The notes under the pieces were generated by a model. It made no database searches. It worked only from the letters and a program-made list of their open reading frames with translations, and was not told the origin of the DNA. A DNA stretch of 64,000 nucleotides. It comes from an uncultured Verrucomicrobiae bacterium (GTDB taxonomy: Bacteria; Verrucomicrobiota; Verrucomicrobiia; Chthoniobacterales; UBA10450). Positions 1 through 64,000 of the stretch are shown piece after piece. The position numbers were made by a program, and so were the translations under genes. Every line of letters begins with the position of its first letter. Within the stretch, counting starts at the first letter, position 1. The stretch covers positions 224,001 through 288,000 of the forward strand of contig CAVSDR010000004.1 of NCBI GenBank assembly GCA_963726745.1. The letters run 5' to 3'.

Positions 1-69
1 CGCGGCCTTCGCGGGTTTCGCCTTCTTCTCGGCCTTCGCCGGTTTTGTCTCTTCTGATTCTTCTGCCAT
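1..69 (-). CDS. rpsK: Probable 30S ribosomal protein S11, N-terminal fragment running off the window
   Basis: ATG at 69 with GGAG upstream; reads MAEESEETKPAKAEKKAKPAKAA. Identity inferred only from position after rpsM; the conserved core is not in the window. Confidence 0.6.
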   Translation of the reverse strand, partial: MAEESEETKPAKAEKKAKPAKAA

Positions 70-101
70 GACCTAGCTCCTGATGTCTAAATTTTTGCGC
101 G

Positions 102-488
102 CTACTTCTTCGCGTCCTTGTTGCGGATCACGCCGACCGTCTTGCGCGGGCCCTTGCGCGTGCGCGCGTTCGTGGAAGTTCTCTGCCCGCGGACCGGAAG
201 GCCGCGGCGATGCCGAATGCCGCGGTAACAATTGATCGCCTGGAGGCGCTTGAGGTTGCTCTGGAGATCGCGGCGCAGATCGCCCTCGATCATGAGCTTG
301 TTGTCGGTGATCGCGTGGATGATGTCGTTCAACTGCGAGGGCGAAAGATCCTTCGCGCGCAGGTTGGGATCGATGTTCGTCTGATCGAGGATGCGCTTCG
401 CGGTCGTCGGCCCGATGCCGTAGACGTAGGTGAGAGACGCTTCGATGCGCTTGTCCGAGGGAATTTCTACTCCGAGTAAACGTGGCAT
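102..488 (-). CDS. rpsM: 30S ribosomal protein S13
   Basis: [27 protein letters not shown] motif. Confidence 0.98.
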
Positions 489-512
489 AAGGAAAAATTA
501 AATAAGCGCTCG

Positions 513-626
513 TTAGCCCTGCCGCTGTTTATGGCGGGGATTCTTGCAAATCACGCGGACAACATTCTTCCGCTTCACGATCTTGCACGCTTCACAAAGT
601 CTTTTTACCGAGGGTCGCACTTTCAT
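513..626 (-). CDS. rpmJ: 50S ribosomal protein L36, zinc-binding form (not in ORF track)
   Basis: Hand translation [37 protein letters not shown]. Confidence 0.98.
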
Positions 627-647
627 AACTGGGCCGATTTAGGAGAC

Positions 648-672
648 AAAAAACGCGGAGATTGGCTCCGCG
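648..672 (-). terminator. Intrinsic-terminator-like hairpin between map and rpmJ
   Basis: Minus strand CGCGGAG-CCAAT-CTCCGCG followed by TTTTTT. Confidence 0.7.
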
Positions 673-793
673 CGATCACTCTGGGCGAACGTCGTTCGCC
701 GCTCCGACAATCCGTAAGGAGAAAGACAGTTAGCAGAAGATTCCGAGCTGGCAACACGGAGCGCATGATTTTTCGGAGAATTTGCCGGCAACT

Positions 794-1570
794 TCACTTG
801 AGCTGGGCCTGGCCTCGGGCAGTCAGAATTTCCGGCGCCTCGCGCGTGATCAAAACCGTATGCTCGAAATGCGCCGAGGGCATGCCGTCGGCCGTGCAAA
901 CGGTCCAGCCATCGTCCATCAAGCGTACGCCCGCGGCGCCACTATTGATCATCGGCTCGATCGCCAAAGTCATACCTGCTTTCAAGCGCGGGCCGCTGCC
1001 GGGGCGGCCGTAGTTCGGCACCTGCGGTTCCTCGTGCAACTTCCGGCCCACGCCGTGACCGACGAATTCCCGAACCACCGAGAAACCATGGCCGACCGCT
1101 TCCTGCTCGATCGCTGAGCAGACATCGCCCAGGCGCACGCCTTCGCCGATGACGCTGATTGCGCACCGGAGCGCATTTTCAGTCACGCGAAGCAGCTTCT
1201 CCGTGCGTTCGTCGATCTGGCCGACCGCGACGGTGTAAGCCGTGTCCCCCACCCAACCGTCTTTGATCACGCCAATGTCGAGCTTGACGATGTCGCCGTA
1301 TTGGATGCGTCGCTGGCTGCCAATGCCGTGGACGATTTCGTCATTGAGCGAAATGCAGATGTTACCGGGAAACACGCGATGCCCCAGCCGGTAGCCCAGG
1401 AAAGCGCTGCGCACCTTGGCTTCCGCCATCAGGTCGGCGGCCGCTTCGTCGACTTCTTTCGTGGAAATGCCCGGCCGCACGAGCTCGCTTAAGCGCTCGA
1501 GGATCTCGCTCGCCGTGCGGCAGGCCAGCCGCATTTTCTCGATCTCTTTCCCGCTCTTGATCGGGATCAT
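794..1570 (-). CDS. map: Type I methionine aminopeptidase
   Basis: Starts MIPIKSGKEIEKMR; HGIG, DIG, GHGVG..HEEP, AIEPM, SAHFEHT motifs; ATG overlaps the adk stop. Confidence 0.97.
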   Translation of the reverse strand: MIPIKSGKEIEKMRLACRTASEILERLSELVRPGISTKEVDEAAADLMAEAKVRSAFLGYRLGHRVFPGNICISLNDEIVHGIGSQRRIQYGDIVKLDIGVIKDGWVGDTAYTVAVGQIDERTEKLLRVTENALRCAISVIGEGVRLGDVCSAIEQEAVGHGFSVVREFVGHGVGRKLHEEPQVPNYGRPGSGPRLKAGMTLAIEPMINSGAAGVRLMDDGWTVCTADGMPSAHFEHTVLITREAPEILTARGQAQLK

Positions 1571-2223
1571 GCCGCCGCCTGTTCGATCAAGCGCGAGATG
1601 TCGGCAAAAACTTCCTCGCGGCCGCGATTGCCATCGATTTTTTGGAGGCAGCCAAGTTTTTGGTAATACTCCGCCAACGGCTCCGTCTTGGCGTGGAATT
1701 CCGCCAGCCGCTTCTGCAAAACGGAGACATCGTCGTCCGTGCGGCGCACCAGTGGACCGTCGCAATATGGGCAGATGGGTCGCTCCGCGAAGACGGCAGC
1801 TCCCGCGCTGGTGGTGAACCCGCAGGCCTGGCATTGCAGCCGGCTGGAGATGCGATCGATCACCGTCTGCTCGCCGACCTCCAGCCAGATCGCGAGATCC
1901 AGCGGCGTCTTCCGGCGTTCCAACAAATTCTGCAAGCTCTCCGCCTGACCGGCGGTGCGCGGGAAGCCATCGAAGACGAAACCATGGCCGCCGTGCAGAC
2001 GCAGCCAGTCTTCGATCAGCTCCACGATGATCTTGTCCGAAACCAAGCCACCATGCTGCGTCGTCTCCGCGGTTTCGAGGCCGAGCGGCGTGCCGAGATC
2101 GCGTTCGCGACGAAGGATCGCGCCAGGCGACGTCACCGGCACTCCGAATTGCCGGGTAATCATCTCTGCCTGGGTTCCCTTTCCGGAACCGGGCGCGCCG
2201 AGGAGGACGAGTCGCCTTTTCAC
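1567..2223 (-). CDS. adk: Adenylate kinase with Cys4 zinc LID
   Basis: GAPGSGKGTQ P-loop, FDGFPRT, CQAC...CPYC, RTDD; GTG start overlaps the secY stop. Confidence 0.96.
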   Translation of the reverse strand: MKRRLVLLGAPGSGKGTQAEMITRQFGVPVTSPGAILRRERDLGTPLGLETAETTQHGGLVSDKIIVELIEDWLRLHGGHGFVFDGFPRTAGQAESLQNLLERRKTPLDLAIWLEVGEQTVIDRISSRLQCQACGFTTSAGAAVFAERPICPYCDGPLVRRTDDDVSVLQKRLAEFHAKTEPLAEYYQKLGCLQKIDGNRGREEVFADISRLIEQAAA

Positions 2224-3725
2224 TAGCGCCCGTAAACGAAGATGGCCACGCCGCCGATCACGAGGACCGCGATTCCAACGTAGAGCCACATCAAGGTAGT
2301 TTGCGGCGCTGCTTCACCGCGATTGTAGGAAGAGCGATCGGAACGGCCCCGGATGCGCCCCTTGCGCAGGAACCCGTCGTAATGCCGCTGGATCAAATGC
2401 GTTTCTACCTGCCGCATGGTGTCGAGCATTACGCCGACAATAATCAGCAAGCTGGTGCCGCCGAAGAATTGCGCGGTGATAGCTGGCACATTGAGCGATT
2501 GGCTAAGCAGACTCGGAAGAATCGCGATAATCGTAAGGAAGATCGCGCCGGCAAAAGTCAGGCGCGTCATCGTGAAGTCGAGGAACTCCGCGGTCGGCTT
2601 GCCTGGACGCACGCCCGGGATGTAACCGCCGTATTTCTTCAAGTCGTCGGCAATCTGCGAAGGCTGAAACTGCGTCGCGACCCAGAAGTAACTGAAAAAG
2701 AAAATCATCAACGCCAGGGCCACGTAATGCGCCCAGCCATGCGCGAGCGCATCCGAGATCTGGCGTGCGAGCCGGCTGTTTTGGAAAGCCATGCTCACGA
2801 TCGTGGTCGGGAACAACAACAACGCCCACGCGAAGATGATCGGCATGACGCCGGCGTAGTTAACCTTCAAAGGCATATACTGCGTCTGGCCGCCATACAT
2901 CTTCCGGCCGACCACCCGCTTGGCATATTGCACCGTGATCTTGCGCACGCCCTGCGTGACCGCGATGACCGCCGCGATCACGATGAAGAGAAATGCGATC
3001 ATCATGACCAAGATTGCCGGACTCACCTGACCGGTCCCGGCGCCCGTCGGAACGAAAGTCTTCCAGGCCTGGGCAAGCGCTGCAGGCAGGCGCGCCACGA
3101 TCCCCACGGTGATGATGAGCGAGATGCCGTTCCCGATGCCGCGCTCGGTGATTTGGTCACCCAGCCACATCAGGAAAAGAGTGCCCGAAGTGAGCGTAAG
3201 CACGGTGACGATGCGGAACATCATCCCGAGATCGGCCACCAAAGGGATGCCTAATTTACTGACCGTCTCGGTGATCCCCGGCAGCATCGTCTGGTAGGAT
3301 TCCGGATGCTGGAAGGAAACCGCCAGGAGGTAACCCTGGACAATACAAAGCGCCACGGTCGCGTAGCGGGTGTACTGCATGATCTTCTGCCGGCCACCGT
3401 CCTCGCGGGCCAGGCGTCCGAGCTGCGGGATTACGGCCGTGAGCAGCTGCATCATGATCGATGCGCTGATATACGGCATAATGCCTAACGAGAAGATGGC
3501 GCAGTTCTCGAGTGCGCCACCGCTGAATAAGTTAAATAGCGCCGCGACCCCGCCTCCCGATTTCTGCGAGAAGCTGCCCCGGAACCATTCCTGCAGGACG
3601 GCCGCGTTCACTCCAGGCGTGCTGATGGCAGCACCCAGGCGAACAATGACGATCACCGCGAGGGTGAACAAAATCCGCCGGCGAAGCTCGGGGATTTTAA
3701 CGGAATTGAGAAAGGCCGAAACCAT
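2223..3725 (-). CDS. secY: Preprotein translocase SecY
   Basis: IFSLGIMPYISASI, GIGNGISL, IPGVRPG, GGTSLLIIVGV motifs. Confidence 0.99.
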   Translation of the reverse strand: MVSAFLNSVKIPELRRRILFTLAVIVIVRLGAAISTPGVNAAVLQEWFRGSFSQKSGGGVAALFNLFSGGALENCAIFSLGIMPYISASIMMQLLTAVIPQLGRLAREDGGRQKIMQYTRYATVALCIVQGYLLAVSFQHPESYQTMLPGITETVSKLGIPLVADLGMMFRIVTVLTLTSGTLFLMWLGDQITERGIGNGISLIITVGIVARLPAALAQAWKTFVPTGAGTGQVSPAILVMMIAFLFIVIAAVIAVTQGVRKITVQYAKRVVGRKMYGGQTQYMPLKVNYAGVMPIIFAWALLLFPTTIVSMAFQNSRLARQISDALAHGWAHYVALALMIFFFSYFWVATQFQPSQIADDLKKYGGYIPGVRPGKPTAEFLDFTMTRLTFAGAIFLTIIAILPSLLSQSLNVPAITAQFFGGTSLLIIVGVMLDTMRQVETHLIQRHYDGFLRKGRIRGRSDRSSYNRGEAAPQTTLMWLYVGIAVLVIGGVAIFVYGR

Positions 3726-3734
3726 TCCGATTCG

Positions 3735-4283
3735 TTAGCTCTTTTTTTTCGCCGCGCCGCTCTTCTTGGCTGCCGGAGATTTTTTCGCTGCTGCCGCCGC
3801 CGCTTCCGGACGCCGTGGTCCGCGAGGACCCGCTTCCGGCTTCAGGTTCAGCGTGCCGCCGGCGCTTTCGATCTTCGCGCGGGCCGCTTCGCTGGCTTTA
3901 TCGGCCTCGATCGTCAGCCCGTGCTTCAATTCGCCGGTGGCAAGAATTTTGACCCCGGCGCCGTTGCCGCGCACCAGGCCGGCATCACGCAGGAGCTGCT
4001 CCGTCACGGTAGTGCCGGCGTCGAATTCGTTCAGATCACTTAGGTTGACCACCGCGTAAGTCTTATGAAAACGCGCGTTGTTAAAGCCGCGTTTCGGGAG
4101 ACGACGAATGAGCGGCATCTGGCCGCCTTCGAAACCGAGACGAATGCTGCCGCCGGAACGCGCCTTCTGGCCCTTGTGTCCCTTGCCGCTGGTCTTGCCA
4201 TGGCCAGAGCTTTCGCCAATGCCGAGTCGCTTGACCCGATGTTTCGCGCCAGGGCGCGGCTTGAGATTGTGCAACCGCATCAT
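3735..4283 (-). CDS. rplO: 50S ribosomal protein L15
   Basis: [25 protein letters not shown]; Ala/Lys-rich tail. Confidence 0.98.
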
Positions 4284-4843
4284 GACTCGTCACCCTTTCC
4301 GTCCGCCGTCGCCATTGCTGGGCGAATCCCACGGGTCTTGAAAATTTCGTCTTTCCGGCGCAGGCCGCGTAGCGCTTCGATCGTGGCCTTGACCACATTC
4401 GAGTGATTGCTCGAGCCTAACGACTTTGCCAGCACATCCTTGATTCCGACCGCTTCCACGACCGCACGCACGCCGCCGCCAGCGATGACGCCAGTTCCAG
4501 GCGAAGCCGGGCGCAAAAGCACACGACCGCCGCCGAATTCCCCGACCGTCTCGTGCGGGATGGTGTTCAAATGCAGGGACATTTTCTCCATCCCTTTGCG
4601 AGCAGCTTCCGAGGCCTTGCGGATCGCTTCTGCGACTTCATTGGCCTTGCCAAATCCGACACCGACTTTGCCGTCGTGATCGCCCGCCACAATCAAGGCG
4701 CTGAAGCTGAAGCGACGTCCGCCCTTCACGACCTTCGCGCATCGATTGATGAACACGACCTTCTCGGTCGTATCCCCACGTGCTGCTGAGCTCTTATCTG
4801 TCTGGCGTTCCTGACGCCGACCGCCACCGTGTTGTTGTGCCAT
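4280..4843 (-). CDS. rpsE: 30S ribosomal protein S5
   Basis: [27 protein letters not shown]. Confidence 0.98.
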
Positions 4844-4853
4844 GACTTATTTT

Positions 4854-5207
4854 CTAAAACTTAAGTCCGCCTTCGCGGGCCGCATCAGCCAGCGCTTTCA
4901 CTTTGCCGTGATACTGCGCGCCGCCGCGATCGAAGACGACTTTGTCGACATTCTTCGCGAGCAACCGCTCGGCGACCGACTTGCCAATCTTCTCCGCCGA
5001 GGCGCGATTCGCCGCGGCTTTGCCAAAACCTTCTTCCGTGGTCGTCGCGGCCGCGAGGGTGCGACCGGCATCGTCGTCGATCACCTGGGCATAGACATGC
5101 TTGCCCGAGAAATGCACTGCCAGGCGGGGCCGTTCGGCCGTGCCGCTGACGCGTTTGCGGATGCGCTTGTGGATCCGGTCCCGAATAATTTTGCGACTCG
5201 CTCTCAT
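4854..5207 (-). CDS. rplR: 50S ribosomal protein L18
   Basis: GTAERPRLAV, VFDRGG..YHGKVKALADAAREGGLKF. Confidence 0.98.
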   Translation of the reverse strand: MRASRKIIRDRIHKRIRKRVSGTAERPRLAVHFSGKHVYAQVIDDDAGRTLAAATTTEEGFGKAAANRASAEKIGKSVAERLLAKNVDKVVFDRGGAQYHGKVKALADAAREGGLKF

Positions 5208-5208
5208 A

Positions 5209-5749
5209 TTACTGAACCGTCTTTCCTTCCTTGCGGCGAATCACTTCGCCCGCGTAACGCACGCCCTTGCCCTTGTAAGGCTCGGGTGGGTAATAACGGC
5301 GAATGTCCGCCGCCACCTGGCCGACAACTTTCTTGTCGATGCCACTGATGCTGATCTTGGTGTTGTCCGCGACTTTGATCTCGATCCCTTGGGGAATCGG
5401 GAAAAGCACGGGATGCGAAAAACCGAGCGCAAGGTTCAAAATCTGACCCTTGAACGTTGGCCTTGAAGCCCACGCCCTCGATGATGAGATCCTTGGTGAA
5501 GCCGGTACTGACGCCTTGGACCATGTTGTGGACCAGGCTACGCGAAAGACCATGCAGCGCCTTCACGCTGCGGGTCTCGGCGCTGCGGACGACATTGATC
5601 GTCTTGTCCGAAACTGTTGCCTGGATTTCACGCGGCAACTGCCAGTTTAGCTTACCCTTCGGTCCCTCCACCGCGACGGCGCCATCGTTGCCGATGTTTA
5701 CCTTCACCTTGTCGGGAATCTCGACCGCTTTATTTCCAATTCGTGACAT
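5209..5749 (-). CDS. rplF: 50S ribosomal protein L6, frameshifted near 5445 (probable sequencing indel)
   Basis: MSRIGNK... in one frame and LALGFSHP...[11 protein letters not shown] in another. Confidence 0.96.
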
Positions 5750-5764
5750 AGCAATTCGGGCCGC

Positions 5765-6163
5765 TTACCAAATGTAAGCCAGCAACTCGCCTCCCAGTTT
5801 TTGCTTCTTGGCGTCCTTGCCGGAGAGGATCCCGCGCGAAGTCGAAAGAATCGAGATGCCCATGCCACCGAGGACGCGCGGAATTTCATCGGCGCCCACA
5901 TAGCGGCGGAGACCAGGACGGCTCACGCGCTTCAAGCCGGTGATCGCGCTGGTGCGGTTGTGGATCTTGTTCGTGATCTTGATCCGCGGATGCGCCCCTT
6001 CGTTGTTCAGTTCAAAATCGGTGATGTAGCCTTCTTCCTTCAAGATGCGGATGATCTCCGACTTGATCTTGGAATAAGGGACAAACATTTCGTGCTTCCC
6101 GGCAGCCCCGGCGTTGCGCACGCGGGCCAGGAGGTCGGCAATAGGATCGGTTACAGTGCTCAT
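5765..6163 (-). CDS. rpsH: 30S ribosomal protein S8
   Basis: TDPIADLL, SRPGLRRY, ILSTSRG, GGELLAYIW. Confidence 0.98.
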   Translation of the reverse strand: MSTVTDPIADLLARVRNAGAAGKHEMFVPYSKIKSEIIRILKEEGYITDFELNNEGAHPRIKITNKIHNRTSAITGLKRVSRPGLRRYVGADEIPRVLGGMGISILSTSRGILSGKDAKKQKLGGELLAYIW

Positions 6164-6166
6164 TCG

Positions 6167-6742
6167 TTAGGCCGCGGCAGGGGCGGCAGGTTTTTTCGCG
6201 CGATCGCTGAAGGGCATGCCCATTTCGGCGAGAAGCGACTTGGCTTCTTCGTTCGTCCGCGCGGAAGTGACGATGGTAACATCAAAACCGATGTTGCGCT
6301 TGATTTTATCGAGCTCGACTTCGGGGAAGATCGACTGATCGGAAACGCCCAAGGTGTAGTTGCCGTTGCCGTCAAAGGCCTTCGGCGAAACTCCACGAAA
6401 ATCGCGGATGCGCGGGAGGGCGGTTTTGATCAAACGCTCCAGGAATTCATACATGTGCTCGCCGCGCAGGGTAACCTTCGCGCCGATGGCCTGCTCCTGC
6501 CGGAGCTTGAAGTTCGCGATGCTTTTCTTCGCACGGGTCTCGGCCGGCTTCTGTCCGCTGATGAGCGCGAGTTCCGCCTTGGCGTCCTCTAGAGCCTGCT
6601 TCACATCGGCTTGTGAACCAACAGAAGTGTTGATCACCACTTTCTCCACTTTCGGGATCTGGTGGACGTTCTTGTAGCCGTGGGTTTCCTGCAGGGCAGG
6701 AACCACGCGCTTTTTGTAGTCGTCGTAAAATTCGTTCTTCAT
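6167..6742 (-). CDS. rplE: 50S ribosomal protein L5
   Basis: ALPRIRDFRG, FDGNGNYTLG. Confidence 0.98.
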   Translation of the reverse strand: MKNEFYDDYKKRVVPALQETHGYKNVHQIPKVEKVVINTSVGSQADVKQALEDAKAELALISGQKPAETRAKKSIANFKLRQEQAIGAKVTLRGEHMYEFLERLIKTALPRIRDFRGVSPKAFDGNGNYTLGVSDQSIFPEVELDKIKRNIGFDVTIVTSARTNEEAKSLLAEMGMPFSDRAKKPAAPAAA

Positions 6743-6745
6743 GGC

Positions 6746-7090
6746 TTACGCCTCCTCTTTGGAGGCTTTCTTTTTAGCCGGCGCTTTCTTCTTCGCGGCC
6801 GCTTTCGGTTTAGCCGACGCCTTGGTCTTGGCGTCCTTCTTGTCGGTCTTCTCCGGGCGATCGAGCACTTTCACATTCGAGATGTGAATCGGGCCTTCGC
6901 GCTCGGCGATTTTGCCCTGCGGATTGTCCTGAGACTTGCGCAGATGCTTCTTGATCATGCGCACGCCCTCCACGAGCACGCGCTGCTTGGTGGCCATCAC
7001 TTCCAGCACCTTGCCGCTGGAACCTTTGAAGTTGCCGGCAATTACTTCCACATTGTCGCCCTTGCGGACGTGCAGCTTGATCCGGTTCAT
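6746..7090 (-). CDS. rplX: 50S ribosomal protein L24
   Basis: [19 protein letters not shown]; Lys/Ala-rich tail. Confidence 0.97.
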
Positions 7091-7455
7091 AGAACCTCCG
7101 GCGCCAGGGAGACGATCTTCATGAAATTGCGCTCGCGCAGTTCACGGGCGACTGGCCCGAAGATACGGGTGCCACGCGGGTTCAGGTCTTTGTCGATGAT
7201 CACGATCGCGTTGTTGTCGAAACGCAGGACCGAGCCGTCGTCGCGCTTGATTGGCTGCCGAGTGCGCACGAGGACCGCGCGCACGACTTCGCCCTTCTTC
7301 ACCGTGCCGCCGGCGGAGGCTTCCTTCACGTTCGCGGTGATCACGTCGCCGATGCCGGCAGTCTGGCTGGTGCCCTGACCAATGACGCCGATCATCGTGG
7401 CCATGCGTGCGCCGCTGTTATCGGCCACGTCGAGTCTGGATCTAATCTGAACCAT
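7087..7455 (-). CDS. rplN: 50S ribosomal protein L14
   Basis: [29 protein letters not shown]. Confidence 0.99.
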
Positions 7456-7477
7456 ATAAAATTTCCCTGTTGTTAGG

Positions 7478-7774
7478 CTACTTCGCGACCACTTCGACCA
7501 GCCGCCAGCGCTTGAGCTTGCTCAAAGGGCGGGTCTCCATGATCCGGACGGTGTCGCCGGTCTTCGCCTTGTTCTCTTCGTCGTGAGCGTAGAATTTCTT
7601 CATCTGCTTCACGATTTTGCCGAACTTCGCGTGCGGCACGCGGGTGACGGTGCGAACCACGATGGTCTTGTTCATCCCGCTGGAAATGACTTCGCCGGTG
7701 CGGGTCTTCCGCGTTGGGCGTTTGGTTTCCTCGGCCGTGCTCGGGCTATTCTCAGTCTGTGTCTCTTCGGCCAT
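7478..7774 (-). CDS. rpsQ: 30S ribosomal protein S17
   Basis: [17 protein letters not shown]. Confidence 0.98.
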
Positions 7775-7777
7775 AAA

Positions 7778-7990
7778 TTATTTGCTCGCGGGTTGCTGCT
7801 GCTGCTGCGCGCGCTGCGAAAGCACGGTCTCGACCTGTGCTACCTGGCGACGGAGGAGACGAAGGCGGCTCGGTTGTTCGAGCTGCCCGCTCTTCTGCTG
7901 GAGGCGGAGATGCAGGCTCTCTTGGCGAAGATCACGCTTCTTCGTGGTCAGCTCTTCGGAGCTCATCTCGTTGATTTCTTTAAATTTCAT
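7778..7990 (-). CDS. rpmC: 50S ribosomal protein L29
   Basis: LRLQQKSGQLEQPSRLR; position between rplP and rpsQ. Confidence 0.96.
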   Translation of the reverse strand: MKFKEINEMSSEELTTKKRDLRQESLHLRLQQKSGQLEQPSRLRLLRRQVAQVETVLSQRAQQQQQPASK

Positions 7991-7995
7991 ACTCG

Positions 7996-8421
7996 TTAGG
8001 CGGCAGCCACGTGGTGCCGGGTGAGGAACTTGGTCCGGACTGGCAGCTTATTGGCCGCCAGGCGGAGCGACTCGCGGGCGACCGATTCAGTCACGCCGTC
8101 GAGCTCAAAAAGAATGTTGCCGGGGCGCACGGTCGCAACCCATTTCTCCGGCTGGCCTTTACCTTTACCCATGCGGGTTTCTGGCGGGCGGGCGGTGACG
8201 GATTTGTCCGGGAAGATACGAATCCAAAGCTTGCCTTTGCGTTTCATGTTGCGGGTCAGGGCAACGCGGGCGGCCTCGATCTGGGTGTTGGTGATCCAGG
8301 CGCGTTCCAGCGTCTGGAGCCCGAATTCGCCGAAATCAATCTTGAGCGTGCGGGAAGCGGTCCCCTTGCGGCTGCCCCGCTGGGTCTTGCGATACTTCAC
8401 GCGTTTGGGCATCAATGGCAT
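7996..8421 (-). CDS. rplP: 50S ribosomal protein L16
   Basis: IRIFPDK, RMGKGKG. Confidence 0.99.
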
Positions 8422-8449
8422 GTCAGTGTCTCCTTAAAAAAATCGTTCG

Positions 8450-9133
8450 TTAGGCTTCGACCGGCGCCGGCGGCGGGGTCGATGGCTGAGCCACCGGTTC
8501 CACCGGCGTCTCGTCCTTCTTACAGATCCAGCATTTCACGCCGATCTTTCCGTAAACTGTATTTGCCTCGGCAAAGCCGTAATCGATCGGCGTACGCAGG
8601 GTGTGAAGCGGCACTTTGCCTTCGCGATACCATTCCGAGCGGGAAATTTCCGCGCCGTTGAGGCGGCCGGAGCTGCGCAGGCGGATGCCCTGGGCACCGA
8701 AGTCCATTGCGATCTGCACGGCCTTTTTCATCGCGCGGCGATAAGCGATGCGGCGCTCGATCTGCAGGGCCACGTTCTCGGCCACGAGCTGCGCGTCGAG
8801 TTCCGGCGTTTTGATTTCCTGGATGTCGATCTTGATCTGTTTCCCCTGCGCCATCTTCGAGATTTCCTCGGTCATCTTCTCGATCTCGGCGCCTTTTCGT
8901 CCAATGACGATACCTGGGCGGGCGGTGTGGATGGTCACGCGAATGCTGTTCCACGCACGCTCGATGATGATCTTCGAGACGGCGGCAAACTGCAGCTTCT
9001 TCTTCACGTAATCGCGGATGCGAATGTCGCTATGGAGGAAGGCCGGCATATCCTGCGGCGAGGCATACCAGCGTGAGCGCCAGTCGCGATTGACCGCGAG
9101 GCGGAAGCCAATTGGATTAACTTTCTGTCCCAT
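8450..9133 (-). CDS. rpsC: 30S ribosomal protein S3
   Basis: [30 protein letters not shown]. Confidence 0.99.
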
Positions 9134-9135
9134 GA

Positions 9136-9612
9136 CTAGCTTTCTGCTTTCTCTGCGCCAGCTTCGGCCTGGGCCGGGGCGGCTACTTTGGTTTCTTTCG
9201 CGGGCTTGGCGGCCTTCGCGCGGGTGCTCTTTTTCGCGCCCGACTTCTTCGCCTTCGACTTGTCGCGGCGCTTGATCTCGATCTCGTCGGTTAAAATAAT
9301 CCGGATGTGCGCGCTACGCTTGAGGATGCGGCTGCCACTTCCGCGGGCGCGCGTCATCATCCGCTTCATCGTGGGGCCTTCACCCACAGTGGCCTCTTTC
9401 ACCACCAGGCCGTCGACCTTCATGTTGGCGTTGTTCTCCGCGTTGGCCACGGCGCTCTTGAGCGTCTTGTTCACCAAACCGGCGGCTTTTTTGGGGCTAA
9501 ACGCGACCACGTCGAGCGCTGCCGAAACCGGCAGACCCTGGATGGCACGCGTGACCTCGCGCACCTTGAAGGGCGAAATCTTCGCGTAACGATATATCGA
9601 TCGGACTTCCAT
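9136..9612 (-). CDS. rplV: 50S ribosomal protein L22
   Basis: [27 protein letters not shown]; Lys/Ala-rich tail. Confidence 0.98.
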
Positions 9613-10404
9613 TTACTTTAAACTCACGTTTTGGCGGGCATCAGCTTGCAGCTTATCCCCTACCTTTATTTTTTCCTTCGTCGTTCCCAATTCCTGAATC
9701 ACCGCCCCGCAAATCTTCTGGCGCACATCGACCACCCGGAGGGTGGCGATCAGGCGGCCGTCGCGCAGCACGCGCAATGGCATCCCAACCTTGACTCCCT
9801 GCCGTTCGCCGAGGTTACCCACGACCAGCGACCACTCGTCTTTCACACTCACCACGCTGCCATCCATCAAGCTGGGCTGCGGCTCCGGCGCTTTCGCCTG
9901 CTGGCTAATCTCGTTCGTCCGCCGCAATTGCGCTTCCACTTCCGCGCGGGCCTTCGCATCGCCGCCCGTTGAAGTCTGGAGCAGCGGCAAAAGCGCTTCC
10001 GTTAACCGCAACATCTGGTCGCGATACTGATCGCGCTCCTTGCGCATCAACTGCAAGTCACTGACCGCGCTTAGGAGCCGTTGCTCCAGCTTCGCACGAT
10101 CCTGACTTGCCGCATCGAGGCCTAATGCTTCCACGCGCAGCTGCAGGTCCGAATACTTTCGGCGGAACAATTCCGCTTCGGCATTCGACTCGGCCAGGCT
10201 CTCCGTGAGGGCCCGGACCGACTGCTGCTGCACCTCGAGCTGCTCGCGCAACTCGCTCAAATTGGATCCTGACAAAGAACTATTTCCCTGCGCCATCAGC
10301 TCACTGGCTGACAAGACGCTGCCTAACAACGCGATCATCGGTTTGCGCCCGACACCGGCCTTTACAGGCCTGCGCCAGTCGAAAAGCGAAAATCGAAAAT
10401 TCAA
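9613..10404 (-). CDS. Hypothetical, probably exported coiled-coil protein with C-terminal beta domain, inserted in the S10 operon
   Basis: 263-aa ORF fills the rpsS-rplV gap and its TAA abuts the rplV ATG. Signal-like segment (MIALLGSVLSASELMA-Q), heptad-rich middle, C-terminal LVVGNLGERQGVKVGMPLRV. Start uncertain. Confidence 0.85.
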   Translation of the reverse strand: MNFRFSLFDWRRPVKAGVGRKPMIALLGSVLSASELMAQGNSSLSGSNLSELREQLEVQQQSVRALTESLAESNAEAELFRRKYSDLQLRVEALGLDAASQDRAKLEQRLLSAVSDLQLMRKERDQYRDQMLRLTEALLPLLQTSTGGDAKARAEVEAQLRRTNEISQQAKAPEPQPSLMDGSVVSVKDEWSLVVGNLGERQGVKVGMPLRVLRDGRLIATLRVVDVRQKICGAVIQELGTTKEKIKVGDKLQADARQNVSLK

Positions 10405-10409
10405 AAAAA

Positions 10410-10688
10410 CTACTTCGTCACCTTCGCCGTATGCGACCCGTGCTTCTTAAAGATGCGCGTCGGTGAGAACTCCCCGAGTTTGTGCCCGACCATGTTTTCG
10501 GTCACGAAAACGGAGTTAAAAATCTTGCCATTATGCACCAGGAAGGTGTGCCCCACGAAATCAGGCGTCACCATCGAACGGCGCGACCAGGTCTTGATCG
10601 GCTTCTTCACCCCGGCGGTGTTCATCTTGTCGATCTTCTCGAGAAGATGCGGTTCGACGAACGGTCCTTTTTTTAACGATCGGCTCAT
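10410..10688 (-). CDS. rpsS: 30S ribosomal protein S19
   Basis: [24 protein letters not shown]. Confidence 0.99.
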
Positions 10689-10694
10689 AGCAAA

Positions 10695-11546
10695 TTACTT
10701 CTTCTTCCGGCTCACGCGGCGATCCTGCATGATGAAGCGATCGCTTGGCTTGTGCTTCGAACGGGTCTTGAAGCCCTTCGCGAGCTGACCCCATGGGCTG
10801 GTAAGATGTTGGCGTCCGCCACCACCCTTGGATTTGCCCTGGCCGCCACCGTTCGGGTGATCGACCGGGTTCATGACCATGCCGCGGACGGTCGGGCGGA
10901 TGCCCTTCCAGCGCGAACGGCCGGCCTTGCCGCTGACCACATTCATGTGATCGACGTTTCCGACCTGGCCGATGGTGGCAAAGCAGGTGTCGTGAATCCG
11001 GCGAATCTCGCCAGACGGCAACTTCACCAAGGCATAACCGGCTTCCCGGTTGCTCAAGGTCGCCTGCTGACCGGCGCTCCGCGCCACCTGGCCACCGCGA
11101 CCCGGGGCGATCTCGATATTGTGAATGCTCGCGCCGAGCGGGATTGCGCTCAACGGAAGCGCATTGCCCACTTCCGGCGGGGCGGTTGGGCCAGACATCA
11201 CTTTCGCACCGGCGGTCAAACCGTCCGGAGCCAGGATATAGCTCATCTCGCCGTCTGCATATTTGATCAGGGCGATACGAGCAGAGCGGTTCGGATCGTA
11301 CTCGATCCCCACCACTTCGGCGCCGACGCCATGCTTCCGCCGGCGGAAGTCGACCTTGCGATATTTCTGTTTGTGCCCGCCGCCGATGTGACGCGAGGTC
11401 AAACGGCCATTATTGTTGCGGCCACCGCTGCGCTTCTTGACTTCCAGCAGCGACTTGTGCGGCTTCGACTTCGTGATTTCCTCGAAGGTCGAGAGCGTCG
11501 CAAAGCGAAGCGTCGGGGTGAGTGGGCGAAATGTGCGTATTGCCAT
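10695..11546 (-). CDS. rplB: 50S ribosomal protein L2
   Basis: [24 protein letters not shown]. Confidence 0.99.
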
Positions 11547-11552
11547 AAGTCG

Positions 11553-11837
11553 TTAGACGAGGTCGATCTTCTCGCCCTCTTTCAGGGTCACGATGGCTTT
11601 TTTCCAGTGCGGCTTCCGGCCGAAATCGGCGCGGCGCTCGCGCTTTTTCTTGCCGGCGTAGTTCGCCGTGTTCACGGAAACAACCTTCTTGTTGAAGAGC
11701 TGCTCGATCGCCTGCTTGATCTGGATTTTGTTCGCCCGCGGGGCGACCCGGAAGACGTACTTGTTCAGCTTCTCGCTCAAGAGCGAGGCCTTCTCGGTCA
11801 ACGAGGCGGTTTCAATGATGTCGAAAGGTTCGTTCAT
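11553..11837 (-). CDS. rplW: 50S ribosomal protein L23
   Basis: LTEKA, ANKIQIKQAIE, WKKAIVTL. Confidence 0.98.
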   Translation of the reverse strand: MNEPFDIIETASLTEKASLLSEKLNKYVFRVAPRANKIQIKQAIEQLFNKKVVSVNTANYAGKKKRERRADFGRKPHWKKAIVTLKEGEKIDLV

Positions 11838-12448
11838 TCCCGGGTGGTCCTTCCCGCGAGCTGCTCGAGGGCTTTGCTGGTGACAAGGATCTTGTCGAAA
11901 GCCAGCAGTTGTTCGGTGTTCACGTCGGTCGCGGTCGCGAGCAACACCGGCCGCACATTACGCGCAGCGCGATAGGTGTTCTCGTCAAACGCGTCCGAAA
12001 TAAGCAGCACTTTGGTCGCGTCGGTCTGCTGTTTCAGCAGGGTCAGAAAAGTCTTGGTCTTGATCTCCGGCACGGAGAAAGAATCGATCGTGAGCACGTC
12101 GCCCGCGTTGATCCGCTCAGTCAGCGCTTTCGAGAAAGCGAGTCGGCGGGTCGTCTTGGAAACCTTCTTCGTGTAGTCCCGCGGCTTCGGTCCGAAGACC
12201 ACGCCGCCGCCGCGCCAAATAGGCGACGACTTGTAGCCCGCACGGGCGCGGCCGGTCCCCTTCTGGCGCCAGGGCTTGGCACCGGAAAGATTGACTTCCG
12301 CCTTCGTCTTCGTGTTGGCCGAGCCGGAACGGCGCGCCGCGCGCATGGCCACGACCACATCGTGCACCGCTTGCGTCCCGCGTCCGCCTTCCACCAGGAC
12401 CATCTTCGCGTCCTTCGCGGCTTCGATTGTTAAAACTTTCGCGCTCAT
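11834..12448 (-). CDS. rplD: 50S ribosomal protein L4
   Basis: KPWRQKGTGRARAG, GGGVVFGPKPRDY. Confidence 0.99.
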   Translation of the reverse strand: MSAKVLTIEAAKDAKMVLVEGGRGTQAVHDVVVAMRAARRSGSANTKTKAEVNLSGAKPWRQKGTGRARAGYKSSPIWRGGGVVFGPKPRDYTKKVSKTTRRLAFSKALTERINAGDVLTIDSFSVPEIKTKTFLTLLKQQTDATKVLLISDAFDENTYRAARNVRPVLLATATDVNTEQLLAFDKILVTSKALEQLAGRTTRE

Positions 12449-13095
12449 TTCGCTTCCCCTGCTTTCACGGGCTTCTTGATCGCCGGGCGCACAACCACCA
12501 GGCTGCCATTCGCTCCGGGGATCGCCCCGCTGATCAAAATTACCTTGTCGCTCTCGCGCACCTGCAGGACCTGCAGGTTCTGCACGGTCACGCGCTCGTC
12601 GCCCATATGACCCGGCATGCCCATGTTCTTGAACACGCGGCCGGGGGTGGAGCGATTACCGATGGCGCCGTTGCGGCGGTGAGTCTTTGAACCGTGCGCC
12701 GCGCCCTGGCCGGCGAAGTTGTGCTTCTTCATCACGCCCTGGAAGCCTTTGCCCTTCGAGCGGCCAATCACGTCCACCCAGTCGCCTTCGGCGAACTGCG
12801 TCACGCTCAAGTTGATCTCGCTCTCCGGCGCGTCTTCCTGCAGGCGGAATTCCCGCACGAAACGCTTCGGCTCGACCCCAGCTTTCTTGAACTCGCCGAG
12901 ATTCGCGTTGTTGATCCGCGACTCCTTCTGCGCGCCGTAGCCGACCTTGATCGCCGAGTAGCCGTCATTCTCCGCGGTGACACGTCGCACGATGACGTTG
13001 TCCCCCGCAGCGATCACGGTAACAGGACGCAGCTTGCCCGATGCATCGTAGATGCTGGTCATGCCGATTTTCTGTCCTAAAAGTCCAATGCTCAT
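12445..13095 (-). CDS. rplC: 50S ribosomal protein L3
   Basis: KIGMT, SKGKGFQG, MPGHMG. Confidence 0.99.
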   Translation of the reverse strand: MSIGLLGQKIGMTSIYDASGKLRPVTVIAAGDNVIVRRVTAENDGYSAIKVGYGAQKESRINNANLGEFKKAGVEPKRFVREFRLQEDAPESEINLSVTQFAEGDWVDVIGRSKGKGFQGVMKKHNFAGQGAAHGSKTHRRNGAIGNRSTPGRVFKNMGMPGHMGDERVTVQNLQVLQVRESDKVILISGAIPGANGSLVVVRPAIKKPVKAGEAK

Positions 13096-13131
13096 GATAG
13101 TGGGCTTGCAAATGTTCCAAGTGCGCGGGCA

Positions 13132-13443
13132 CTAAATCTTGATCGTGATATCCACGCCGGCCGGCAGGTTGAGTTTCTTCAGCTCATCCACCGTCTTCGC
13201 GGTCGGCTCGATAATGTCGAGCAGGCGCTTGTGCGTGCGAATTTCAAACTGGTCCATCGACTTCTTGTCGACGTGCGGCGAGCGGTTGACCGTGAACTTC
13301 TCGATCAAGGTCGGGAGCGGGATCGGTCCCGCGACGCGCGCGCCGGTGCGCTTGGCCGTTTCGACAATGTCGACGGCAGATTGATCCAGCATTCGGTGAT
13401 CGAATGCTTTCAGACGAATGCGAATACGTTGCCCGCTGGCCAT
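13132..13443 (-). CDS. rpsJ: 30S ribosomal protein S10
   Basis: [23 protein letters not shown]. Confidence 0.99.
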
Positions 13444-13444
13444 G

Positions 13445-15624
13445 TTACTTGGTCTCCTTCTGGTCGAGCACAGCGGCGACGAGCTGCTGCGGGACTTGTT
13501 CGAAATGTGACGGCTCCATCGAGTAGCTCGAACGGCCTTTGGAAAGCGAACGGATGGCGGTGGCGTAACCGAACATTTCGGCCAGCGGCACTTCCGCCTG
13601 GATCATCGTGAGGTTGCCCTTCACTTCGATGCTTCCGATCTTGCCGCGGCGACGGTTCAAGTCGCCCATGATGTCGCCCTGGAATTCTTCCGGGGTGGCG
13701 TTTTCCACCTTCATGATCGGCTCGAGCAGGATCGGCTTGGCTTTCTTGAACGCGTCCTTGACTGCAAAAATAGCCGCCAACTTGAAGGCCATTTCGTTCG
13801 AATCGACGTCGTGGTAGGAGCCGTCGACGATGTCAACGTGCGCGTCGATCACCTGGTAGCCGCCGACCACGCCATTGAGCATCGCTTCTTCGATGCCCTT
13901 CTTGCAGGCGGGAATGTATTCCTTCGGAATGTTGCCGCCCACGACTTTGTTCTCCACCGTGATCCCCTTGCCGCGCTCGTTCGGCGCGACCTTGATCACC
14001 ACGTGACCGTATTGACCGCGACCGCCCGACTGCTTGATCAGCTTGCCTTCGCCATCGGCCGGTGAGGTGATGGTTTCGCGGTAAGCGATCTGCGGTTTGC
14101 CGGAGTTCGCGTCGACCTTGAACTCACGCAGCATGCGGTCGCGAATGATCTCCAAATGGAGTTCGCCCATGCCCGCGATGATCGTCTGGCCGGTGTCTTC
14201 GTGCGTGAAGACCTTAAAAGTCGGATCCTCTTCGGACAAACGCTGGAGCGCGTTGCCCATCTTTTCCTGGTCCTGCTTCGTCTTCGGCTCGATCGCCATC
14301 GAGATGACGGGATCAGGGAACGACGGCGGCTCGAGCAGGATCGGGTGATCCTCGTCGCAGAGCGTGTCGCCCGTGGTGATATTCTTAATCCCCACGATCG
14401 CGGCAATGTCGCCCGCGTAGCAGGTGTCGATGTCTTCGCGCTTGTCGGCCTGAATCTGAATCAGCCGGCTAATGCGCTCGCGCTTGTTCGTGCGCGGGTT
14501 GTAAACGTTGTCGCCCTTCGAGAGGGAGCCGGAATAAACGCGGAAGAAGACGAGCTTGCCGACAAACGGATCGCTCCAAAGCTTGAACGCGAGCGAGCAG
14601 AACTTGCCGTTGTCGTCCGTCGGCGCTTCGATTTTCTTCTCGGTGTTATCGGGATCGAGACCCACGGCCGGCGGAATGTCCAGCGGGCCCGGAAGGTAAT
14701 CGATGACCGCATCGACGAGATACTGCACGCCCTTGTTCTTGAAAGCGGAACCACCGACCACCGGCACGAACTTGTTCGCGATCGTCTGGCGGCGGATGCC
14801 CGCCTTCAACATCTGCGGAGTGATCTCTTTCTCTTCGAGAACCGCTTCCGCGATCTCGTCGTCAATATTGGAAATCTGCTCGACCAAGCGTGGCGTAAGC
14901 CTGCTCGACCTGCTCTTTGTTCTCCTCGGGAATCTTCGCGGACTTCGTAGACCGAGCCCATCGAGTCGTCGTCGAGATAGAAGACCGCCTTGCGGTTGAC
15001 CACATCGAGCTGGCCCTTGAGATAATCTTCTTTGCCGAGAGGGATCAGCACCGGCCAGGCATTCGCGGCCAGCTTCTTGTGCATCGAGTCGATCGCCGCG
15101 TCGAAGTCGGCGCCCACGCGATCCATCTTGTTGATGAAAGCGATCCGCGGCACTTGATACTTGTTCGCCTGACGCCAGACGGTCTCGGATTGCGGCTGCA
15201 CGCCGGCGACCGCGTCGAAAACTGCGATGGCACCGTCGAGCACGCGCAGGGAGCGCTCGACCTCGGCGGTGAAATCGACGTGCCCGGGAGTGTCGATGAT
15301 GTTCACGCGCATTTTGATGCCGTCATACATCTTGTAGACACCCGGCTCCGGCTTCTGCATCCAGGCGCAGGTCGTCGCAGCCGACGTGATCGTGATGCCA
15401 CGCTCGCGTTCCTGCTCCATCCAATCCGTCACGGTCGTGCCTTCGTGCACTTCACCGATCTTGTGGATCATGCCGGTGTAAAAAAGGATGCGCTCGGTCA
15501 GCGTCGTCTTGCCGGCATCGATGTGCGCAGCAATCCCGATGTTCCGCGTCTTCTCGAGCGGGAACTTGCGGTTCGGCGAATTCGGGTTCGTCGATTTGGG
15601 TTTATCTAGAGTCGCAGTAGCCAT
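13445..15624 (-). CDS. fusA: Elongation factor G, frameshifted at about 14885-14935 (probable sequencing indels)
   Basis: [23 protein letters not shown] in the 5' [29 protein letters not shown] in the 3' ORF. Confidence 0.98.
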
Positions 15625-15636
15625 GACCAAAAATTT

Positions 15637-16110
15637 CTACCAACGGAAATGTGCAAAGGCGCGGTTCGCCTGCGCCATCTTGTGAGTGTCGTCGCGCTTC
15701 TTGATCGCGTTGCCCTGGCCGGCAGCGGCGTCCTTCAGTTCAGCCGCGAGCGCATCGGCCATCGGCATGCCGCGGCGGTTGTCCGCGTAGGCCACGATCC
15801 AGCGCATCGCGAGCGAGACCTGGCGGGCCGGGGTCACTTCCATCGGCACCTGGTAGGTCGCGCCACCAACGCGGCGGGACTTCACTTCGAGGCGCGGGCG
15901 GACATTTTCCAGCGCTTTGTTGACCACTTCGAGCGGATCGACCGCATCGGAGTTTTCGCGCGATTTATCGATCGCGGTATAAACGATCCGCTCCGCGAGC
16001 GATTTCTTGCCGCGCTTCATCACGGTCGAAATCAAACGCGCCACGGCAACGCTGCCGTAACGCGAGTCAACCTTCTCTTCTTTTTTATAAACTTTCCGAC
16101 GACGGGACAT
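15637..16110 (-). CDS. rpsG: 30S ribosomal protein S7
   Basis: SRRVGGATYQVP, HKMAQANRAFAHFRW. Confidence 0.99.
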   Translation of the reverse strand: MSRRRKVYKKEEKVDSRYGSVAVARLISTVMKRGKKSLAERIVYTAIDKSRENSDAVDPLEVVNKALENVRPRLEVKSRRVGGATYQVPMEVTPARQVSLAMRWIVAYADNRRGMPMADALAAELKDAAAGQGNAIKKRDDTHKMAQANRAFAHFRW

Positions 16111-16130
16111 GGGAGTGGGTCAGTTAAAGA

Positions 16131-16538
16131 CTACTTCTTCTTGCCTTTGGTTTCGGCTTCGGCACCTGGCTTCGGACGCTTGGCGCCGTATTTCGAGCGG
16201 CTGCGGCGGCGACCGTCCACCCCGAGGCTGTCGAGCGTGCCGCGCACGATGTGATAACGCACGCCGGGCAAATCTTTCACGCGTCCGCCGCGCACGAGCA
16301 CGATGGAGTGTTCCTGCAAATTGTGTCCCTCGCCGGGAATGTAAGCGATGATCTCCTGGCCATTCGTCAGGCGCACCTTGGCCACTTTGCGCAAGGCAGA
16401 GTTCGGCTTTTTCGGCGTGCGCGTCATGACCTGCGTGCACACCCCGCGGCGCTGCGGACAATTCTTCAGTGCCGGTGATTTCGATTTCACCGAAACTTTC
16501 TTTCGTCCCTTGCGAATAAGCTGATTGATCGTTGGCAT
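16131..16538 (-). CDS. rpsL: 30S ribosomal protein S12
   Basis: Starts [29 protein letters not shown]. Confidence 0.99.
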
Positions 16539-16638
16539 TTCGTTACAATAAAAGCCGCCCAACGATTCCGTTCGGGCGACGAAAAAACCGCTCAGGCCGG
16601 CACTCAAATTCCTGCCGCACCTGATGCGGGGAGCGCGC

Positions 16639-16666
16639 AATATAGGAACGAATCATTACCCCGCAA
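16639..16666 (-). promoter_or_regulatory. Putative sigma70 promoter for the str operon
   Basis: Minus strand TTGCGG-N16-TATATT about 100 nt upstream of rpsL. Confidence 0.6.
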
Positions 16667-16747
16667 GAATATTTTCCTCTGGGAACGCCCTAGGCGCTCA
16701 ATTCCCGCGCGCGCAGGGACTTTCTCCCGCCCTAACGAGTGCTGGAT

Positions 16748-18662
16748 CTACCCGGCAGCACTCGCGGCGGCGGCGATTTCCGCCAGCTCCTCCCAGCGCG
16801 CGTAAAGCCGCGCGACTTCCCGGCGCGCATTTTCCAGCTCCTCCTCGTGGCGCCGGAGATTCGCCGCTTCCCGCACGATAAATTCCGGGTCGGCGAAAAG
16901 GTTCTCCATCCGCGCGACCTCCCCCTCGGCCGCGAGGATGGCGGCTTCGATGCCTTCCAGCTCGCGCTCTTCCTTCCACTTCAACTTTCGCCCGCGCGCG
17001 GTCGGCGCGGCTTTCCCGGCCGGCTCCGCTTTCGCAGACACTCGGCGGCGCGGTTAATTCCTGCGCCCGCTTCTCGAGATAATAGTCGTAATTGCCCACC
17101 GCATAGCGCACCGCGCCGTCGTCCTCGAAGGCGAGGATCGCGGTGCAAACGCGGTTCAGGAAATAGCGGTCGTGACTCACGACCACGACGCTGCCCTTGA
17201 AAGCCGCGAGCGCTTCCTCGAGCAGGCGCAGCGTGCCCAGGTCGAGATCGTTCGTCGGCTCGTCGAGGATAAGCACGTTCCCGCCGCGCTTGAGAATTTT
17301 CGCCAGCAAGACGCGGCTGCGCTCGCCGCCGCTGAGTTGAAAGATCTTGGTGTTGATCCGGTCCTCGGTGAAGAGGAACCGCCGCAGGTAACCGCGCAGG
17401 GTGATGTTCTCCTCGCCGAGGCGCACGTATTCCATCCCCTCGCCCACCTCTTCCCAGACGGTTTTCTGGTCGTCCAGCAGCAGCCGGTTTTGGTCGACGT
17501 AATTGATCTCCGTCCGCGCCCCGATCTCGACCTCGCCACTGGTCGGCTCGAGTTGCCGGAGCATGATTTTCAACAGCGTCGACTTGCCGAGCCCGTTGCG
17601 CCCAACAATCCCCAGCCGCTCCCCCGCTTGCAGGTCTAACGAGACGTCGCGGAACAAGGTCCGGCCGCCCAGTTCCATCCCCACCCCGCGCACTTCGATC
17701 ACGCGATTGGCCAGCTTCGGCGCCGGCGGGATGATCAAGTCCACGTCGAGCTCCGCTTCCGGCGCTTCCTGCGCGGCCATCTCGAAATAGCGCTCCACCC
17801 GGTCGACCGATTTCGTCCGCCGCGCGCGCGGCGCTTTCCGCACCCAGGCGAGTTCGCGCTTGAGGAATTTCTGCCGCTTGTGCTCCTGCATCTCTTCCAC
17901 CGCGGCCCGCTCGGCGCGCGCCAGCAGGTAGTCGGTGTAGTTCCCGTCGTAGCTGTAAAATTTGCCGCGCGAAAGCTCGACTACGCGGGTGGCGATCCGG
18001 TCGAGAAAATAGCGGTCGTGCGTCACGAAAAGACAGGTGCCGCTGTAGCGCGCGAGAAAGTCCTCCAGCCACTCGATCGAGCCGGTGTCGAGATGGTTGG
18101 TCGGTTCGTCGAGGATGAGAAAATCCGGCCGCGCGAGCAACGCCCGGCAGAGCGCGACGCGCCGTTTCTCCCCGCCGGAAAGCTCGCTCACGCGGCGCTC
18201 GGCCGCGGGCGCGTGCAAATTAGTCAGCAAGCTCTGCGCGCGTTGCTCGAGATTCCAGCCGTCGAAATGCTCGATTTGCTCGAGCACCGTTCCGCTGCGC
18301 GCGCTCTCCGCCGGCAGCCGCTCGTATTCCGCGATCAAGTCGAGCACGTGCTGCGCACCCGCGAGAATATTAGCCTGCACATTGGCCGTCTCATCGAGCT
18401 CGAACATCTGCGGCATGTAGCCGGTAAGAAGGTCGCGGCGCTGATTGAGTTCGCCTGCGTCCGGCTTGGTGATCCCGGCCGCGATTTGCAGGAAGGTCGA
18501 CTTGCCCGAGCCATTCCGCCCGACCAAACCCACGCGCTCGCCTTCGCGAATCGTCAGGGTCGCATGGTCGAGCACCGCCTGGTTGCCAAACCGGACCACG
18601 AGTTCACTGGCACTGACCACGGCATTGGCGACGACGGCTTCGGACACCCCTTCCCATATCAC
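16748..18662 (-). CDS. ABC-F family ATPase, Uup-like (frameshift near 17040)
   Basis: Two ABC domains (GRNGSGKST/LSGGE/LDEPTNHLD and GRNGLGKST/LSGGE/LDEPTNDLD). Uup-type C-terminus KLKWKEERELE...LYARWEEL is in another frame. Confidence 0.92.
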
Positions 18663-18688
18663 ATTGTCAGCTCGTGATCAGCCGCGAG

Positions 18689-21600
18689 CTACGGCAGGCG
18701 GTAGACTTCCACCAAGCCCACGCCGACGGCTCCGCCCTTCCCGCGCACGATCGCGGTGTAATTGCCGGGCGGCAGCGAAACGACCAGGGCCGATTCCCGC
18801 GGGTCTCCCGGAATAACGCCGGTTTGCGTGATCTCTGCCTCCTGGCTCTCCTGCCAGTCGTCGTTCAGCGTGACATTGCCGTTGCTGTCGTAGAACGATA
18901 GCGTCGTGTCCGGCAAGGGGTCGGCTACGCCCTGCCGCCCGAGCGACGGCCCAAGCGCGCGCAGCAAAACATTCCGCCGCCCACTGCCGCCGTTGACGAT
19001 GAACCCACCGATCATGACGTTGTCGCCGTTTTCCACGCGAGTGCGGCTGGAGACGTTGGCCAAGGTGGCCCGGGCGGACGGATCCAGATCGTAGACTTCG
19101 ACCAGGCCGACGCCGCTCGTGCCATCCTGCCCGCGCACGATCGCGGTGTAACCGCCCGGAGCGAGGGTCGCGACGATGGCCGCTTCTCGGTCAAAATGTG
19201 GCGGCAAAGTGCTCGCTTCGATCTCCGCCTTTTGATTTTGCTTCCAGTCGTCGTTGAAGATGACTGAGCCATCCGGCTGGTGCAGTTCGAGCGTGGGGTT
19301 TTCTAAAAAACCGCTGACGCCATGGGTTCCAAGCTCCGGACCCAACGCGCGAAGCAACACTTTCTTCGGCTCGGCCCCAGTAATGATGAAGCCCGCAATC
19401 ATCACATTGTCCCCCGTCTGCACGCGACCGCGGGTGGAAATATTGCGCAGCTCTGGAAACGGGGTGGGCGTTGGGGTGGGCGTTGCAGTCGGAGTGGGCG
19501 TAATCGTCGGGCTCGGCGTCGCAGTCGGCGTGGGCGTTGCAGTCGGTGTGGGCGTTGCAGTCGGAGTGGGCGTCGCGGTCGGCGTGGGCGTCGGCAACGG
19601 CGGGGCTGCGAGCGTCACCACGTTGCTCCAGGGCGAACTGAGCGAGGGACTGTCGGCTTTAATTCGGAATTCGTAGCTCTCGTTAGGCACGAGCGCATTA
19701 TCGGCAAAGGAGGTCGCGTTCTGCGCGATGCTGGACGAGACGTCTTCCCAGTATGCCGCCCCGATGATTCGCCGCTGGAGGGTGAAACCCGTCTCGAGAG
19801 ATTGCTCGCTCCAGTTAAGGGTCGCGCCGGCCCCATCCGCCGCGCGGGTGCCGGAGAGAGCGGGCGCGGGCATGGCGGCCGGGCCGGCCAGCGAGAAAAA
19901 TCCGATGGCCGCGCCGACCTGCGCCACGAGCTTGTCGGTAGTGGAATTGTAAGCGCTCACGGTGGTGTCGCTCGGCATTCCGTAGGCAATCACGCCAGTC
20001 TCGGTGAGGTAGATATTCTTTTGCCCGAAGGCGTAGCGGCCATCTTTGCTCGCGGCGTAGATAAAGTCCCGCAGATTGGTCACGCCCACGAGGTTGGGAT
20101 CGTAGGCTTCGCCGTTCCAGAAAATGCGGCTGCCATCTTCCGATGCCACAACGACGCGCGAACCGTAGTAGCCGTAGGGATTGATCCGAGCAGCGCCCAG
20201 TTCGCTGAAGCGATCGCCGGTCAGGTCGAGTTTATGCAATTGGGCGCCCGAAGAGTTGTCGTCCCCGTGATAATAATAACGACCGGTCGGATCGGTCGCG
20301 CCGCCGCCCTGGCGCTGGAAGCTATTGGCCAGTTTCGTTCCCGCGTTGGTGTCGAAAATCGAGACATTGATCCACTGATCATACTCCTCCACGATGACCC
20401 GCCCCGCGCCGCTGGCGGTCACGCGAAAGACATCGTTGCTCGACGAGCCGACCGCGCCCGCCGGACTGAATCCATAGGTCCGCGCGAGCGCGAAGGAGGC
20501 GCGGTCCACCGCGAGCAGGCTGCCGCCCTTCCAATTCGGGACGTAGATGCGGTTTTCCGGTAAATGCAGCGCCAGATCCGTCACGGAATTTCCCACCGCC
20601 AGGACCCGCGTCACCGCCTGGCTCGCGCTATCGATCTCCAACAAGTAGGCCACTGTCGGAGTAACCGAAGGGTCTTCACTCACGCCGTAGACCATGGCCG
20701 ACGATCGATCTGACTTCAGGATGGTGAGCTTTAGCGGATCGACCCGCAGTTGCACCGGAATGGAAAAGGGCCCGCCCGAGGAACCAGCGATTCGGACAGC
20801 GCCATTGTAAGTGCCCGGCGCCAGCTGCCCGGCGTTCAGGACCACGCGCAAGGTCGCCGGGGTGACCCCGCTGGTTTGCACGAACGTGATCCACGGTTCC
20901 GCCGCCGAAGCCTGCCACGCCTTCCCCGTGCTGCTCGAGTCCAGCGCGATCGGGATCGTGTGATTGGTGTGCCCGCGCACGGTCGCCGTGATGATTTGCG
21001 CCGGGCTGGCGGAAATATCGGACACCGTGAAATGGTAGACATCGCTGCGCGAAGTCTCATGCGCCGTCACCGTATCGATCCGCCAATAATAGGTCAGCCC
21101 AGCGGTCAACGGCGTGCCCAGGGTGAACTCCGGCGTGCGCGTTTCGCCGAGAAAACTGGGCGAACCCAACCCGGCCATCTGGACCGCACTCTCGGAAGTT
21201 CCGAGATAGATTTGATATTTCTCGGCCCCGGGCAGGGCGGACCAGCGCAGGCTCGCCGGCGGGAGCACGATGGAGCCATTGGCCGGTGAGAGTGTCCGCT
21301 TGAGAATCACGTCGCCGACTGCAGTGGTCAGGTTCACCGTGCCCAGGACGTGCTGCGTGGGATGGTAATAAACCAGCCGCGCATAGTCCGCGGTGATCGC
21401 CTGGACGCTGCTGGCGACCGGCAGATCGTAGACTTTGCTCCCACTCTGCACTTCGTAGATCGCCGTCTTGGTGGCTGCGATTTCACCGCCATCGCTGATC
21501 GAGTAGACCGGCGAAGGGAAACCGGATTGCGTTTGCGTAACCGCGTGCGCCAGCACCGCGAGCTGCTTTACGAAAGCCAGCCGGCCATCATTGCTGATCA

Positions 21601-22573
21601 GCACCGGCGTATCCAATGGGTCGCGCGAAAGCGTGGTCGGATACGTCGAAGTGGTCGTCTCCGCCGGCGTGAGCAGGCCGTTGGCTGCCACATTATAACG
21701 CGCGATGTAGGAACCCGCCCAGCCCGCCGTCCAGCCGTATTGCACCCAGCCGACCAGCGTCCCGCGATCCGGCGTGAGCGCAAAATCGCCGCAGCCGTAA
21801 TTATTGCTGCCACCGATGTAAACCGTCTGCAGGACCGTGCGGGTCGCCCGATCAAACACGCGCAAAGCCGGCGCCCACTCGCCGTCGGTATAGTAAAGAA
21901 TGTTCCCGCTCCCGACCTTGAGGTTCGCGCTCGTGTCGCTCTGACCCCACTCCGTGTAAGCGGGCAAGGCAATCGTCTCCTTCACCGCCCACGTCTCCAG
22001 GTTGATCACCGTCAGGGCGCGGTCCACGCTGTTGATCACGAACAACTCCGAGCCATCGTTCGAGACCGCCAGATCGGTCGGCTTGTTCCCGACGGTCACG
22101 CTCCCGAGGAGTTGCGCGTTAATCGGATCGTAAATCAACACCGCGCCGCGCAGCAGCCCGTTCTGGTGCACCGCGTAAACCCGCGAGCGAAACGGGTCAG
22201 CCAGCAATTTCACCACATTGAGCTGCGACACCGCCGCGCGCACAAAGAACGTCCGCGTATCGCCCCCCTGGGTCGCTGTGATCGTCGCCGTGTAGGAAGC
22301 ATTGATCAGCCCACTGGTGGCAAAACTGAGCCGCACACTCCTGCCCGCCGCATCCACCGAAGGCGTCACCCAGGCTGCATCCGACTGCACCCCGAGCGCG
22401 CCGTAATCGAAAGTGCCGGCGGCGTTGATCGGCACCCGCACGTCTGCGTGATTGGCCGGCGGCGCCACCACCACATCCACCTGCGAAACCGCGAAAGTGA
22501 AAGGCTCGCCCATGGCCCCGGCGCAGATGAGGAAAGAAGCCGAGACCAGAGAGAAGAAAGATGCGGCTTTCAT
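18689..22573 (-). CDS. Large secreted protein: BACON-like/YVTN beta-propeller units, FN3, Pro-Thr linker, tandem 'NISTR' C-terminal domains
   Basis: Signal peptide MKAASFFSLVSASFLICAGAMG; 'SDAAWVT' and 'AAEPWIT' BACON-like motifs; 'TVGNKPTDLAVS'; WSEQ...YEFRIKA FN3; C-terminal LRNISTRGRVQTGDNVMIAGF repeated as LANVSSRTRVENGDNVMIGGF. Confidence 0.85.
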   Translation of the reverse strand: MKAASFFSLVSASFLICAGAMGEPFTFAVSQVDVVVAPPANHADVRVPINAAGTFDYGALGVQSDAAWVTPSVDAAGRSVRLSFATSGLINASYTATITATQGGDTRTFFVRAAVSQLNVVKLLADPFRSRVYAVHQNGLLRGAVLIYDPINAQLLGSVTVGNKPTDLAVSNDGSELFVINSVDRALTVINLETWAVKETIALPAYTEWGQSDTSANLKVGSGNILYYTDGEWAPALRVFDRATRTVLQTVYIGGSNNYGCGDFALTPDRGTLVGWVQYGWTAGWAGSYIARYNVAANGLLTPAETTTSTYPTTLSRDPLDTPVLISNDGRLAFVKQLAVLAHAVTQTQSGFPSPVYSISDGGEIAATKTAIYEVQSGSKVYDLPVASSVQAITADYARLVYYHPTQHVLGTVNLTTAVGDVILKRTLSPANGSIVLPPASLRWSALPGAEKYQIYLGTSESAVQMAGLGSPSFLGETRTPEFTLGTPLTAGLTYYWRIDTVTAHETSRSDVYHFTVSDISASPAQIITATVRGHTNHTIPIALDSSSTGKAWQASAAEPWITFVQTSGVTPATLRVVLNAGQLAPGTYNGAVRIAGSSGGPFSIPVQLRVDPLKLTILKSDRSSAMVYGVSEDPSVTPTVAYLLEIDSASQAVTRVLAVGNSVTDLALHLPENRIYVPNWKGGSLLAVDRASFALARTYGFSPAGAVGSSSNDVFRVTASGAGRVIVEEYDQWINVSIFDTNAGTKLANSFQRQGGGATDPTGRYYYHGDDNSSGAQLHKLDLTGDRFSELGAARINPYGYYGSRVVVASEDGSRIFWNGEAYDPNLVGVTNLRDFIYAASKDGRYAFGQKNIYLTETGVIAYGMPSDTTVSAYNSTTDKLVAQVGAAIGFFSLAGPAAMPAPALSGTRAADGAGATLNWSEQSLETGFTLQRRIIGAAYWEDVSSSIAQNATSFADNALVPNESYEFRIKADSPSLSSPWSNVVTLAAPPLPTPTPTATPTPTATPTPTATPTPTATPSPTITPTPTATPTPTPTPFPELRNISTRGRVQTGDNVMIAGFIITGAEPKKVLLRALGPELGTHGVSGFLENPTLELHQPDGSVIFNDDWKQNQKAEIEASTLPPHFDREAAIVATLAPGGYTAIVRGQDGTSGVGLVEVYDLDPSARATLANVSSRTRVENGDNVMIGGFIVNGGSGRRNVLLRALGPSLGRQGVADPLPDTTLSFYDSNGNVTLNDDWQESQEAEITQTGVIPGDPRESALVVSLPPGNYTAIVRGKGGAVGVGLVEVYRLP
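19461..19594 (-). repeat. Pro-Thr-Ala linker tandem repeats (about 18-bp units)
   Basis: Encodes PTPTPTATPTPTATPTPTAT...; degenerate gtgggcgttgcagtcgg units. Confidence 0.9.
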
Positions 22574-22676
22574 GCGAGGGATGCGCCGAGTGCAGCGCTT
22601 TCTTCTGCAAGAAGCAAGAATTTGTCTCCACCTCCGGAACGCGTGGTGGGCCACAACGGCTTCGAACACCCGCAAG

Positions 22677-23714
22677 TCACGGACTGGTGACGTAGCGCTC
22701 ATAGGCCGCCGCGTCGTAAACCAGGTCAAGCGTCGGCACGAGCTGGAATTCGCGGCCGCCGAATTTGCGTTTGAAGACGCTGAAGTCCCACCAGGGATGC
22801 TCCGGGTTGTCCGCTGGTGAAATGCCCCAGAAGTCATACCAGGCGCAGCCGCGCGCCTTCGCTGCGCGCATGATTTCCCAATGGAGAAGATACGGCGCCA
22901 TCAGCTGCCGCTGCTCGCCTAACGAGCCGCCGTAAAAGTAAGTCGCCTTCTCGCCAAAGAAAATGACCACGGCCGCGGCCAGGCGTTTCCCTTCGTGCTC
23001 GGCGAAGAAAAAGCTGCCTGTTTTTGCCGTCGCCAGCGTCTCGTGCAGGGCCTCGAAGTAGCTATCCGGTTTTTCGCTCATCGGCTGGCGCGCGGCCGTC
23101 TCGCGGTAGATCGCGAGGAAATCAGCCAGCGCTTTGGCGGACGAATCTTCAGCCACGGTTACGCCGTGTCGCTGGGCCAGGCGGATGTTGTAGCGGCCTT
23201 TCGGCTTCATTTGCACGAGGATTTCCACTTCGGGCGGCCGCAGATCCACACAGAGGGTCTCGCGCGGCTCGAGAATCCCGTCGCTCAGCGGTGCGACCGG
23301 TTGCCATCCGCGGACGAAGGCTGGCAAAGTCGCCCAACGCGGCTCGATTCGCAGATGGCTCACGGGAAGCGGCGCGCGCGCGCGCTCCGCTGCGACTGCG
23401 TCGAGCACTGCGGCGAAGATTTGTTCCGCGGCGCCTTCATCAGGCGGCAGGATGGGCCCATCCGGGATGTAGAGGAAACACTCCCCTGGCACGCAGGAGA
23501 ACTTCATTACCAAAGCGCCGCCTAAAATCTTGCCCCCGGACCGCAGAACCGCGCCAAAATGCTCGTAACCTGCGTCGCAGCGAAACTCGGCCCACCACGA
23601 AGTCTGCATGAAGCCGCCATCGGCGCGCGCTTCTACGAACCGATCCCAGGCAGCCCAGCGATTCGGCGGCGCCACCGCGACCGGAGCTTCGGCAAGAGCG
23701 GACGAGTGGTTCAT
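22677..23714 (-). CDS. FemAB/FemX-family (aminoacyl-tRNA-dependent) peptidyl transferase
   Basis: FMQTSWW; VDLR..EILVQMKPKGRYNIRLA; YFYGGS; APYLLHWEIM..AK.RGC.WYDFWGI; FKRKFGG. Confidence 0.88.
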   Translation of the reverse strand: MNHSSALAEAPVAVAPPNRWAAWDRFVEARADGGFMQTSWWAEFRCDAGYEHFGAVLRSGGKILGGALVMKFSCVPGECFLYIPDGPILPPDEGAAEQIFAAVLDAVAAERARAPLPVSHLRIEPRWATLPAFVRGWQPVAPLSDGILEPRETLCVDLRPPEVEILVQMKPKGRYNIRLAQRHGVTVAEDSSAKALADFLAIYRETAARQPMSEKPDSYFEALHETLATAKTGSFFFAEHEGKRLAAAVVIFFGEKATYFYGGSLGEQRQLMAPYLLHWEIMRAAKARGCAWYDFWGISPADNPEHPWWDFSVFKRKFGGREFQLVPTLDLVYDAAAYERYVTSP

Positions 23715-23722
23715 GCGCGCGC

Positions 23723-24673
23723 TTAAGTGTCCGGCACGTAGGCCACGCTGACCTCGAACTTTACCGTGACCTGTTTTACCTGCCGCCGGACGGGCACGAC
23801 CTTGTGCAGCGCCGGGTTGAAGTAATCCTTCAGCATCGGAGGCCGCGGCCCGTCGACGTAATAGGCAGCCGCTTCTTCGACCACGGTATCGGCGATGACC
23901 TCGAGCTCGTCGCGCGTGGCCGCATGCTGGACCACGCAGGGAGCGTGGGAGTAGCCGAGCGCGCGCAAGGCGTAGGCGCGATGGCTGCCATTGTTCAAGA
24001 TGAGCCGGTCGCCGGAGCGAATGGCGTTGAGGAAATTTGAGCCAAAGCCGACCGCCGCGCCGACCACGCCCACGAGCGTGCCGGCGGTGCCCTGGCCGCG
24101 GAGGTGGCGCGGCTCGAGGCGCAGGGTGCGGAGAAAACGAAGGTCGTTAGACGGCGAGATGAAGATGAAAGTGTCGCGGCCGATGCGCTCCCAGGTGACC
24201 GGCGGAGACGGATGATCGTAGGGCAGGCAGAAGCGGAAAATTTCCTCCGCAGTGGGCGTCGGGCCGAGGCGTTCGAGGAGCCGGCGGACGAAGGCGAGAT
24301 CGATGCGCTTTTGATAGACCACCAGCCGGTCGAGCTCGACAAACGCGACCTCGGTCGGCACGGAGTTGAACCCGCGCTGGACCAATGGATCGCTCAAGAA
24401 CTGGAGCAAGAGCGGCTCGTAGGTGGCATCGACCGGGACCGGTTTCCGCCCGGGATGATCGGCCCAGTGGGCCTCGGATTTTTCGAGCTCCGCGACGCGC
24501 TCACGCGCAGCCTTCCACTCGGCGATGAGGACCGCTTCCTCCTCGGGCTCGACCGCCTCGTGCTGGACGAAATGGAGGAAGCTCTTGAGCGACGGACGGC
24601 CCGTGAGGTAGATGGTGTCATCGGCCGAGGCCGTCGGGGGGCGCTGGGCGATTGGTTTGGTTTGCTGGTGAAT
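23723..24673 (-). CDS. Hypothetical protein with ParB/sulfiredoxin-like motif; start uncertain (ATT at 24673 or TTG at 24409)
   Basis: RLILNNGSHRAYAL resembles the ParB/Srx 'xxDGxHR' motif; 'VELDRLVVYQ' upstream. The frame is open and protein-like for 88 codons upstream of the ORF-track start. Confidence 0.7.
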   Translation of the reverse strand: MHQQTKPIAQRPPTASADDTIYLTGRPSLKSFLHFVQHEAVEPEEEAVLIAEWKAARERVAELEKSEAHWADHPGRKPVPVDATYEPLLLQFLSDPLVQRGFNSVPTEVAFVELDRLVVYQKRIDLAFVRRLLERLGPTPTAEEIFRFCLPYDHPSPPVTWERIGRDTFIFISPSNDLRFLRTLRLEPRHLRGQGTAGTLVGVVGAAVGFGSNFLNAIRSGDRLILNNGSHRAYALRALGYSHAPCVVQHAATRDELEVIADTVVEEAAAYYVDGPRPPMLKDYFNPALHKVVPVRRQVKQVTVKFEVSVAYVPDT

Positions 24674-24704
24674 GGCGGTGGCTCCAGGGGGTTGAAGTTG
24701 CTGT

Positions 24705-27008
24705 CTACCACCACGACCAAAACTCGACGCGAAAGGTGCGCGAGATCCGGCGGGTGATGAGATCGATCAAGCGCCGCTGGCCGCATTCGATCTTGGCCAT
24801 GCCGCTCATGCCGGGCTTGAGCAGGCCTGCGCGATTGTCGATCTCGGTGGTCACGAGAATGGTGTTGGCGTTCTTTCCGCTCTCCGGCACGAGCCCGCCG
24901 GCGGGGCCGCTTTTGCCGCCGGAGGCGAGCGCCGTCCCGCCTACGCCCTGCACGGTGGTGGCAATTTCAGTAACTGTGCCGGGGAAGACGCGGTCGGGAT
25001 AGGCGCGCACTTTCAGCGAAACCGTCTGGCCCTTGCGGACATCGGCGATTTCCTTCTCGGGGATGGCCATCTCCGCGGTGATGACCTTGAAGTCGAAGAC
25101 CTTCGCGATCAGGTCGCCTTTGTGGACGAGCTGGTGGCGCATCTCGCTGAGCTGGCGCGAGGGGGTGGTCACGATGCCGGCGGCGGGGCTGAGGACCTTG
25201 GTGAGGCTCAGCTGACTCTGAAGATAGGCGCGCTGGGTCTCGAGGCTGCGGACCATCGCGCGGAGCGCCTCGATTTCCTCCGGGCGGCTTCCGGCCTGGA
25301 GGAGCTGGAGTTTCTTCGAGGCTTCCGCGAGATCACTTTCGCTGCTCGCGACCAGGCGCGCGCTTTCCTCGTAATCGAGCGCGGAAAGAAGCTGCTGCTC
25401 GTTCAACTGCCGGTAACGCTCGAGGCGCGACTGGAGGAATTTCAACTGCTCCTGGTGACGCGCGACGGTGGTTTGCGCGAGCTGGATTTCCTCAAGGCGT
25501 GAGCCGGCTTCGAGGAGCCGCAGGCGGGCTTTGTTCTCGGCCACCTGCGCTTCCACTTTTTGCAGCTCCGCCTGGAGGTCGCGCCCGAAAAGCGCGGCGA
25601 TCGGCTGGCCGGCTTCCACGCGCTCGCCTTCGTCGACGTAGACCACCTCGATGATGCCCTCGATCTCCGCCCGCACGTCGGCGTTGTGGATCGGAAAGGC
25701 GCTCACCGGCCCGGCGACGCGGAGCTCCGCCTTGACTACAAACAGCAAGATGACGACGGCGGCGGCGAGGAGGATTTTCGGGAAACGACTCTTCAGGAAA
25801 CGGGAACGCCGGCGCGGCTCCGAGCGGGCGCGCTTCCCGTGGCCAAAGAGCCGGCGGAATTTTCCCTGGAAACGCACGCCGACGAGCCCGGCGAAAAGAA
25901 AGAAAGCCAGCCGCTGTCCCTGAACCACGAGGTGCTCGCCGATGAGCAGGGCCACGTAAGCGGTGAAGAGAAACGAGAAGGTCCAGGCGATGATCCCATA
26001 GATGAGAAAAACGCGGCGCTCCTGGCGCGCCACTTCCGGGAGCCCGGCGCGCCAGCCACCGAGGGTGCGCAGGAAATCGCCCAGGTAACGGAAGGCGCGC
26101 TTGCGCAAATTTACGATCCCGAGGTAATCGCTGAGCAGGTAATAGCCATCGAGCTTGATCAACGGATTGAAGTTGAAAAACGTCTTGATCCCTGAGGTGG
26201 CCATGACGATGAGCGCGATCCGGCTGATCCAGGTATCAGAGTCGGTCACGCGCCAGCAGAGCGTGGCCAGGGCCCAGATGAAGAGCTCGAGATACGGACC
26301 GGCAAACGACACCCAAAGCCGCTTCCCCTTGGAAAAAAACCACGCGTCGCTCACGTTGCAGAAGAAGGCCGGCTGGAAATAAATCAGCATGAAACCCATC
26401 TCGCGCACTTCGCCGCCGAAGTGTTTGCAGGCGAGCCCGTGGCCAAACTCGTGCGCCGTGGTCACGGCAAAGGCGACCGCAATCAGAAGCGGCAAGGTCG
26501 AGAGCCGATAGAGCTGCGAAGCATCGCCCACGATCTGGTCCCAGTGGAACGCGGAGACGGCTGCGGCGGCGAGAATGGTAGCCGCGGAAAAGACCAGGAA
26601 ACGCGCGGTGAAGGCAAATCGGACCCGCGGATAGAGCCGGTTAAGCAGCCCGTCGGGGTCGAAGAGGCGGAAGCGCAGCGTCATCAGGCCGCCGTCGAGC
26701 CGTTTCGGTTTCGCCGGCGCGCGGTGACCTTTGGCTCCGTTCTCGAGCAGGCTGTTTTTAGCCAGCGTTTTGACAAACGCATTCAGCTCTTCCGGCGGGA
26801 GCGTGGCGCCAAATTTATTCTCCACCCGGTGATTGACCACGTGCAGCGGCGTTTCGCCGTCGAGCTGCTCGGCGATGAAGCGTTCCGCCGCGCGCAGGCG
26901 GTAGAATTGCCGGCTTAGCGGATCCTTGATCACGAGCACGGTGCCCTCGGCCGTGCTTTGCAGACGGCGGTCGAGATCGCCGCGCAATTTCGGCAGGGTC
27001 GCGATCAT
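24705..27008 (-). CDS. PqqD/RRE-like domain + M50 site-2 metalloprotease + HlyD-type membrane fusion protein
   Basis: N-terminal VIKDPLSRQFYRL...QLDGE...FVKTLAKNSLL (PqqD-like); AHEFGH and NFNPLIKLDGYY (M50); lipoyl-half motifs, coiled coil and LKPGMSGMAKI (HlyD). Confidence 0.9.
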   Translation of the reverse strand: MIATLPKLRGDLDRRLQSTAEGTVLVIKDPLSRQFYRLRAAERFIAEQLDGETPLHVVNHRVENKFGATLPPEELNAFVKTLAKNSLLENGAKGHRAPAKPKRLDGGLMTLRFRLFDPDGLLNRLYPRVRFAFTARFLVFSAATILAAAAVSAFHWDQIVGDASQLYRLSTLPLLIAVAFAVTTAHEFGHGLACKHFGGEVREMGFMLIYFQPAFFCNVSDAWFFSKGKRLWVSFAGPYLELFIWALATLCWRVTDSDTWISRIALIVMATSGIKTFFNFNPLIKLDGYYLLSDYLGIVNLRKRAFRYLGDFLRTLGGWRAGLPEVARQERRVFLIYGIIAWTFSFLFTAYVALLIGEHLVVQGQRLAFFLFAGLVGVRFQGKFRRLFGHGKRARSEPRRRSRFLKSRFPKILLAAAVVILLFVVKAELRVAGPVSAFPIHNADVRAEIEGIIEVVYVDEGERVEAGQPIAALFGRDLQAELQKVEAQVAENKARLRLLEAGSRLEEIQLAQTTVARHQEQLKFLQSRLERYRQLNEQQLLSALDYEESARLVASSESDLAEASKKLQLLQAGSRPEEIEALRAMVRSLETQRAYLQSQLSLTKVLSPAAGIVTTPSRQLSEMRHQLVHKGDLIAKVFDFKVITAEMAIPEKEIADVRKGQTVSLKVRAYPDRVFPGTVTEIATTVQGVGGTALASGGKSGPAGGLVPESGKNANTILVTTEIDNRAGLLKPGMSGMAKIECGQRRLIDLITRRISRTFRVEFWSWW

Positions 27009-27126
27009 GGGAGCTGGGAGCGCATCGAACAAGGAGCCGAACTTTTCCGCGTGGAGGAAGGCCGCGAGCCGGGGCCGGCAGCCTTCCCGTCACGTGGAGG
27101 TGACCCCACCGGCCACGGGAGAAACT

Positions 27127-27156
27127 CCCGCTGCGGGTGGTCCATCTAGCAGCGGG
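27127..27156. promoter_or_regulatory. Stem-loop directly after the small peptide gene
   Basis: Perfect 8-bp inverted repeat CCCGCTGC...GCAGCGGG, 2 nt from the stop codon; no long U-tract. Confidence 0.55.
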
Positions 27157-27158
27157 CG

Positions 27159-27326
27159 CTAGTGCTTGGAGCCTTTGCTGCCCTTGCTTCCTTTGGACCC
27201 CTTGCTGCCCTTGGATCCTTTGCTGCCTTTGGACCCTTTGCTGCCGGATCCGCCGCCGCCGCAGCCGAGCCGGCCGGGGGCGATGCGTTGCTCTAGTTTC
27301 TCCAGTTCAAGATTTAGATGATTCAT
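27159..27326 (-). CDS. 55-aa putative precursor peptide: LEQRIAP leader + (Gly-Ser-Lys)9 core (not in ORF track)
   Basis: Hand translation MNHLNLELEKLEQRIAPGRLGCGGGGS(GSK)9H*. RBS GAAAGGAA just upstream of the ATG. Repeat units vary only synonymously (GGC/GGA/GGG, AGC/TCC, AAA/AAG). Confidence 0.9.
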   Translation of the reverse strand: MNHLNLELEKLEQRIAPGRLGCGGGGSGSKGSKGSKGSKGSKGSKGSKGSKGSKH

Positions 27327-27542
27327 CTAATTCCTTTCGCTTGAGCTTGGCGTGTTCACCCGGGCCGCACTCGCGGACCGAGCCTTGCAGTGTGCCAGGC
27401 TGCAAATTGGGGGGTGTGAAAGCTTTCGCCTTCGCGGCGATTAAACCAACCGCGAAGAAACCGGACAAGCCTTTTTTGCCCGCGCGCCGCCTTTAGTCGT
27501 TAGGCGCTTGCGTGCGAGAACCTTCCGCGGAACGTCTGCCGC

Positions 27543-28659
27543 GTGTTTGAACTGCTGCAAACCGATCCCGCGTCGAAAGCCCGCCGCGGCCGCCTAACGA
27601 CCGCGCATGGTGTGATCCAGACGCCGGCGTTCATGCCCGTGGGCACGCAGGGGTCGGTCAAGGCCGTAAGTCCGCGCGAACTCCGGGAGTTGCAGACGCA
27701 GATCCTCCTCGGCAACACCTATCACCTTTTCGTCCGGCCGGGCCTGGAGATTATCCGGCACTTTGGCGGGCTCCATCGTTTCATGAATTGGGACGGGCCC
27801 ATCCTGACCGACAGCGGCGGTTACCAGATCTTCTCGTTAGCCAAGATCCGCCGGATCACCGAGGAAGGCGCGCGCTTCCAAAATCATCTCGACGGCACGC
27901 CCACCTTCATTTCGCCGGAGATCGCGATGGAAATCCAGGCCTCGTTAGGCAGCGACATCGCGATGGTGCTGGATGAATGCCCGCCCTGGCCGTGCGAACG
28001 CGACTACGCCGCGCGGAGTCTGGAGATGACGGCGCGCTGGGCGCGGCGCAGCCAAGAGGCGCCACATGCGGAAGGCCAGTTGATCTTCGGCATCGTGCAA
28101 GGGGCGACGTTTCGCGGATCTGCGCCGGGAGGCGGCGGAGGCGACGGTCGCGCTCGGGTTCGATGGCTATGCCATCGGCGGGGTGAGCGTGGGCGAACCG
28201 GAGCCGGAGATGATGCTCGCAGTGGAAAACAGCGAGCCGTTTCTGCCGAAGGATAAGCCGCGCTATTGCATGGGCCTGGGGACGCCGCCGCAGATCGTCG
28301 AGCTGATCGCGCGCGGCGTGGATATGTTCGATTGCGTGCTGCCGACCCGCCTGGCGCGGCACGGGACGGTCTTCACCGCGGGCGGCACACTGAACTTGAA
28401 GAACGCGGAGTTCGCGCTCGACCGGGGGCCGATCGAAGACGGCTGCAGTTGCCCGGCGTGCGCGGAATTTTCGCGCGGCTACATCCGGCATCTGCTGAAA
28501 GCGGAGGAGATCCTCGGGCTGCGGCTGGTCACGTTGCACAACCTGCATTTTTATCTCGGCCTCACCACGCGTGCGCGCGTCGCGATCGAGGATGGAACCT
28601 TCGCGGAGTTCCGGCGGGAGTTTGTCGGCAACTACGCGGTCCGCGCGGCCGAGTCCTGA
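27543..28659 (+). CDS. tgt: tRNA-guanine transglycosylase (frameshift near 28110)
   Basis: FMPVGT, NTYHL, LTDSGGYQ, GIVQG; then MGLG, DMFDCVLPTR, CSCPAC, HNLHFY. Confidence 0.97.
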
Positions 28660-31600
28660 GATCGACGGCGAAACCGGCGGCGCTGCGAATAGGCGAGCCC
28701 GAGGAAAGCGAGTGCGCCGGCCGCATAGGTCCCCGGTTCCGGCACCGCGGAGATCGGCGTGAGCTCGAAGAAGCCGCCGCCTAAATCAAATTGCGCCGCG
28801 CCCGGTCCGTAGCCATTGAAGGCGAAGCTCGCGAGGTTCCCGAGCTGGCTGGAATTAAAGATCAGCCGATCGGTGCCGCTATTGCCCACCGTGGCCAGGA
28901 GGCCGGTCCAGTTCAGGATCGTGACGAGATTCCCGCTCGGGACGAAGCTGGCAAAGCTGAGCACCCCGACCGCGCCCGTCCCGAAATCCAGCTTGGAACC
29001 GGCGGCCGTCAGGGTGAGCGCGCCCATGCCCGCACTGTTGGCTGCGCCTTCGTTGAACGCGCCTTTGGCCAACGTCCCGCCGGCGAGCGTGACCGAGGCC
29101 GCGTTGTTGATCTGGTTGCTCGCCCCGAGCAAGAGCGTGCCGCCGGAGTTGACCGTGATCGCGGTGGTCGAAGCGAGGGCGCTGCCCGAGGTGGTGCCGA
29201 GGAGCAATGTGCCCGCCTCGACCGTGGTCGTGCCGGTGAAATTGTTTAAGCCGGTGAGAGTGAGGACGCCGGTCCCGCTTTTCGCAAGGCTGCCCGTGCC
29301 GGTGAGGACGCCGGAGAAAGTCGTGCTCGTGCCGTCGCCCCCGGCGGTGAGCTTGGTCCCGCTACTGCCGACCACACCGAGGCTGATTGTGCCCGCGCCG
29401 GCGACGGAGCCGACGGTTTCGCTGTTGTCGTTCAAATCGAAGGTCGCGCCGCTGGCCACGACCACGGCCGAGTTATCGTGAATCCGTTCCGCGGCGGCGA
29501 GCTGCAGGGTGCCGCCGTTGATGGAGGTCGCGCCCGTCCGCGTGCTGCTGCCGGCCAGGATGAGCATGCCCGCGCCGATCTTGGTTAACGAACGCGCGCC
29601 GCCGCTTTCGGAGAGCGTGCCGTTGAGGATGAAGCTGTCGTCCAGGAGCTGAATGCCGATGGTGGAGTTCGAAGCGAGGACGATGTTGCCATTCCAGATG
29701 TTGTCGCCGGCGGCGACATCGATCGCGCCCGCGCCAGCCACGCCGCTGCCGTTGAGGGTGATCGTCTCGTTCCCCACGGTCAGGCCGGCAGGATCGATGA
29801 ACTGCAAGGCCGCGCCATTCGCGACCACGGTTTCGTTCCCCACCCCGGTGGCGCCGAGGGCCGCGGAATTTTGCACGCGAAGCACTCCGGTGTTGATCGA
29901 AGTGAGGCCGGTGAAAGTGTTGGCTGCGGTCAGGGTCAGGCTGCCGTTGCCGTTCTTGCTCACCCCGCCGCTGCCACTGATGACGCCGTTTGCCTGGATG
30001 TCGCCCGCGCCGGTGAAAGCGAGCGCGCGCGTCCCGAGCGAAATGGCGCCCACGCTCAGCAGTCCGCTATCGGAGCCGATCGTGCTGTCGCCCGCGAGGG
30101 TGATGCCGCCGGTCCACGAGCCGCCCGCGGTCGCGCGCAACGCGCCTGCGCCCGTGACCCCATTGCCCTCGAGGGTCAGGCTTTCGCCGTTGATCGAGAT
30201 CGCGCCGCCGAGCCGCAGCTCCGCACCCGCCATCACCGTCGTTCCGCTCGCGGTGCCGCCGAAGGCGCTCGCGTTTTGCGCCAGCAAGACGCCGGCATTG
30301 ACGCTCGTTAGGCCGGCGAAATTGTTCGCGCCGGATAGCGTGAGCGTGCCGCTGCCAGTCTTGGTGAAGCCGCCCGGGCCGCTCAGGATGCCCGAGAAAG
30401 TCGTGTCCAGGTTATTCGTCCCGGCCGAAAGCAGGGCGCTGCCTAACGACACTGCGCCCGCACCGCTGAGCGAGCCGACGGATTGGTTGAAGCTGTCCAA
30501 ATCGAGCGTCGCACCACTGGCCACGCTCAGGTCCGTCGCGCCCGCCAAAGCGCTGGCTAAACCAAGGCGCAGCGTGCCGGCGTTCACATTGGTCGCGCCG
30601 GTGAAAGTGTTCGCACCGGAAAGAGTCAGCACGCCGGTGCCGGTCTTAACGAAGGCACCGCTGCCGGTGAGGACACCGGAATAGGCGGTCGAAGAATTAT
30701 TCGCGCCCGCCGTTAGCGTCCCGGCTCCGAGTTGAACCGCGCCGCTGCCCGCGAGCGAGCCGATGCTGTCGCTGTATCCATTCAGCGCAAAGGTGGTGCC
30801 GCTCGCCAGGGTGAGGGCCGAGAGACTGGAGACGCCGTTCGCGCCCGCAAGCTGAAGCGTGCCGGCGCTGACTGTTGTCGCGCCGCTGTAGCTGCCGGCG
30901 GCGCTGAGCGTCAGCATGCCGGTCCCGGTTTTCGTCCAGCCGAACAAGCCCGAGATCGCGCCCAGGGTGGCGTTCGCCGAGGAGGTATCGAAGGTCGCAG
31001 CGCCGCTCAGCGTGACCGCGCCCAGCGTGAGGCCGGCGCCGTTGCTGCCGGTAAAGCTGAGCGTGCTCGCGCCGATCGCCAGCGTGCCGAGAGCATGAGT
31101 CACGGCCGGCGTGGTGCCGGTGAGGCGGCTGGCGTCGATCGTGGAATTCGCCGTGACCGTGAGATCGTTTGCGAAGTTGGTGCTGGCATCGTTGCGCAAG
31201 CGCAAGCTGCCGCCGTTCAGAGTCACACGGCCGCGATTGATCGCATCTCCGAGGGACTGCGCATCGCGCAGCTCGACGCTGCCGGCATTGATCTGGAGGA
31301 CGCCGTCAAAGTTTGCGTTGCCGCTCGGCACCACGAGCGCCCCGGCACCTTTCTTAAAGAGCGTGCTCGCGACGTTGCCGGTGACGAGAACATTGGCCGC
31401 GTTGCCGAGGGTGAGGGTTTGGCCGGAATTGATATCGAGCGTGCCGGCGAGATCCGCGGCCACGCTGAAGACCTTGGTCGCATCGGCCACGAACCCGGCG
31501 GTCACGTTGAGCGTGCCGCCGTTGAAAGTGACGTCGTTGCCGACATTCCCGAGATTGTTTTCCGCGCTGATCTGGAGCACGCCGCCGTTGAGGAAATTTG

Positions 31601-34600
31601 TGCCCGTGTAGATGTTCGCCCCGGAAAGAATGAGGAGCCCGCTGTCGGCTTTAGTCAGCGAGACGAGGCCGTCATCGGCGTCGCCGTAGAGGCCATTCGC
31701 GCCGGCGTTGTTGATGATGCTGGAAGAAATCGTGAGCGAGTCCGAGCCGTTGACCGCGATCGAGAGCGCGCCATTTGCGATCCCGCCCGCGGTCAACCGC
31801 CCCGCGCCGGAGATGGTGCTCGCAAGCGGGCTGCTCTTGATCAAGCCGCCGCTGGAGAGGTTGAGGGTGCGGGTGGCATCGCTGCCGAGATCGAGCGTGG
31901 CGATATCGTTCAAGACCAGCGCCTGGTTAGTCGTGGTGCCCGCGCCGGTCAAAGTGAACCCCGAAGCCTGGGCCAGGCTGGTCAGCTGCACCGTGGTCGA
32001 GGTCGCGTTCACGTTGACGCCATCGAGGCCGAGGTAGTAGGCGCTGAACGCCCGGATGCCATCCGCGGAGTACTCCGCAAAATCGCTCCCCACCCGGGCC
32101 CAGCCGCCGATGAAACCATTAGCCAGCCCATTGATGAAAATGTGCGGGCCGTCGCTCCCGGTGCCGAGCGCACCGCCTAACGAGTTGAAGTTGACCGAGG
32201 CGCCGCTGGTGATGGTGCCGAGGGCGGCAAAGATCAACGAGGAGCTGGTGCCAACGCCGCCCTGGTGGACCACGGTGACACTGGAAGCGCCGCTGAGGGC
32301 GTTGAGCGCGCCGACTGTCTCCGTCGATCCGGTCGCATCCGAGATGAAACGAAAGGTGCCGCCGCCGAGCCGGATCGCGGCGGTATTGGAGATGCGATCC
32401 GCGTGTTCCCCACCGCTGTTGTCGAGCGTCAGGGTGGTGCCGCTGTTGATCGTGAAGCTGGTCGCGCTCGCCGCGCTGCCGTTGTTCCCGGCGAGGAGCA
32501 CGGCGCCCGCGTTTAACGTCACGGTGCCGCTGAAGGTATTCGCGCCGGAGAGCGTAAGCGTGCCGAAGCCGGATTTCACAAACGCACCCGTGCCGCTGAT
32601 CGCGCCGGAAAACGCGGTCGAGGAATCGTCCGTCCCGGCATTCAAGGTAGCGGTCCCGAGGAGCACGCTCCCGGCGCCCGCGAGCGAGCCCACGGTTTCG
32701 CTCTTGCTGTTTAGATTGAAAGTCGCGCCCGCGCCGACCGTGACGGCCGAGGTGTCGGCAATCACATTGGCCACGCCGAGCGTGAGCGTGCCGTTGCTGA
32801 TCGTGGTCGCGCCGGTGTAAGTGTTCGCGCCGCTGAGGGTGAAGATCCCGCTGCCTGTTTTCGTGAGGCCGCCGCTGCCGCTGATGATGCCGGAAAAGGT
32901 CGTGGCCGAATTATTCGCTCCCACGCTCAAGATTCCGCTCCCGAGCGTGACGCTGCCGCCGACTCCCGCGAGCGAGCCGATGGCTTCGTCGTAATCGTTC
33001 AGGTCGAAAATCGCCCCGGTCGAAAGCGTGACCGCGGAAGCGGCCGAGATGGAATTGTCCACGCCCGAGGCGCAACGTGCCGGCGCTGACCGTGGTCGCG
33101 CCGGTGTAGCTGTTCGCGCCGGCGAGGGTCACCACGCCGGCAGTGGTTTTCGTTAGGCCAACCGGGCCACCGAGGATGACGCCGATCGCGCCGCTGCTGA
33201 CCGCGTAGTTGGCGTTGCTCGTGAGCGTGGAGCTGCCGCTGCCGGTGATGCTGCCGCTGGTGAGCGTGACCGTGCCGACGGTGTCGCTGTGATCGGCCCC
33301 GAGATCGAGCGTGCCGCCATTGATCGTGACGCCGCCGCTGCCGAGGGCATCGCTCACTCCGTAGGCCAGGGTGCCGGCGCTCACGGTGGTGAGACCGCTA
33401 AACGTGTTTGCGTTGCTCAGCCGGACGGTTCCGCCGCCGATTTTCGTCAGGCCAAAGGCACCCGAGATGATCCCGGCGAAGTCCACTCCGCCGCCTGTCG
33501 CAGCGGTGACCGTCAGGAGATGGCTCAGGTTGATCGGGCCGGAGAAAATGTTGATCCCGGTGGTGTTCTGGCCGCCGAGCGTGAGCAATCCCGTGCTGCC
33601 GGCGCGGACGTTGATCGTGTTTGCGATCGTGCGCCCGGTCGCGGTGCCGAAAAGCAGGCTGGCCGCGTTCGAAGTCGTGATCGTGTCGCCTAAATTCACC
33701 GCCGCGGAGCCGAGCGCGCCATCGACCACGAGCGGGCCGTTCAAGAGGTCGGTCGTGCCGGTGTAGGTATTGGCGCCGCCGAGATAAAGCGTGCCCAGGC
33801 CAGTCTTGACCAACCCGCTGCTGGCGGTGCCGTCGGAGATCACGCCATTGACGATGAAATCGTTATCCCCGGTGACGGCGTTGTTGTTGATCAGGAAAGT
33901 GCGGGTGCCGTTCAAGCCCAGATTGGCGCTGACCGTGGTTACAGCGGTGGTCAAGGCGGTGGCGGTGACGTTGCCGCCGAGATCGAGCCGCCCGCTGCCG
34001 ATGATGCTGCCGCCAGTCGTGGTCAGCGCGCCGATGCGTTCGGTGAAGCTTTGCAGGTTGAGGACGCCGTCCAGCTTGAGATTGACCGTGGCCGCGTCGG
34101 GGACCTGATCGGCCGCATTCCATTGCACGATCGCGGAACCGGCCGCGCCTAACGAATCGCCGATCGTAAGCGTGGTGCTCGCAAAGGCATTGACGCCCGC
34201 GGTCTTGGCCAGGAGGAGCGTGCCATCGTTTACGATCGAGCTGCCGGAGTAGGTATTCGCCGCCGTCCCGCCGAGCGAGAGCGTGCCCGTGCCACTCTTG
34301 GTCAGGGCGAATGCTCCGCCGACCACGCCGCCGAACGCGACCGAGTTGTTGACCGTGAGCGTGACCGCTTTCGTCATCGTCACCGCGTTCGTGAAAGTGA
34401 AATCGTTCGCGCCGGAATAGGTGGTGTTACCGCCGAGGGAAACCAGGTTTCCGATCGTGCGGGCCCCGCCGCCGGCCTGGAGCGTGCCGGTGGTAAGGGT
34501 CAAGGTGCCGGTCCCGGCCGCCGCATCATTCCCCAGCACGAGCGTGCCCGCGCTCAGCGCGGTGCCCAGCGTGTAGGTGTTCGCGTTGTTCAAGACCAAG

Positions 34601-35477
34601 GTGCCGGCCCCGGTTTTGGTCAGTTTGCGCGCACCGCCGGATATGAGGCCATCGAAGGTCACCACGCCCGTTCCGCTCACGGTCAGCGTGCGGCTTCCGG
34701 TCATATTCACCGCCCCGCTGAAGCCGAGCGCCTCGGCCCCACTGAAGGTGGGATTGCCGGCCAGCGTAAGGGCGTTTGCGAGCGTCCGCGCCGCGCCGCC
34801 GGTATTCAACGTGGCCGTGCCGAGCGAAAGCGTCCCCGGCCCGATCGCGGAGTTGCTCCCCATGCACGAGCGTGCCCGCCGAGAGCGTCGTCGTGCCGGT
34901 GTAGCCATTAACGCCAGACAAAGTGAGCGTTCCCGTGCCGCTTTTGGTCAAGCCGCCGGCGCCGGTGATGTTTCCGGCAATGCTGGTGTTGAAGGCTCCG
35001 GTGAGCGTAAGCACAAACGCTCCCGTGCTCACATTGCCACCGAAAGCGAGGCCGCCGGCGCTGGCGTTCCACGTCTGCGCGCTGCCGAGCGTGAGGTTGT
35101 TGTTAATCGTCTGCGTGCTCGTGCTGCTGTTTAAAATTCCCGCCGCGGTCGTGATCGTGTAGGTCCCGGCGCCTCCGAGGGTGAAGGCAGCCGGCGGTCG
35201 CATTAAAGCTGAGCGAGCCGACCGAGAGGCTGGAAGTGAGCTGCGCCAGGAGGCTGCTGGTGCCCGCGAAAATAAGGAGGTCGCCCAGGAGCGGGCTCTG
35301 CGCCGGACTCCAATTCCCCGCGGTCGCGACGTTGCCGTCGCCGGCCGACCCGGTCCAGGTGAGCGTGGCCGCCGGCAGCGGGGAGCGCGGGAAAAAGGCG
35401 CAACAAAGCACCGCGGAGACGAAGGAAAGCTTCCTCGTCGCCGAACGATTGGCACTTCTTCTAGGCCCGCGGGACAT
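28632..35477 (-). CDS. Giant (about 2,280 aa) PEP-CTERM surface protein with autotransporter-associated beta-strand repeats; split by about 3 indels
   Basis: Consecutive ORFs 35103-35477, 34526-35455, 32911-34908 and 28632-33062 join. Many LTKxGxGTLTLSGxNTYTGxTxVxAGTL repeats; C-terminal VPEPGT + TM + RRRFRRR. Confidence 0.92.
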
Positions 35478-35489
35478 CTCGCGTTCCTA

Positions 35490-35505
35490 AGCGGCTACCG
35501 TGCCA
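35490..35505 (-). promoter_or_regulatory. Putative sigma54 (-24/-12) promoter of the PEP-CTERM gene
   Basis: Minus strand TGGCACGGTAGCCGCT, exact GG-N10-GC spacing, just upstream of the ATG. Confidence 0.6.
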
Positions 35506-35552
35506 TGGGGGCACGTGCCTCGGCGCCGGCCGGGGAAGAGACGGCCGCGCGG

Positions 35553-36323
35553 CTACCGTTTACTGGCCAGAGTGCTGGCTAATTTCACGTCCAGCTGGCG
35601 ATTGATTTTCGCCGCCCAGGCGCGTGAGGCCTCGGTGTTGTAGTGAATCCCGTCGCCGCCGGTCTGCCCGCGGATGTAGCTGGTTAATTCCCGCGAATCG
35701 ATCACCTCAAAGCGATTCCGCCGCGCCGCCGCCTGGATGAGTCGATGGATGCGATCCTGCCGCTTCCGGAGCGCGGCCGAATCCGGCGGAGCAATCCAGA
35801 CGATTTGCTGCACGCCGGGCGCGCGGACCGCGCGGATGAAGCGGTCGGCAAAACGGCTGATCTGCGCGTCGCTTAGATTCCGATCCATCCAATTCGTCCC
35901 GAGCTGAACCAGCACCACCGTGGGCCGGTAGCGCCGGACGAGCCCTTCCACCTTCGGCGTGAGCGTCGAGCGCGGGCGCTTGCCGTTCACGAAATCGCGG
36001 AAGACCGGGCGGCCATCCGGGGTCACTTCGCGATAGCCGCAGTGGGTGTAGAAGTTTGGCTGGTCCGCCAGCCAGTTTTCCGGCGAAGAACCGCAGGAGG
36101 CAAAGGCGGCCACGTTTTGCGGGCCGAAGCGCGTCGCCAGGTGGCGCTGCACCGCCTCGCCGAATGGCCCCGCGGAGAGCGAATCGCCAATCATAAGGAC
36201 GCGCGCGGTCGCGCGGTTGCTCGCCGCGGTGGGCGCAGCCGGGCGCGCGGTGCCACCGGCGATGAGCGCGAAGCTCCCGAGGCAAAGGGCCATGGCAAAG
36301 AGCGTGAGCAGCGGGCGGAACAT
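35553..36323 (-). CDS. Exported SGNH/GDSL hydrolase-like protein
   Basis: Signal peptide; IGDSLS, QLGTN, GDGIHY. Confidence 0.88.
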   Translation of the reverse strand: MFRPLLTLFAMALCLGSFALIAGGTARPAAPTAASNRATARVLMIGDSLSAGPFGEAVQRHLATRFGPQNVAAFASCGSSPENWLADQPNFYTHCGYREVTPDGRPVFRDFVNGKRPRSTLTPKVEGLVRRYRPTVVLVQLGTNWMDRNLSDAQISRFADRFIRAVRAPGVQQIVWIAPPDSAALRKRQDRIHRLIQAAARRNRFEVIDSRELTSYIRGQTGGDGIHYNTEASRAWAAKINRQLDVKLASTLASKR

Positions 36324-36331
36324 CTTGCTGG

Positions 36332-37699
36332 CTAACGATGGTTCGGATGCTTCGCCAGGTCTTCCAGCGGGATGAACGGCGTGAGATTGATCTGGCCCGT
36401 CTCGTCCCGCATTTTCGCCGTGTTCCATAGCGTGCCTTCCAGCGGATGGAGCCGTAATTTATAGCGTTTGCCGAGCCGAAACTTCTCCAGCTTCTGCGGC
36501 TTGAGCCCAATGAACGCCGGGTGCATCACCAAAATCTGCGCGTCGGCATACTGCCCGCGCACGACCTTGTCCACGCGGTAGACGTAAGCCACCAGCGCCT
36601 CCTGATACGGCAGCAGCTCGCGCAATTGCATCGGCGCGGACTTGAAAACCAAGGTCGCTTTCACGATCAGCGGCTCGAATTTTTTCGGCGGCGGGGCCGG
36701 CGTGAGCACGGGCGCGGGGGTGCTCACCGGCTCCGCGCGCTGCGCCACCGGCTCGGCCCGGAGCGCGACCGCTTCCGCGCGTTGCGGCACGGGCTCGGCA
36801 CGTGCGATCGGCCCGCTCCCCTGCCCCAGCGGCTGAAGTGCGGCGATCGGCTGCTGCGCCAGATCCTGCTGGATAATGGCGTAAACTTTGTCGGCCCATT
36901 CATCCATCTGCGCGCCGAGGAAGTGCTCCTTATCCGGCTCCATGTGCTGGTAGGGATACGTGACGAGCTTGCGGCTATCGATCACCTGCACCTCGGGGCC
37001 GAGATTTTCTTGCACCTGCTGGAGGAGGAAATCCTGCACTTCCGGCGCGACCCGGCCGGAGGTAGGCGGGTTGACCCAATAGATCTTCTTGATCGGCGAA
37101 GCGCCGCTAATCGCCTTTTCCTTGAAGGGCTGGAGGTATTTCCGCAGCTCCGCGGTGTGCCGGGCCACGTGGACCGATTTCGCGTCCGGGAAAAGGCCGA
37201 AAAGGTTGCTGCCGGTTTGCACCACGAGCACGTCCGGCTTGGCCGCGTCGAGCAATTCCTCGAGCTTTGGGACAAGGTGCGCCTTGGGCACATGGCCCGG
37301 GCTCATCCCGTAGACGTCCTGCATTTCGCGCGGCTCCTGCCCGAGCGACTCGATGCTCCAGTAGCCGCACTGTGTGCGCACGTTGCTGTAGGGTTTTTCC
37401 TTCAGCCAGCTCAATGGATTCGTCCCGCAGGTCATGTAGCTGAAGGTGGCGTTGACCTTCGGGTCGTTCCGGAAAAGGAAATCGAGATGTTTCCCAAAGC
37501 CGCAGAGCGCGAGCGAATCGCCCAGGAAGAGGACGTTTAATTTTCCCGCGGGCGCTGGATTGGCCTCCGGCAAAGGCGGCGCACTCGGAGCCGGCGCGGC
37601 CGCGGGTTTGCTGCGCGCGGCGAAGGAGCTGCCGGCGAGTGCGAGCAGACTCGTTAGGCAAATAGCCCGCGTTCTCCACCGTTGCCCCCCTTTGTTCAT
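36332..37699 (-). CDS. Exported SGNH-like protein with Pro-rich linker and extra C-terminal domain
   Basis: LGDSL, QTGSN, PDKEHF; four RAEPV-type heptads in the linker. Confidence 0.8.
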   Translation of the reverse strand: MNKGGQRWRTRAICLTSLLALAGSSFAARSKPAAAPAPSAPPLPEANPAPAGKLNVLFLGDSLALCGFGKHLDFLFRNDPKVNATFSYMTCGTNPLSWLKEKPYSNVRTQCGYWSIESLGQEPREMQDVYGMSPGHVPKAHLVPKLEELLDAAKPDVLVVQTGSNLFGLFPDAKSVHVARHTAELRKYLQPFKEKAISGASPIKKIYWVNPPTSGRVAPEVQDFLLQQVQENLGPEVQVIDSRKLVTYPYQHMEPDKEHFLGAQMDEWADKVYAIIQQDLAQQPIAALQPLGQGSGPIARAEPVPQRAEAVALRAEPVAQRAEPVSTPAPVLTPAPPPKKFEPLIVKATLVFKSAPMQLRELLPYQEALVAYVYRVDKVVRGQYADAQILVMHPAFIGLKPQKLEKFRLGKRYKLRLHPLEGTLWNTAKMRDETGQINLTPFIPLEDLAKHPNHR

Positions 37700-37754
37700 G
37701 CGCGCGGCTTCCTTGAACCCCATCTTCCCTCCGCGTCAAGCCGGCCCCAGCGGC

Positions 37755-38784
37755 CTACTTCGCAATCGGCTGCACCACCCAGCCCTGGTCGGCCTCGGTG
37801 AAGTCGCGCGCGGCGAAGCACCAGACGACGACTTTCTTTTTCGCGAGAAAGTCCGGTTCGCTCCGGCTCCGGCGATAGAGGCTCACCCGCACCGCCGTGG
37901 CCCCGGAGCCGCGCGTGCCGATGAGATCGGGCGCGAAGCCCAGCTCGGCCGCGAGTTGATCGAGCAAGCCCGCGCGTTCCGCGAGGAACTCGTGGAAGAC
38001 GAGCGTGTGGCTGTCGCCTAACAAGAGCACCGGGCTGTTGGGATCCGGCTGCACCGGCGGCGAAATTTGCCGGATGGCGATCGGCTCCGGCGGCGGTTTG
38101 GCGCCGCCCGGGGTGAGCAGGCTCAAGTCGCCGACGATGTTGATCTCCTTCCACTCTTTGGTGTAAGGCCGGGCCGGCGCCGGCAGACTCGTTAGGCGCT
38201 CGCGGATGCGCTGCGCCACCGCCTCGCCCGCCAGCGCGCAGCCAATCCCCGACCAGTGACTGTCGGTCTTGCAATCGACGTAGCCGCGCGCGCTCTCTTT
38301 GTTGCGCGTAAAGAGCGGCGCAAGGTCGAGCACCTCGACCCCGTGGCTCGCGGAGTTCGGCATAGAACGCCTCCAGCGCAGGCATCGCCGCCGCGGGCGC
38401 ATTCGCGATGCCGATTTTCTCCGGGTAAATCCCGGCCTTTGGCGGCACTGGCACGAGCAGGAGCTCGATATTCCGCTCCTTCAGTTGGCGGTGGAAATCG
38501 AGGATCGCCGGGAGCGGATCGGCCGCGCTCGGCTGGCGCGCGCGGCTCACTTTCGCCGCCGCGTCGCCCCAGAAACGGCCCTGCGCGAGGAAGCGCAATT
38601 CGCTGGCTAAAAACAGCCAGCCTTCTCTCCCCGCGATCGCGCCGGCGTTCGCTTTCTCCGCTGCGGTCACGCGCGCCGCGAGCTCTTTCTGGAAAGCCTC
38701 CTGCTCCGGGGAAACCGCGACCTCGCCGCGCACCAGGGCCGCGGTAAGGGCAAGGAAGAGGCCGGGGAAAGTCGCGAAACGCAT
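37755..38784 (-). CDS. AlgJ/AlgX-like O-acetyltransferase (frameshift near 38350)
   Basis: GREGWLF, LLVPVPPK, KTDSHWS, GDL, LLGDSH. Confidence 0.85.
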
Positions 38785-38879
38785 CGGAAACGGGAAAGGA
38801 AACCGGAAGCCGTCCGGGAGCAAATGCGAGACGCTTTTTCCCCTTTCACCCTTGCGCACTCTCCGCACTATATCGGCGC

Positions 38880-40349
38880 GTGGTTTTCAGCTCGCACATC
38901 TTTCTCTTCTACTTCCTGCCGCTGGCGCTGCTCGGTTACTACGCGCTCGTGGCCGCGCCGCAGCGCTGGCGCAATGGCTGGCTCATCCTCACCGGCTACA
39001 TTTTCTACGGCTGGGCCGAGCCGCGCTTCATCATCCTGATGTTCGCCACCACCTCGATCGACTGGCTCATGAGCCTGGTGATCGCGCGCGATTCCTGGCG
39101 CTGCTGGAAAGGCGGGAGCGTCGCCGCTTTGCCGAAGCGCGGGCCGCGCTCGCGCACCCAGCATAGCGCGATCGTCATTTCGGTGGTCTCGAATCTCGTC
39201 GTCCTCGGCTTCTTCAAGTACTTCAACTTCGGGGTCGAGAGCTACAACGACCTCGTGCAGTCGTTAGGCTGGGCCAATGTGCAGTTCGACGCTTTCTTCC
39301 GCGTGGTCCTGCCGCTCGGGATCAGCTTCTACACCTTCCAGGCGCTCAGCTACACGATCGACGTCTACCGCGGCGAGGCCGAGGCGATGGCTAATTTCGT
39401 CGACTTCTCCTGCTTCGTTTCCATGTTCCCGCACCTGGTCGCGGGGCCGATCCTGAAGTTCTCCTTTCTCGCGGAGCAGTTGAAGCACCGCACGCTCACG
39501 AGCGAAAAATTCGCGCGCGGGGTGAGCTTTTTCATGCTCGGGCTGGCCAAGAAAATCCTGCTCGCCAATCCGTGCGGGAAGATCGCCGACACTTGCTTCG
39601 ATGCCGGCGCGGTCGGGACGGTTGACTCCTGGTTTGGCGCGGTCGCTTACTCGTTCCAGATCTATTTCGACTTCAGCGGCTACTCCGACATGGCGATTGG
39701 CCTCGGCCTCATGCTTGGCTTCGTCTTCGCGAAGAATTTCGATTCGCCCTATCGCGCGGAATCGATCACCGACTTCTGGCGCCGCTGGCACATCTCGCTG
39801 TCTACCTGGCTGCGCGAATACCTTTACATTCCGCTCGGCGGGAATCGCGGCACGCTCGCCCGCACCTACGCGAACCTGATCATCACCATGATCCTCGGCG
39901 GCCTCTGGCACGGCGCCTCGTGGAATTTCGTCCTCTGGGGCGGCCTGCATGGCGGGATGCTGGCCTTCGAGCGCAGCCAGGGGCGCGAAGGGTTTTATCA
40001 CCGCCTGCCGAAGCCGCTGCGGATCGGCGTGACCTTCCTGATCGTGCTCATCGGCTGGGTCTTCTTCCGCGCCTCCGACCTCCATGCGGCCACGAGTTAT
40101 TTAGGCAGCATGTTCATGCTCCATCAGGTGCCGGCGGGCGCGGGTTTGCTCGCGGGCATCATCTACCAGCCGTATTACCTGCTCTCGTTAGGCGCGGCCG
40201 CGCTGATCGTCTGGGCCGGGCGGCAAACCTGGGAATGGACCCAGCGCATGACCTTGCCGAAGACGGCGGTTTGCTTCGGGCTCGGCTGGGTCGCGCTCAT
40301 CGTCCTCGCGACCCAGGAATACAATCCGTTCATCTATTTCATCTTCTAA
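38880..40349 (+). CDS. MBOAT O-acyltransferase, AlgI/PatA family
   Basis: MVFSS..FL, LPLGISFYTFQ, FPHLVAGPI, QIYFDFSGYSDMAIG, FWRRWHISLS, GGLWHGA, NPFIYFIF. Confidence 0.95.
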   Translation: MVFSSHIFLFYFLPLALLGYYALVAAPQRWRNGWLILTGYIFYGWAEPRFIILMFATTSIDWLMSLVIARDSWRCWKGGSVAALPKRGPRSRTQHSAIVISVVSNLVVLGFFKYFNFGVESYNDLVQSLGWANVQFDAFFRVVLPLGISFYTFQALSYTIDVYRGEAEAMANFVDFSCFVSMFPHLVAGPILKFSFLAEQLKHRTLTSEKFARGVSFFMLGLAKKILLANPCGKIADTCFDAGAVGTVDSWFGAVAYSFQIYFDFSGYSDMAIGLGLMLGFVFAKNFDSPYRAESITDFWRRWHISLSTWLREYLYIPLGGNRGTLARTYANLIITMILGGLWHGASWNFVLWGGLHGGMLAFERSQGREGFYHRLPKPLRIGVTFLIVLIGWVFFRASDLHAATSYLGSMFMLHQVPAGAGLLAGIIYQPYYLLSLGAAALIVWAGRQTWEWTQRMTLPKTAVCFGLGWVALIVLATQEYNPFIYFIF

Positions 40350-42074
40350 ATGGACGATCGGAAAACATCCCGCCAGGGCGCGGTCGGCACGGACGAGCCG
40401 CGGCTCCCGGAACGTTCGCTCCCGAGTTACGGCGAGCCAACGCCGGAGACGCATCGCAAACTGACCCGCGAAGAGGAAGCGGAGCTCGCGCTCAAGCGGA
40501 CCGCCTTCACCCGCTGGACGCCAGTGGTCTTGATCGCGTTTTTTCTGCTCACGATCGCTGCCGTGCCCGCGATCCAACTGGTGGCGGAACTGCGTGGGCC
40601 GCAGCGCGGGTTGCCGATGCTGAACGTCCTGAAAACGCTGCCTACTTGGGAGAAATTTCGCGGGCTGCGCCGCGTTCCCGGAGCTCACGGGACTGCTCCC
40701 ACGTGCGGAGGAGATCAAGGCCGCGGAAAAAGAACTCGAAGGCGACTCGGTGGTTTCGAAATGGCTCCTGCCGCCGGCGCAGGCGCTCCTCGCTGGGCGC
40801 CTGCGCGCGGGCACCGAGCAGGTTTACCTCGGCCGCGACGGCTGGCTTTTTTACCGGCCGGATGTGGACTACGTGACCGGCCCGCCTTTCCTCGCCCCGG
40901 CGCGCCTGCGGCATCGGGCGCACCTCGCCGCGGTCCAACCCGACCCGGTGCGCGCGATCGTGCATTTCCGCGATCAACTGGCAGCGCGCGGGATCGAGTT
41001 GGTGCTCGTGCCGGTGCCGACCAAGGCCACGCTCCAAGGCGAAATGCTGAGCGCGAAAGTGCCGGCTAACGAGTTGTTACAGAACGCATCGTTCGCAGAA
41101 TTTAAGCAGCGACTTCAGGCCGCCGGCGTGCGGCTCTTTGATCCGGCGCCGCTCTTGCTCGCGCGCAAACCAGCCCCGCTTTACCTGCGCACGGACACGC
41201 ACTGGCGCCCGGAGACGATGCAGTTCGTGGCCAAAGCGCTGGCTAATTTCCTCACGCTCCCGCCCGCCGGTGGAAGTGACGCGCAACGGCGATGCAGCCG
41301 GAGAGATCGCCGGCCAGGGCGACATCGCCCGCATGCTCAAGGCGCCGGAGGAAGCGCCGGAGCGGGTCACGATCGAACAGGTGCTGCATGGGACCGGCGT
41401 CTGGCGGCCGTCGCCGGACGCGGAGGTGCTACTTTTAGGCGACAGCTTCACCAACATTTTCTCGCTCGAGGCGCTCGGCTGGGGCGAGGCGGCCGGCTTC
41501 GCCGAGCACCTGAGCGCGGCCCTTGGCGGCCGTCCGCTCGACGCCATCCTGCGGAATAGCGATGGCGCCTTCGCCACCCGCGAAATTTTAGCCAACGAGC
41601 TTGGCCCGCGGACGCGACCGGCTCGCGGGCAAAAAGCTCGTCATCTGGGAATTCGCCGCGCGCGAGCTGGCTTTCGGGAACTGGAAGCTGCTCGATTTGA
41701 AACTCGGGAAGGCGCGGCCGACCGGCTTCCTTTCGTTAGGCAAAGGCGAGACGCTCGAGGCGTCCGGCACGGTCGCGGCCATCAGCAGCGTCCCGCGGCC
41801 GGGGACCGTGCCCTATGCCGACCACGTGCTCGCGGCGCAGCTGACCGATGTTTCCCTTCCCGGGAAAGAGCCGATGGAGGCGGTCGTCTACCTGCTCAGC
41901 ATGCGGGACAACGTCTGGACGCCCGCCGCGCGCCTGCGCCCGGGCGACCATATCCGGCTGCGCTTGCGGCCTTGGGCGGAGGCAGCGCCGGAGTTCGAGC
42001 AAATCAACCGGAGCGAACTGGACGATCCGGCGTTGCAATTGGAGGAGCCGGTCTGGGGCGAATTGCTCCCGTAG
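40350..42074 (+). CDS. AlgJ/AlgX-like O-acetyltransferase with C-terminal extra domain (several indels)
   Basis: Starts right after the MBOAT stop. GRDGWLFY, LVPVPTK, RTDTHW, GDI, LLGDSF, VIWEFAAREL are spread over four frame segments. Confidence 0.85.
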
Positions 42075-42174
42075 CGGAACGGTTGCAATTAGCTCGCTTC
42101 CGTGTTGAATATCCACCCGCTTCCCGGCTCGGCTGAGGCCGGCGCCATTCGGCGGTCATCTACCTTTCAAATCC

Positions 42175-42487
42175 ATGTTTATCCATTGCTTGCGCAAGCC
42201 GCCTCCCGCCGCCGCCGGACCAAATCCCGCTGGCTTCCTTTATCCCGATTATCCTGATCTTCGTGATCATGTATTTCCTGCTCTTCCGTCCGCAGATGAA
42301 GCGGCAGAAAGCGCAGGCCGCGATGGCTTCGGCCTTGAAGACGGGTGACCAGGTGATCACCGCTTCCGGGATTCACGGGCTGGTCTCGAACGTCAAGGAG
42401 CGGACGGTGATCGTGAAAGTCGCCGACAACGTGAAGCTCGAGATGGAAAAGTCCGCCATCACTACGGTGGTCAAAGCCGAAGCCTAA
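42175..42487 (+). CDS. yajC: Preprotein translocase YajC (5' part has indels)
   Basis: IMYFLLFRPQMKRQK, LKTGDQVITASGIHG; directly upstream of secD. Confidence 0.93.
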
Positions 42488-42489
42488 GC

Positions 42490-44818
42490 ATGAATCCTCT
42501 CCTCACTTTCTTCGCCGGTCTCATCCTGCTGATTCTTTTCGGGTGGTATTTCGCGACCGATTACGGGACGCGGAAGCGGGTGCTCGCGGCGGTGCTGGCC
42601 ATTCTTCTGGTGACCGTGAGCGTGGCCACGATCTGGCCGCCGCAAAAGCGCATCGCTCTCGGTCTCGACATCCAGGGCGGCACGTCATTCCTCATCCGGC
42701 TGGTCGGCGCGGAGAAGGAAGTAACCAAGGGCATGCTCGACCAGGCGGTCGAGGTGATCCGCAAGCGGGTCGACTATTTCGGCGGCGGCGAACCGATCAT
42801 TAGCCCAGTAGGCAATGACCGCATCCTGGTGCAAATCCCCGGGCTCGATACCGCGAAGATCCAGGAAGCGCGCGAGCAACTTTCGCGCGTGGCCAAGCTC
42901 GAGTTCTCGCTGGTCCATCCGCAGAACCAGCAACTCGTGGCCCAGATCGAATCCGGCCAGGGCATCATCCCGCCGGATTACCGACTGGTGACCTACACTT
43001 TCGAAACGAACGACGGCAAGAAGCAGGAGGAAAAGCTCCTGGTCCATCGTCGTCCCGACCTGACCGGCGACCATATCACGCACGCTTACGCGGCTTACCA
43101 GAATGAATGGGAAGTCGGGCCTGGAGTTCGACGCCGTGGGCGCGAAGAAGTTCGACGACCTGGCCGCGAATCATTTCCACGAGCGCTTCGCCATCCTGCT
43201 CGATGGCGCGGTGCAGTCCGCCCCTTCGATCAACGCGAAATACTTCGGCGGCCGCGCGCAGATCAGCGGCGGACGCATGGGCGAAAAGGAAGCGCGCGAT
43301 CTTTCGAGCGTGCTCGAGAACCCGCTGCAAACGCCGGTGAGCATCGAGGAAGAGCGCAGCGTCTCGCCGACGCTCGGACTGGATAGCATTCGCTCGAGCA
43401 TCATCGCCGGTCTTATTGGTCTCGCGATCACGCTCCTCTGCGTGGTGATTTATTACCGCTTCGTCGGCCTGATCGCGAACCTTGCGCTCCTGGTTAACAT
43501 CATCCTGCTGATCGGGGCGCTTACGCTGTTTAACTTCGTGCTCACCCTGCCCGGCATCGCAGGCATTATCCTGACCGTCGGCATCGCAGTCGACGCAAGC
43601 GTGCTCATCTACGAGCGCTTGCGCGAAGAACTCGCGCTGGGCAAGTCGCTCAAGGTCGCGCTCCAGGCGGCTTACGAGAAGGCCTTCAGCTCCATCTTTG
43701 ATGCGAACGTGACCACCTTGATCACCGCGGCGATTCTCTTCTGGATGGCGAGCGGCCCGGTCAAGGGCTTCGCCATCTCGCTGACTCTCGGCATTCTCGC
43801 TTCGCTCTTCACCGCGCTCATCGTCGGCCGGAGCGTGCTCAGCTGGTTCGTCGATACCGGCAAGGTGAAGAAGATCACAATGCTGCACCTGATCTCGTCG
43901 CAGCACGTGAATTTCCTCGGCAAAGGCCCGATCGCGGTCGCGGCTTCGGTGGCCTTGATCATCGCGGGCGCGAGCGCCTTCGTGATCCGCGGCGACCGCA
44001 ATTTTGGCGTCGACTTCAAGGGCGGCGATCTCATCACCATGAGCTCGAGCCAGCCGGTAAAAGTGGCGGACGTGCGCGAAGCGATCAAGCCGCTGAAGCT
44101 CGACGACGCGCCCATCCAGGAGTCGGTGCAGGCGGGCAAGAGCTACATCACCATCCGCGGCCCGATCAACACCAGCGAGGCGATCGAGAAGCAGATCATC
44201 CAGTCGATGCCGCAGGCTAATTTCAAGGTCGAGCAGGCGGAGCGCGTGGGCGCGCTCGTCGGCGGCGAACTCGCGCGGCGTTCGCTCTGGGCACTCGGCA
44301 TCGGCATGCTCGGCATTCTCCTTTACGTCACCCTGCGCTTCGAGCTCTCCTTCGCCGTCGGCGCGATCGTAGCCGTCTTGCACGACGTCTTGATCACCAT
44401 CGGCGTCTTCTCGCTCCTCGGGCGGGAGTTGACCCTGACGATGGTCGGCGCGGTCCTGACGATTGCCGGTTACTCGATCAACGACACCATCGTGGTCTAC
44501 GACCGCATCCGCGAAGGTCTGGCCAGCGGCCGCAAGGGCACGATCGAGCAAATCATGAACGAGAGCATCAACCAGACGCTCAGCCGCACCCTGCTCACCA
44601 GTATCGTGACTTTGATCCCGATTTTCTGCCTCTTCTTCTTCGGTGGCTCGGTCCTGCGCGACTTCGCGCTCGCGATTATCATCGGCGTTGCCGTGGGCAC
44701 TTACTCGTCCATTTTCGTGGCCTCGCCGATCGTTCTTTGGTGGACCCGCGCCCGCCGCGGCAGCCTCCGCCAGGAGGTCACCCAGAAAGCGGCCGCGGCC
44801 AAAGTCCCGGTCGGCTAG
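42490..44818 (+). CDS. secDF: Fused SecD-SecF translocase subunit (frameshift near 43115)
   Basis: LGLDIQGG, LTLPGIAG, IFDANVTT (SecD) continuing in-frame into GVDFKGG, GYSINDTIVVYDRIRE, GTYSSIF (SecF). Confidence 0.96.
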
Positions 44819-44836
44819 GAAAGTTATTCACAGAGG

Positions 44837-44865
44837 TTGACGCCCCTTCGGCCCCCGCTTAGGAT
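44837..44865 (+). promoter_or_regulatory. Sigma70 promoter for rpsU
   Basis: TTGACG-N17-TAGGAT, 50 nt upstream of the ATG; GGAG RBS present. Confidence 0.75.
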
Positions 44866-44914
44866 CGCGTTCGCCGGCGAAGCCGGACATTTTTCCCAAA
44901 CACGGAGACACAAC

Positions 44915-45112
44915 ATGCCAGAAGTTATCGTTCGCAAAGGTGAGCCAGTCGATCGCGCGTTGAAGCGCTTGAAGAACAAGCTCGACGCCGAGGGCATTCT
45001 CGAGGAAGTGCGCCGCCTGCGCGCCTTTGAGACGCCGACGCAGAAAAGCCGCCGCAAGGCCAAGGCGAACGCCAAGCGCGGACGGACGAAATTCCGCTTT
45101 AACCCCTCGTAG
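44915..45112 (+). CDS. rpsU: 30S ribosomal protein S21
   Basis: MPEVIVRKGEPVDRALKRLK...FETPTQKSRRK. Confidence 0.95.
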   Translation: MPEVIVRKGEPVDRALKRLKNKLDAEGILEEVRRLRAFETPTQKSRRKAKANAKRGRTKFRFNPS

Positions 45113-45148
45113 ACCGAGGTTTAGACAGCGCGCTGTGCGGTGCGCGTG

Positions 45149-45541
45149 TTAGGGTTTTCGATGAGCTCCGGAGGCATAGCCCCGGAGCTTTTTTGTGACA
45201 AAACTGATCACCAACGGGCGAACCATCATTCCCACGACCTTGGCCAAGGTCATGGCCAGGCCAGCCTTCAAGACCGGCGATTCCTCGTTGTTTTTCCCGC
45301 CGCGCACGCGGATCACTTTTCGCTGCGTCGAGCTTCCAAAACGCGCCGTCAGAACCACGCCGACGATGACCGCCCCGGCGATCCAGGTGACGCTCCGGCG
45401 CTGAAAGGAACGCCGCAGTGTGCGCGGGAAATCAAGCCCGGCGCGCACCCCGCCCATGTCCCGGCCGAGGCGCATGCGCGAGAGGGCAATCTCCTGCCGC
45501 AACTCCGCTATCGATTTTCCTGCTTCGTGCTCTTGAGCCAT
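45149..45541 (-). CDS. YqjK-like membrane protein
   Basis: ELRQEIALSR.RL helix + TM segment; third gene of a yqjD-yqjE-like triad. Confidence 0.6.
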   Translation of the reverse strand: MAQEHEAGKSIAELRQEIALSRMRLGRDMGGVRAGLDFPRTLRRSFQRRSVTWIAGAVIVGVVLTARFGSSTQRKVIRVRGGKNNEESPVLKAGLAMTLAKVVGMMVRPLVISFVTKKLRGYASGAHRKP

Positions 45542-45930
45542 TCGCGGTCCCTTTGTAATTCCGCCAGGCTGGCGGGGAAAATAGGCTTCGACATCTGCAG
45601 ACGGGCGAAAAAGCCGCAGCCGATTGCCAGGAGGATGTTCAGAAGCGCGGCCAGCAGCGCGATCCAAAGCCAGGAAATATTCGTCGCGTAGGCGATCCCG
45701 AAGATCGCCGCCACCACCAGGAAAACCCAAGCGAGGCCGAGCAGAAGAAGCGCCGCCACGAGCGCGCCCACCATGAGCACGATCTGCGTCAACCCACCCT
45801 TCGACTCGTGCGCGAAGAGCGCGATCCGGCACTCCAGCGCGCTGGCGAGCGAAGCGCCCAACGCGACCACACTGCCCACCAAGCCGGGTGGGCTGGCAGG
45901 GTTACGAAAGCGCTTCGGATCGCCAGCCAT
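45508..45930 (-). CDS. YqjE-like ('phage holin family') two-TM protein
   Basis: RIALFAHESK, two TMs, FPASLAELQRDREWL. Confidence 0.8.
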   Translation of the reverse strand: MAGDPKRFRNPASPPGLVGSVVALGASLASALECRIALFAHESKGGLTQIVLMVGALVAALLLLGLAWVFLVVAAIFGIAYATNISWLWIALLAALLNILLAIGCGFFARLQMSKPIFPASLAELQRDREWLKSTKQENR

Positions 45931-45944
45931 GCGCGCGCCGGAAC

Positions 45945-46242
45945 TCAGCGACGGAAGATGATCCCGAGGACAAAGCCGATCCCGAGCGCAGTGAAGACCG
46001 CTTTCGTCGGATTATCGCGCACGTATTGCTCGCCATCTTCCTGGAAGGTCCGCACCCGGCCGGAGGCGTCTTCCCAGGACCTGCTCGGCGCGTCCGCGAT
46101 ATTCGCCCGCCATCTCCGAGGCCGCGGTCTTCAAATCCTCCGCAGCTTTGCGCGCGTGGGTGCGGCTGCTCTCGAGTTTGCCAGTGCCGCTCGCGGAGGC
46201 CGCGCCGGTGGCACCTGTTTCCTGATTCATTTCTTCAGCCAT
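45945..46242 (-). CDS. YqjD/ElaB (DUF883) tail-anchored protein (one extra base near 46080)
   Basis: After correction ends YVRDNPTKAVFTALGIGFVLGIIFRR*. Confidence 0.85.
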
Positions 46243-46367
46243 GATTTTTTCTCCTTTGGGTTCGTTAGTCTCACTATCCCCCGCCCGCGGACGAGGGCAA
46301 GGCTGCGGCTAACTCTTCTCGATGAGAAACGAACCCCGGCGGCGCCTTGCGCTTGTGAGATCGCTCT

Positions 46368-46586
46368 CTATTTCTCGCGAAAAATAATCCGCGCCTTCGA
46401 AAGATCGTACGGCGAAAGCTCCACTTCCACCCGGTCGCCCGGCACGATGCGGATGAAATGTTTCCGCATCTTCCCCGAGATGTGCGCGAGCACGTTGCGC
46501 TTCCCCGGAAGCTCCACCCGGAACATGGTCCCGGGGAGGACCTGCGTCACGGTGCCCTCGGTTACGATCTGCTCCTCTTTCGCCAT
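46368..46586 (-). CDS. infA: Translation initiation factor IF-1
   Basis: MAKEEQI...[30 protein letters not shown]. Confidence 0.98.
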
Positions 46587-46640
46587 CGCGGGAAATGCTA
46601 GCCAGTGCGAAATTTTTCTCAAGCCGCACCCGCAGTGGTC

Positions 46641-48470
46641 TCAAGGCGCCAGCGAAACCGGCCGCAAATATTCGCGCAGCTCCTCGCGCTTCCACCAATT
46701 TCCCGTTGCGCGGCGCTCCTCCGCGGTGGTGAACCGGTAGCGGTAGAGGATCGCCCGCACGTAGCGCGGCGGGCGCTCGGCGAATGGATTTTCCTCGAGC
46801 AAACCGGTAACGCTCGGGCTGCCCTCGAGCAGCCGCTGCACCAGGCCGTAGAACCAGGGGTTTCCTTGCGGACCGCCAAGCGCGGCGAACCACATTTGCC
46901 AATCGAGCCGCGGCTGGTGCGGCTGCACCCAGCGCGGCGCGCGCTCGAGCGGTCCCGGCTTCCAGCGGAAGCGATACGGCTGCCAGTCGATCCCATCCGC
47001 GCTGCCTTCGAGGATAATCTCCGGCCGCGTTCGGGTCATCACCCGGAAGAGCCCGTAGCCATTCACCGCCATGAACGGCGCGACCCGCGCGCGGACTGCC
47101 GCGAGCGGCTTTGGCCACGACCATTCCGGCCGAAGCGCGCTCCAAGTGAGGCCGGCGTTTAGCGGCAACGTAACGAGGAGAACCACGAGCGCCGGCGAGA
47201 GAATCCGCGCGCGCGGAATCCGCTCCGGACGCGCCCGCCGCAACCAGCGCGCCCAGAGCGAGTCATCAATCAACAGGAGGCAAAGCACCACCGTGAGGAG
47301 ATTGAAGAAGGCGTAGTTTCCCGTGAGCGCGATCGCGATTTGAAAGACGACCAGAAGCCCGCAGGCGCCCAGCCGCAGCCGGCGCGGCGCCCACAAAAAG
47401 AACGGCGCCACCAGTTCCACCGCGAGCGCAAAGCCCACGCCAAATTGCCGCAGCCACGCCGGCCCTTGATGCGCGAACCACGCCAGCACCGTCGGCAGCG
47501 GCTGCGTTTCGTAGTGGAAATCGAGCGAGCTTAAATCCCACCACGACAAGTCGCCGCTGGTCAGCTTCACCACGCCGGAGAGAAACATCAGCTTCCAGAG
47601 GAGCAGCTTGAGGAGAAACAAACCCGCCGGCGGCACGGGCGCGGCGCGGCGCAAACGCCAGCTCCAAGGCGCGAAAAAGATCGCCAAAAATCCCGTCTCG
47701 AGCAGGAGGATATCCCACTGGAAACTGAGGAATTCCTGACCTGCGATCGTGAGCGAGAGATAACTCCCATACAAAATAGCCAGCGAGATCGCTGGCAGCA
47801 GGCCGGCAATCAGGAGCAGCGAGAAGAGCACGCCCGTGCCGCAGAGGAATTGCAGGAAAAAATCGCTCGCATTTAGCCAGCACAATGTCGGCAGCAGCCA
47901 GGTCGCCCGCGCTCCCACCTGCTCGCGCGCCTGCTGGAGAAACGGTTCCACTGGCGAGATCCCCCCGCTCCCCACGAGCCCGTCGATTTGCACCCAAAGG
48001 GAAACGAAGGCGACCAGGAAAACCAGGCCGAGCGCGCGCAGGAAAACGTTGCGCGTGATTCCATAGGTCGGCCGACGCACCTCCGCACCCCAGAGCGCGC
48101 GCGAAAAAAACGAAGCCAGGCCGCGATTTCGCGCGACCAATGCGTAAGCCGCTTCCGCTGGACCGGGCAGAAGCTCATAGGCCCAGAGCGGGAACTTCCG
48201 CCCGCCTTGCCGCAGGCTGCGCGCCACCGCTTCCGCGCCGCGCGAAATCCGGCCATCCGGCTCCACCAAATAGACTGCGCGTTCATACTCCGCGGGCGCG
48301 ATTTCCGGAAAGCGATCCCTCACTTCTTGCGAAGGCTCGTAGTCCACCGCGTCGCCGGTCGAGTCCCGCCAGCGCTCGATCCACGCAGTGCAAAAGTGGC
48401 AGTCGCGATCGAAGATCATGAGCGGCTTCGCCGGCGGCTGGGCCACGCGACGGAGGGAAACGCGCTCCAT
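46641..48470 (-). CDS. Lipase maturation factor (LMF1) family protein fused to a DCC1-like thiol-disulfide domain
   Basis: N-terminal FDRDCHFC; FQWDILLLETGF, HYETQPLP, TGNYAFFNLL, NGYGLF, PHQPRLDWQMWFAAL. Confidence 0.9.
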   Translation of the reverse strand: MERVSLRRVAQPPAKPLMIFDRDCHFCTAWIERWRDSTGDAVDYEPSQEVRDRFPEIAPAEYERAVYLVEPDGRISRGAEAVARSLRQGGRKFPLWAYELLPGPAEAAYALVARNRGLASFFSRALWGAEVRRPTYGITRNVFLRALGLVFLVAFVSLWVQIDGLVGSGGISPVEPFLQQAREQVGARATWLLPTLCWLNASDFFLQFLCGTGVLFSLLLIAGLLPAISLAILYGSYLSLTIAGQEFLSFQWDILLLETGFLAIFFAPWSWRLRRAAPVPPAGLFLLKLLLWKLMFLSGVVKLTSGDLSWWDLSSLDFHYETQPLPTVLAWFAHQGPAWLRQFGVGFALAVELVAPFFLWAPRRLRLGACGLLVVFQIAIALTGNYAFFNLLTVVLCLLLIDDSLWARWLRRARPERIPRARILSPALVVLLVTLPLNAGLTWSALRPEWSWPKPLAAVRARVAPFMAVNGYGLFRVMTRTRPEIILEGSADGIDWQPYRFRWKPGPLERAPRWVQPHQPRLDWQMWFAALGGPQGNPWFYGLVQRLLEGSPSVTGLLEENPFAERPPRYVRAILYRYRFTTAEERRATGNWWKREELREYLRPVSLAP

Positions 48471-48474
48471 AAAG

Positions 48475-49245
48475 TTACCGGCTAAAACGCGCCCAGATCG
48501 GCGCATGATCCGAAGGCTCCTTGCCCTTCCGCATCTCGCGCTCTACCCCCGCTTCCACGCAGCGCGCGCCTAACGAGTGGCTCGCCAGGACCGCGTCGAT
48601 CCGCAGCCCGCGATTCTTTGGAAAGGAAAGCATCCGGTAATCCCACCAGGTAAAGATGCCGCCTTCCGGCCGGCAGAGTCGCAAAGTGTCGGCTAAACCC
48701 GCGGCGCAGAGTTCCCGGAAAGCCGCCCGTTCACCCTCCGAGCACATGATCGACCCGCGCCAAAGCTCCGGGTCGTGCACATCCACGTCTTCCGGCGCGA
48801 CGTTGAAATCGCCGCAAACCGCGAGGTCGCTCGAGAGATCTTCATGCCTCGCAAGGCAGCGCCGCAGCCGCGCATACCAGCGCATCTTGTAGTCGTAGGC
48901 CGGCGAGCCGACCGCCTGGCCGTTGGGCGCGTAAACCGAGACGATGCGGACGCCGCCGACCGTTCCGGCAAGCACCCGCGCCTGCGGATCCTCCTCCTCA
49001 TCGCAGAGCGCTGCGCGCACGTCGGTGATCTCGCGGCGCGCGAGAATGGCCACGCCGTTATACGATTTCTGCCCGTGAAAGGCCGAGAAATAGCCGGCGC
49101 TTTGCAATTCCTCGGCGGGGAATTGTTCGTCGGTGCATTTCGTTTCCTGGAGGCAAACCACGTCCGGCTGCGTCTCCGCCAGCCAACCGAGCAATCGCTC
49201 CTGCCGCTTGCGCAGCGAGTTGATGTTCCAGGAGACGATTTTCAA
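48475..49245 (-). CDS. xth: Exodeoxyribonuclease III
   Basis: SWNINS, LQETK, YNGVAI, YAPNG, GDFN, FTWWDYR, GLRID, SDHAP. Confidence 0.96.
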   Translation of the reverse strand: MKIVSWNINSLRKRQERLLGWLAETQPDVVCLQETKCTDEQFPAEELQSAGYFSAFHGQKSYNGVAILARREITDVRAALCDEEEDPQARVLAGTVGGVRIVSVYAPNGQAVGSPAYDYKMRWYARLRRCLARHEDLSSDLAVCGDFNVAPEDVDVHDPELWRGSIMCSEGERAAFRELCAAGLADTLRLCRPEGGIFTWWDYRMLSFPKNRGLRIDAVLASHSLGARCVEAGVEREMRKGKEPSDHAPIWARFSR

Positions 49246-49258
49246 AGTGGGCGCGCCG

Positions 49259-50629
49259 CTAGAGCTCCAGCTCCACGCCGGGCGTGGGAATGATGATCTC
49301 GGATTCCGGCAGCGCCGCGGCCAGCTCGGCCCGCACCCACGCCACCGCCGCCGGGTCTCCATGGACCAGCACCACCTTCTTCGGCGCGAGCTTCTTCGTG
49401 TATTCCACGATCGATTCCCGCGACGCATGCGCGCTGAATTGGAACTTCTCGATCTGGCAGCGCAACTCCTGCGCCGGCTCCTCCGGGTCTAACGAGACCA
49501 AAGTTCCGGGTGCGGCCTCGCGCAGGATGCCCGCAGGCGAGATCGGGTCGGCATAGCCGACGAAGAAGATCGAATGCCGCGGGTCCTCGAGCACGCGGCG
49601 CGCGAAGATATTAGACAGCGTCTTCGGGGTCATCATTCCGCTGGAAAGCGCGTAGATCCGGCCCGGTTTCGCAGGCGCGTCGGCGATCGTCTGCCCATTG
49701 AGCACGAAGGGCTCGAGCTCCTGGAGCAATTGCAGGCGCGGGAAATTCCGCCGGCTGTTGAGCGCGAAACGGTCGTAGATTTCCGTCATCTTCATGCTCA
49801 AGCCGCCGATGTAGAGCGGGAAATCACCGAGCAATTTCTCCTTCCGGAAACGGTGGATCATGGCCAGCGCTTCCTGTGTTTTCCCGAGCGCAAAGACCGG
49901 CATGAGCACGCAGCCGCCGCGCTCGAAAGCCTTCGCGATCGCCTCGGCGAGCCGCGCTTCCTCGCCTTCGCGGGTGAAACCCGGCGGCTCCGGATGATCG
50001 CCGCGCGTCGTCTCCATGATGAGCACGTCGACTCCGCTCTCGGGAAAGGTCGCGCCCTTCGAGATCGTCTGGTCGGCAAAGTTCACGTCGCCGCTGTAGA
50101 ACACCGTCTGCCCTTCGCCGCGCAGGAGCACGCCGGCGGAGCCGAGCACGTGCCCGGCATCGACGAACTCGAAGGTCACGCCGCCGCGCGGCCCGCCGCG
50201 TTCGCCCGCGAGCGTGATCGGCTGACGGTAGCGGCAGGAACGCCAGAGATCGCTCGCGCGATTCGCCTCCTTGTGGGTGAAAAGCGGGTAGAGCGTGGTC
50301 CCGAGTTCCTCGCGCTGCCGCGTCATCACGTTCACGGAATTGTGCAACAAAGTGCTGCCTATTTCCGCGGTCGCCTCGGTCATGAAAACGCGCGCGTCCG
50401 GCTGCCGCCGCATCAAGACCGGGAGCGTCCCGAAGTGGTCCTGGTGCGCATGCGAGACGATGATCGCATCCACTTCGCGCCCGCCGAGCGCGGCGAAATT
50501 AGGCAGCGCATTGTCCCCTTCCATCTTCGGGTGCATCCCGCTGTCCAGGATCAGGCCCTCGTCGCCAAATTGGAGGTAATAGCAGTTCGCCCCGATCTCG
50601 ATCTGCCGTGTGAGATTGATGAATTTCAC
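49259..50629 (-). CDS. Beta-CASP metallo-beta-lactamase-fold nuclease
   Basis: SHAHQDH, AGHVLGS, YSGD, PVFALGKTQE, SSGM, FSAH, LVHGD. Confidence 0.92.
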   Translation of the reverse strand: MKFINLTRQIEIGANCYYLQFGDEGLILDSGMHPKMEGDNALPNFAALGGREVDAIIVSHAHQDHFGTLPVLMRRQPDARVFMTEATAEIGSTLLHNSVNVMTRQREELGTTLYPLFTHKEANRASDLWRSCRYRQPITLAGERGGPRGGVTFEFVDAGHVLGSAGVLLRGEGQTVFYSGDVNFADQTISKGATFPESGVDVLIMETTRGDHPEPPGFTREGEEARLAEAIAKAFERGGCVLMPVFALGKTQEALAMIHRFRKEKLLGDFPLYIGGLSMKMTEIYDRFALNSRRNFPRLQLLQELEPFVLNGQTIADAPAKPGRIYALSSGMMTPKTLSNIFARRVLEDPRHSIFFVGYADPISPAGILREAAPGTLVSLDPEEPAQELRCQIEKFQFSAHASRESIVEYTKKLAPKKVVLVHGDPAAVAWVRAELAAALPESEIIIPTPGVELEL

Positions 50630-50644
50630 GGCGCAAAAGATTCG

Positions 50645-51889
50645 TTAGGCGAGGGGAGGCGGGATGCTGGCCTCGCGCGCCGCCTCGGCCGGGGCGCGGA
50701 AAAAGAAGGCCGCCGCGATCGCGAGCCAAAGCGCGCCCAGCGGGAGCACACCGGGCAGCCAGAGATGCCAGGTGGCGATCGTGCCCATGCTGGCCAGGCA
50801 ATAGGCCGCGGTCACCGCGATGCCGAGGAGAAACAAGTCGATGCGGTCGATTCGCCGGAAGAAGGGCCAGAGTCCGGCGATCACCAGGAGCACAAGGAAA
50901 TCGAAAAGCCGCGAGACCCGGTGGAGATAAGCGCCCGCCTGGATGGTCGCGATCGTGGCCGCGAAAACGTCCGGTGGCGAAAGCGGATTTTCCGGGGTGC
51001 GCGCGAGCACCAAGTGGTCGCGGATGTCGGCATACTCCTGCGCTTCGGGGTGGCCGCTCTCGCGTTGCTGGGCCGCGAGCAGGAGCTCGTTGAGGCCGAT
51101 GCGGCGCGCGCGCTTGGCCATGTTCGGATCGATCAAGAGGGTGCCGTCGCGCGCGATCGGGATGCGGCGGTTCTGTGGGAGGACGATTTCTTTCCCCAGG
51201 TCGACTTTCACTTCTGCCGGAGTCACGCGCAGCCAGAGGAGGATCGCCTGCAAGGGAAACGACGGGATCACTTCGCCACGGTAGAGGAAAAGCAGCGGCA
51301 CCCGCACGCTGGAAGAAGCTTCCTCCGGCAGGTTGATGAAGCCCTGCTGCGCAATCAGCCGCAAGTCTTCGTTAGGCTGCCGCGCGACGCCGGCGAAAGG
51401 CGCAAGGTCGCCACGCCGGCCGGTCACCTGCGTGATCCCGCGGATATCGGCCCATGGCGCATCCGGGTCCGAGTTGTCGCCTAATTCCGCCGCGAGCAAA
51501 AGCCGCGGCACGCGCATCGCCTGGTCCAGGAAAACCTGCTCCTGGTCCTTGTCGCGCTCGCGCCACTTGAGGATGTTTTCGAACGCGATCACCTGCGGTT
51601 GGAACTCGAGCACGGATTGCAGGAAGAGCGCGAACTCGAGCGGCGAGATCGCCACGGCCGAGGCCGACTGCGGCGCGGCGGCCGCCTTGTCGTCCCTGGT
51701 CGCGTCTGTCAGCGAGCTGCGCGCGATCTCGACGACGGTCAGCGGTACTGCCGGGCCGGATTGCACATGCGAGTGGCGCAGGAGCCAGCCGAGGAAACGG
51801 TCTTCCACCTGCGCAAAACGCGGCTCCCGCAAAAGCAGCGCGCCAAGCAAGAGCGCGACAAGCATGAGCCAGGGTGAAGGTCGCCGCAT
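50645..51889 (-). CDS. Membrane protein with large extracytoplasmic domain (possibly degenerate CHASE2)
   Basis: N-terminal TM, GFINL..VRVPLL..PSFPLQ segment, three C-terminal TMs, no output domain. Family call is tentative. Confidence 0.55.
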   Translation of the reverse strand: MRRPSPWLMLVALLLGALLLREPRFAQVEDRFLGWLLRHSHVQSGPAVPLTVVEIARSSLTDATRDDKAAAAPQSASAVAISPLEFALFLQSVLEFQPQVIAFENILKWRERDKDQEQVFLDQAMRVPRLLLAAELGDNSDPDAPWADIRGITQVTGRRGDLAPFAGVARQPNEDLRLIAQQGFINLPEEASSSVRVPLLFLYRGEVIPSFPLQAILLWLRVTPAEVKVDLGKEIVLPQNRRIPIARDGTLLIDPNMAKRARRIGLNELLLAAQQRESGHPEAQEYADIRDHLVLARTPENPLSPPDVFAATIATIQAGAYLHRVSRLFDFLVLLVIAGLWPFFRRIDRIDLFLLGIAVTAAYCLASMGTIATWHLWLPGVLPLGALWLAIAAAFFFRAPAEAAREASIPPPLA

Positions 51890-51958
51890 CGCGGCAGAAA
51901 GTAGAAAGCCTCGCGGCAAAGACAAACACTTATGCGCCGCGGCCCGACGCGCGGAGCG

Positions 51959-52909
51959 CTACTGGCTCAGCTCGAGCATGCGCAGGATCGGCGCCTCCGC
52001 CCTCTTCCGGATCGGCTCCGGAATCACGATCTCCGGCGACAGGTTCAGGAGCGCCGCGTGCGCTTTCTCCAGCGTGTTCATCTTCATGAAACGGCACTCG
52101 CCGCAGAAGCAATTGTCCGTCGGCCCGGGGATGAATTTCTTCCCGGGAATCTCGCGCTCCAGGCGATGGAGCATGCCCGCTTCCGTGACCACGATGATCT
52201 CCTGCGCGGGGCTTTGCCGGCAATACGTGACCATCTTTTCGGTCGAGCAAACTTCATCGGCCAGCATCCGCACCGCCGCGGTGCACTCCGGGTGCGCCAC
52301 CACCGGCGCGTGCGGGTATTCCTCGCGGATCCGCCCGATCGAGCGCGCGGTAAATTCCACGTGCACGTAACAATTCCCCTGCCACAGGTCCATCTTCCGC
52401 CCGGTCCGCTCCATCACCCAGGCGCCCAGGTTTTGATCGGGCACAAAGAGGATGTTCCGGTCCGCCGGCGCGGCCTGCACGATCCGGTCGGCGTTGCCGC
52501 TGGTGCAGATGACGTCGCTTAGCGCTTTCACCCCGGCGCTGCAGTTGATGTAAGCGATGACGTAGTAATTTTTCTCCGCGTGCTCCTGGAGGAAGGCCGC
52601 GAGCTTCTCCGGCGGGCAGGACTCGGAGAGCGAGCAGCCGGCGTCGAGATCGGGGAGAAGCACGCGTTTCCGCGGGTTCAGGATCTTGGCCGTCTCGGCC
52701 ATGAAATGGACCCCGCAGAACAGGATTACTTCCGCCTCGGTGTCGCGCGCCTGGAAGCTCAAGCCTAACGAGTCGCCCACGTAGTCCGCCACTTCCTGCA
52801 GCTCGCGAATCTGGTAGTTATGCGCCAGGATGACCGCGTTCCGCTCGCGCTTGAGCTCCGCGATTTCCGCGACCAGATCGACCCCAAAGTTTACACCGCT
52901 GCTCACCAT
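51959..52909 (-). CDS. nadA: Quinolinate synthase
   Basis: ILAHNYQ, GDSL, CGVHFMAE, AGCSL, YINCS, AHPEC. Confidence 0.98.
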   Translation of the reverse strand: MVSSGVNFGVDLVAEIAELKRERNAVILAHNYQIRELQEVADYVGDSLGLSFQARDTEAEVILFCGVHFMAETAKILNPRKRVLLPDLDAGCSLSESCPPEKLAAFLQEHAEKNYYVIAYINCSAGVKALSDVICTSGNADRIVQAAPADRNILFVPDQNLGAWVMERTGRKMDLWQGNCYVHVEFTARSIGRIREEYPHAPVVAHPECTAAVRMLADEVCSTEKMVTYCRQSPAQEIIVVTEAGMLHRLEREIPGKKFIPGPTDNCFCGECRFMKMNTLEKAHAALLNLSPEIVIPEPIRKRAEAPILRMLELSQ

Positions 52910-52930
52910 CGCTTAACGTCCCGCATTCTG

Positions 52931-53737
52931 ATGCAGACTCAAACCACGCTTGGTTTCATCGGCGCGGGCAAGCTCGCCGGCTCCGTCATTCGCGGCTTAC
53001 TCCGCGCGCAGTTTTGCGCGGCTAACGAGATCATCGCCGCGGAGCCTTCGCCGGAGTTGCGCGAGAAATTGCGCGCCGAGACCGGCGTGCGCGTGACCGC
53101 AGAGAACGCCGAGGTCGCGGAGAAGTCGTCGTTTATTTTCCTGGGGGTAAAGCCGGGTGTGGTCCTGCCGGTGCTGCGGGAATTAGGCAGCAAGCTGGAG
53201 GGCAAGGTGGTCGTCTCGCTCGCGGCGGGAATTCGGGTCGCCAGCATGGAGGAAACGGCTGGCGCGCGGTTTCTCCGCGCGATGACGAACACGCCTTCGG
53301 CAATTTGTGCGGCCGCGACCGCGGTCGCGCGCGGCGCCCGCGCGACGGACGATGACCTCGCGAAGTTGCTGGCTATTTTCCGCGCCGTCGGCGTGGCCGT
53401 GGAAGTGGAGGAAGGCCAAATCGACGCCGTGACCGCGCTTTCCGGTAGCGGCCCGGCTTTCGTTTACAGCGTCATCGAAGCGCTCGCCGATGGCGGGAAA
53501 GCCACCGGCTTGCCCGCCGAGGTCGCGCTCGCCCTGGCCACGCAAACGGTCCTTGGTGCCGCGCAACTCGCGACGGAAACCCAGCTACCGCCTGAGGAAT
53601 TGCGCCGCATGGTGATCACGCCGGGCGGCACCACCGCCGCCGGCCTGGCGAAGATGGAAGAGCACGGAACTGCCGCCGGCCTCATCGCCGCCGTCGAAGC
53701 CGCCGCCAGGCGCGGGCAGGAATTGGCGAGCAGCTAA
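52931..53737 (+). CDS. proC: Pyrroline-5-carboxylate reductase
   Basis: GFIGAG, VKP, RAMTNTP, TALSGSGPA, TPGGTT. Confidence 0.96.
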   Translation: MQTQTTLGFIGAGKLAGSVIRGLLRAQFCAANEIIAAEPSPELREKLRAETGVRVTAENAEVAEKSSFIFLGVKPGVVLPVLRELGSKLEGKVVVSLAAGIRVASMEETAGARFLRAMTNTPSAICAAATAVARGARATDDDLAKLLAIFRAVGVAVEVEEGQIDAVTALSGSGPAFVYSVIEALADGGKATGLPAEVALALATQTVLGAAQLATETQLPPEELRRMVITPGGTTAAGLAKMEEHGTAAGLIAAVEAAARRGQELASS

Positions 53738-54633
53738 AGCGCGAGCGCGGCGCGCATCGCGGCGAGCGGCGCTTCGCGGTCGAACCAATGTTCGAAGGAA
53801 AGCGCGCCCTGGTGCAGCAGCATCGAGAGCCCGCCGGCGACGCGCGCGCCGGCTTCCTCGGCTGCGACCACGAAGGGCGTGCGACCGTCGCGATAGACCG
53901 TGTCGTAAACCAGCAGGTGCGGCGCAAGCCAGGAGGCGGGTATCGGCGAGGCCTCACCACGATGCAGGCCGAGCGGAGTGGCATTGATCACGAGGTCGGA
54001 GTTCGCGATTTGAAAGCGCAGCGCCGCCTCGCTCCACGCCACGGCCTCGAGCCGGGCGACCGGCCCAAGCACGCGCGCCTCGCGAAAGAACGCCGCCAAT
54101 TCGTCGGCTAATTTCTGCGCCTTCGCGAGGTCGCGATTGGCCAGCACCAGGCGTTCGCAGCCTTCGCTTGCGCATTGCTGCGCGATCGCGCGCGCGGCCC
54201 CGCCGGCGCCTAACAAGAGCACGCGCAAATCGCGCAGGTCGACCGAAAACTCCGCGCGGATCGCGCGCGAGAAGCCGGGCCCGTCGGTATTGGAGCCGAT
54301 CATTTCCCCGGCCGCAAAACGCACGCAATTCACCGCACCGCAGCGCTGGGCGAAATCGTCGACCTGCGTCATCAAGGGCAAGGCCGCGGCCTTGTGCGGA
54401 ATGGTCAGGTTCACCCCGACGAAGTCGTTCTCCGCCATTAATCGCAACGCTTTCACCAGCTCGTCCGGCGCGATCTGGAAACGCGCGTATTCCATCTCCA
54501 AGCCGCAGGCTTGCAGCGCGGCCTGCATCATCTGCGGCGAACGCGAGTGCGCCACCGGATCGCCGAGCACGCCGAGACGGATGGCGGGCTCGATTCCCTG
54601 CTCCAGGTCCGCCAGCGAGTAGACTTCCTTCAC
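53734..54633 (-). CDS. aroE: Shikimate dehydrogenase
   Basis: [45 protein letters not shown] overlaps the upstream TGA. Confidence 0.94.
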
Positions 54634-55581
54634 TTCGTTTGCGTGGAGAGGAACCAGTCGACAAACTTCGGCAAGCCCACGGCGAGCGGGGTGGTCGGGT
54701 GGTAGCCGAGAAGCTTCTTCGCCTTGGAGATATCCGCGCAGGTTAGCGGGACGTCGCCGGGTTGCTCGGGCAAGTTGCTCGATCCGGGCTTTTTTGCCTA
54801 ACGAGTGCTCGATCCCGGCGATCAGTTCCCGCAGCTCGACGGTTTGGCTTTCGCCAAGGTTAAAGACGTCGAAGCGCGGGCCCTGATAATCGAAAGCGGC
54901 CATGACTCCCTGGATGATGTCGTCGATGTAGGTGTAATCGCGCCGGGTCGAGCCGTCGCCGAATTGCTGGATCGCCTGGCCCGCGTGGATCCGCCGGGTG
55001 AACTGGTGGATCGCCAGATCGGGCCGTTGGCGCGCGCCGTAGACGGTGAAAAAGCGGAGCGCGACGACGCGCAAATCGTAGAGATGCGAGTAAGTCGAGC
55101 AGAGGAACTCGCCGGCTATTTTGCTCGCGGCATACGGGCTGATCGTCTGCGTGAGATGCTCGCTTTCGGAGAACGGGACGGTCTTGCAGATGCCGTAGAC
55201 CGAGGAGCTGGAGGCGAAGATGAAGCGCTCGATTCCGGTGGCGCGCGCGGCTTCCAGGAGGTGGAGCGTGCCGTCGACGTTGGTGTCGAAATAAAGCTGC
55301 GGCTGCGCGATCGACGGCCGCACTCCGGCGCGCGCCGCGAGATGCGCGATGGCGTCGAATTTCTCCCGGTGAAAAAGCGCGCGCACCCCGGCGCTGTCGC
55401 GCAAGTCGAGCCGATGGAGCTGCACCTGGCCGGCGACAGCCGCGAGGTTGGCCTGTTTGATCGCCGGATCGTAAAAGTCGTTGAAGTCGTCGAGAATTGA
55501 GACTTCGTGACCGGCAGCGAGCAACTTCTCCACGAGGTGCGAACCGATAAAGCCCGCGCCGCCGGTGACCAGTGTTCGCAT
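54630..55581 (-). CDS. NAD-dependent nucleotide-sugar epimerase, UDP-glucuronate 4-epimerase-like (one extra base near 54770)
   Basis: [35 protein letters not shown]; corrected end [15 protein letters not shown]...FVDWF..K*. Confidence 0.92.
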
Positions 55582-55597
55582 CGCGGCGACCGTAAAG

Positions 55598-56242
55598 ATG
55601 AAGCCCCAGACGAGCAAGGCCCGAACCGTGATCGCCTTCCTGGCGGTCTTCCTCCTGGCCATGTCGCTGGCTATTTTCCTGCGCGCGCCCTGGCGGGAAT
55701 GGCCGCGCGTCCCGGGCTTGCAGCTTCCGTCGGCCTTGGAGTTGGCGGCGCTGCCGACCGCGACGGGTTTCGATTACCCGTTAGGGAACCGCGACGGCGC
55801 GCTGGCTTACAACGCGCAGCCGTTCACCGAAAACCGGCATTTAGGCGACGACTTGAATGGCATCGGCGGCGAGAACAGCGACCTGGGCGATCCGGTCTAC
55901 GCGATCGCCGACGGCCGGGTGTTGCTCGCGACCGAAGGCGGGCCCGGCTGGGGCAATGTCCTCATCCTCCTGCATGCTTACGACGAGGGCGGGACGCGGC
56001 GTTACCTGCAATCGTTCTACGCACATCTCGATGCTTTCAAGGTCGCGCCCGGCGCGGTCGTCCGGCGCGGCCAGGAGATCGCCACAGTCGGGAATGCGCA
56101 CGGGAAATACCTGGCGCATCTCCATCTCGAGCTGCGCGAATTTCTCACGCCCTACATCGGGCCGGGCTATCGGGCGGAGACAAGCGGCTGGCTAAATCCG
56201 AGCGGCTTTATCGCCGGGCATCGGCCGGCTAACCGCGATTAG
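55598..56242 (+). CDS. M23 family peptidase
   Basis: HLGDD, GWGNV, YAHL, HLHLE. Confidence 0.9.
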   Translation: MKPQTSKARTVIAFLAVFLLAMSLAIFLRAPWREWPRVPGLQLPSALELAALPTATGFDYPLGNRDGALAYNAQPFTENRHLGDDLNGIGGENSDLGDPVYAIADGRVLLATEGGPGWGNVLILLHAYDEGGTRRYLQSFYAHLDAFKVAPGAVVRRGQEIATVGNAHGKYLAHLHLELREFLTPYIGPGYRAETSGWLNPSGFIAGHRPANRD

Positions 56243-56876
56243 CGCCGGGCGTGGGGGCATCGAGCGCGCGCCAGAAATACCACGCGGCCACGGAACGATA
56301 GGGCCGCCATTTTTCGCCGATGGCCTCGAGCTTTTTCGGCGGCGGGAGCTCGCGCTTCCCGAAAGTTTTGGCGTAGCCTTTGCGCACCCCGAGATCGTGC
56401 ACCGGCCAGACATCCAGCCGCCCGAGCTCGAAAAGCAGGAGCATTTCCACCGTCCAGCGGCCGATGCCGCGCACCGCGGTCAGCCGCTCGATGATCTCCT
56501 CCTCGCTCAGGCCCGCGAGGGCCTTTGCCGGCGGAACGGTGCCATCGAGAGTTTTGGCAGCGAGATCACGCAGCGCGACGGTCTTCGCCCCGGAGAGTCC
56601 GCAGGCGCGCAAGGTCTCGATCGGCGTGGCCAGGACCTGCGCCGGGTCGAGCCATTTCCGTTTCGGATAAAGCGCGCGCACCCGGCCCCAGATGGTGGCC
56701 GCGGCTTTGCCGCTGAGTTGCTGGTAAGCGATCGACTCCGCGAGCGCATCGAACGGCCGCACGAAGACGGCAGCCCGCGGGACGAAGCGCGGGGCCCGCG
56801 CGATCAGCGCCGCGAAACGCGGGTCGCTCGCGGACAAATGCGCCAGGGCGTCGGCAATCGGATCGTCGGCGCTCAT
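56229..56876 (-). CDS. DNA-3-methyladenine glycosylase II (AlkA-like HhH-GPD)
   Basis: IAYQQLS, VRGIGRWT, DLGVR, WRPYRS. Confidence 0.92.
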   Translation of the reverse strand: MSADDPIADALAHLSASDPRFAALIARAPRFVPRAAVFVRPFDALAESIAYQQLSGKAAATIWGRVRALYPKRKWLDPAQVLATPIETLRACGLSGAKTVALRDLAAKTLDGTVPPAKALAGLSEEEIIERLTAVRGIGRWTVEMLLLFELGRLDVWPVHDLGVRKGYAKTFGKRELPPPKKLEAIGEKWRPYRSVAAWYFWRALDAPTPGANRG

Positions 56877-56987
56877 CCCAGTGAAAAAAAGTTTCGCAGC
56901 ATAGAGCTAAAAGCGGGGCAGCCTCCGAATCTCCATCGACGTATCTGCTTCCGCAAAACCGAACGCTCGCTACACTCGCACCTATCC

Positions 56988-57911
56988 ATGAAGACCACCT
57001 TCGCCCTTCTCTCGGCCGCCCTGGTCGCCGGCGCCACGGCTTTCGCCCAGGACGCTTCCGATAAACAGCTCACGAGCACACGTTATCGTGAAGTGGCCAC
57101 CACGGAGGAGCGGACCGCACTCGACCTTTTCCAGGTCGACGGCTCCTACGTCTTCGGGAGTGACGTGAAGCGCGACGGGATCAACTATGGCGAGCAGGAA
57201 GCGGTCGACAGTTCGATCGATTACTCCCATCGCTTCTTTCTCGCGGGGAAAATTTACCTGCGTCTCGGCGGCGCTTACGGACGCTTCGATTTCGGCGAGA
57301 CCGCCGCACCCATCCCGGATTCGCTGCAATACGTGAACGCCCGGGTCGCCCTGGAATACATGGTCGGGAACGACATTGGCGCTTTCCTCCAATTCAACCC
57401 CGGCTTCTACACCGAGCGCGCCTTCAATATTTCTTCCTTCGACATCCCGATCACCGCCGGGCGCGTTTTCGTCCTCCAGCCGCGAAAGCTCTTCCTCTTC
57501 GTAGGCGTGAATACGGCCTTCCTCCGCGGCGAGTATCCGGTGCTTCCGCTCGTTGGGCTTGTCTGGCGGCCGAATCCGCAGTGGACCCTGAACCTGCTCC
57601 CGCCCGATCCGCGGGTCATCTATTCGCCAAATAAGAACCTCGATTTCTGGGTTGGCGGCCAACTCGTCGGCTGGTCTTTCCGCACCGATCGCGAGAACGC
57701 AATCGTCCCGCAGCGCCTGAACGGAGCGCAGATTGATTATTCGGAATATCGCGGGGCGCTCGGCATCACTTTCCACCCGTCGGAGCACGTCGCGGTGGAT
57801 CTCGGCGGCGGTTACGTTTTCCAGCGTCGCTTCAATTTCGAGCGTGCGGGGGTGGAGTATAAGGCCGACGGCGCCCCGTTTGTGCGGGCTTCGCTCAAGG
57901 CGGAGTTTTAG
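56988..57911 (+). CDS. Outer-membrane beta-barrel protein (DUF6268-like)
   Basis: Signal peptide, amphipathic beta strands, 'YPVLPLVGLVWR..QWTLNLLPP', C-terminal Phe. Confidence 0.75.
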   Translation: MKTTFALLSAALVAGATAFAQDASDKQLTSTRYREVATTEERTALDLFQVDGSYVFGSDVKRDGINYGEQEAVDSSIDYSHRFFLAGKIYLRLGGAYGRFDFGETAAPIPDSLQYVNARVALEYMVGNDIGAFLQFNPGFYTERAFNISSFDIPITAGRVFVLQPRKLFLFVGVNTAFLRGEYPVLPLVGLVWRPNPQWTLNLLPPDPRVIYSPNKNLDFWVGGQLVGWSFRTDRENAIVPQRLNGAQIDYSEYRGALGITFHPSEHVAVDLGGGYVFQRRFNFERAGVEYKADGAPFVRASLKAEF

Positions 57912-57920
57912 CCAGCGCTT

Positions 57921-59114
57921 TCACTGCTCGATGCGGCGCAAGAGAAAGGCCGCGCCGACGAACGTAACCACCGTTCCAGCGCACAACGCGAGCAGACTTG
58001 GCCCGTAGTAAGCGAAGCCGGCATCGTAGAGATTCACCAGGCGAAACGCCCGGCAAAAATAGGTCAGCGGGAAGAACTCCGAGATCCAGCGGATGCCGGC
58101 CGGTAATTGCTCCAGCGGCGCAAACGCGCCCGACAAAACAAAGACCGGCAGCAAAAAGAAAACCGAGAACTGGATCGCCTGCGTCTGGCTGCGCGAGATC
58201 GCGGAGATGATCAATCCCAGGCCTAACGAGCAAAGAAGGAAGACCAGGCAGATGACCGCGAGCACGAAGGGGTGCCGGAAGGTGACGCCAAAATGCCAGC
58301 CCGCCAGGGCGACGATCATCGCGATCAACCCAAGCGAAATCGCCAGATACGGAATCACTTTGCCGATCACGATCTCGCTGCGGCGGAGCGACGTGACCAT
58401 CAGTTGAAAAAGCGTCCCGGACTCGCGCTCGCGCGCAATCGTGCAAGCCATGAGCGTGACCGTGATCAACTGCAGGATCAGTCCGATGACGCCGGGGATG
58501 ACGTAATCGATGAAGCGCTCCTTCGGGTTATAGAGCAGCGTTTGCCGGATCGTCCACGGCTCCATCGCGGAGACAAATTGCTTCCGCACTTCCACCGGAA
58601 TCTTCTCCGCGAGGTCGAAAACCTCCTGCGGCAGGGCGTCGATCATCTCCTGCCGTTCGCCCAGCTGAAATTCGCCTAACGACTCCTGCACGCTCCCGAA
58701 AAGTTGCGGCGCGATATTGGTGTCGCTGGCGTCGAGGTAGAGCCGCAGCGGGACCGGTTTGCCATCGGCCAGTCCCGCGCTCCAGCCGGCCGGAATCACC
58801 AGCGCGGCCTGCACGCCCTGGTGGAGCAGGTCAATCTGCGCCTCGGTGCCGCTGGCTTCGCGCGTGCGCCAGCGGAAGGTCTTGTTGGTGGAAATTTTGT
58901 CGACGAAACGCTGCGTCTGCGGTGTGGCATCGGCGTTGATCAGGAGCGCGGGCACATCGGTCATTTCCCCGGCCTCGAAAGCGTGTCCGAAGACGAGCGT
59001 GAAAATAGGCGGCAGGATGACCAGGAGCAGGAGGACCCGGCGATCGCGCCAGATGTGGAGAAATTCCTTCCGCGCCACGCTGGCGACTGCTGCGACAAAA
59101 CCGGAACGCATCAT
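57921..59114 (-). CDS. ABC-2 type exporter permease (YbhR/YbhS-like)
   Basis: ARKEFLHIWRDRR, LYNP, IARERESGT, LSGAFAPLE. Confidence 0.92.
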   Translation of the reverse strand: MMRSGFVAAVASVARKEFLHIWRDRRVLLLLVILPPIFTLVFGHAFEAGEMTDVPALLINADATPQTQRFVDKISTNKTFRWRTREASGTEAQIDLLHQGVQAALVIPAGWSAGLADGKPVPLRLYLDASDTNIAPQLFGSVQESLGEFQLGERQEMIDALPQEVFDLAEKIPVEVRKQFVSAMEPWTIRQTLLYNPKERFIDYVIPGVIGLILQLITVTLMACTIARERESGTLFQLMVTSLRRSEIVIGKVIPYLAISLGLIAMIVALAGWHFGVTFRHPFVLAVICLVFLLCSLGLGLIISAISRSQTQAIQFSVFFLLPVFVLSGAFAPLEQLPAGIRWISEFFPLTYFCRAFRLVNLYDAGFAYYGPSLLALCAGTVVTFVGAAFLLRRIEQ

Positions 59115-60058
59115 GGCAAAGGTGCGAGCAGCGCGGTGTAGCCCTGCGAGTAGGCGGTGAAAACGTCCTCCATATCCGGCTCGACCCAACGCTCCCCGCG
59201 CCAGCGCAGTTCCGGGAAAGGCCAGGCCGCGCGCCAGCGCTCCAGCAAGTTCTCCGGCTCGGCCGCGTAGAGCCGGAGTGCGCCGCTGCGCAGCGAAACT
59301 CCGAGGACGCCCGGCTCTTCCCGCAGCCGCACGAGTGCCGGCATTACCGGGTCCACGTCCAGCTCGAGCAGGCGGGTCTTGAAGCTCGACTTGAAAGCCC
59401 GCGGCGCAGCCCGCGCGAGCAGCCGTCCCTGGTCGATGAAGCCCACATCGGTGCAGCGCTCGGCTTCGTCCATGTAATGCGTGGTGATGAAAATCGTGAT
59501 CCCGCCATGGCTCAGATCGTAGAGTAAATTCCACATCTGCTGCCGGTGCACCGGGTCGAGGCCGGAAGTCGGTTCATCGAGAAAAAGCAGCGGCGGCTCA
59601 TGGATGAGCGCGCAGGCAATCGCGAGCAACTGCCGCACGCCACCCGAGAGACTGCCGGCCGGCGCATGGCGCTTCCGCTCGAGATCGGTCAACGCCAGCA
59701 GCCGGGTGATCCGGCTGTCTAATTCCCGCCCGGGCACGCGCGAGGCGCCGCCAAAGAAGCGCATGTTCTCATCCACCGTGAGGTCGCGGTAGAGGCTGAA
59801 ACGCTGGGCGACGTAGCCGAATTTCGTCCGCGCCAGGTGCCGCTCCCGCCAGACATCGGACCCGGCGATGGTCGCGCGACCACTGGTCGGCCGGACCAAA
59901 CCACAGAGCATGCGCATGGTGGTGGTCTTGCCGGCGCCATTCGCGCCCAGAAAACCGAAGATCGCGCCGCGCTCCACGGTCAACGAGAGCTCACGCACGG
60001 CCTGCGTCTCGCCGTAGTGCTTGCTCAATTTCTCCAGGAGGATGACCGGTTCCTTCAT
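59111..60058 (-). CDS. ABC transporter ATP-binding protein
   Basis: GANGAGKTT, LSGG, LDEPTSGLDP, TTHYMDEAE. Confidence 0.95.
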   Translation of the reverse strand: MKEPVILLEKLSKHYGETQAVRELSLTVERGAIFGFLGANGAGKTTTMRMLCGLVRPTSGRATIAGSDVWRERHLARTKFGYVAQRFSLYRDLTVDENMRFFGGASRVPGRELDSRITRLLALTDLERKRHAPAGSLSGGVRQLLAIACALIHEPPLLFLDEPTSGLDPVHRQQMWNLLYDLSHGGITIFITTHYMDEAERCTDVGFIDQGRLLARAAPRAFKSSFKTRLLELDVDPVMPALVRLREEPGVLGVSLRSGALRLYAAEPENLLERWRAAWPFPELRWRGERWVEPDMEDVFTAYSQGYTALLAPLP

Positions 60059-60144
60059 CAGCAGAGCGTCACTATGGCCAGCTTTGCGCGGAGCGAAACC
60101 CGGGAGCCCGTTTGCAAAGCCTCGAGCGGACGCAAAATTACCGC

Positions 60145-61074
60145 ATGCGCATCTCCTCTTCGCCGGCCCGAATTTTAGCCGGCGTTATCGTGCTCGCGGG
60201 AGCCGCAACGCTCCGCGCGGATCCCGTCGCCGAGCTGGCGAGCTTCTCGGTTTTCAACGCGGTCGACCTCGCGCAGCTCAAAGGCGAAGCAAAGACCCAG
60301 CGCGGCGAACGCATGAGCAACCCGCGTTTTCTTTCCGTGCAAAGTGTCTGGGTTTCGCCCGGCTCGCCGCAGGAGCTCGCAGCCGCGCTGCGTGGTTTCA
60401 ATCCCGCGCGCCATCCGGAAATGCACGTCCTGCTGCATCAAAACGGCAACAACTTCTCCTCGTTAGGCAAGCTGCCCGCGGGCGCGCCGGTTGATTGGCT
60501 CCGGCAGGCCACGGAGAGCCGCTCGAAGGAATTGCAGATCAGCCAGGAAGAAGCGGCGAAGAGCGGTGCGTTTGCTGATTTTTGGAGCGCAATCCTGAGC
60601 GCCCGCGCCGCCACGGGAGTCTTCGGCCAGCCGTCTTACAGCCACACGGGGAGCAACCTCAAACCGAGCGAACAGATCAACGCGCTCCTCGCGCAGCAGC
60701 CGAAACTTCGGAAGCAATTCGACGGCCTCATCGGCGACAAGGGCGAGACTTACTGGGAGCTGCTGGAGGTGGAACGGAAGGGCGTGCTCACGCTCGGCGC
60801 CTCTTTCAATCGCACCGCCAGCGGTGGCGCCGCGCTTCAGGCCGCCGACGTCTTGTATTACGCCAGCGGCGGCTACGATGCCGCGATCACGCTCTATCAA
60901 ATGTGGCCGGTGACGGTGGACGGAAAGCCAGCGACGCTCGTCTGGCGCGGCGATCTCATCTCGTCTTCCGAGCTCGCCGGGCTCGCCGGGGTGGAGCGGC
61001 TCGGGTCGGAGTCGGCGATGATGAAAGATGTCGGCCGCTCGATCCGCTTTTTCCGTGGCGACACGGGTCGTTAG
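60145..61074 (+). CDS. Hypothetical exported protein
   Basis: Signal peptide ending TLRA-D; no recognised motif. Confidence 0.75.
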   Translation: MRISSSPARILAGVIVLAGAATLRADPVAELASFSVFNAVDLAQLKGEAKTQRGERMSNPRFLSVQSVWVSPGSPQELAAALRGFNPARHPEMHVLLHQNGNNFSSLGKLPAGAPVDWLRQATESRSKELQISQEEAAKSGAFADFWSAILSARAATGVFGQPSYSHTGSNLKPSEQINALLAQQPKLRKQFDGLIGDKGETYWELLEVERKGVLTLGASFNRTASGGAALQAADVLYYASGGYDAAITLYQMWPVTVDGKPATLVWRGDLISSSELAGLAGVERLGSESAMMKDVGRSIRFFRGDTGR

Positions 61075-61097
61075 GCGCTAACCTCCGCCGCTCGTCC

Positions 61098-61961
61098 ATG
61101 AAAAAACGTCTCCTGCTCGCCCTTGCCATCTCGCTGTCTGCCGGCTCGCTCCGCGCCGGACCAATCCCGTTCGAAGTCGATGTGCAGACTTCGCTCTCGA
61201 GCGATTCCGAGCTTGCCCGTGGCGGCCGGAAGGTCAGCGGCCTCGACGAAGATTACCTGGCCGCGCGCTTCATTTACACGCCGCGGGTTAGCTTTGGCAT
61301 TCTGCGCTTGGGCGCGGCCTATGAGCGCTTTGGGTTCCGCGCGCCGGCCATGTTCGAGGTCCCGCGCGGCCTGCAATCCCTGACTGCGGTGGTGGGGCTG
61401 GACACGCAGTTTTCCGATTCCATCCTGGTGCGCTTCGAGGCGCAGCCTGGTCTCTACAGCGGCACGCGACTAAGCGGGGGCGACTTCCATGCGCCTTTCA
61501 TCCTCGGCGGCACCTACATCTACAGCCCGGATCTCCAGTTCATCTTCGGCGTGAGCGTCGATTACGAACGCAGCTATCCGGTCTTCCCGGGGCTCGGGGT
61601 GCGTTGGCGGCTCGGGCGGCAGTGGGTCCTCAACGCGGTCCTTCCCACTCCGCGGCTCGAATACGAAATTGCCGACGGCTTCACCCTCTACGCCGGGGCC
61701 GAACTCAAAGGCTCGACCTTCCGGGTAGACGACAACTTCGGAAACGCGCGCGGGAATCGCCGCCTGAACGACGCCGTCATCACCTATAGCGAGGTGCGCA
61801 CCGGCGCCGGCTTCGAGTGGAAGCTCGCCCCGCAGGTGAAGTTCGCGCTCGAGGGCGGTTTCGTGCCGTATCGCAATTTCGATTTCCACCGCACCGACGT
61901 GCGCTACCACCAGGAAAGCGGCGGCGCTTACTTCTCGGCCTCGATCGGCGCGGCTTTCTAG
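61098..61961 (+). CDS. Outer-membrane beta-barrel protein (DUF6268-like), paralog of 56988-57911
   Basis: MKKRLLL..LRA signal, 'YPVFPGLGVRWR..QWVLNAVLP', YSE.R, C-terminal Phe. Confidence 0.75.
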   Translation: MKKRLLLALAISLSAGSLRAGPIPFEVDVQTSLSSDSELARGGRKVSGLDEDYLAARFIYTPRVSFGILRLGAAYERFGFRAPAMFEVPRGLQSLTAVVGLDTQFSDSILVRFEAQPGLYSGTRLSGGDFHAPFILGGTYIYSPDLQFIFGVSVDYERSYPVFPGLGVRWRLGRQWVLNAVLPTPRLEYEIADGFTLYAGAELKGSTFRVDDNFGNARGNRRLNDAVITYSEVRTGAGFEWKLAPQVKFALEGGFVPYRNFDFHRTDVRYHQESGGAYFSASIGAAF

Positions 61962-63373
61962 GCGAGGTGCCGATCGAGCGCGCCGATCTTGCGCGTTTCC
62001 GGCCAGCGCCAGGCCACTCCGAGCACGACCAGGATCGTGCCGATGCCGCCGCCGACCACGCTCACCACCGGGCCGAAAAAGGCCGCGGTCAATCCCGACT
62101 CGAGCGCGCCAAGTTCGTTCGAGGTGCCGATGAAAATGTTGTTTACCGCCGAGATGCGGCCGCGCATTTCATCCGGCGTGAGCAGTTGGATGATCGTATG
62201 CCGCACGACCACGCTCACGCTGTCGAAGACGCCGGTCATGAAGAGCATCGCCAGCGAAAGCCAGAGCGAGCGCGAAAGCCCAAAGAGAATCGTGGCCACG
62301 CCAAAGCCCGCGACGCACCAGAGCAGCGTCCGGCCCGCGCGCCGCATCGGCGGCAGGTAAGCGATCAGGATTGCCATGACCAATCCGCCCGCGCCCGGCG
62401 CCGCCCGCAGCCAGCCCAGACCAACTGGGCCCGCATGCAGGATCTTGTCGGCAAAAATCGGCAGCAACGCGGTCGCCCCACCGAGAAGCACGGCAAACAT
62501 ATCCAGCGTGATCGTGGCGAGGATGACCTTCTTGCTCAGGACAAAGCGCAGCCCGCTCGCGAGACTGCGCAGCGCGCCGCCTTCCACCCGTCCGCCCTGG
62601 TCGCCGCTCTGGATCGGGAGCACGAGCGCGAAAAACGTGAGCGCACAGACCGCATCGAGGAAGTAGAGGAAGTGAAAGCTGGTGCGCACGAGCAGCAAAC
62701 CGGCGAGCGCCGGCCCCGCGATCGAGCCGATCTGGAACATGCTCGAGTTCCACGTGACCGCGTTGGCAAATTGATCGCGCGGCACCAGCTTTGGAAAATA
62801 AGCCGAGCGCGCGGCCCAGCCGAACGTCCGGCCGCAAGCCGCGACGAAGAGAATCAGGTAAATCAGCGGCACCGAGAGATCGTCGAAATGATACGTCGCG
62901 TGGCGTTCAAAGACGGCGGCGACGGCCGAGAGCCCACGATTCCCCGCGGTGAGAAAACGCCATGCCGGCAGGGCGAGGTGTTGCCACGAGACCAGCATCA
63001 GGGCGAGCGAGCAAAGCGCACTCAGCGCCTGCGAGACCAGGATGATGTATTTGCGATTATAGCGGTCGGCGATGTGCCCGGCGGGCAGCGAGAGCACCAG
63101 CACCGGAAGCGCGATCGCCAGGCCCACCAGGCCAAGCGCGGTCGCGGAATGAGTGCGCTGGTAAATCTCCCACTCGACCGCAACCACCAGCATCTGCCGG
63201 CCGACCACGGAAACGAGATTGCCTAACGAGTAAAAGCTGAAGGCGCGGATGCGAAAAGCCGCATACGGATCGTGCCGCGCTTTCCCGTTTGTCGGCAGCG
63301 TGCCCTCGGCCGTGGCCGGACGGTTCACCACCGGGCGCTCATACGCCGGCTCGTCGCCTTTCCCCTCGGCCAT
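61958..63373 (-). CDS. MFS transporter (EntS/DHA3-like)
   Basis: GHIADRYNRK motif A, LDMFAVLLGGATALLP, TPDEMRGRIS, SNELG. Confidence 0.92.
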   Translation of the reverse strand: MAEGKGDEPAYERPVVNRPATAEGTLPTNGKARHDPYAAFRIRAFSFYSLGNLVSVVGRQMLVVAVEWEIYQRTHSATALGLVGLAIALPVLVLSLPAGHIADRYNRKYIILVSQALSALCSLALMLVSWQHLALPAWRFLTAGNRGLSAVAAVFERHATYHFDDLSVPLIYLILFVAACGRTFGWAARSAYFPKLVPRDQFANAVTWNSSMFQIGSIAGPALAGLLLVRTSFHFLYFLDAVCALTFFALVLPIQSGDQGGRVEGGALRSLASGLRFVLSKKVILATITLDMFAVLLGGATALLPIFADKILHAGPVGLGWLRAAPGAGGLVMAILIAYLPPMRRAGRTLLWCVAGFGVATILFGLSRSLWLSLAMLFMTGVFDSVSVVVRHTIIQLLTPDEMRGRISAVNNIFIGTSNELGALESGLTAAFFGPVVSVVGGGIGTILVVLGVAWRWPETRKIGALDRHLA

Positions 63374-63382
63374 GACGCGCGG

Positions 63383-63785
63383 TTAGCGCACGTAGATCGC
63401 GCTGCCCTCGAGCACGCGGTTTTCCCCCAGCGGCGCAGCGTAGCCCACGCTGGTCCCGTAGCCGTAGGCGCTGTGCCGCCCGTATTCCACCTGCGAACTC
63501 CCAAGGCCGATGCCGATGGTCGCGGAAGGCCGCGTGGCGACCCGCTGGATGAGCACGCCGTTCGCGCCCACCCTCGCCGCCTGCTGGCGCAGATTCCTCC
63601 ACCGTCCGCCCGTCGATCAAGGCAATGCGTTCGAATTGCCGCGGCGGTTGTTCGTAGACCCGCACCGCCGCGGGGCTAATCGCGCGGCGCGGCGTGCCGA
63701 TGACCGTGCGTCCGCCGCCCGCGCCGGTGATGCAGCCGGAAAGGAGCGAAGCGCAGAGCAGCGAGAGCAAAAACGAGCGAATCAT
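63383..63785 (-). CDS. Small lipoprotein, frameshifted near 63580-63600
   Basis: Lipobox LLSGC; C-terminal GANGVLI...AIYVR in another frame. Confidence 0.7.
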
Positions 63786-64000
63786 GGCAGACGGTAAACC
63801 TCCAGGAGCGCAACGCCACTGCCGCCATCGGCGCCGTGCACCACGGCGGTGTAAGCGCCGGGAGTTGCTTCGAGCACGACCGCCGCCTCGCGCTCGTCCG
63901 CAGGCGCGAGCGCGGTCGCGAGAATGCTGGCTATTTCTCCGTCGCGCCAGTTGTCGTTTGCCGCCACCACCGAGCCGTAGGGATCGCGCAACTCCAGCGC
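63782..64000 (-). CDS. C-terminal end of a protein with the same 'NISTR'-type C-terminal domain as 18689-22573 (runs off window)
   Basis: NDNW...EAAVVL...PGAYTAVVHG..G.SGVALLEVYRLP versus NDDW...ESALVV...PGNYTAIVRG..G..GVGLVEVYRLP. Confidence 0.8.
   Translation of the reverse strand, partial: ALELRDPYGSVVAANDNWRDGEIASILATALAPADEREAAVVLEATPGAYTAVVHGADGGSGVALLEVYRLP

What the first reader, a model, noticed from the sequence alone, without database searches (positions are those of the whole stretch)
3483..63229. Highly iterated non-palindromic 9-mer GCCTAACGA: possible DNA-uptake-sequence-like signal
Seen: 30 exact copies in 64 kb (about 1 per 2 kb), 13 forward and 17 reverse. There are also many one-mismatch variants (e.g. 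GCCTAACAA at 10321, GGCTAACGA at 36330, TCGTTAGAC at 11550). A rough independent-base estimate at about 65% GC predicts fewer than one copy. The motif sits in different reading frames: S-L-G using TTA (rare at this GC), G-L-T with CTA, P-N-E, and as the stop codon of rplE, rplP, rpsC, 50645-51889 and 60145-61074. It also occurs intergenically (27497). It is therefore a DNA-level signal. Known: Neisseria DUS and Pasteurellaceae USS are 9-10-mers of similar density with no strand bias, whereas Chi/KOPS are strand-skewed and HIP1 is palindromic. Inference: an uptake sequence, a nucleoid-protein site or a methylation/repair-driven motif in this lineage.
Basis: partly seen in the sequence, partly recalled or inferred. 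Interest (0 to 1): 0.85.

Follow-up and report, generated by a model that had tools for sequence, protein, structure and literature searches.

The report
Uptake-signal-like DNA words in soil Verrucomicrobia
A nine-letter DNA word is written about once every 2.6 kb through the genes of this uncultured soil bacterium and most of its family, much as Neisseria and Haemophilus tag their own DNA for uptake, and the family carries several such unrelated words, sometimes two in one genome, whose reader is still unknown.

Summary
GCCTAACGA (W1) occurs 30 times in the window against 0.33 in shuffles. It occurs 1312 times in the 3.4-Mb genome against 14-22 under codon-aware and motif-masked nulls. Both strands are equal, there is no replichore polarity, and every stop-free frame is used. 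181 copies supply stop codons, and 430 of 755 Ser-Leu-Gly tripeptides are spelled TCG-TTA-GGC.

Shorter words, CTAA bias and assembly artefact do not explain it. W1 is enriched in 60 of 81 sampled genomes of one Chthoniobacterales (Udaeobacter-related) family and in none of 12 other families of the order.

New here:
- The family holds further unrelated words: AAGATCGACA (W2) in other genera, together with W1 in four genomes.
- This genome has its own second word, GYYGGCTAAW (W3): 958 copies, 17 in the window, enriched in 3 of 34 congeners.

The signature matches DNA uptake sequences (DUS/USS). ComEC, DprA, PilT and secretins are present but do not track the words. No ComP-type receptor was found. 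Six candidate reader or methylase genes failed phyletic tests. Function is untested.

Best reading: words maintained by biased uptake or transfer of kin DNA (about 0.45).

Earlier scan notes describe similar words in other Verrucomicrobia genomes; I did not check them.

The parts
3483..3491 (+). W1 copy inside secY (gene on - strand). It is read antisense as TCG-TTA-GGC = Ser-Leu-Gly of the invariant FSLGI.
   Evidence: 12 of 77 secY orthologues use the same spelling
4415..4423 (+). W1 copy inside rpsE (S5). It is shared with G013 and absent in G005 and G002.
6164..6172 (-). W1 copy whose TAA is the stop codon of rplE (L5)
7993..8001 (-). W1 copy whose TAA is the stop codon of rplP (L16). It is present in all four genomes aligned.
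8447..8455 (-). W1 copy whose TAA is the stop codon of rpsC (S3). It is specific to G000 in the four-genome alignment.
19680..19688 (-). W1 copy inside a 1382-aa ORF with no Pfam family (18692-22837, -)
22917..22925 (+). W1 copy, intergenic by my gene caller
27497..27505 (-). W1 copy, intergenic by my gene caller
27592..27600 (+). W1 copy at the end of a doubtful 60-aa called ORF; effectively intergenic
27942..27950 (-). W1 copy, intergenic by my gene caller
30305..30313 (-). W1 copy inside the 1476-aa PATR-repeat protein gene (28635-33062, -)
30441..30449 (+). W1 copy inside the PATR-repeat protein gene
32175..32183 (+). W1 copy inside the PATR-repeat protein gene
33150..33158 (-). W1 copy, intergenic by my gene caller
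34147..34155 (+). W1 copy, intergenic by my gene caller
37651..37659 (-). W1 copy inside a 463-aa ORF with no Pfam family (36335-37723, -)
38189..38197 (-). W1 copy inside an AlgX-like SGNH hydrolase gene (37758-38402, -)
39261..39269 (-). W1 copy inside the MBOAT acyltransferase gene (38880-40346, +)
40185..40193 (-). W1 copy inside the MBOAT acyltransferase gene
41733..41741 (-). W1 copy inside a 157-aa ORF (41601-42071, +)
48568..48576 (+). W1 copy, intergenic by my gene caller
50642..50650 (-). W1 copy whose TAA is the stop codon of a CHASE2-domain gene (50648-51925, -)
51369..51377 (-). W1 copy inside the CHASE2-domain gene
52763..52771 (+). W1 copy inside nadA (51962-52909, -)
54796..54804 (+). 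W1 copy inside an epimerase/shikimate-dehydrogenase-domain gene (53737-55662, -)
58221..58229 (+). W1 copy inside an ABC-2 transporter gene (57924-59534, -)
58674..58682 (+). W1 copy inside the ABC-2 transporter gene
60460..60468 (-). W1 copy inside a 320-aa ORF (60112-61071, +)
61068..61076 (-). W1 copy that supplies both stop codons of two convergent genes: TAG for 60112-61074 (+) and TAA for 61071-61376 (-)
63221..63229 (+). W1 copy inside an MFS transporter gene (61961-63373, -)
6773..6782 (-). W3 copy (second word, GYYGGCTAAW)
   Evidence: 17 in window against 0.61 expected
6809..6818 (-). W3 copy
9900..9909 (+). W3 copy
14464..14473 (+). W3 copy
26757..26766 (-). W3 copy
30552..30561 (+). 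W3 copy
32118..32127 (-). W3 copy
35574..35583 (+). W3 copy
38602..38611 (+). W3 copy
41238..41247 (+). W3 copy
41587..41596 (-). W3 copy
47872..47881 (-). W3 copy
48688..48697 (+). W3 copy
54103..54112 (+). W3 copy
56187..56196 (+). W3 copy
57907..57916 (-). W3 copy
60174..60183 (-). W3 copy

Best explanation
GCCTAACGA (fuller form SSCTAACRAV, with an intolerant core CTAAC.A) is a lineage-specific 'self' word of a soil Verrucomicrobia family related to Candidatus Udaeobacter. It is written into the chromosome by point substitutions and held there by a directional, population-level force.

The most likely force is the one known for DUS and USS. A surface or periplasmic DNA-binding component of a type IV pilus/ComEC uptake route prefers fragments that carry the word. 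Alleles that gain or keep the word are then taken up and recombined into kin more often than alleles that lack it (molecular drive). A bias on the donor side, for example in packaging or export, would leave the same footprint and is not excluded.

Shown here: the word's statistics, anatomy, evolutionary dynamics and phyletic range, and the presence of uptake hardware. Inferred: that uptake or transfer bias is the force, and that a specific reader exists. The other words (W2 in other genera, W3 in this species and two congeners) imply several readers with different specificities that are gained and lost on genus-to-species time scales.
For: 1. Size of the excess. 1312 copies against 14-20 expected. 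Inside coding sequence, 964 against 22 in 20 synonymous-codon shuffles.

2. No polarity. 681 forward and 631 reverse. Neighbouring copies have the same orientation 656 times and different orientation 649 times. Spearman correlation with GC skew is -0.05 (p = 0.70, 69 bins). Across 81 family genomes the totals are 26,698 forward and 26,628 reverse.

3. Placement limited by constraint.
- All four stop-free frames are used: 430, 104, 227 and 203 copies. The two frames that contain a stop are used as real stop codons 107 times (TAA) and 74 times (TAG), among 2961 called genes.
- Density is 0.33 per kb in coding sequence and 0.43-0.67 per kb between genes.
- 430 of 755 SLG tripeptides are spelled TCG-TTA-GGC, against 4.2 expected.
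- In secY the peptide FSLGI is invariant in 77 orthologues, and 12 of them use this spelling.

4. The proteome has been reshaped. SLG occurs 755 times against 407-536 for its five permutations. PNE occurs 232 times against 99 expected. The abstract of PMC2817400 reports about a two-fold rise of USS/DUS-encoded tripeptides.

5. The recognition profile looks like a protein's, and near-cognates are drained. One-off variants at positions 0, 1 and 7 are 8-18 times enriched. At core positions there are 332 against 540 expected.

6. Copies arise by several substitutions and are then kept.
- Against the word-poor congener G002, orthologues of 58 G000 sites differ at 2.98 of 9 positions (background 2.14); 7 of 58 are identical.
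- Against the word-rich congener G013, 30 of 64 sites are identical (background 12.5%), only 6 differ at 1-2 positions, and 28 differ at 3 or more.

7. Spacing. Gaps under 200 bp number 32 against 98 expected. The same holds in G056.

8. The word is absent from atypical DNA.
- Motif-free gaps of 20 kb or more number 4 against 0.5 expected.
- The two largest gaps are low-GC polysaccharide clusters.
- The two mobile RM/methylase loci checked for W1 (C4 end and C5 end) carry none. The N6 methylase fragment at the start of C6 has copies nearby, at 2068 and 4886.
- The abstract of PMC2817400 reports the same for genes that lack homologues.

9. Phyletic range resembles DUS/USS. W1 is at least 3 times its control in 60 of 81 genomes of one family (36 genera). 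In 12 genomes of 12 other families of the order there are at most 14 copies of the 10-mer. Other lineages carry other words.

10. Uptake hardware is present: full-length ComEC, DprA, an HHH_3 (ComEA-like) ORF, 6 PilT-family ATPases, 2 PilB-like ATPases, 3 secretins and about 11 prepilins.
Against: No uptake or transformation has been tested. My searches found no paper on competence in this lineage.

The uptake genes do not discriminate between genomes with and without words. ComEC was found in 78 of 81 family genomes. PilT was found in all five genomes checked. Both sets include G053, which has no hyperabundant word in the 400 kb I sampled.

No ComP_DUS-family receptor reaches the cut-off: best score 21.9 against 27.3 bits.

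Two unrelated words are active in one genome: W1 and W3 here, W1 and W2 in G056, G080, G098 and G046. This has not been described for DUS or USS, and it fits patchy, modular systems such as defence or RM systems at least as well.

Inverted pairs in terminators are rare here: 15 close opposite-strand pairs among 1312 copies. By contrast, the abstract of 10.1101/2025.10.24.684340 reports that about half of DUES lie in terminators.

Each of the six candidate genes tested against the words' phyletic pattern failed.

Gain needs 3 or more substitutions through intermediates that are not themselves enriched. A stepwise drive must explain this.
Confidence: 0.45

Rival explanations
1. The words are self-markers read inside the cell by a nuclease, recombination or defence system. 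This would be a Chi-like 'this is my DNA' signal that does not depend on orientation. Each word would belong to its own patchily inherited system. Selection would favour many copies because each one protects or repairs its neighbourhood.
For: The words are patchy, modular and sometimes co-resident, as defence or RM systems typically are. They are absent from foreign-looking islands. Sites are strongly maintained once formed. Short-range repulsion suggests that one copy per neighbourhood is enough.
Against: The defining polarity of Chi and KOPS is absent. The excess, about 90-fold, far exceeds what I recall for Chi; that figure is recalled, not checked. No reader was identified. I know of no orientation-independent precedent.
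Confidence: 0.15
2. The words are recognition sites of DNA methyltransferases, like HIP1. They would be enriched through methylation-linked repair, or because methylated copies improve the survival or recombination of incoming DNA.
For: HIP1 is a hyperabundant word recognised by two methylases and is now proposed to aid transformation (abstracts of PMC13756078 and PMC4390886; listing of 10.1101/2024.09.10.611283). G000 encodes one C5 methylase, one N4/N6 methylase and N6 (HsdM-like) methylases. Methylase specificities are modular and patchy.
Against: W1, W2 and W3 are asymmetric and 9-18 bp long.

No Vsr was found at E <= 0.1 in a genome that is 94.7% complete.

Vsr-type correction can draw only on one T-variant pool. 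Here the orthologues differ at 3 or more positions.

The three methylases tested do not track the words:
- The N4/N6 enzyme was found in 76 of 81 genomes regardless of words.
- The HsdM-like enzyme was found in 22 of 81, with 89-97% identical copies in other genera.
- The C5 enzyme was found in 8 of 81.

Other methylase families were not searched.
Confidence: 0.12
3. The words are binding sites of an abundant nucleoid or chromosome-organising protein, kept by selection on chromosome structure.
For: Density is even: per 50 kb the mean is 18.9 and the variance 23.9. Close pairs are depleted. Sites are conserved between word-rich congeners. HIP1 has been read this way (abstract of PMC5861425).
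Against: The words are dispensable. Congeners carry from 51 to 1404 copies of the 10-mer, and G053 has no word at all. Unrelated words replace each other between genera, and W3 is enriched in only 3 of 34 congeners. Sites are bought at the cost of amino-acid changes. An essential architectural role does not fit this turnover.
Confidence: 0.1
4. The excess is a by-product of composition, a short-word mutational bias, a dispersed repeat, or an assembly or basecalling artefact.
For: G000 is a 7-contig assembly and carries at least one probable indel error, a split fusA.
Against: All nulls fail by 45- to 90-fold. CTAA is not over-represented. Flanks are unconserved beyond about 4 bases. The same word is enriched in dozens of independent assemblies, many of them with hundreds of contigs, and at orthologous positions.
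Confidence: 0.01

Closest known systems
USS of Pasteurellaceae (Haemophilus influenzae type: 9-nt core plus weaker flanks)
   Same: Both are asymmetric 9-10-nt cores with weaker flanking preferences. Both have about 1300-1500 copies per genome on both strands, mostly inside genes in several frames. Here 73% of copies lie in coding sequence, against 65% for H. influenzae (table heading of PMC2817400, seen in the outline). Both show about two-fold inflation of the encoded tripeptides, absence from genes without homologues, and family-level conservation. Even spacing in Haemophilus is recalled, not checked here.
   Different: The phylum and the word differ. No uptake bias has been shown here. Two unrelated words can be active in one genome. 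For USS a minor pilin, ComN, has been predicted (listing of 10.1101/2025.06.16.659825; not read).
DUS of Neisseriaceae and its dialects, read by the minor pilin ComP
   Same: Both are lineage-specific words with related lineages carrying other words. Both are depleted in mobile or foreign DNA (abstract start of PMC7371117, shown in the listing). Type IV pilus, ComEC and DprA hardware is present in both.
   Different: DUS dialects are variants of one word. W1, W2 and W3 are unrelated in sequence apart from short shared cores. No ComP_DUS family member was found. Inverted pairs in terminators are rare here, whereas about half of DUES lie in terminators according to the abstract of 10.1101/2025.10.24.684340.
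HIP1 (GCGATCGC) of cyanobacteria
   Same: Both are hyperabundant (HIP1 is 15-300 times over-represented), conserved within and between ORFs, and of unresolved function. HIP1 has recently been proposed as an uptake recognition sequence (abstracts of PMC5861425 and PMC13756078).
   Different: HIP1 is palindromic and is recognised by two orphan methylases. The words here are asymmetric, and no tested methylase tracks them.
Chi, KOPS and other polar chromosome words
   Same: All are short, asymmetric, over-represented, taxon-specific words.
   Different: Those words are skewed with replication direction (established knowledge, recalled). W1 and W3 are unskewed at every scale tested.
SRM/NTS hairpin repeats cut by Ssn nucleases (PMC11893778)
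   Same: Both are repeats present in hundreds of copies, tied to a patchily distributed protein family with varied specificities and linked to transformation (abstract and sections 6, 7 and 10 read).
   Different: SRM repeats are about 30-bp hairpin-forming elements that cluster around genes and typically flank ssnA. W1 is a 9-10-nt word without a hairpin, and three quarters of its copies lie inside genes. I did not search for an Ssn homologue.

Membership tests
DNA uptake enhancing sequences (DUS/USS) | Short non-palindromic word, hundreds to thousands of copies, both strands, genome-wide, far above chance | tested here: met
DNA uptake enhancing sequences (DUS/USS) | Fragments that carry the word are preferentially taken up or transform better (the functional definition) | not testable with these tools
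   Needs uptake or transformation assays. No cultured member is known to me, and my searches found no paper.
DNA uptake enhancing sequences (DUS/USS) | Conserved across a family, with other words or dialects in related lineages | tested here: met
DNA uptake enhancing sequences (DUS/USS) | Accumulates in long-resident DNA, is absent from recently acquired DNA, and inflates the cognate tripeptides | tested here: met
   abstract of PMC2817400
DNA uptake enhancing sequences (DUS/USS) | Host has type IV pilus, secretin, PilT, ComEC and DprA uptake machinery | tested here: met
   The machinery is also present in relatives that are word-free or word-poor.
Neisseriaceae DUS specifically | ComP-family minor pilin receptor (Pfam PF16732) | tested here: not met
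   best score 21.9 bits against a cut-off of 27.3
Neisseriaceae DUS specifically | Frequent inverted pairs that form terminators | tested here: not met
   15 close opposite-strand pairs among 1312 copies. One clear hairpin pair lies at C3:1052258-1052281.
HIP1-type highly iterated palindromes | Palindromic word that contains the site of a cognate orphan methylase | tested here: not met
   W1 and W3 are asymmetric. Three methylases do not track the words. Methylation itself is not testable here.
Chi / KOPS / architecture-imparting words | Orientation skewed with replication direction | tested here: not met
REP / MITE / SRM-type dispersed repeats | Longer conserved unit, usually a hairpin, mostly intergenic, spread by insertion | tested here: not met
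   Flanks are unconserved. 73% of copies lie in coding sequence. Copies arise by substitution in alignable orthologous sequence.

The most novel reading that the evidence does not exclude
One of the most abundant soil bacterial lineages (the Udaeobacter-related Chthoniobacterales family) may run a modular kin-DNA 'barcode' system. Several unrelated 9-18-bp words would each have their own reader. They would be written thousands of times through genes. Two can be active in one genome, and they are replaced on genus-to-species time scales. If these words bias DNA uptake or transfer, this would be the first uptake-sequence system outside Proteobacteria apart from the HIP1 proposal. It would also be the first with multiple simultaneous specificities, and evidence that natural transformation is common in uncultured soil Verrucomicrobia.
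Probability: 0.3. Interest if true: 0.92.

Novelty: new variant of a known kind. Interest (0 to 1): 0.8.

Why it matters
DNA uptake sequences are described from only two proteobacterial families. The abstract of a 2025 comparative preprint still lists only these two. Cyanobacterial HIP1 has recently been proposed as a third case.

Here the same genomic footprint appears in a whole family of uncultured, globally abundant soil Verrucomicrobia. Three features have no precedent in the classic systems:
- Unrelated words occur in sister genera.
- Two words are active in one genome.
- One word (W3) is young enough to be enriched in only 3 of 34 congeners.

If the words bias DNA exchange, they are direct evidence for frequent, kin-restricted recombination in bacteria that cannot yet be grown. 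They would also be a natural experiment on how uptake specificity is born and replaced. In practice they could serve as a marker for core versus foreign DNA and for binning in soil metagenomes.

If the words do something else, they define an unknown sequence-specific system strong enough to respell more than half of all Ser-Leu-Gly tripeptides in a proteome.

Tried and rejected
1. Shorter-word or CTAA mutational bias: rejected.

2. Replichore or strand polarity: none.

3. Terminator pairs: rare.

4. A different dialect in the word-poor congener G002: none. W1 is still its top 9-mer, 21 against 1.1 in 400 kb.

5. Candidate readers or drivers tested by phyletic pattern; all failed.
- DUF7305 proteins next to minor pilins: found in 48 of 81 genomes, missing from many W1-rich ones and present in word-free G053.
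- Pilin-like protein at C4:322993-324162: no full-length match in the other 80 genomes of the family draw. Within the genus it matched only G005, G018 and G012, which lack W3, and not G011 (71% complete) or G015 (90% complete), which have W3.
- N4/N6 methylase, HsdM-like methylase and C5 methylase.
- ComEC and PilT are ubiquitous.

6. ComP_DUS family: below the cut-off. Vsr: none.

7. Phage test. A 14-mer holding W1 was scanned in IMG/VR. It matched 91 stretches, of which 80 were read; 67 of those 80 hold only the seed copy, and extra W1 copies run at 0.015 per kb. These are probably chance hits in unrelated phages, so the test says nothing about phages of this family.

8. Literature. The word or its complement appears only as primer-like strings in the 20 papers listed of the 250 that hold it. 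Searches for uptake sequences with Verrucomicrobia or Udaeobacter found nothing relevant.

Full report
**Observation**

The window is G000:C4:224001-288000, from a genome of 3,406,779 bp in 7 contigs with 64% GC. In 100 dinucleotide-preserving shuffles the mean was 0.33 and the maximum 2.

Genome-wide there are 1312 copies, 681 forward and 631 reverse, at 0.32-0.53 per kb on every contig. W1 is the second commonest 9-mer. GCCTAACGAG is the commonest 10-mer, with 820 copies.

**Nulls**

- Markov orders 1-3 predict 15.9-19.7 copies.
- An order-2 model built after masking the word predicts 14.2.
- For a codon-aware null I called genes with a crude GC3-based ORF picker of my own: 2961 genes, 86% coding. 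I then shuffled synonymous codons within each gene. In 20 shuffles the mean was 22 copies in coding sequence against 964 observed. Ten codon-order shuffles gave 3-12.

Orders 4-5 predict more (84 and 702), but they are contaminated by the word itself.

CTAA occurs 6289 times against 6803-7335 expected, and 58% of all CTAA lie inside W1-like or W3-like words.

**Anatomy**

Flanks carry little information: G at +9 (62%), T and not G at +10, A/T at +13, and nothing beyond. W1 is therefore not part of a longer repeat.

The one-mismatch spectrum is sharply position-specific. Positions 0, 1 and 7 tolerate change (202, 443 and 146 copies against 17-24 expected). Variants at positions 2-6 and 8 total 332 against 540 expected. 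The effective word is SSCTAACRAV with an intolerant core, and near-cognates are drained rather than enriched.

Placement of the 1312 copies:
- 964 lie fully inside called genes.
- 156 lie at gene edges.
- 192 lie between genes.

Every frame without a stop is used: antisense TCG-TTA-GGC 430, antisense +1 104, sense +1 227 and sense +2 203. The two frames that contain a stop are used as real stops. The TAA ends 107 called genes, and the complementary TAG ends 74.

In the window this includes rplE, rplP, rpsC and a CHASE2-domain gene. At 61068 one copy supplies both stops of two convergent genes.

Density is 0.33 per kb in coding sequence. Between genes it is 0.60 (tandem), 0.67 (convergent) and 0.43 (divergent) per kb.

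**No polarity, even spacing**

Adjacent copies have the same orientation 656 times and opposite orientation 649 times. Orientation is unrelated to GC skew (rho = -0.05, p = 0.70, 69 bins of 50 kb). Only 15 close opposite-strand pairs exist. One pair forms a clear hairpin between convergent genes at C3:1052258-1052281.

Short gaps are depleted: under 50 bp, 5 against 25; under 200 bp, 32 against 98; under 500 bp, 177 against 231.

Long word-free gaps are in excess: 15 kb or more, 11 against 3.7; 20 kb or more, 4 against 0.5. The two largest gaps (C7:60-95 kb and C6:414-438 kb, GC 0.59-0.60) are polysaccharide or O-antigen-type clusters.

The two mobile RM/methylase loci that I checked for W1 (the C4 end and the C5 end) are also word-free. 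The N6 methylase fragment at the start of C6 has copies nearby, at 2068 and 4886. A conserved orphan methylase region has normal density.

**Cost to proteins**

- 430 of 755 Ser-Leu-Gly tripeptides in called genes are spelled TCG-TTA-GGC, against 4.2 expected from codon usage.
- 430 of 3005 TTA codons and 227 of 1597 CTA codons sit in the word.
- SLG itself is inflated: 755 against 407-536 for its five permutations and 471 expected. PNE occurs 232 times against 99 expected.
- In secY the peptide FSLGI is invariant in 77 orthologues. 12 of them, G000 included, spell SLG as the word; the others mostly use CTC, CTG or CTT for Leu.

The abstract of PMC2817400 reports about two-fold inflation of uptake-sequence tripeptides, and a lack of uptake sequences in genes without homologues, in Haemophilus, Actinobacillus and Neisseria.

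**Dynamics**

In a four-genome alignment of the ribosomal-protein region (about 81% identity), W1 sites align with ordinary sequence in the other genomes. 5 of 8 sites are species-specific.

Against the word-poor congener G002 (205 kb aligned, 75% identity):
- Orthologues of the 58 G000 sites differ at 2.98 of 9 positions, against a background of 2.14.
- 7 of 58 are identical.
- The T and the second A of the core change most often, from ancestors such as GCCGAGCGA.

Against the word-rich congener G013 (196 kb aligned):
- 30 of 64 G000 sites are identical, against a background of 12.5%.
- 6 differ at 1-2 positions and 28 at 3 or more.

Sites are therefore all-or-none. They are built by several substitutions and then held. 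With SLG sites more than half saturated, shared sites may be parallel gains, so I cannot date them.

**Phyletic range**

SecY places the genome among MAGs titled Chthoniobacterales, Verrucomicrobiota, Spartobacteria or Candidatus Udaeobacter (82-93% identity). Chthoniobacter flavus is at 73%. This agrees with earlier scan notes on this genome.

The 10-mer is enriched to very different degrees in the 18 other congeners sampled with it (51-1404 copies; controls 13-57). In 12 genomes of 12 other families of the order it has at most 14 copies.

In an even draw of the family (81 genomes with G000, 36 genera, tallied):
- W1 is at least 3 times its reversed-word control in 60 genomes.
- It is at least 10 times the control in 22.
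- It is at most 1.5 times the control in 7.
- The maximum is 4336 copies in 3.2 Mb.

Three genomes in this draw (G032, G036, G043) are flagged unpublished, as are G001, G008 and G113 in the genus draws. They enter the tallies, but no conclusion depends on them.

**More words**

*W2.* G063 has no W1 excess, yet it carries its own asymmetric word, AAGATCGACA: 81 copies in 310 kb against 2.1 expected. Its 9-mer AGATCGACA reaches 500 copies or more in 26 of 81 family genomes, up to 4941. It is at background in G000 (60 copies). Four genomes have at least 500 copies of both W1 and W2.

In G056 (400 kb) both words are active and independent. W1 has 253 copies and the 9-mer AGATCGACA 690. There is no fixed spacing between them, and core one-off variants of both are rare.

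*No word.* G053 (400 kb) has no hyperabundant word at all.

*W3.* After masking W1, G000 itself shows a second word, GYYGGCTAAW, with upstream preferences (S at -6, A at -5, W at -4).
- There are 958 copies, 482 forward and 476 reverse; the control count is 76.
- 74% lie in coding sequence, in several frames.
- Neighbours share orientation in 474 of 951 cases.
- 17 copies lie in the window, against 0.61 expected.

W3 is enriched in G000 alone among the 81 family genomes, with a modest excess in the unpublished G036. Within the genus it is enriched in 3 of 34 genomes: G000, G011 (394 against 74) and G015 (254 against 102).

**Machinery**

G000 encodes:
- a full-length ComEC (DUF4131, Competence and Lactamase_B domains);
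- DprA, next to topA;
- a small HHH_3 ORF;
- two PilB-like ATPases with GspF- and GspG-like genes;
- a second T2SS-like cluster;
- three tandem 130-aa pilins and further minor pilins;
- 6 PilT-family ATPases above the curated cut-off;
- 3 secretins.

None of this discriminates between genomes with and without words. ComEC was found in 78 of 81 family genomes. PilT was found in all five genomes checked: G053, G063, G056, G013 and G002. No ComP_DUS member reaches its cut-off.

Six candidates failed a phyletic test: the DUF7305 pilus-associated proteins, a pilin-like protein at C4:322993-324162, a conserved N4/N6 methylase (found in 76 of 81), an HsdM-like methylase (found in 22 of 81, with 89-97% identical copies in other genera), a C5 methylase (found in 8 of 81), and ComEC/PilT as above. 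No Vsr was found.

**Interpretation**

Every measurable property matches the genomic footprint of DUS and USS: excess, strand symmetry, use of frames, inflated tripeptides, absence from foreign DNA, family-level range with other words in related lineages, a protein-like tolerance profile, and even spacing. The hardware for uptake is present.

The best-supported mechanism is therefore a molecular drive through biased uptake of word-bearing kin DNA, followed by recombination. A donor-side transfer bias remains possible. I give this 0.45.

Three things count against it:
- the complete lack of functional evidence;
- the failure of the uptake genes to track the words;
- the co-existence of unrelated words in one genome, which fits patchy modular systems.

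The rivals are an intracellular self-marker read by a nuclease or defence system (0.15), a methylase-linked word like HIP1 (0.12) and a nucleoid-protein site (0.10). Artefact or compositional bias is excluded (0.01).

**Literature**

- The word appears only as primer-like strings in the 20 papers listed of the 250 that hold it or its parts.
- Searches that paired uptake sequences with Verrucomicrobia or Udaeobacter found nothing relevant.
- The abstract of a 2025 preprint still defines DUES as DUS of Neisseriaceae and USS of Pasteurellaceae.
- HIP1 has recently been proposed as an uptake recognition sequence (abstract).
- Ssn/SRM hairpin repeats (PMC11893778; abstract and sections 6, 7 and 10 read) differ in anatomy.
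- I saw no supplements of any paper.

Earlier notes of this scan describe similar words in other Verrucomicrobia genomes. Their letters were withheld, so I could not tell whether any of them is W1.

**Limits**

- Gene calls are my own crude ones.
- Relatives other than G000 were sampled (310-400 kb) or only counted.
- The control in the genome counts is the reversed word.
- MAGs are incomplete, so 'not found' is not 'absent'.

Noticed in passing
window, 17 sites from 6773 to 60183 (listed under parts); genome-wide in G000: A second hyperabundant asymmetric word, W3 = GYYGGCTAAW, with upstream preferences S, A and W at -6 to -4. It has 958 copies in G000 and 17 in the window against 0.61 expected. 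It is enriched in only 3 of 34 genomes of the genus (G000, G011, G015).
   Followed up: yes
L049-L066 (G063), L073-L092 (G056); not in the window: A third word, AAGATCGACA(W), is hyperabundant in other genera of the same family, with up to 4941 copies of its 9-mer. It co-exists with W1 in four genomes. G053 (L179-L198) has no such word.
   Followed up: yes
window 13445-15630 (- strand): fusA (EF-G) is split into two overlapping ORFs in different frames. The GTPase domain lies in 14806-15630 and domains II-V in 13445-14887. This is probably an indel error of the assembly in an essential gene.
   Followed up: partly
window 9616-10404 (- strand): A 263-aa ORF with no Pfam family sits between rpsS and rplV inside the S10 operon. 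Earlier scan notes describe the same arrangement in other Verrucomicrobia.
   Followed up: partly
G000 C4:371575-372615 (L177:2575-3615): An HsdM-like N6 methylase has 89-97% identical copies in five other genera of the family, whereas the rest of the genome is about 75% identical. This points to recent horizontal spread of an RM system within the family. The locus carries no W1.
   Followed up: partly
G000 C3:981068-982039 (L175:1068-2039): An N4/N6 DNA methyltransferase was found in 76 of 81 family genomes at 58-77% identity, as an orphan-like core gene. In several genomes the match is split or holds stop codons.
   Followed up: partly
G000 genome, not located: Long tandem arrays of the hexamers GCCAAC (about 140 overlapping 12-14-mers) and CCGACT top the 12-mer and 14-mer lists.
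   Followed up: no
G000 genome: Stop codon use among my called genes is nearly even (TAG 1050, TGA 961, TAA 950). That is unusual for a 64% GC genome. W1 accounts for part of it: 107 TAA and 74 TAG stops lie in W1 copies (W3's share was not counted). The figure rests on a crude gene caller.
   Followed up: no
L151 (genome contigs record titled Spartobacteria bacterium AMD-G4), secY: A distant relative (71% SecY identity) also spells the conserved SLG of secY as the W1 word. This may be chance, or W1 may reach beyond the family.
   Followed up: no

Follow-up and report, generated by a model that had tools for sequence, protein, structure and literature searches.

The window, the 64-kb stretch of DNA analysed here, carries four genes on its minus strand, whose arrangement and coordinates agree with those given by a sequence-only reading. 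One of them encodes a 55-aa peptide, and the ribosome-binding site that this reading had called for the peptide gene was found as an AAGGA located 5 nt before the ATG. The features of the locus are:

27332..27336, minus strand: Shine-Dalgarno-like AAGGA, 5 nt ahead of the precursor ATG (sequence reading)
27159..27326, minus strand: precursor peptide gene, 55 codons and stop (ORF and sequence reading; leader shared with related loci)
27276..27326, minus strand: leader of 17 residues, MNHLNLELEKLEQRIAP (alignment of 33 precursors)
27165..27245, minus strand: core repeats, nine Gly-Ser-Lys (sequence reading, copy comparison, pattern search)
24705..27032, minus strand: fusion of RRE, M50 intramembrane metalloprotease and HlyD adaptor (Pfam, NCBIfam, profile, motifs, homolog starts)
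26739..26975, minus strand: PqqD-like RRE domain, approximate bounds (profile against PDB sequences)
26439..26453, minus strand: HEFGH zinc-binding motif in a membrane helix (motif and hydropathy)
26145..26174, minus strand: NFNPLIKLDG, second site-2-protease motif (motif)
24708..25784, minus strand: membrane anchor helix and periplasmic HlyD/membrane-fusion domain (PF16576, PF13437, hydropathy profile)
23723..24673, minus strand: protein of an unnamed family, modelled with a ParB/Srx fold (homolog alignment, structure model, fold comparison)
23978..23989, minus strand: G-S-H-R of the nearly invariant NNGSHR motif of the ParB-like protein (family alignment and profile-to-PDB alignments)
22677..23714, minus strand: FemAB-family aminoacyl-tRNA-dependent transferase, 345 aa (PF02388, PDB FemX matches, cassette linkage)

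A promoter scan returned 0 promoter-like sites, and a terminator scan returned 11 terminator-like sites against 6.2 expected. The hairpin region 3' of the precursor stop folds mildly better than shuffles (z -2.06). A PEP-CTERM-type protein is encoded nearby in the window. In three soil DNA runs of one study, 5–9% of the words were present.

The precursor reads MNHLNLELEKLEQRIAP GRLGCGGGGS (GSK)x9 H (55 aa) and thus contains both the leader and the nine Gly-Ser-Lys repeats already recognised by the sequence-only reading. A degenerate pattern of three GSK codons gave seven overlapping matches, all within the repeat and none elsewhere in the 64 kb, and 0 matches in 100 shuffles. The 9-base copies are only 65% identical as DNA, with serine switching between AGC and TCC and the glycine and lysine codons also varied, indicating that the repeat is conserved as protein rather than the result of a recent DNA expansion. 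Alignment of 33 precursors revealed invariant leader residues M1, L8, L11, E12, R14, A16, and P17, whereas all positions past P17 are variable and the cores are hypervariable and of low complexity. Many cores of related loci are rich in His, Cys, and Asp, and the C-terminal residue, a His in the window's peptide, is K, S, G, N, D or others in its relatives. The predicted co-occurrence of such leader peptides with homologs of the neighbouring proteins was borne out: of 49 related loci that could be assessed, 45 have an ORF with this leader ahead of the fusion gene, and every one of the 47 leader-motif matches falls on the coding strand. Within the genome that the window comes from, the leader pattern matches the precursor alone. 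The locus therefore has the small precursor with conserved leader and variable core that is expected of a ribosomally synthesised, post-translationally modified peptide (RiPP). An HxsA-type precursor (His-Xaa-Ser repeat system) was considered and rejected, as NF038313 scored 29.3 against a cut-off of 55 and matched the low-complexity repeat only.

The second gene encodes a fusion protein of 775 aa if read from TTG 27032, or of 767 aa from ATG 27008, and because homologs begin at the latter, translation probably starts there. All three parts that had been read into this protein were recovered. A profile built from 44 N-terminal domains matched, among PDB sequences, the lasso-peptide RRE TfuB1 (E=0.003), PqqD (0.15), and TbiB1 (1.5), with matches extending over the whole domain. 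HEFGH at residue 186 and NFNPLIKLDG at residue 279 both fall within hydrophobic segments, giving the site-2 protease combination of HExxH in a membrane helix and NxxPxxxxDG (here NxxPxxxLDG) in a later helix. The NCBIfam model daptide_HExxH (NF041824) matched residues 27–385 at 7.7e-66 and 222.7 bits, below its equivalog cut-off of 300, and the Pfam M50 gathering scores were missed (PF02163, 16.3 vs 27.2; PF13398, 16.9 vs 26). The HlyD domain passed its Pfam cut-offs (PF16576, 67.8 vs 30 bits; PF13437, 55 vs 22.2). Together, the RRE profile, the protease motifs, and NF041824 provide the recognition element and dedicated leader peptidase of a RiPP system. Modelling of the precursor with the RRE, as the sequence-only reading had proposed, favoured the pairing but was graded as weak support: the complex scored 0.36 and the best of three controls 0.00, on a scale whose mark is reached by 116 of 157 solved complexes and 2 of 215 mismatched pairs, and at values up to 0.60 by just 18 of the 157 solved complexes and both passing mismatches. 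The runs share at least 90% of contacts, with a partner pLDDT of 50–52.

For the third gene, the ORF tool places the start at TTG 24409, yielding 228 aa, whereas homologs have ~300–340 aa. The frame remains open and conserved 5' to ~24720 without any ATG, GTG or TTG; conservation sets in at ~24673, the first canonical start is the one at 24409, and ATT 24673 or ACG 24634 could serve as the start instead. Homolog length and the open, conserved upstream frame led us to reject the 228-aa model and point to a true product of ~303–316 aa with a non-canonical or mutated start. The protein has no match in Pfam, NCBIfam, PADLOC or PHROGs. The window's copy hits no Pfam family at E≤5, and the Pfam ParB/Srx models hit none of 111 family members at E≤0.1. 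The family is large: it comprises 1,158 clusters at 50% identity (E≤0.001), and a word-index search gave at least 1,518 at the 90% level. In a protein atlas, it falls into unnamed clusters only, the nearest named one being Parb-CE (18% of members, score 0.77), which serves as a lead only. Among 11 longer relatives scanned, 10 are without a Pfam domain and one has glycosyltransferase and methyltransferase matches.

A first structure model of the ParB-like protein, based on 12 close homologs, was unusable (pLDDT 41) and was replaced by one from a 111-row alignment (pLDDT 95.7, pTM 0.89). Comparing this model with 48,161 chains by VIA-align showed that ranks 1–8 are all of the ParB/Srx fold at Z 5.2–7.9, middling by the tool's own scale (sulfiredoxin, Srx, 7.9 and 7.7; Atu1540, 7.5; SerK, 6.6; PadC, 5.9; SbnI, 5.8; pNOB8 ParB-N, 5.2; KorB, 5.2), with 79–108 residues aligned at an rmsd of 2.6–4.3 and the next match at Z 3.9. 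Foldseek against the PDB gave no match at E≤0.001, and its top 13 matches, as well as most of the 30 listed, belong to the same families. In addition, 10 of 14 weak matches of a sequence profile against PDB sequences align on the G-x-H/R-R box, and in the alignments the family's nearly invariant NNGSHR motif coincides with the phosphate-binding box of ParB, Noc, SbnI, and SerK. Given the Foldseek result, the fold assignment is based on VIA-align together with the agreement among the weak matches; the confident model predicts a ParB/Srx fold, in line with what had been proposed from the letters.

Enzymatic activity of the ParB-like protein is uncertain, because the fold also acts as a nucleotide switch or scaffold, as in ParB and PadC. 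One alternative is thus that the exported peptide stays un- or barely modified, acting as a signal, metal-binding or matrix peptide, and that the ParB-like protein is a nucleotide-dependent switch, adaptor, immunity or regulatory factor gating the protease-exporter. In PadC and ParB, the fold operates without substrate modification; it is also found in CTP switches and scaffolds (10.1101/2025.10.10.680097), and the many His/Cys/Asp-rich cores would bind metals unmodified. We nevertheless regard this alternative as unlikely: there is almost no variation in the box that aligns with the phosphate-binding motif of SbnI and SerK, and the ParB-like protein, with 55–65% identity across phyla, is more conserved than the fusion that it would regulate.

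Across 79 related genome loci, the ParB-like gene lies directly behind the M50-HlyD fusion in 60; four further loci are cut at a contig end, and the remaining 15, at 38–45% identity, lie elsewhere. A tree of 92 ParB-like rows placed the 76 fusion-linked rows on one side (SH-aLRT 91), with an inner node of 73 rows at SH-aLRT 99. The relatives at 38–45% identity have unrelated surroundings, including restriction-modification, Fic, and HTH-regulator genes, indicating that the wider family is not tied to peptides. Genes for DUF4062 and STAND-NTPase proteins also adjoin these distant relatives. The cassette is common in soil metagenomes, in uncultured Verrucomicrobiota, Acidobacteriota, Gemmatimonadota, and others, and in the window's own phylum the ParB-like gene was found in one of 301 sampled genomes, that of the window. 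Neighbourhood clustering of the 79 loci, for which gene calling was crude (longest ORFs, with antisense shadow ORFs giving one false 'family'), showed no recurring transporter, outer-membrane or regulator gene; no inner-membrane transporter, outer-membrane channel, peptidoglycan or mobile-element gene is conserved beside the cassette.

The company of the distant relatives (restriction-modification, Fic, DUF4062, STAND-NTPase genes) and the patchy spread over many phyla, with 1/301 genomes in the own phylum as for mobile functions, would also suit a module for conflict or defence, with the peptide as a toxin or decoy instead of a secreted natural product. This explanation appears very improbable, as no PADLOC or PHROGs model matches any cassette protein, no mobile-element genes are conserved alongside, and the logic of leader, RRE, peptidase, and adaptor, together with a variant that has a bacteriocin-type exporter (see below), is typical of secreted peptides.

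The fourth gene had been taken for a FemX-type transferase; membership of the FemAB family held (PF02388, 1.1e-37, 130.3 bits vs a gathering cut-off of 24), but the curated equivalog cut-offs were missed by far, both for FemX (NF047883, 78.5 vs 500) and for the PEP-CTERM-associated FemAB (TIGR03019, 57.2 vs 260.35). In the PDB, it matches FemX of S. aureus (1.5e-16) and W. viridescens (3.7e-15), with FKRKFGG aligned to FKKVWG of the S. aureus protein. These FemX matches, the weak PEP-CTERM-linked match, and the PEP-CTERM-type protein encoded nearby leave room for an explanation in which FemAB and the ParB-like protein serve the cell envelope through peptidoglycan or lipid-linked precursors, with the peptide and protease-adaptor as mere neighbours or a regulatory supplement; peptidoglycan precursors are the substrates of the best-known FemABX enzymes. 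Besides the missed cut-offs, the absence of a conserved peptidoglycan gene nearby, and the Lys-containing cores of the FemAB-bearing loci (see below), linkage makes this explanation very improbable. Among metagenome loci that carry a FemAB relative with at least 50% identity, 19 of 30 also have the fusion, the ParB-like gene or both, and most of the loci without cassette genes have <1.4 kb of flank. In contrast, none of 45 loci with relatives below 45% identity has either gene. Close homologs of both the ParB-like protein and FemAB thus accompany such peptides, contrary to the possibility, raised with the sequence-only reading, that homologs occur mostly without them.

FemAB is present in about a third of the genome loci and is accessory, whereas the ParB-like protein is the universal partner, also with Lys-free cores. 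All FemAB-bearing loci scored have Lys-containing cores: 21 of 21 cores at FemAB-positive loci, and 6 of 16 assessable ones at FemAB-negative loci, contain at least 8.5% Lys. A Mann-Whitney test of Lys content on 16 vs 16 loci, kinship ignored, gave p=7e-4. The state of FemAB changes six times on the tree, with one pair on supported branches, so that the link between FemAB and Lys is without independent support.

In a distant variant (loci L108/L109), a peptide with a double-glycine leader and a G/S/K/N core is followed by ParB-like, FemAB, an HxD...H protein, HlyD, and a C39-ABC exporter. Because this variant joins the enzymes to a different leader and exporter, the tailoring enzymes appear to follow the core and not the leader. 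The joint move of the ParB-like protein with FemAB and the HxD...H protein also fits a core-acting enzyme better than a partner of the M50-HlyD fusion, as the gating alternative would have it. The HxD...H protein has no Pfam match and no PDB sequence match, and one query did not find it in the window's genome (94.7% complete); from its motif, it is a putative oxygenase.

The observations comprise gene content, domains, fold, conserved linkage, leader/core architecture, and reuse of the enzymes with another leader and exporter. We consider it reasonably probable that the cassette is a leader-guided peptide maturation and export pathway, a RiPP-like system of an undescribed family. A literature search found no description of such a pathway in print, which agrees with the earlier statement that no described pathway of this composition is known. 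We suggest the following course. The 55-aa precursor would be translated in the cytoplasm, and its invariant 17-residue leader would dock on the PqqD-like RRE, the N-terminal part of the fusion on the cytoplasmic side, for which the computed complex offers weak support. The ParB/Srx-fold protein, the one enzyme common to all cassettes, would then modify the core using a nucleoside triphosphate. O-phosphorylation of Ser/Thr would be the most likely reaction, since serine kinases are the nearest relatives of the fold with enzymatic activity, and no reactive residue type other than Ser/Thr is shared by all core types. In the Ser/Lys-rich subfamily, which includes the window, FemAB would move amino acids from aminoacyl-tRNA to the core, most likely to Lys epsilon-amines and alternatively to Ser hydroxyls or the new N-terminus. 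By analogy with MpaP, whose leader also ends in Pro, the M50 site-2-type protease would cut the leader off after Pro17, and the fused HlyD domain would convey the product through the periplasm, its probable exit being an outer-membrane channel whose gene lies elsewhere. Matching the two enzymes to the two reactive residues of the repeat, as the sequence-only reading did, applies to the Ser/Lys-rich subfamily only, since FemAB is accessory and the ParB-like protein also accompanies Lys-free cores.

Ser phosphorylation, Lys aminoacylation, and a comb-branched product are what we infer. That the cassettes represent a new RiPP class, defined by a ParB/Srx-fold peptide kinase and yielding an exported polyampholyte 'comb', is a doubtful further step. 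Such a comb would carry phosphorylated serines and FemAB-branched lysines, hydroxylated in some lineages by the oxygenase-like HxD...H protein, and, as a product of soil bacteria of many phyla, would parallel in bacteria the silaffin-type peptides that bind minerals or metals. It would also involve the first FemAB and the first ParB/Srx enzyme for which action on a ribosomal peptide is shown. If the proposed chemistry holds, ParB/Srx phosphotransferases and tRNA-dependent FemAB enzymes, neither of them known so far from such pathways, would enter ribosomal peptide tailoring, both targeting repetitive, intrinsically disordered cores overlooked by genome-mining tools, and the RRE-M50-HlyD fusion would give two-membrane bacteria a self-contained 'dock, cut and hand over' machine. 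As the cassette is common in soil metagenomes, its product may matter for soil mineral, metal or matrix biology. The large unnamed ParB-like family gains a modelled fold and a biological setting here.

Among known systems, diatom silaffins are Ser/Lys-rich repeat peptides, including a GSKGSK stretch, with phosphoserine and modified or hydroxylated lysines. They resemble the possible product of the predicted enzyme set by analogy only, being eukaryotic and without shared ancestry. SerK, SbnI (an O-phospho-L-serine synthase), and sulfiredoxin share the fold of residues ~99–285 of the ParB-like protein (Z 5.8–7.9), and SbnI and SerK the aligned G-x-H-R box. However, the ParB-like protein is extended N-terminally by ~100 residues and carries insertions within the fold, its activity is predicted, and the known substrates are free serine or a protein sulfinic acid rather than a ribosomal peptide. 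FemABX enzymes and the natural-product FemX-like aminoacyl-tRNA-dependent transferases VlmA, DhpH, DhpK, PacB, and Orf11 (PMC12945691) are alike in Pfam FemAB membership and FemX structure matches. The window's FemAB differs in falling below the FemX equivalog cut-off and in its linkage to a leader-peptide cassette, and the sections of PMC12945691 drawn on here give no member acting on a ribosomal precursor peptide.

The double-glycine bacteriocin systems, with a C39 peptidase-ABC exporter and HlyD-type accessory, have exactly the leader and exporter type of L108/L109, and their leaders show the same amphipathic Leu/Glu pattern as that of the window. In contrast, the window's cassette is without an ABC transporter, and its expected cleavage is by a zinc intramembrane protease after Pro rather than by a Cys protease after Gly-Gly. 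The epipeptide M50 proteases (EpeP/YydH/LiaK type) and pearlin TglG/TmoG are likewise M50 proteases of the membrane that serve RiPP maturation specifically; for EpeP, a dual role in cleavage and export has been suggested (PMC10885120). EpeP/TglG-type proteases are, as far as that source describes them, without RRE or HlyD fusion, and their partners are a radical SAM epimerase and PEARLs, respectively; the NCBIfam model RiPP_HExxH_LiaK matched our fusion at 3.9e-10 and 39.8 bits, far below its cut-off of 225.

The daptides (MpaA/DapA, MpaP/DapP) share an N-terminal RRE fused to a site-2-type metalloprotease, a short leader with a conserved block ending in Pro, and a small precursor whose gene immediately precedes that of the protease. 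MpaP is described as an RRE-dependent intramembrane peptidase, and the daptide leader motif ends at P(-1) (10.1101/2023.03.08.531785). According to the same source, daptides have an invariant precursor C-terminal Thr and genes for a DUF-RRE protein, an oxidative decarboxylase, an aminotransferase, and a methyltransferase. In the window, by comparison, the protease bears a C-terminal HlyD adaptor, the precursor is without the invariant Thr, and the tailoring genes encode the ParB/Srx-fold protein and FemAB. No aminotransferase, methyltransferase, dehydrogenase or other daptide gene family recurs across the 79 loci. Daptide membership itself was rejected on NF041824 (222.7 vs 300 bits) and on the peptide's terminal His, and the best reading is that the cassette is related to daptides through its leader peptidase only.

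The sequence-only reading had described four co-oriented genes led by a 55-aa peptide, and this anatomy of the cassette proved right in its genes, shared orientation and domain assignments: a precursor peptide, an RRE-M50-HlyD fusion, a ParB-like protein and a FemAB transferase are all encoded on the minus strand.

27326..27159, minus strand: precursor gene, product MNHLNLELEKLEQRIAP-GRLGCGGGGS-(GSK)9-H

The sequence reads AAGGA 5 bases ahead of the precursor ATG. A degenerate pattern of three GSK codons matched the precursor seven times (overlapping matches) and occurred neither elsewhere in the window nor in 100 shuffles. Because the 9-base DNA copies of the repeat are only 65% alike and its Ser codons are AGC and TCC by turns, the perfect protein repeat is kept by selection on the peptide. 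A leader-pattern search of the window's genome returned one single leader of this type. Directly 3' of the precursor stop lies a GC-rich hairpin region (27095-27158, minus; folding z-score -2.06), which is not a clear terminator and could set the precursor-to-enzyme expression ratio.

The sequence-only reading had also proposed looking for such leader peptides beside homologs of the cassette genes, and they are there: of the 49 related loci that could be assessed, having 350 nt or more of sequence ahead of the fusion gene, 45 carry a leader-motif ORF there on the same strand, the four without one being L009, L035, L038 and L084. All 47 leader-motif matches in these loci fell on the coding strand and none on the opposite strand. 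Among 33 aligned precursors, hand-picked from 44 by dropping long or duplicate ones, M1, L8, L11, E12, R14, A16 and P17 are invariant and no position past P17 is, so that a conserved leader is joined to a variable core. Core types include Ser/Lys/His/Gly repeats (SKSHKS, GSKSSGSKS, GSKGSK), DLGIGIGIG...HSS and the Cys-rich CLSLGLP...SKSKSHESCSS. A large protein database held 69 small proteins of similar kind, all annotated as 'hypothetical protein' at best; those inspected, 21 in number, include a subfamily, MKHLNLELEKLEQRIAPGR[IL][NH]CGGGGSKGSK..., very near the window's peptide. The segment right after the leader (27246-27275), with its single Cys, is conserved as GR[IL][NH]CGGGG in this precursor subfamily (database proteins P0271-P0286), and many other cores hold Cys near their start (GGCGCG) or at their extreme end (KSC, NCCC). 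This recurrent core Cys hints at a further role, e.g. metal binding, thioether formation or lipidation.

The fusion protein probably starts at ATG 27008, where homologs and tblastn matches begin, and would then be 767 aa long. Its residues 27-385 match the NCBIfam model of the daptide intramembrane metalloprotease (7.7e-66), yet the 222.7 bits obtained fall below the equivalog cut-off of 300 bits, setting the fusion apart from MpaP, the leader peptidase of daptides. Both site-2-protease motifs, HEFGH and NFNPLIKLDG, lie inside hydrophobic segments, and a strong anchor helix at about residues 409-427 precedes the HlyD part, which scores above two Pfam cut-offs. The N-terminal domain had no Pfam match. 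A profile of 44 such domains (the window and 43 of 48 tblastn matches; L047 was left out for an in-frame stop, and L040, L037, L051 and L055 were excluded by hand without a test) gave seven matches in the PDB, among them the lasso-peptide RRE TfuB1 (E=0.003), PqqD (0.15) and TbiB1 (1.5), each of these three spanning the whole domain. Modelling the leader on the RRE domain, as had been suggested, partly favored the pairing: the predicted complex of domain and precursor reached a score of 0.36, the highest of three controls being 0.00, with at least 90% contact agreement between runs, but the tool's verdict was weak support and partner pLDDT was 50-52. Among solved complexes, 116 of 157 pass the mark for this score, as do 2 of 215 mismatched pairs, and scores of 0.60 or less comprise only 18 of those 157 complexes but both passing mismatches. 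The leader would dock on the RRE. MpaP has been described as an intramembrane peptidase that depends on an RRE, with a leader motif ending in P(-1) (10.1101/2023.03.08.531785), and by analogy the leader may be cut after Pro17. The product may then pass via the HlyD domain; EpeP, an M50 protease, is thought both to cut and to export (PMC10885120).

For the ParB-like gene, the start called by the ORF tool (TTG 24409, 228 aa) is ruled out by homologs of about 300-340 aa and by a frame that remains open and conserved as far upstream as about 24720. Ahead of TTG 24409, the conserved first ~88 codons of the gene hold no ATG, GTG or TTG (region 24409-24720, minus). By visual comparison of two N-termini, the ATG of a close relative (L005) appears to match ACG 24634, and ATT 24673 has GGAG 8 bases upstream; the gene either has a non-canonical start, lost its start codon recently or is misassembled at this point. 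The sequence analyzed here was 24673..23726 (316 aa), from the candidate start ATT 24673. It belongs to no family in Pfam, NCBIfam, PADLOC or PHROGs, and a Pfam scan of 111 members of its own family assigned none of them. This family comprises at least 1,518 clusters at 90% identity and, at 50% identity, 1,158 clusters at E<=0.001, 312 of them at E<=1e-30. A survey of the ParB-CTPase fold starts from matches to Pfam PF02195 (10.1101/2025.10.10.680097), of which the ParB-like family gives none.

The model obtained with 12 close homologs was unusable (pLDDT 41). An alignment of 111 rows (the window, 8 word-search proteins and 102 of 106 length-filtered representatives, with P0124, P0153, P0208 and P0242 dropped for partial coverage) yielded a model with pLDDT 95.7 and pTM 0.89. 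Structural alignment against 48,161 representative chains placed ParB/Srx folds at ranks 1-8: human and plant sulfiredoxin (Z 7.9, 7.7), Atu1540 (7.5), the free serine kinase SerK (6.6), PadC (5.9), SbnI (5.8), pNOB8 ParB-N (5.2) and KorB (5.2), spanning model residues about 99-285 and followed by 3.9 for the next in the list; Z values of 5.2-7.9 are middling by the aligner's own warning. Foldseek returned no match at E<=0.001, and most of its 30 listed rows, the top 13 included, were the same ParB/Srx-fold families. Searching the PDB with a deep profile gave 14 weak matches, 10 of which (E 0.2-1.4) were Noc, Spo0J, SbnI and SerK, all aligned on a nearly invariant NNG-S-H-R box. Based on the clean gap to the rest of the list and the agreement of three methods, the protein has the ParB/Srx fold, which it has in common with the serine kinases SerK and SbnI. 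We propose that it modifies the core in an NTP-dependent manner. With SerK and SbnI acting as serine kinases, and with Ser/Thr as the one reactive residue type that all core types share, phosphorylation of core Ser/Thr is our best guess. The main rival is that the protein is no enzyme but a nucleotide switch or adaptor; its structural neighbors count pNOB8 ParB-N and KorB beside the two kinases.

Linkage of these genes holds across genomes. In a ParB-centered scan of one genome per species, 60 of 79 loci have the M50-HlyD fusion directly upstream of the ParB-like gene and four more end at a contig edge; the remaining 15, whose ParB-like relatives are all at 38-45% identity, have unrelated surroundings. 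In a quick maximum-likelihood tree built on 92 rows (matches below 250 residues or with stops left out), the 76 fusion-linked rows are separated from the 16 others with an SH-aLRT of 91, and a node further in, uniting 73 of them, has 99. By record titles, the loci come from Verrucomicrobiota, Acidobacteriota, Gemmatimonadota, Bacteroidota, Ignavibacteriota, Eisenbacteria, Gammaproteobacteria, Nitrospirae and others, all of them metagenome-assembled, so that individual phylum labels may be wrong. Within the window's own phylum, 1 of 301 sampled genomes, the window's own, has the ParB-like protein. Neighborhoods of related loci contained no conserved transporter or outer-membrane gene beside the cassette.

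Some features of the surroundings were noted separately. One verrucomicrobial contig (L023) carries tandem pairs of M50-HlyD and ParB-like genes (3265-9142 and 11500-15283). The 38-45% relatives stand alone (L063, L065-L066, L068-L071, L073, L075-L080, L082) beside restriction-modification methylases, Fic, DUF4062, STAND NTPase, HTH, LysR or large secreted proteins, the last a large beta-helix protein in three marine gammaproteobacteria. In the window, the cassette lies between the genes of two very large secreted proteins (18689-22573 and 28632-33062, minus) that have no counterpart in related loci: one, 1,294 aa long, contains a Thr-Pro linker and matches fn3 weakly, and the other (1,476 aa) carries nine PATR autotransporter-type repeats along with a PEP-CTERM-like tail. 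The nearby tgt gene (queuine tRNA-ribosyltransferase; 27543-28659, plus) is broken into two ORFs that overlap and differ in frame, covering positions 2-181 and 206-355 of the Pfam TGT profile, a sign of a frameshift or a sequencing error around 28110-28190.

The FemAB protein matches PF02388 at 130 bits and resembles FemX of S. aureus (1.5e-16) and W. viridescens (3.7e-15), scoring far below both the curated FemX and the PEP-CTERM-FemAB cut-offs; the window's genome has one other FemAB-like match only, weak and on a different contig. FemAB is an accessory of the cassette: about 22 of the 60 cassette loci have it, placed either 3' of the ParB-like gene or in between the genes for precursor and fusion protein. 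In the reverse test, a metagenome scan of 75 loci seeded with FemAB, relatives at 50% identity or more sit with a ParB-like gene and/or fusion in 19 of 30 loci; most of the other 11 have under 1.4 kb of flank, and L100, L105, L106 and L156 may be genuine exceptions. Relatives below 45% identity had neither gene in any of 45 loci. Lys makes up at least 8.5% of the core in 21 of 21 scored FemAB-positive loci versus 6 of 16 assessable FemAB-negative ones (an earlier count gave Mann-Whitney p=7e-4, kinship ignored), an association undermined by relatedness, as the tree shows just 6 gains or losses of FemAB and an independent-pairs test had no power. FemAB may aminoacylate the core, most probably on Lys and less probably on a Ser hydroxyl or the new N-terminus; FemX-like enzymes of natural products include VlmA, DhpH, DhpK, PacB and Orf11 (PMC12945691). 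In ten loci, a ~225-aa protein with an invariant HxD...H...R always adjoins the cassette's FemAB gene.

L019:10098-10772, and loci L008, L023, L032, L034, L036, L037, L039, L054 and L067: HxD...H protein

By its motif, it is probably a 2OG/Fe oxygenase; it had no Pfam or PDB sequence match and was not found in the window's genome.

In the literature outside subscription journals, leader words matched only six texts, all unrelated and on fungi or pollen, and among the matches listed there was no paper on PqqD, M50 and HlyD with a precursor peptide in such a system or on FemAB combined with RiPP precursors, in keeping with the initial reading, to which no described pathway of this composition was known. 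The cassette is, as far as found, a real, conserved RiPP-like system undescribed in the searched literature, and the Ser/Lys chemistry proposed for it, now framed more sharply, is plausible.

The strongest argument for a division of labor comes from a variant on two contigs with an identical ParB-like protein, from an organism of lower GC.

L108:252-6858 and L109:1817-1984: variant cluster

Its genes encode, in order, a LuxR-type regulator, a 55-aa peptide, the ParB-like protein, FemAB, the HxD...H protein, HlyD and a C39-peptidase ABC transporter; a TolC-like gene fragment lies upstream with the LuxR-type regulator. The peptide joins a double-glycine leader of the classical type to a G/S/K/N core (MRNLDSSELEQVYGG-SGNKGGSKNKGGSKNK...NCCC), and identities are 41% for the ParB-like protein, 54% for FemAB and 32% for the HxD...H protein to its other members. 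The enzymes are therefore reused as a module: because the same set serves a similar core behind a different leader and exporter, ParB-like protein and FemAB would act on the core, and RRE-M50-HlyD would form the leader-specific processing and export module. In double-glycine/C39-ABC systems, leader and exporter are well understood, and in this variant they are paired with the ParB-like/FemAB set and a core similar to those of the cassette.
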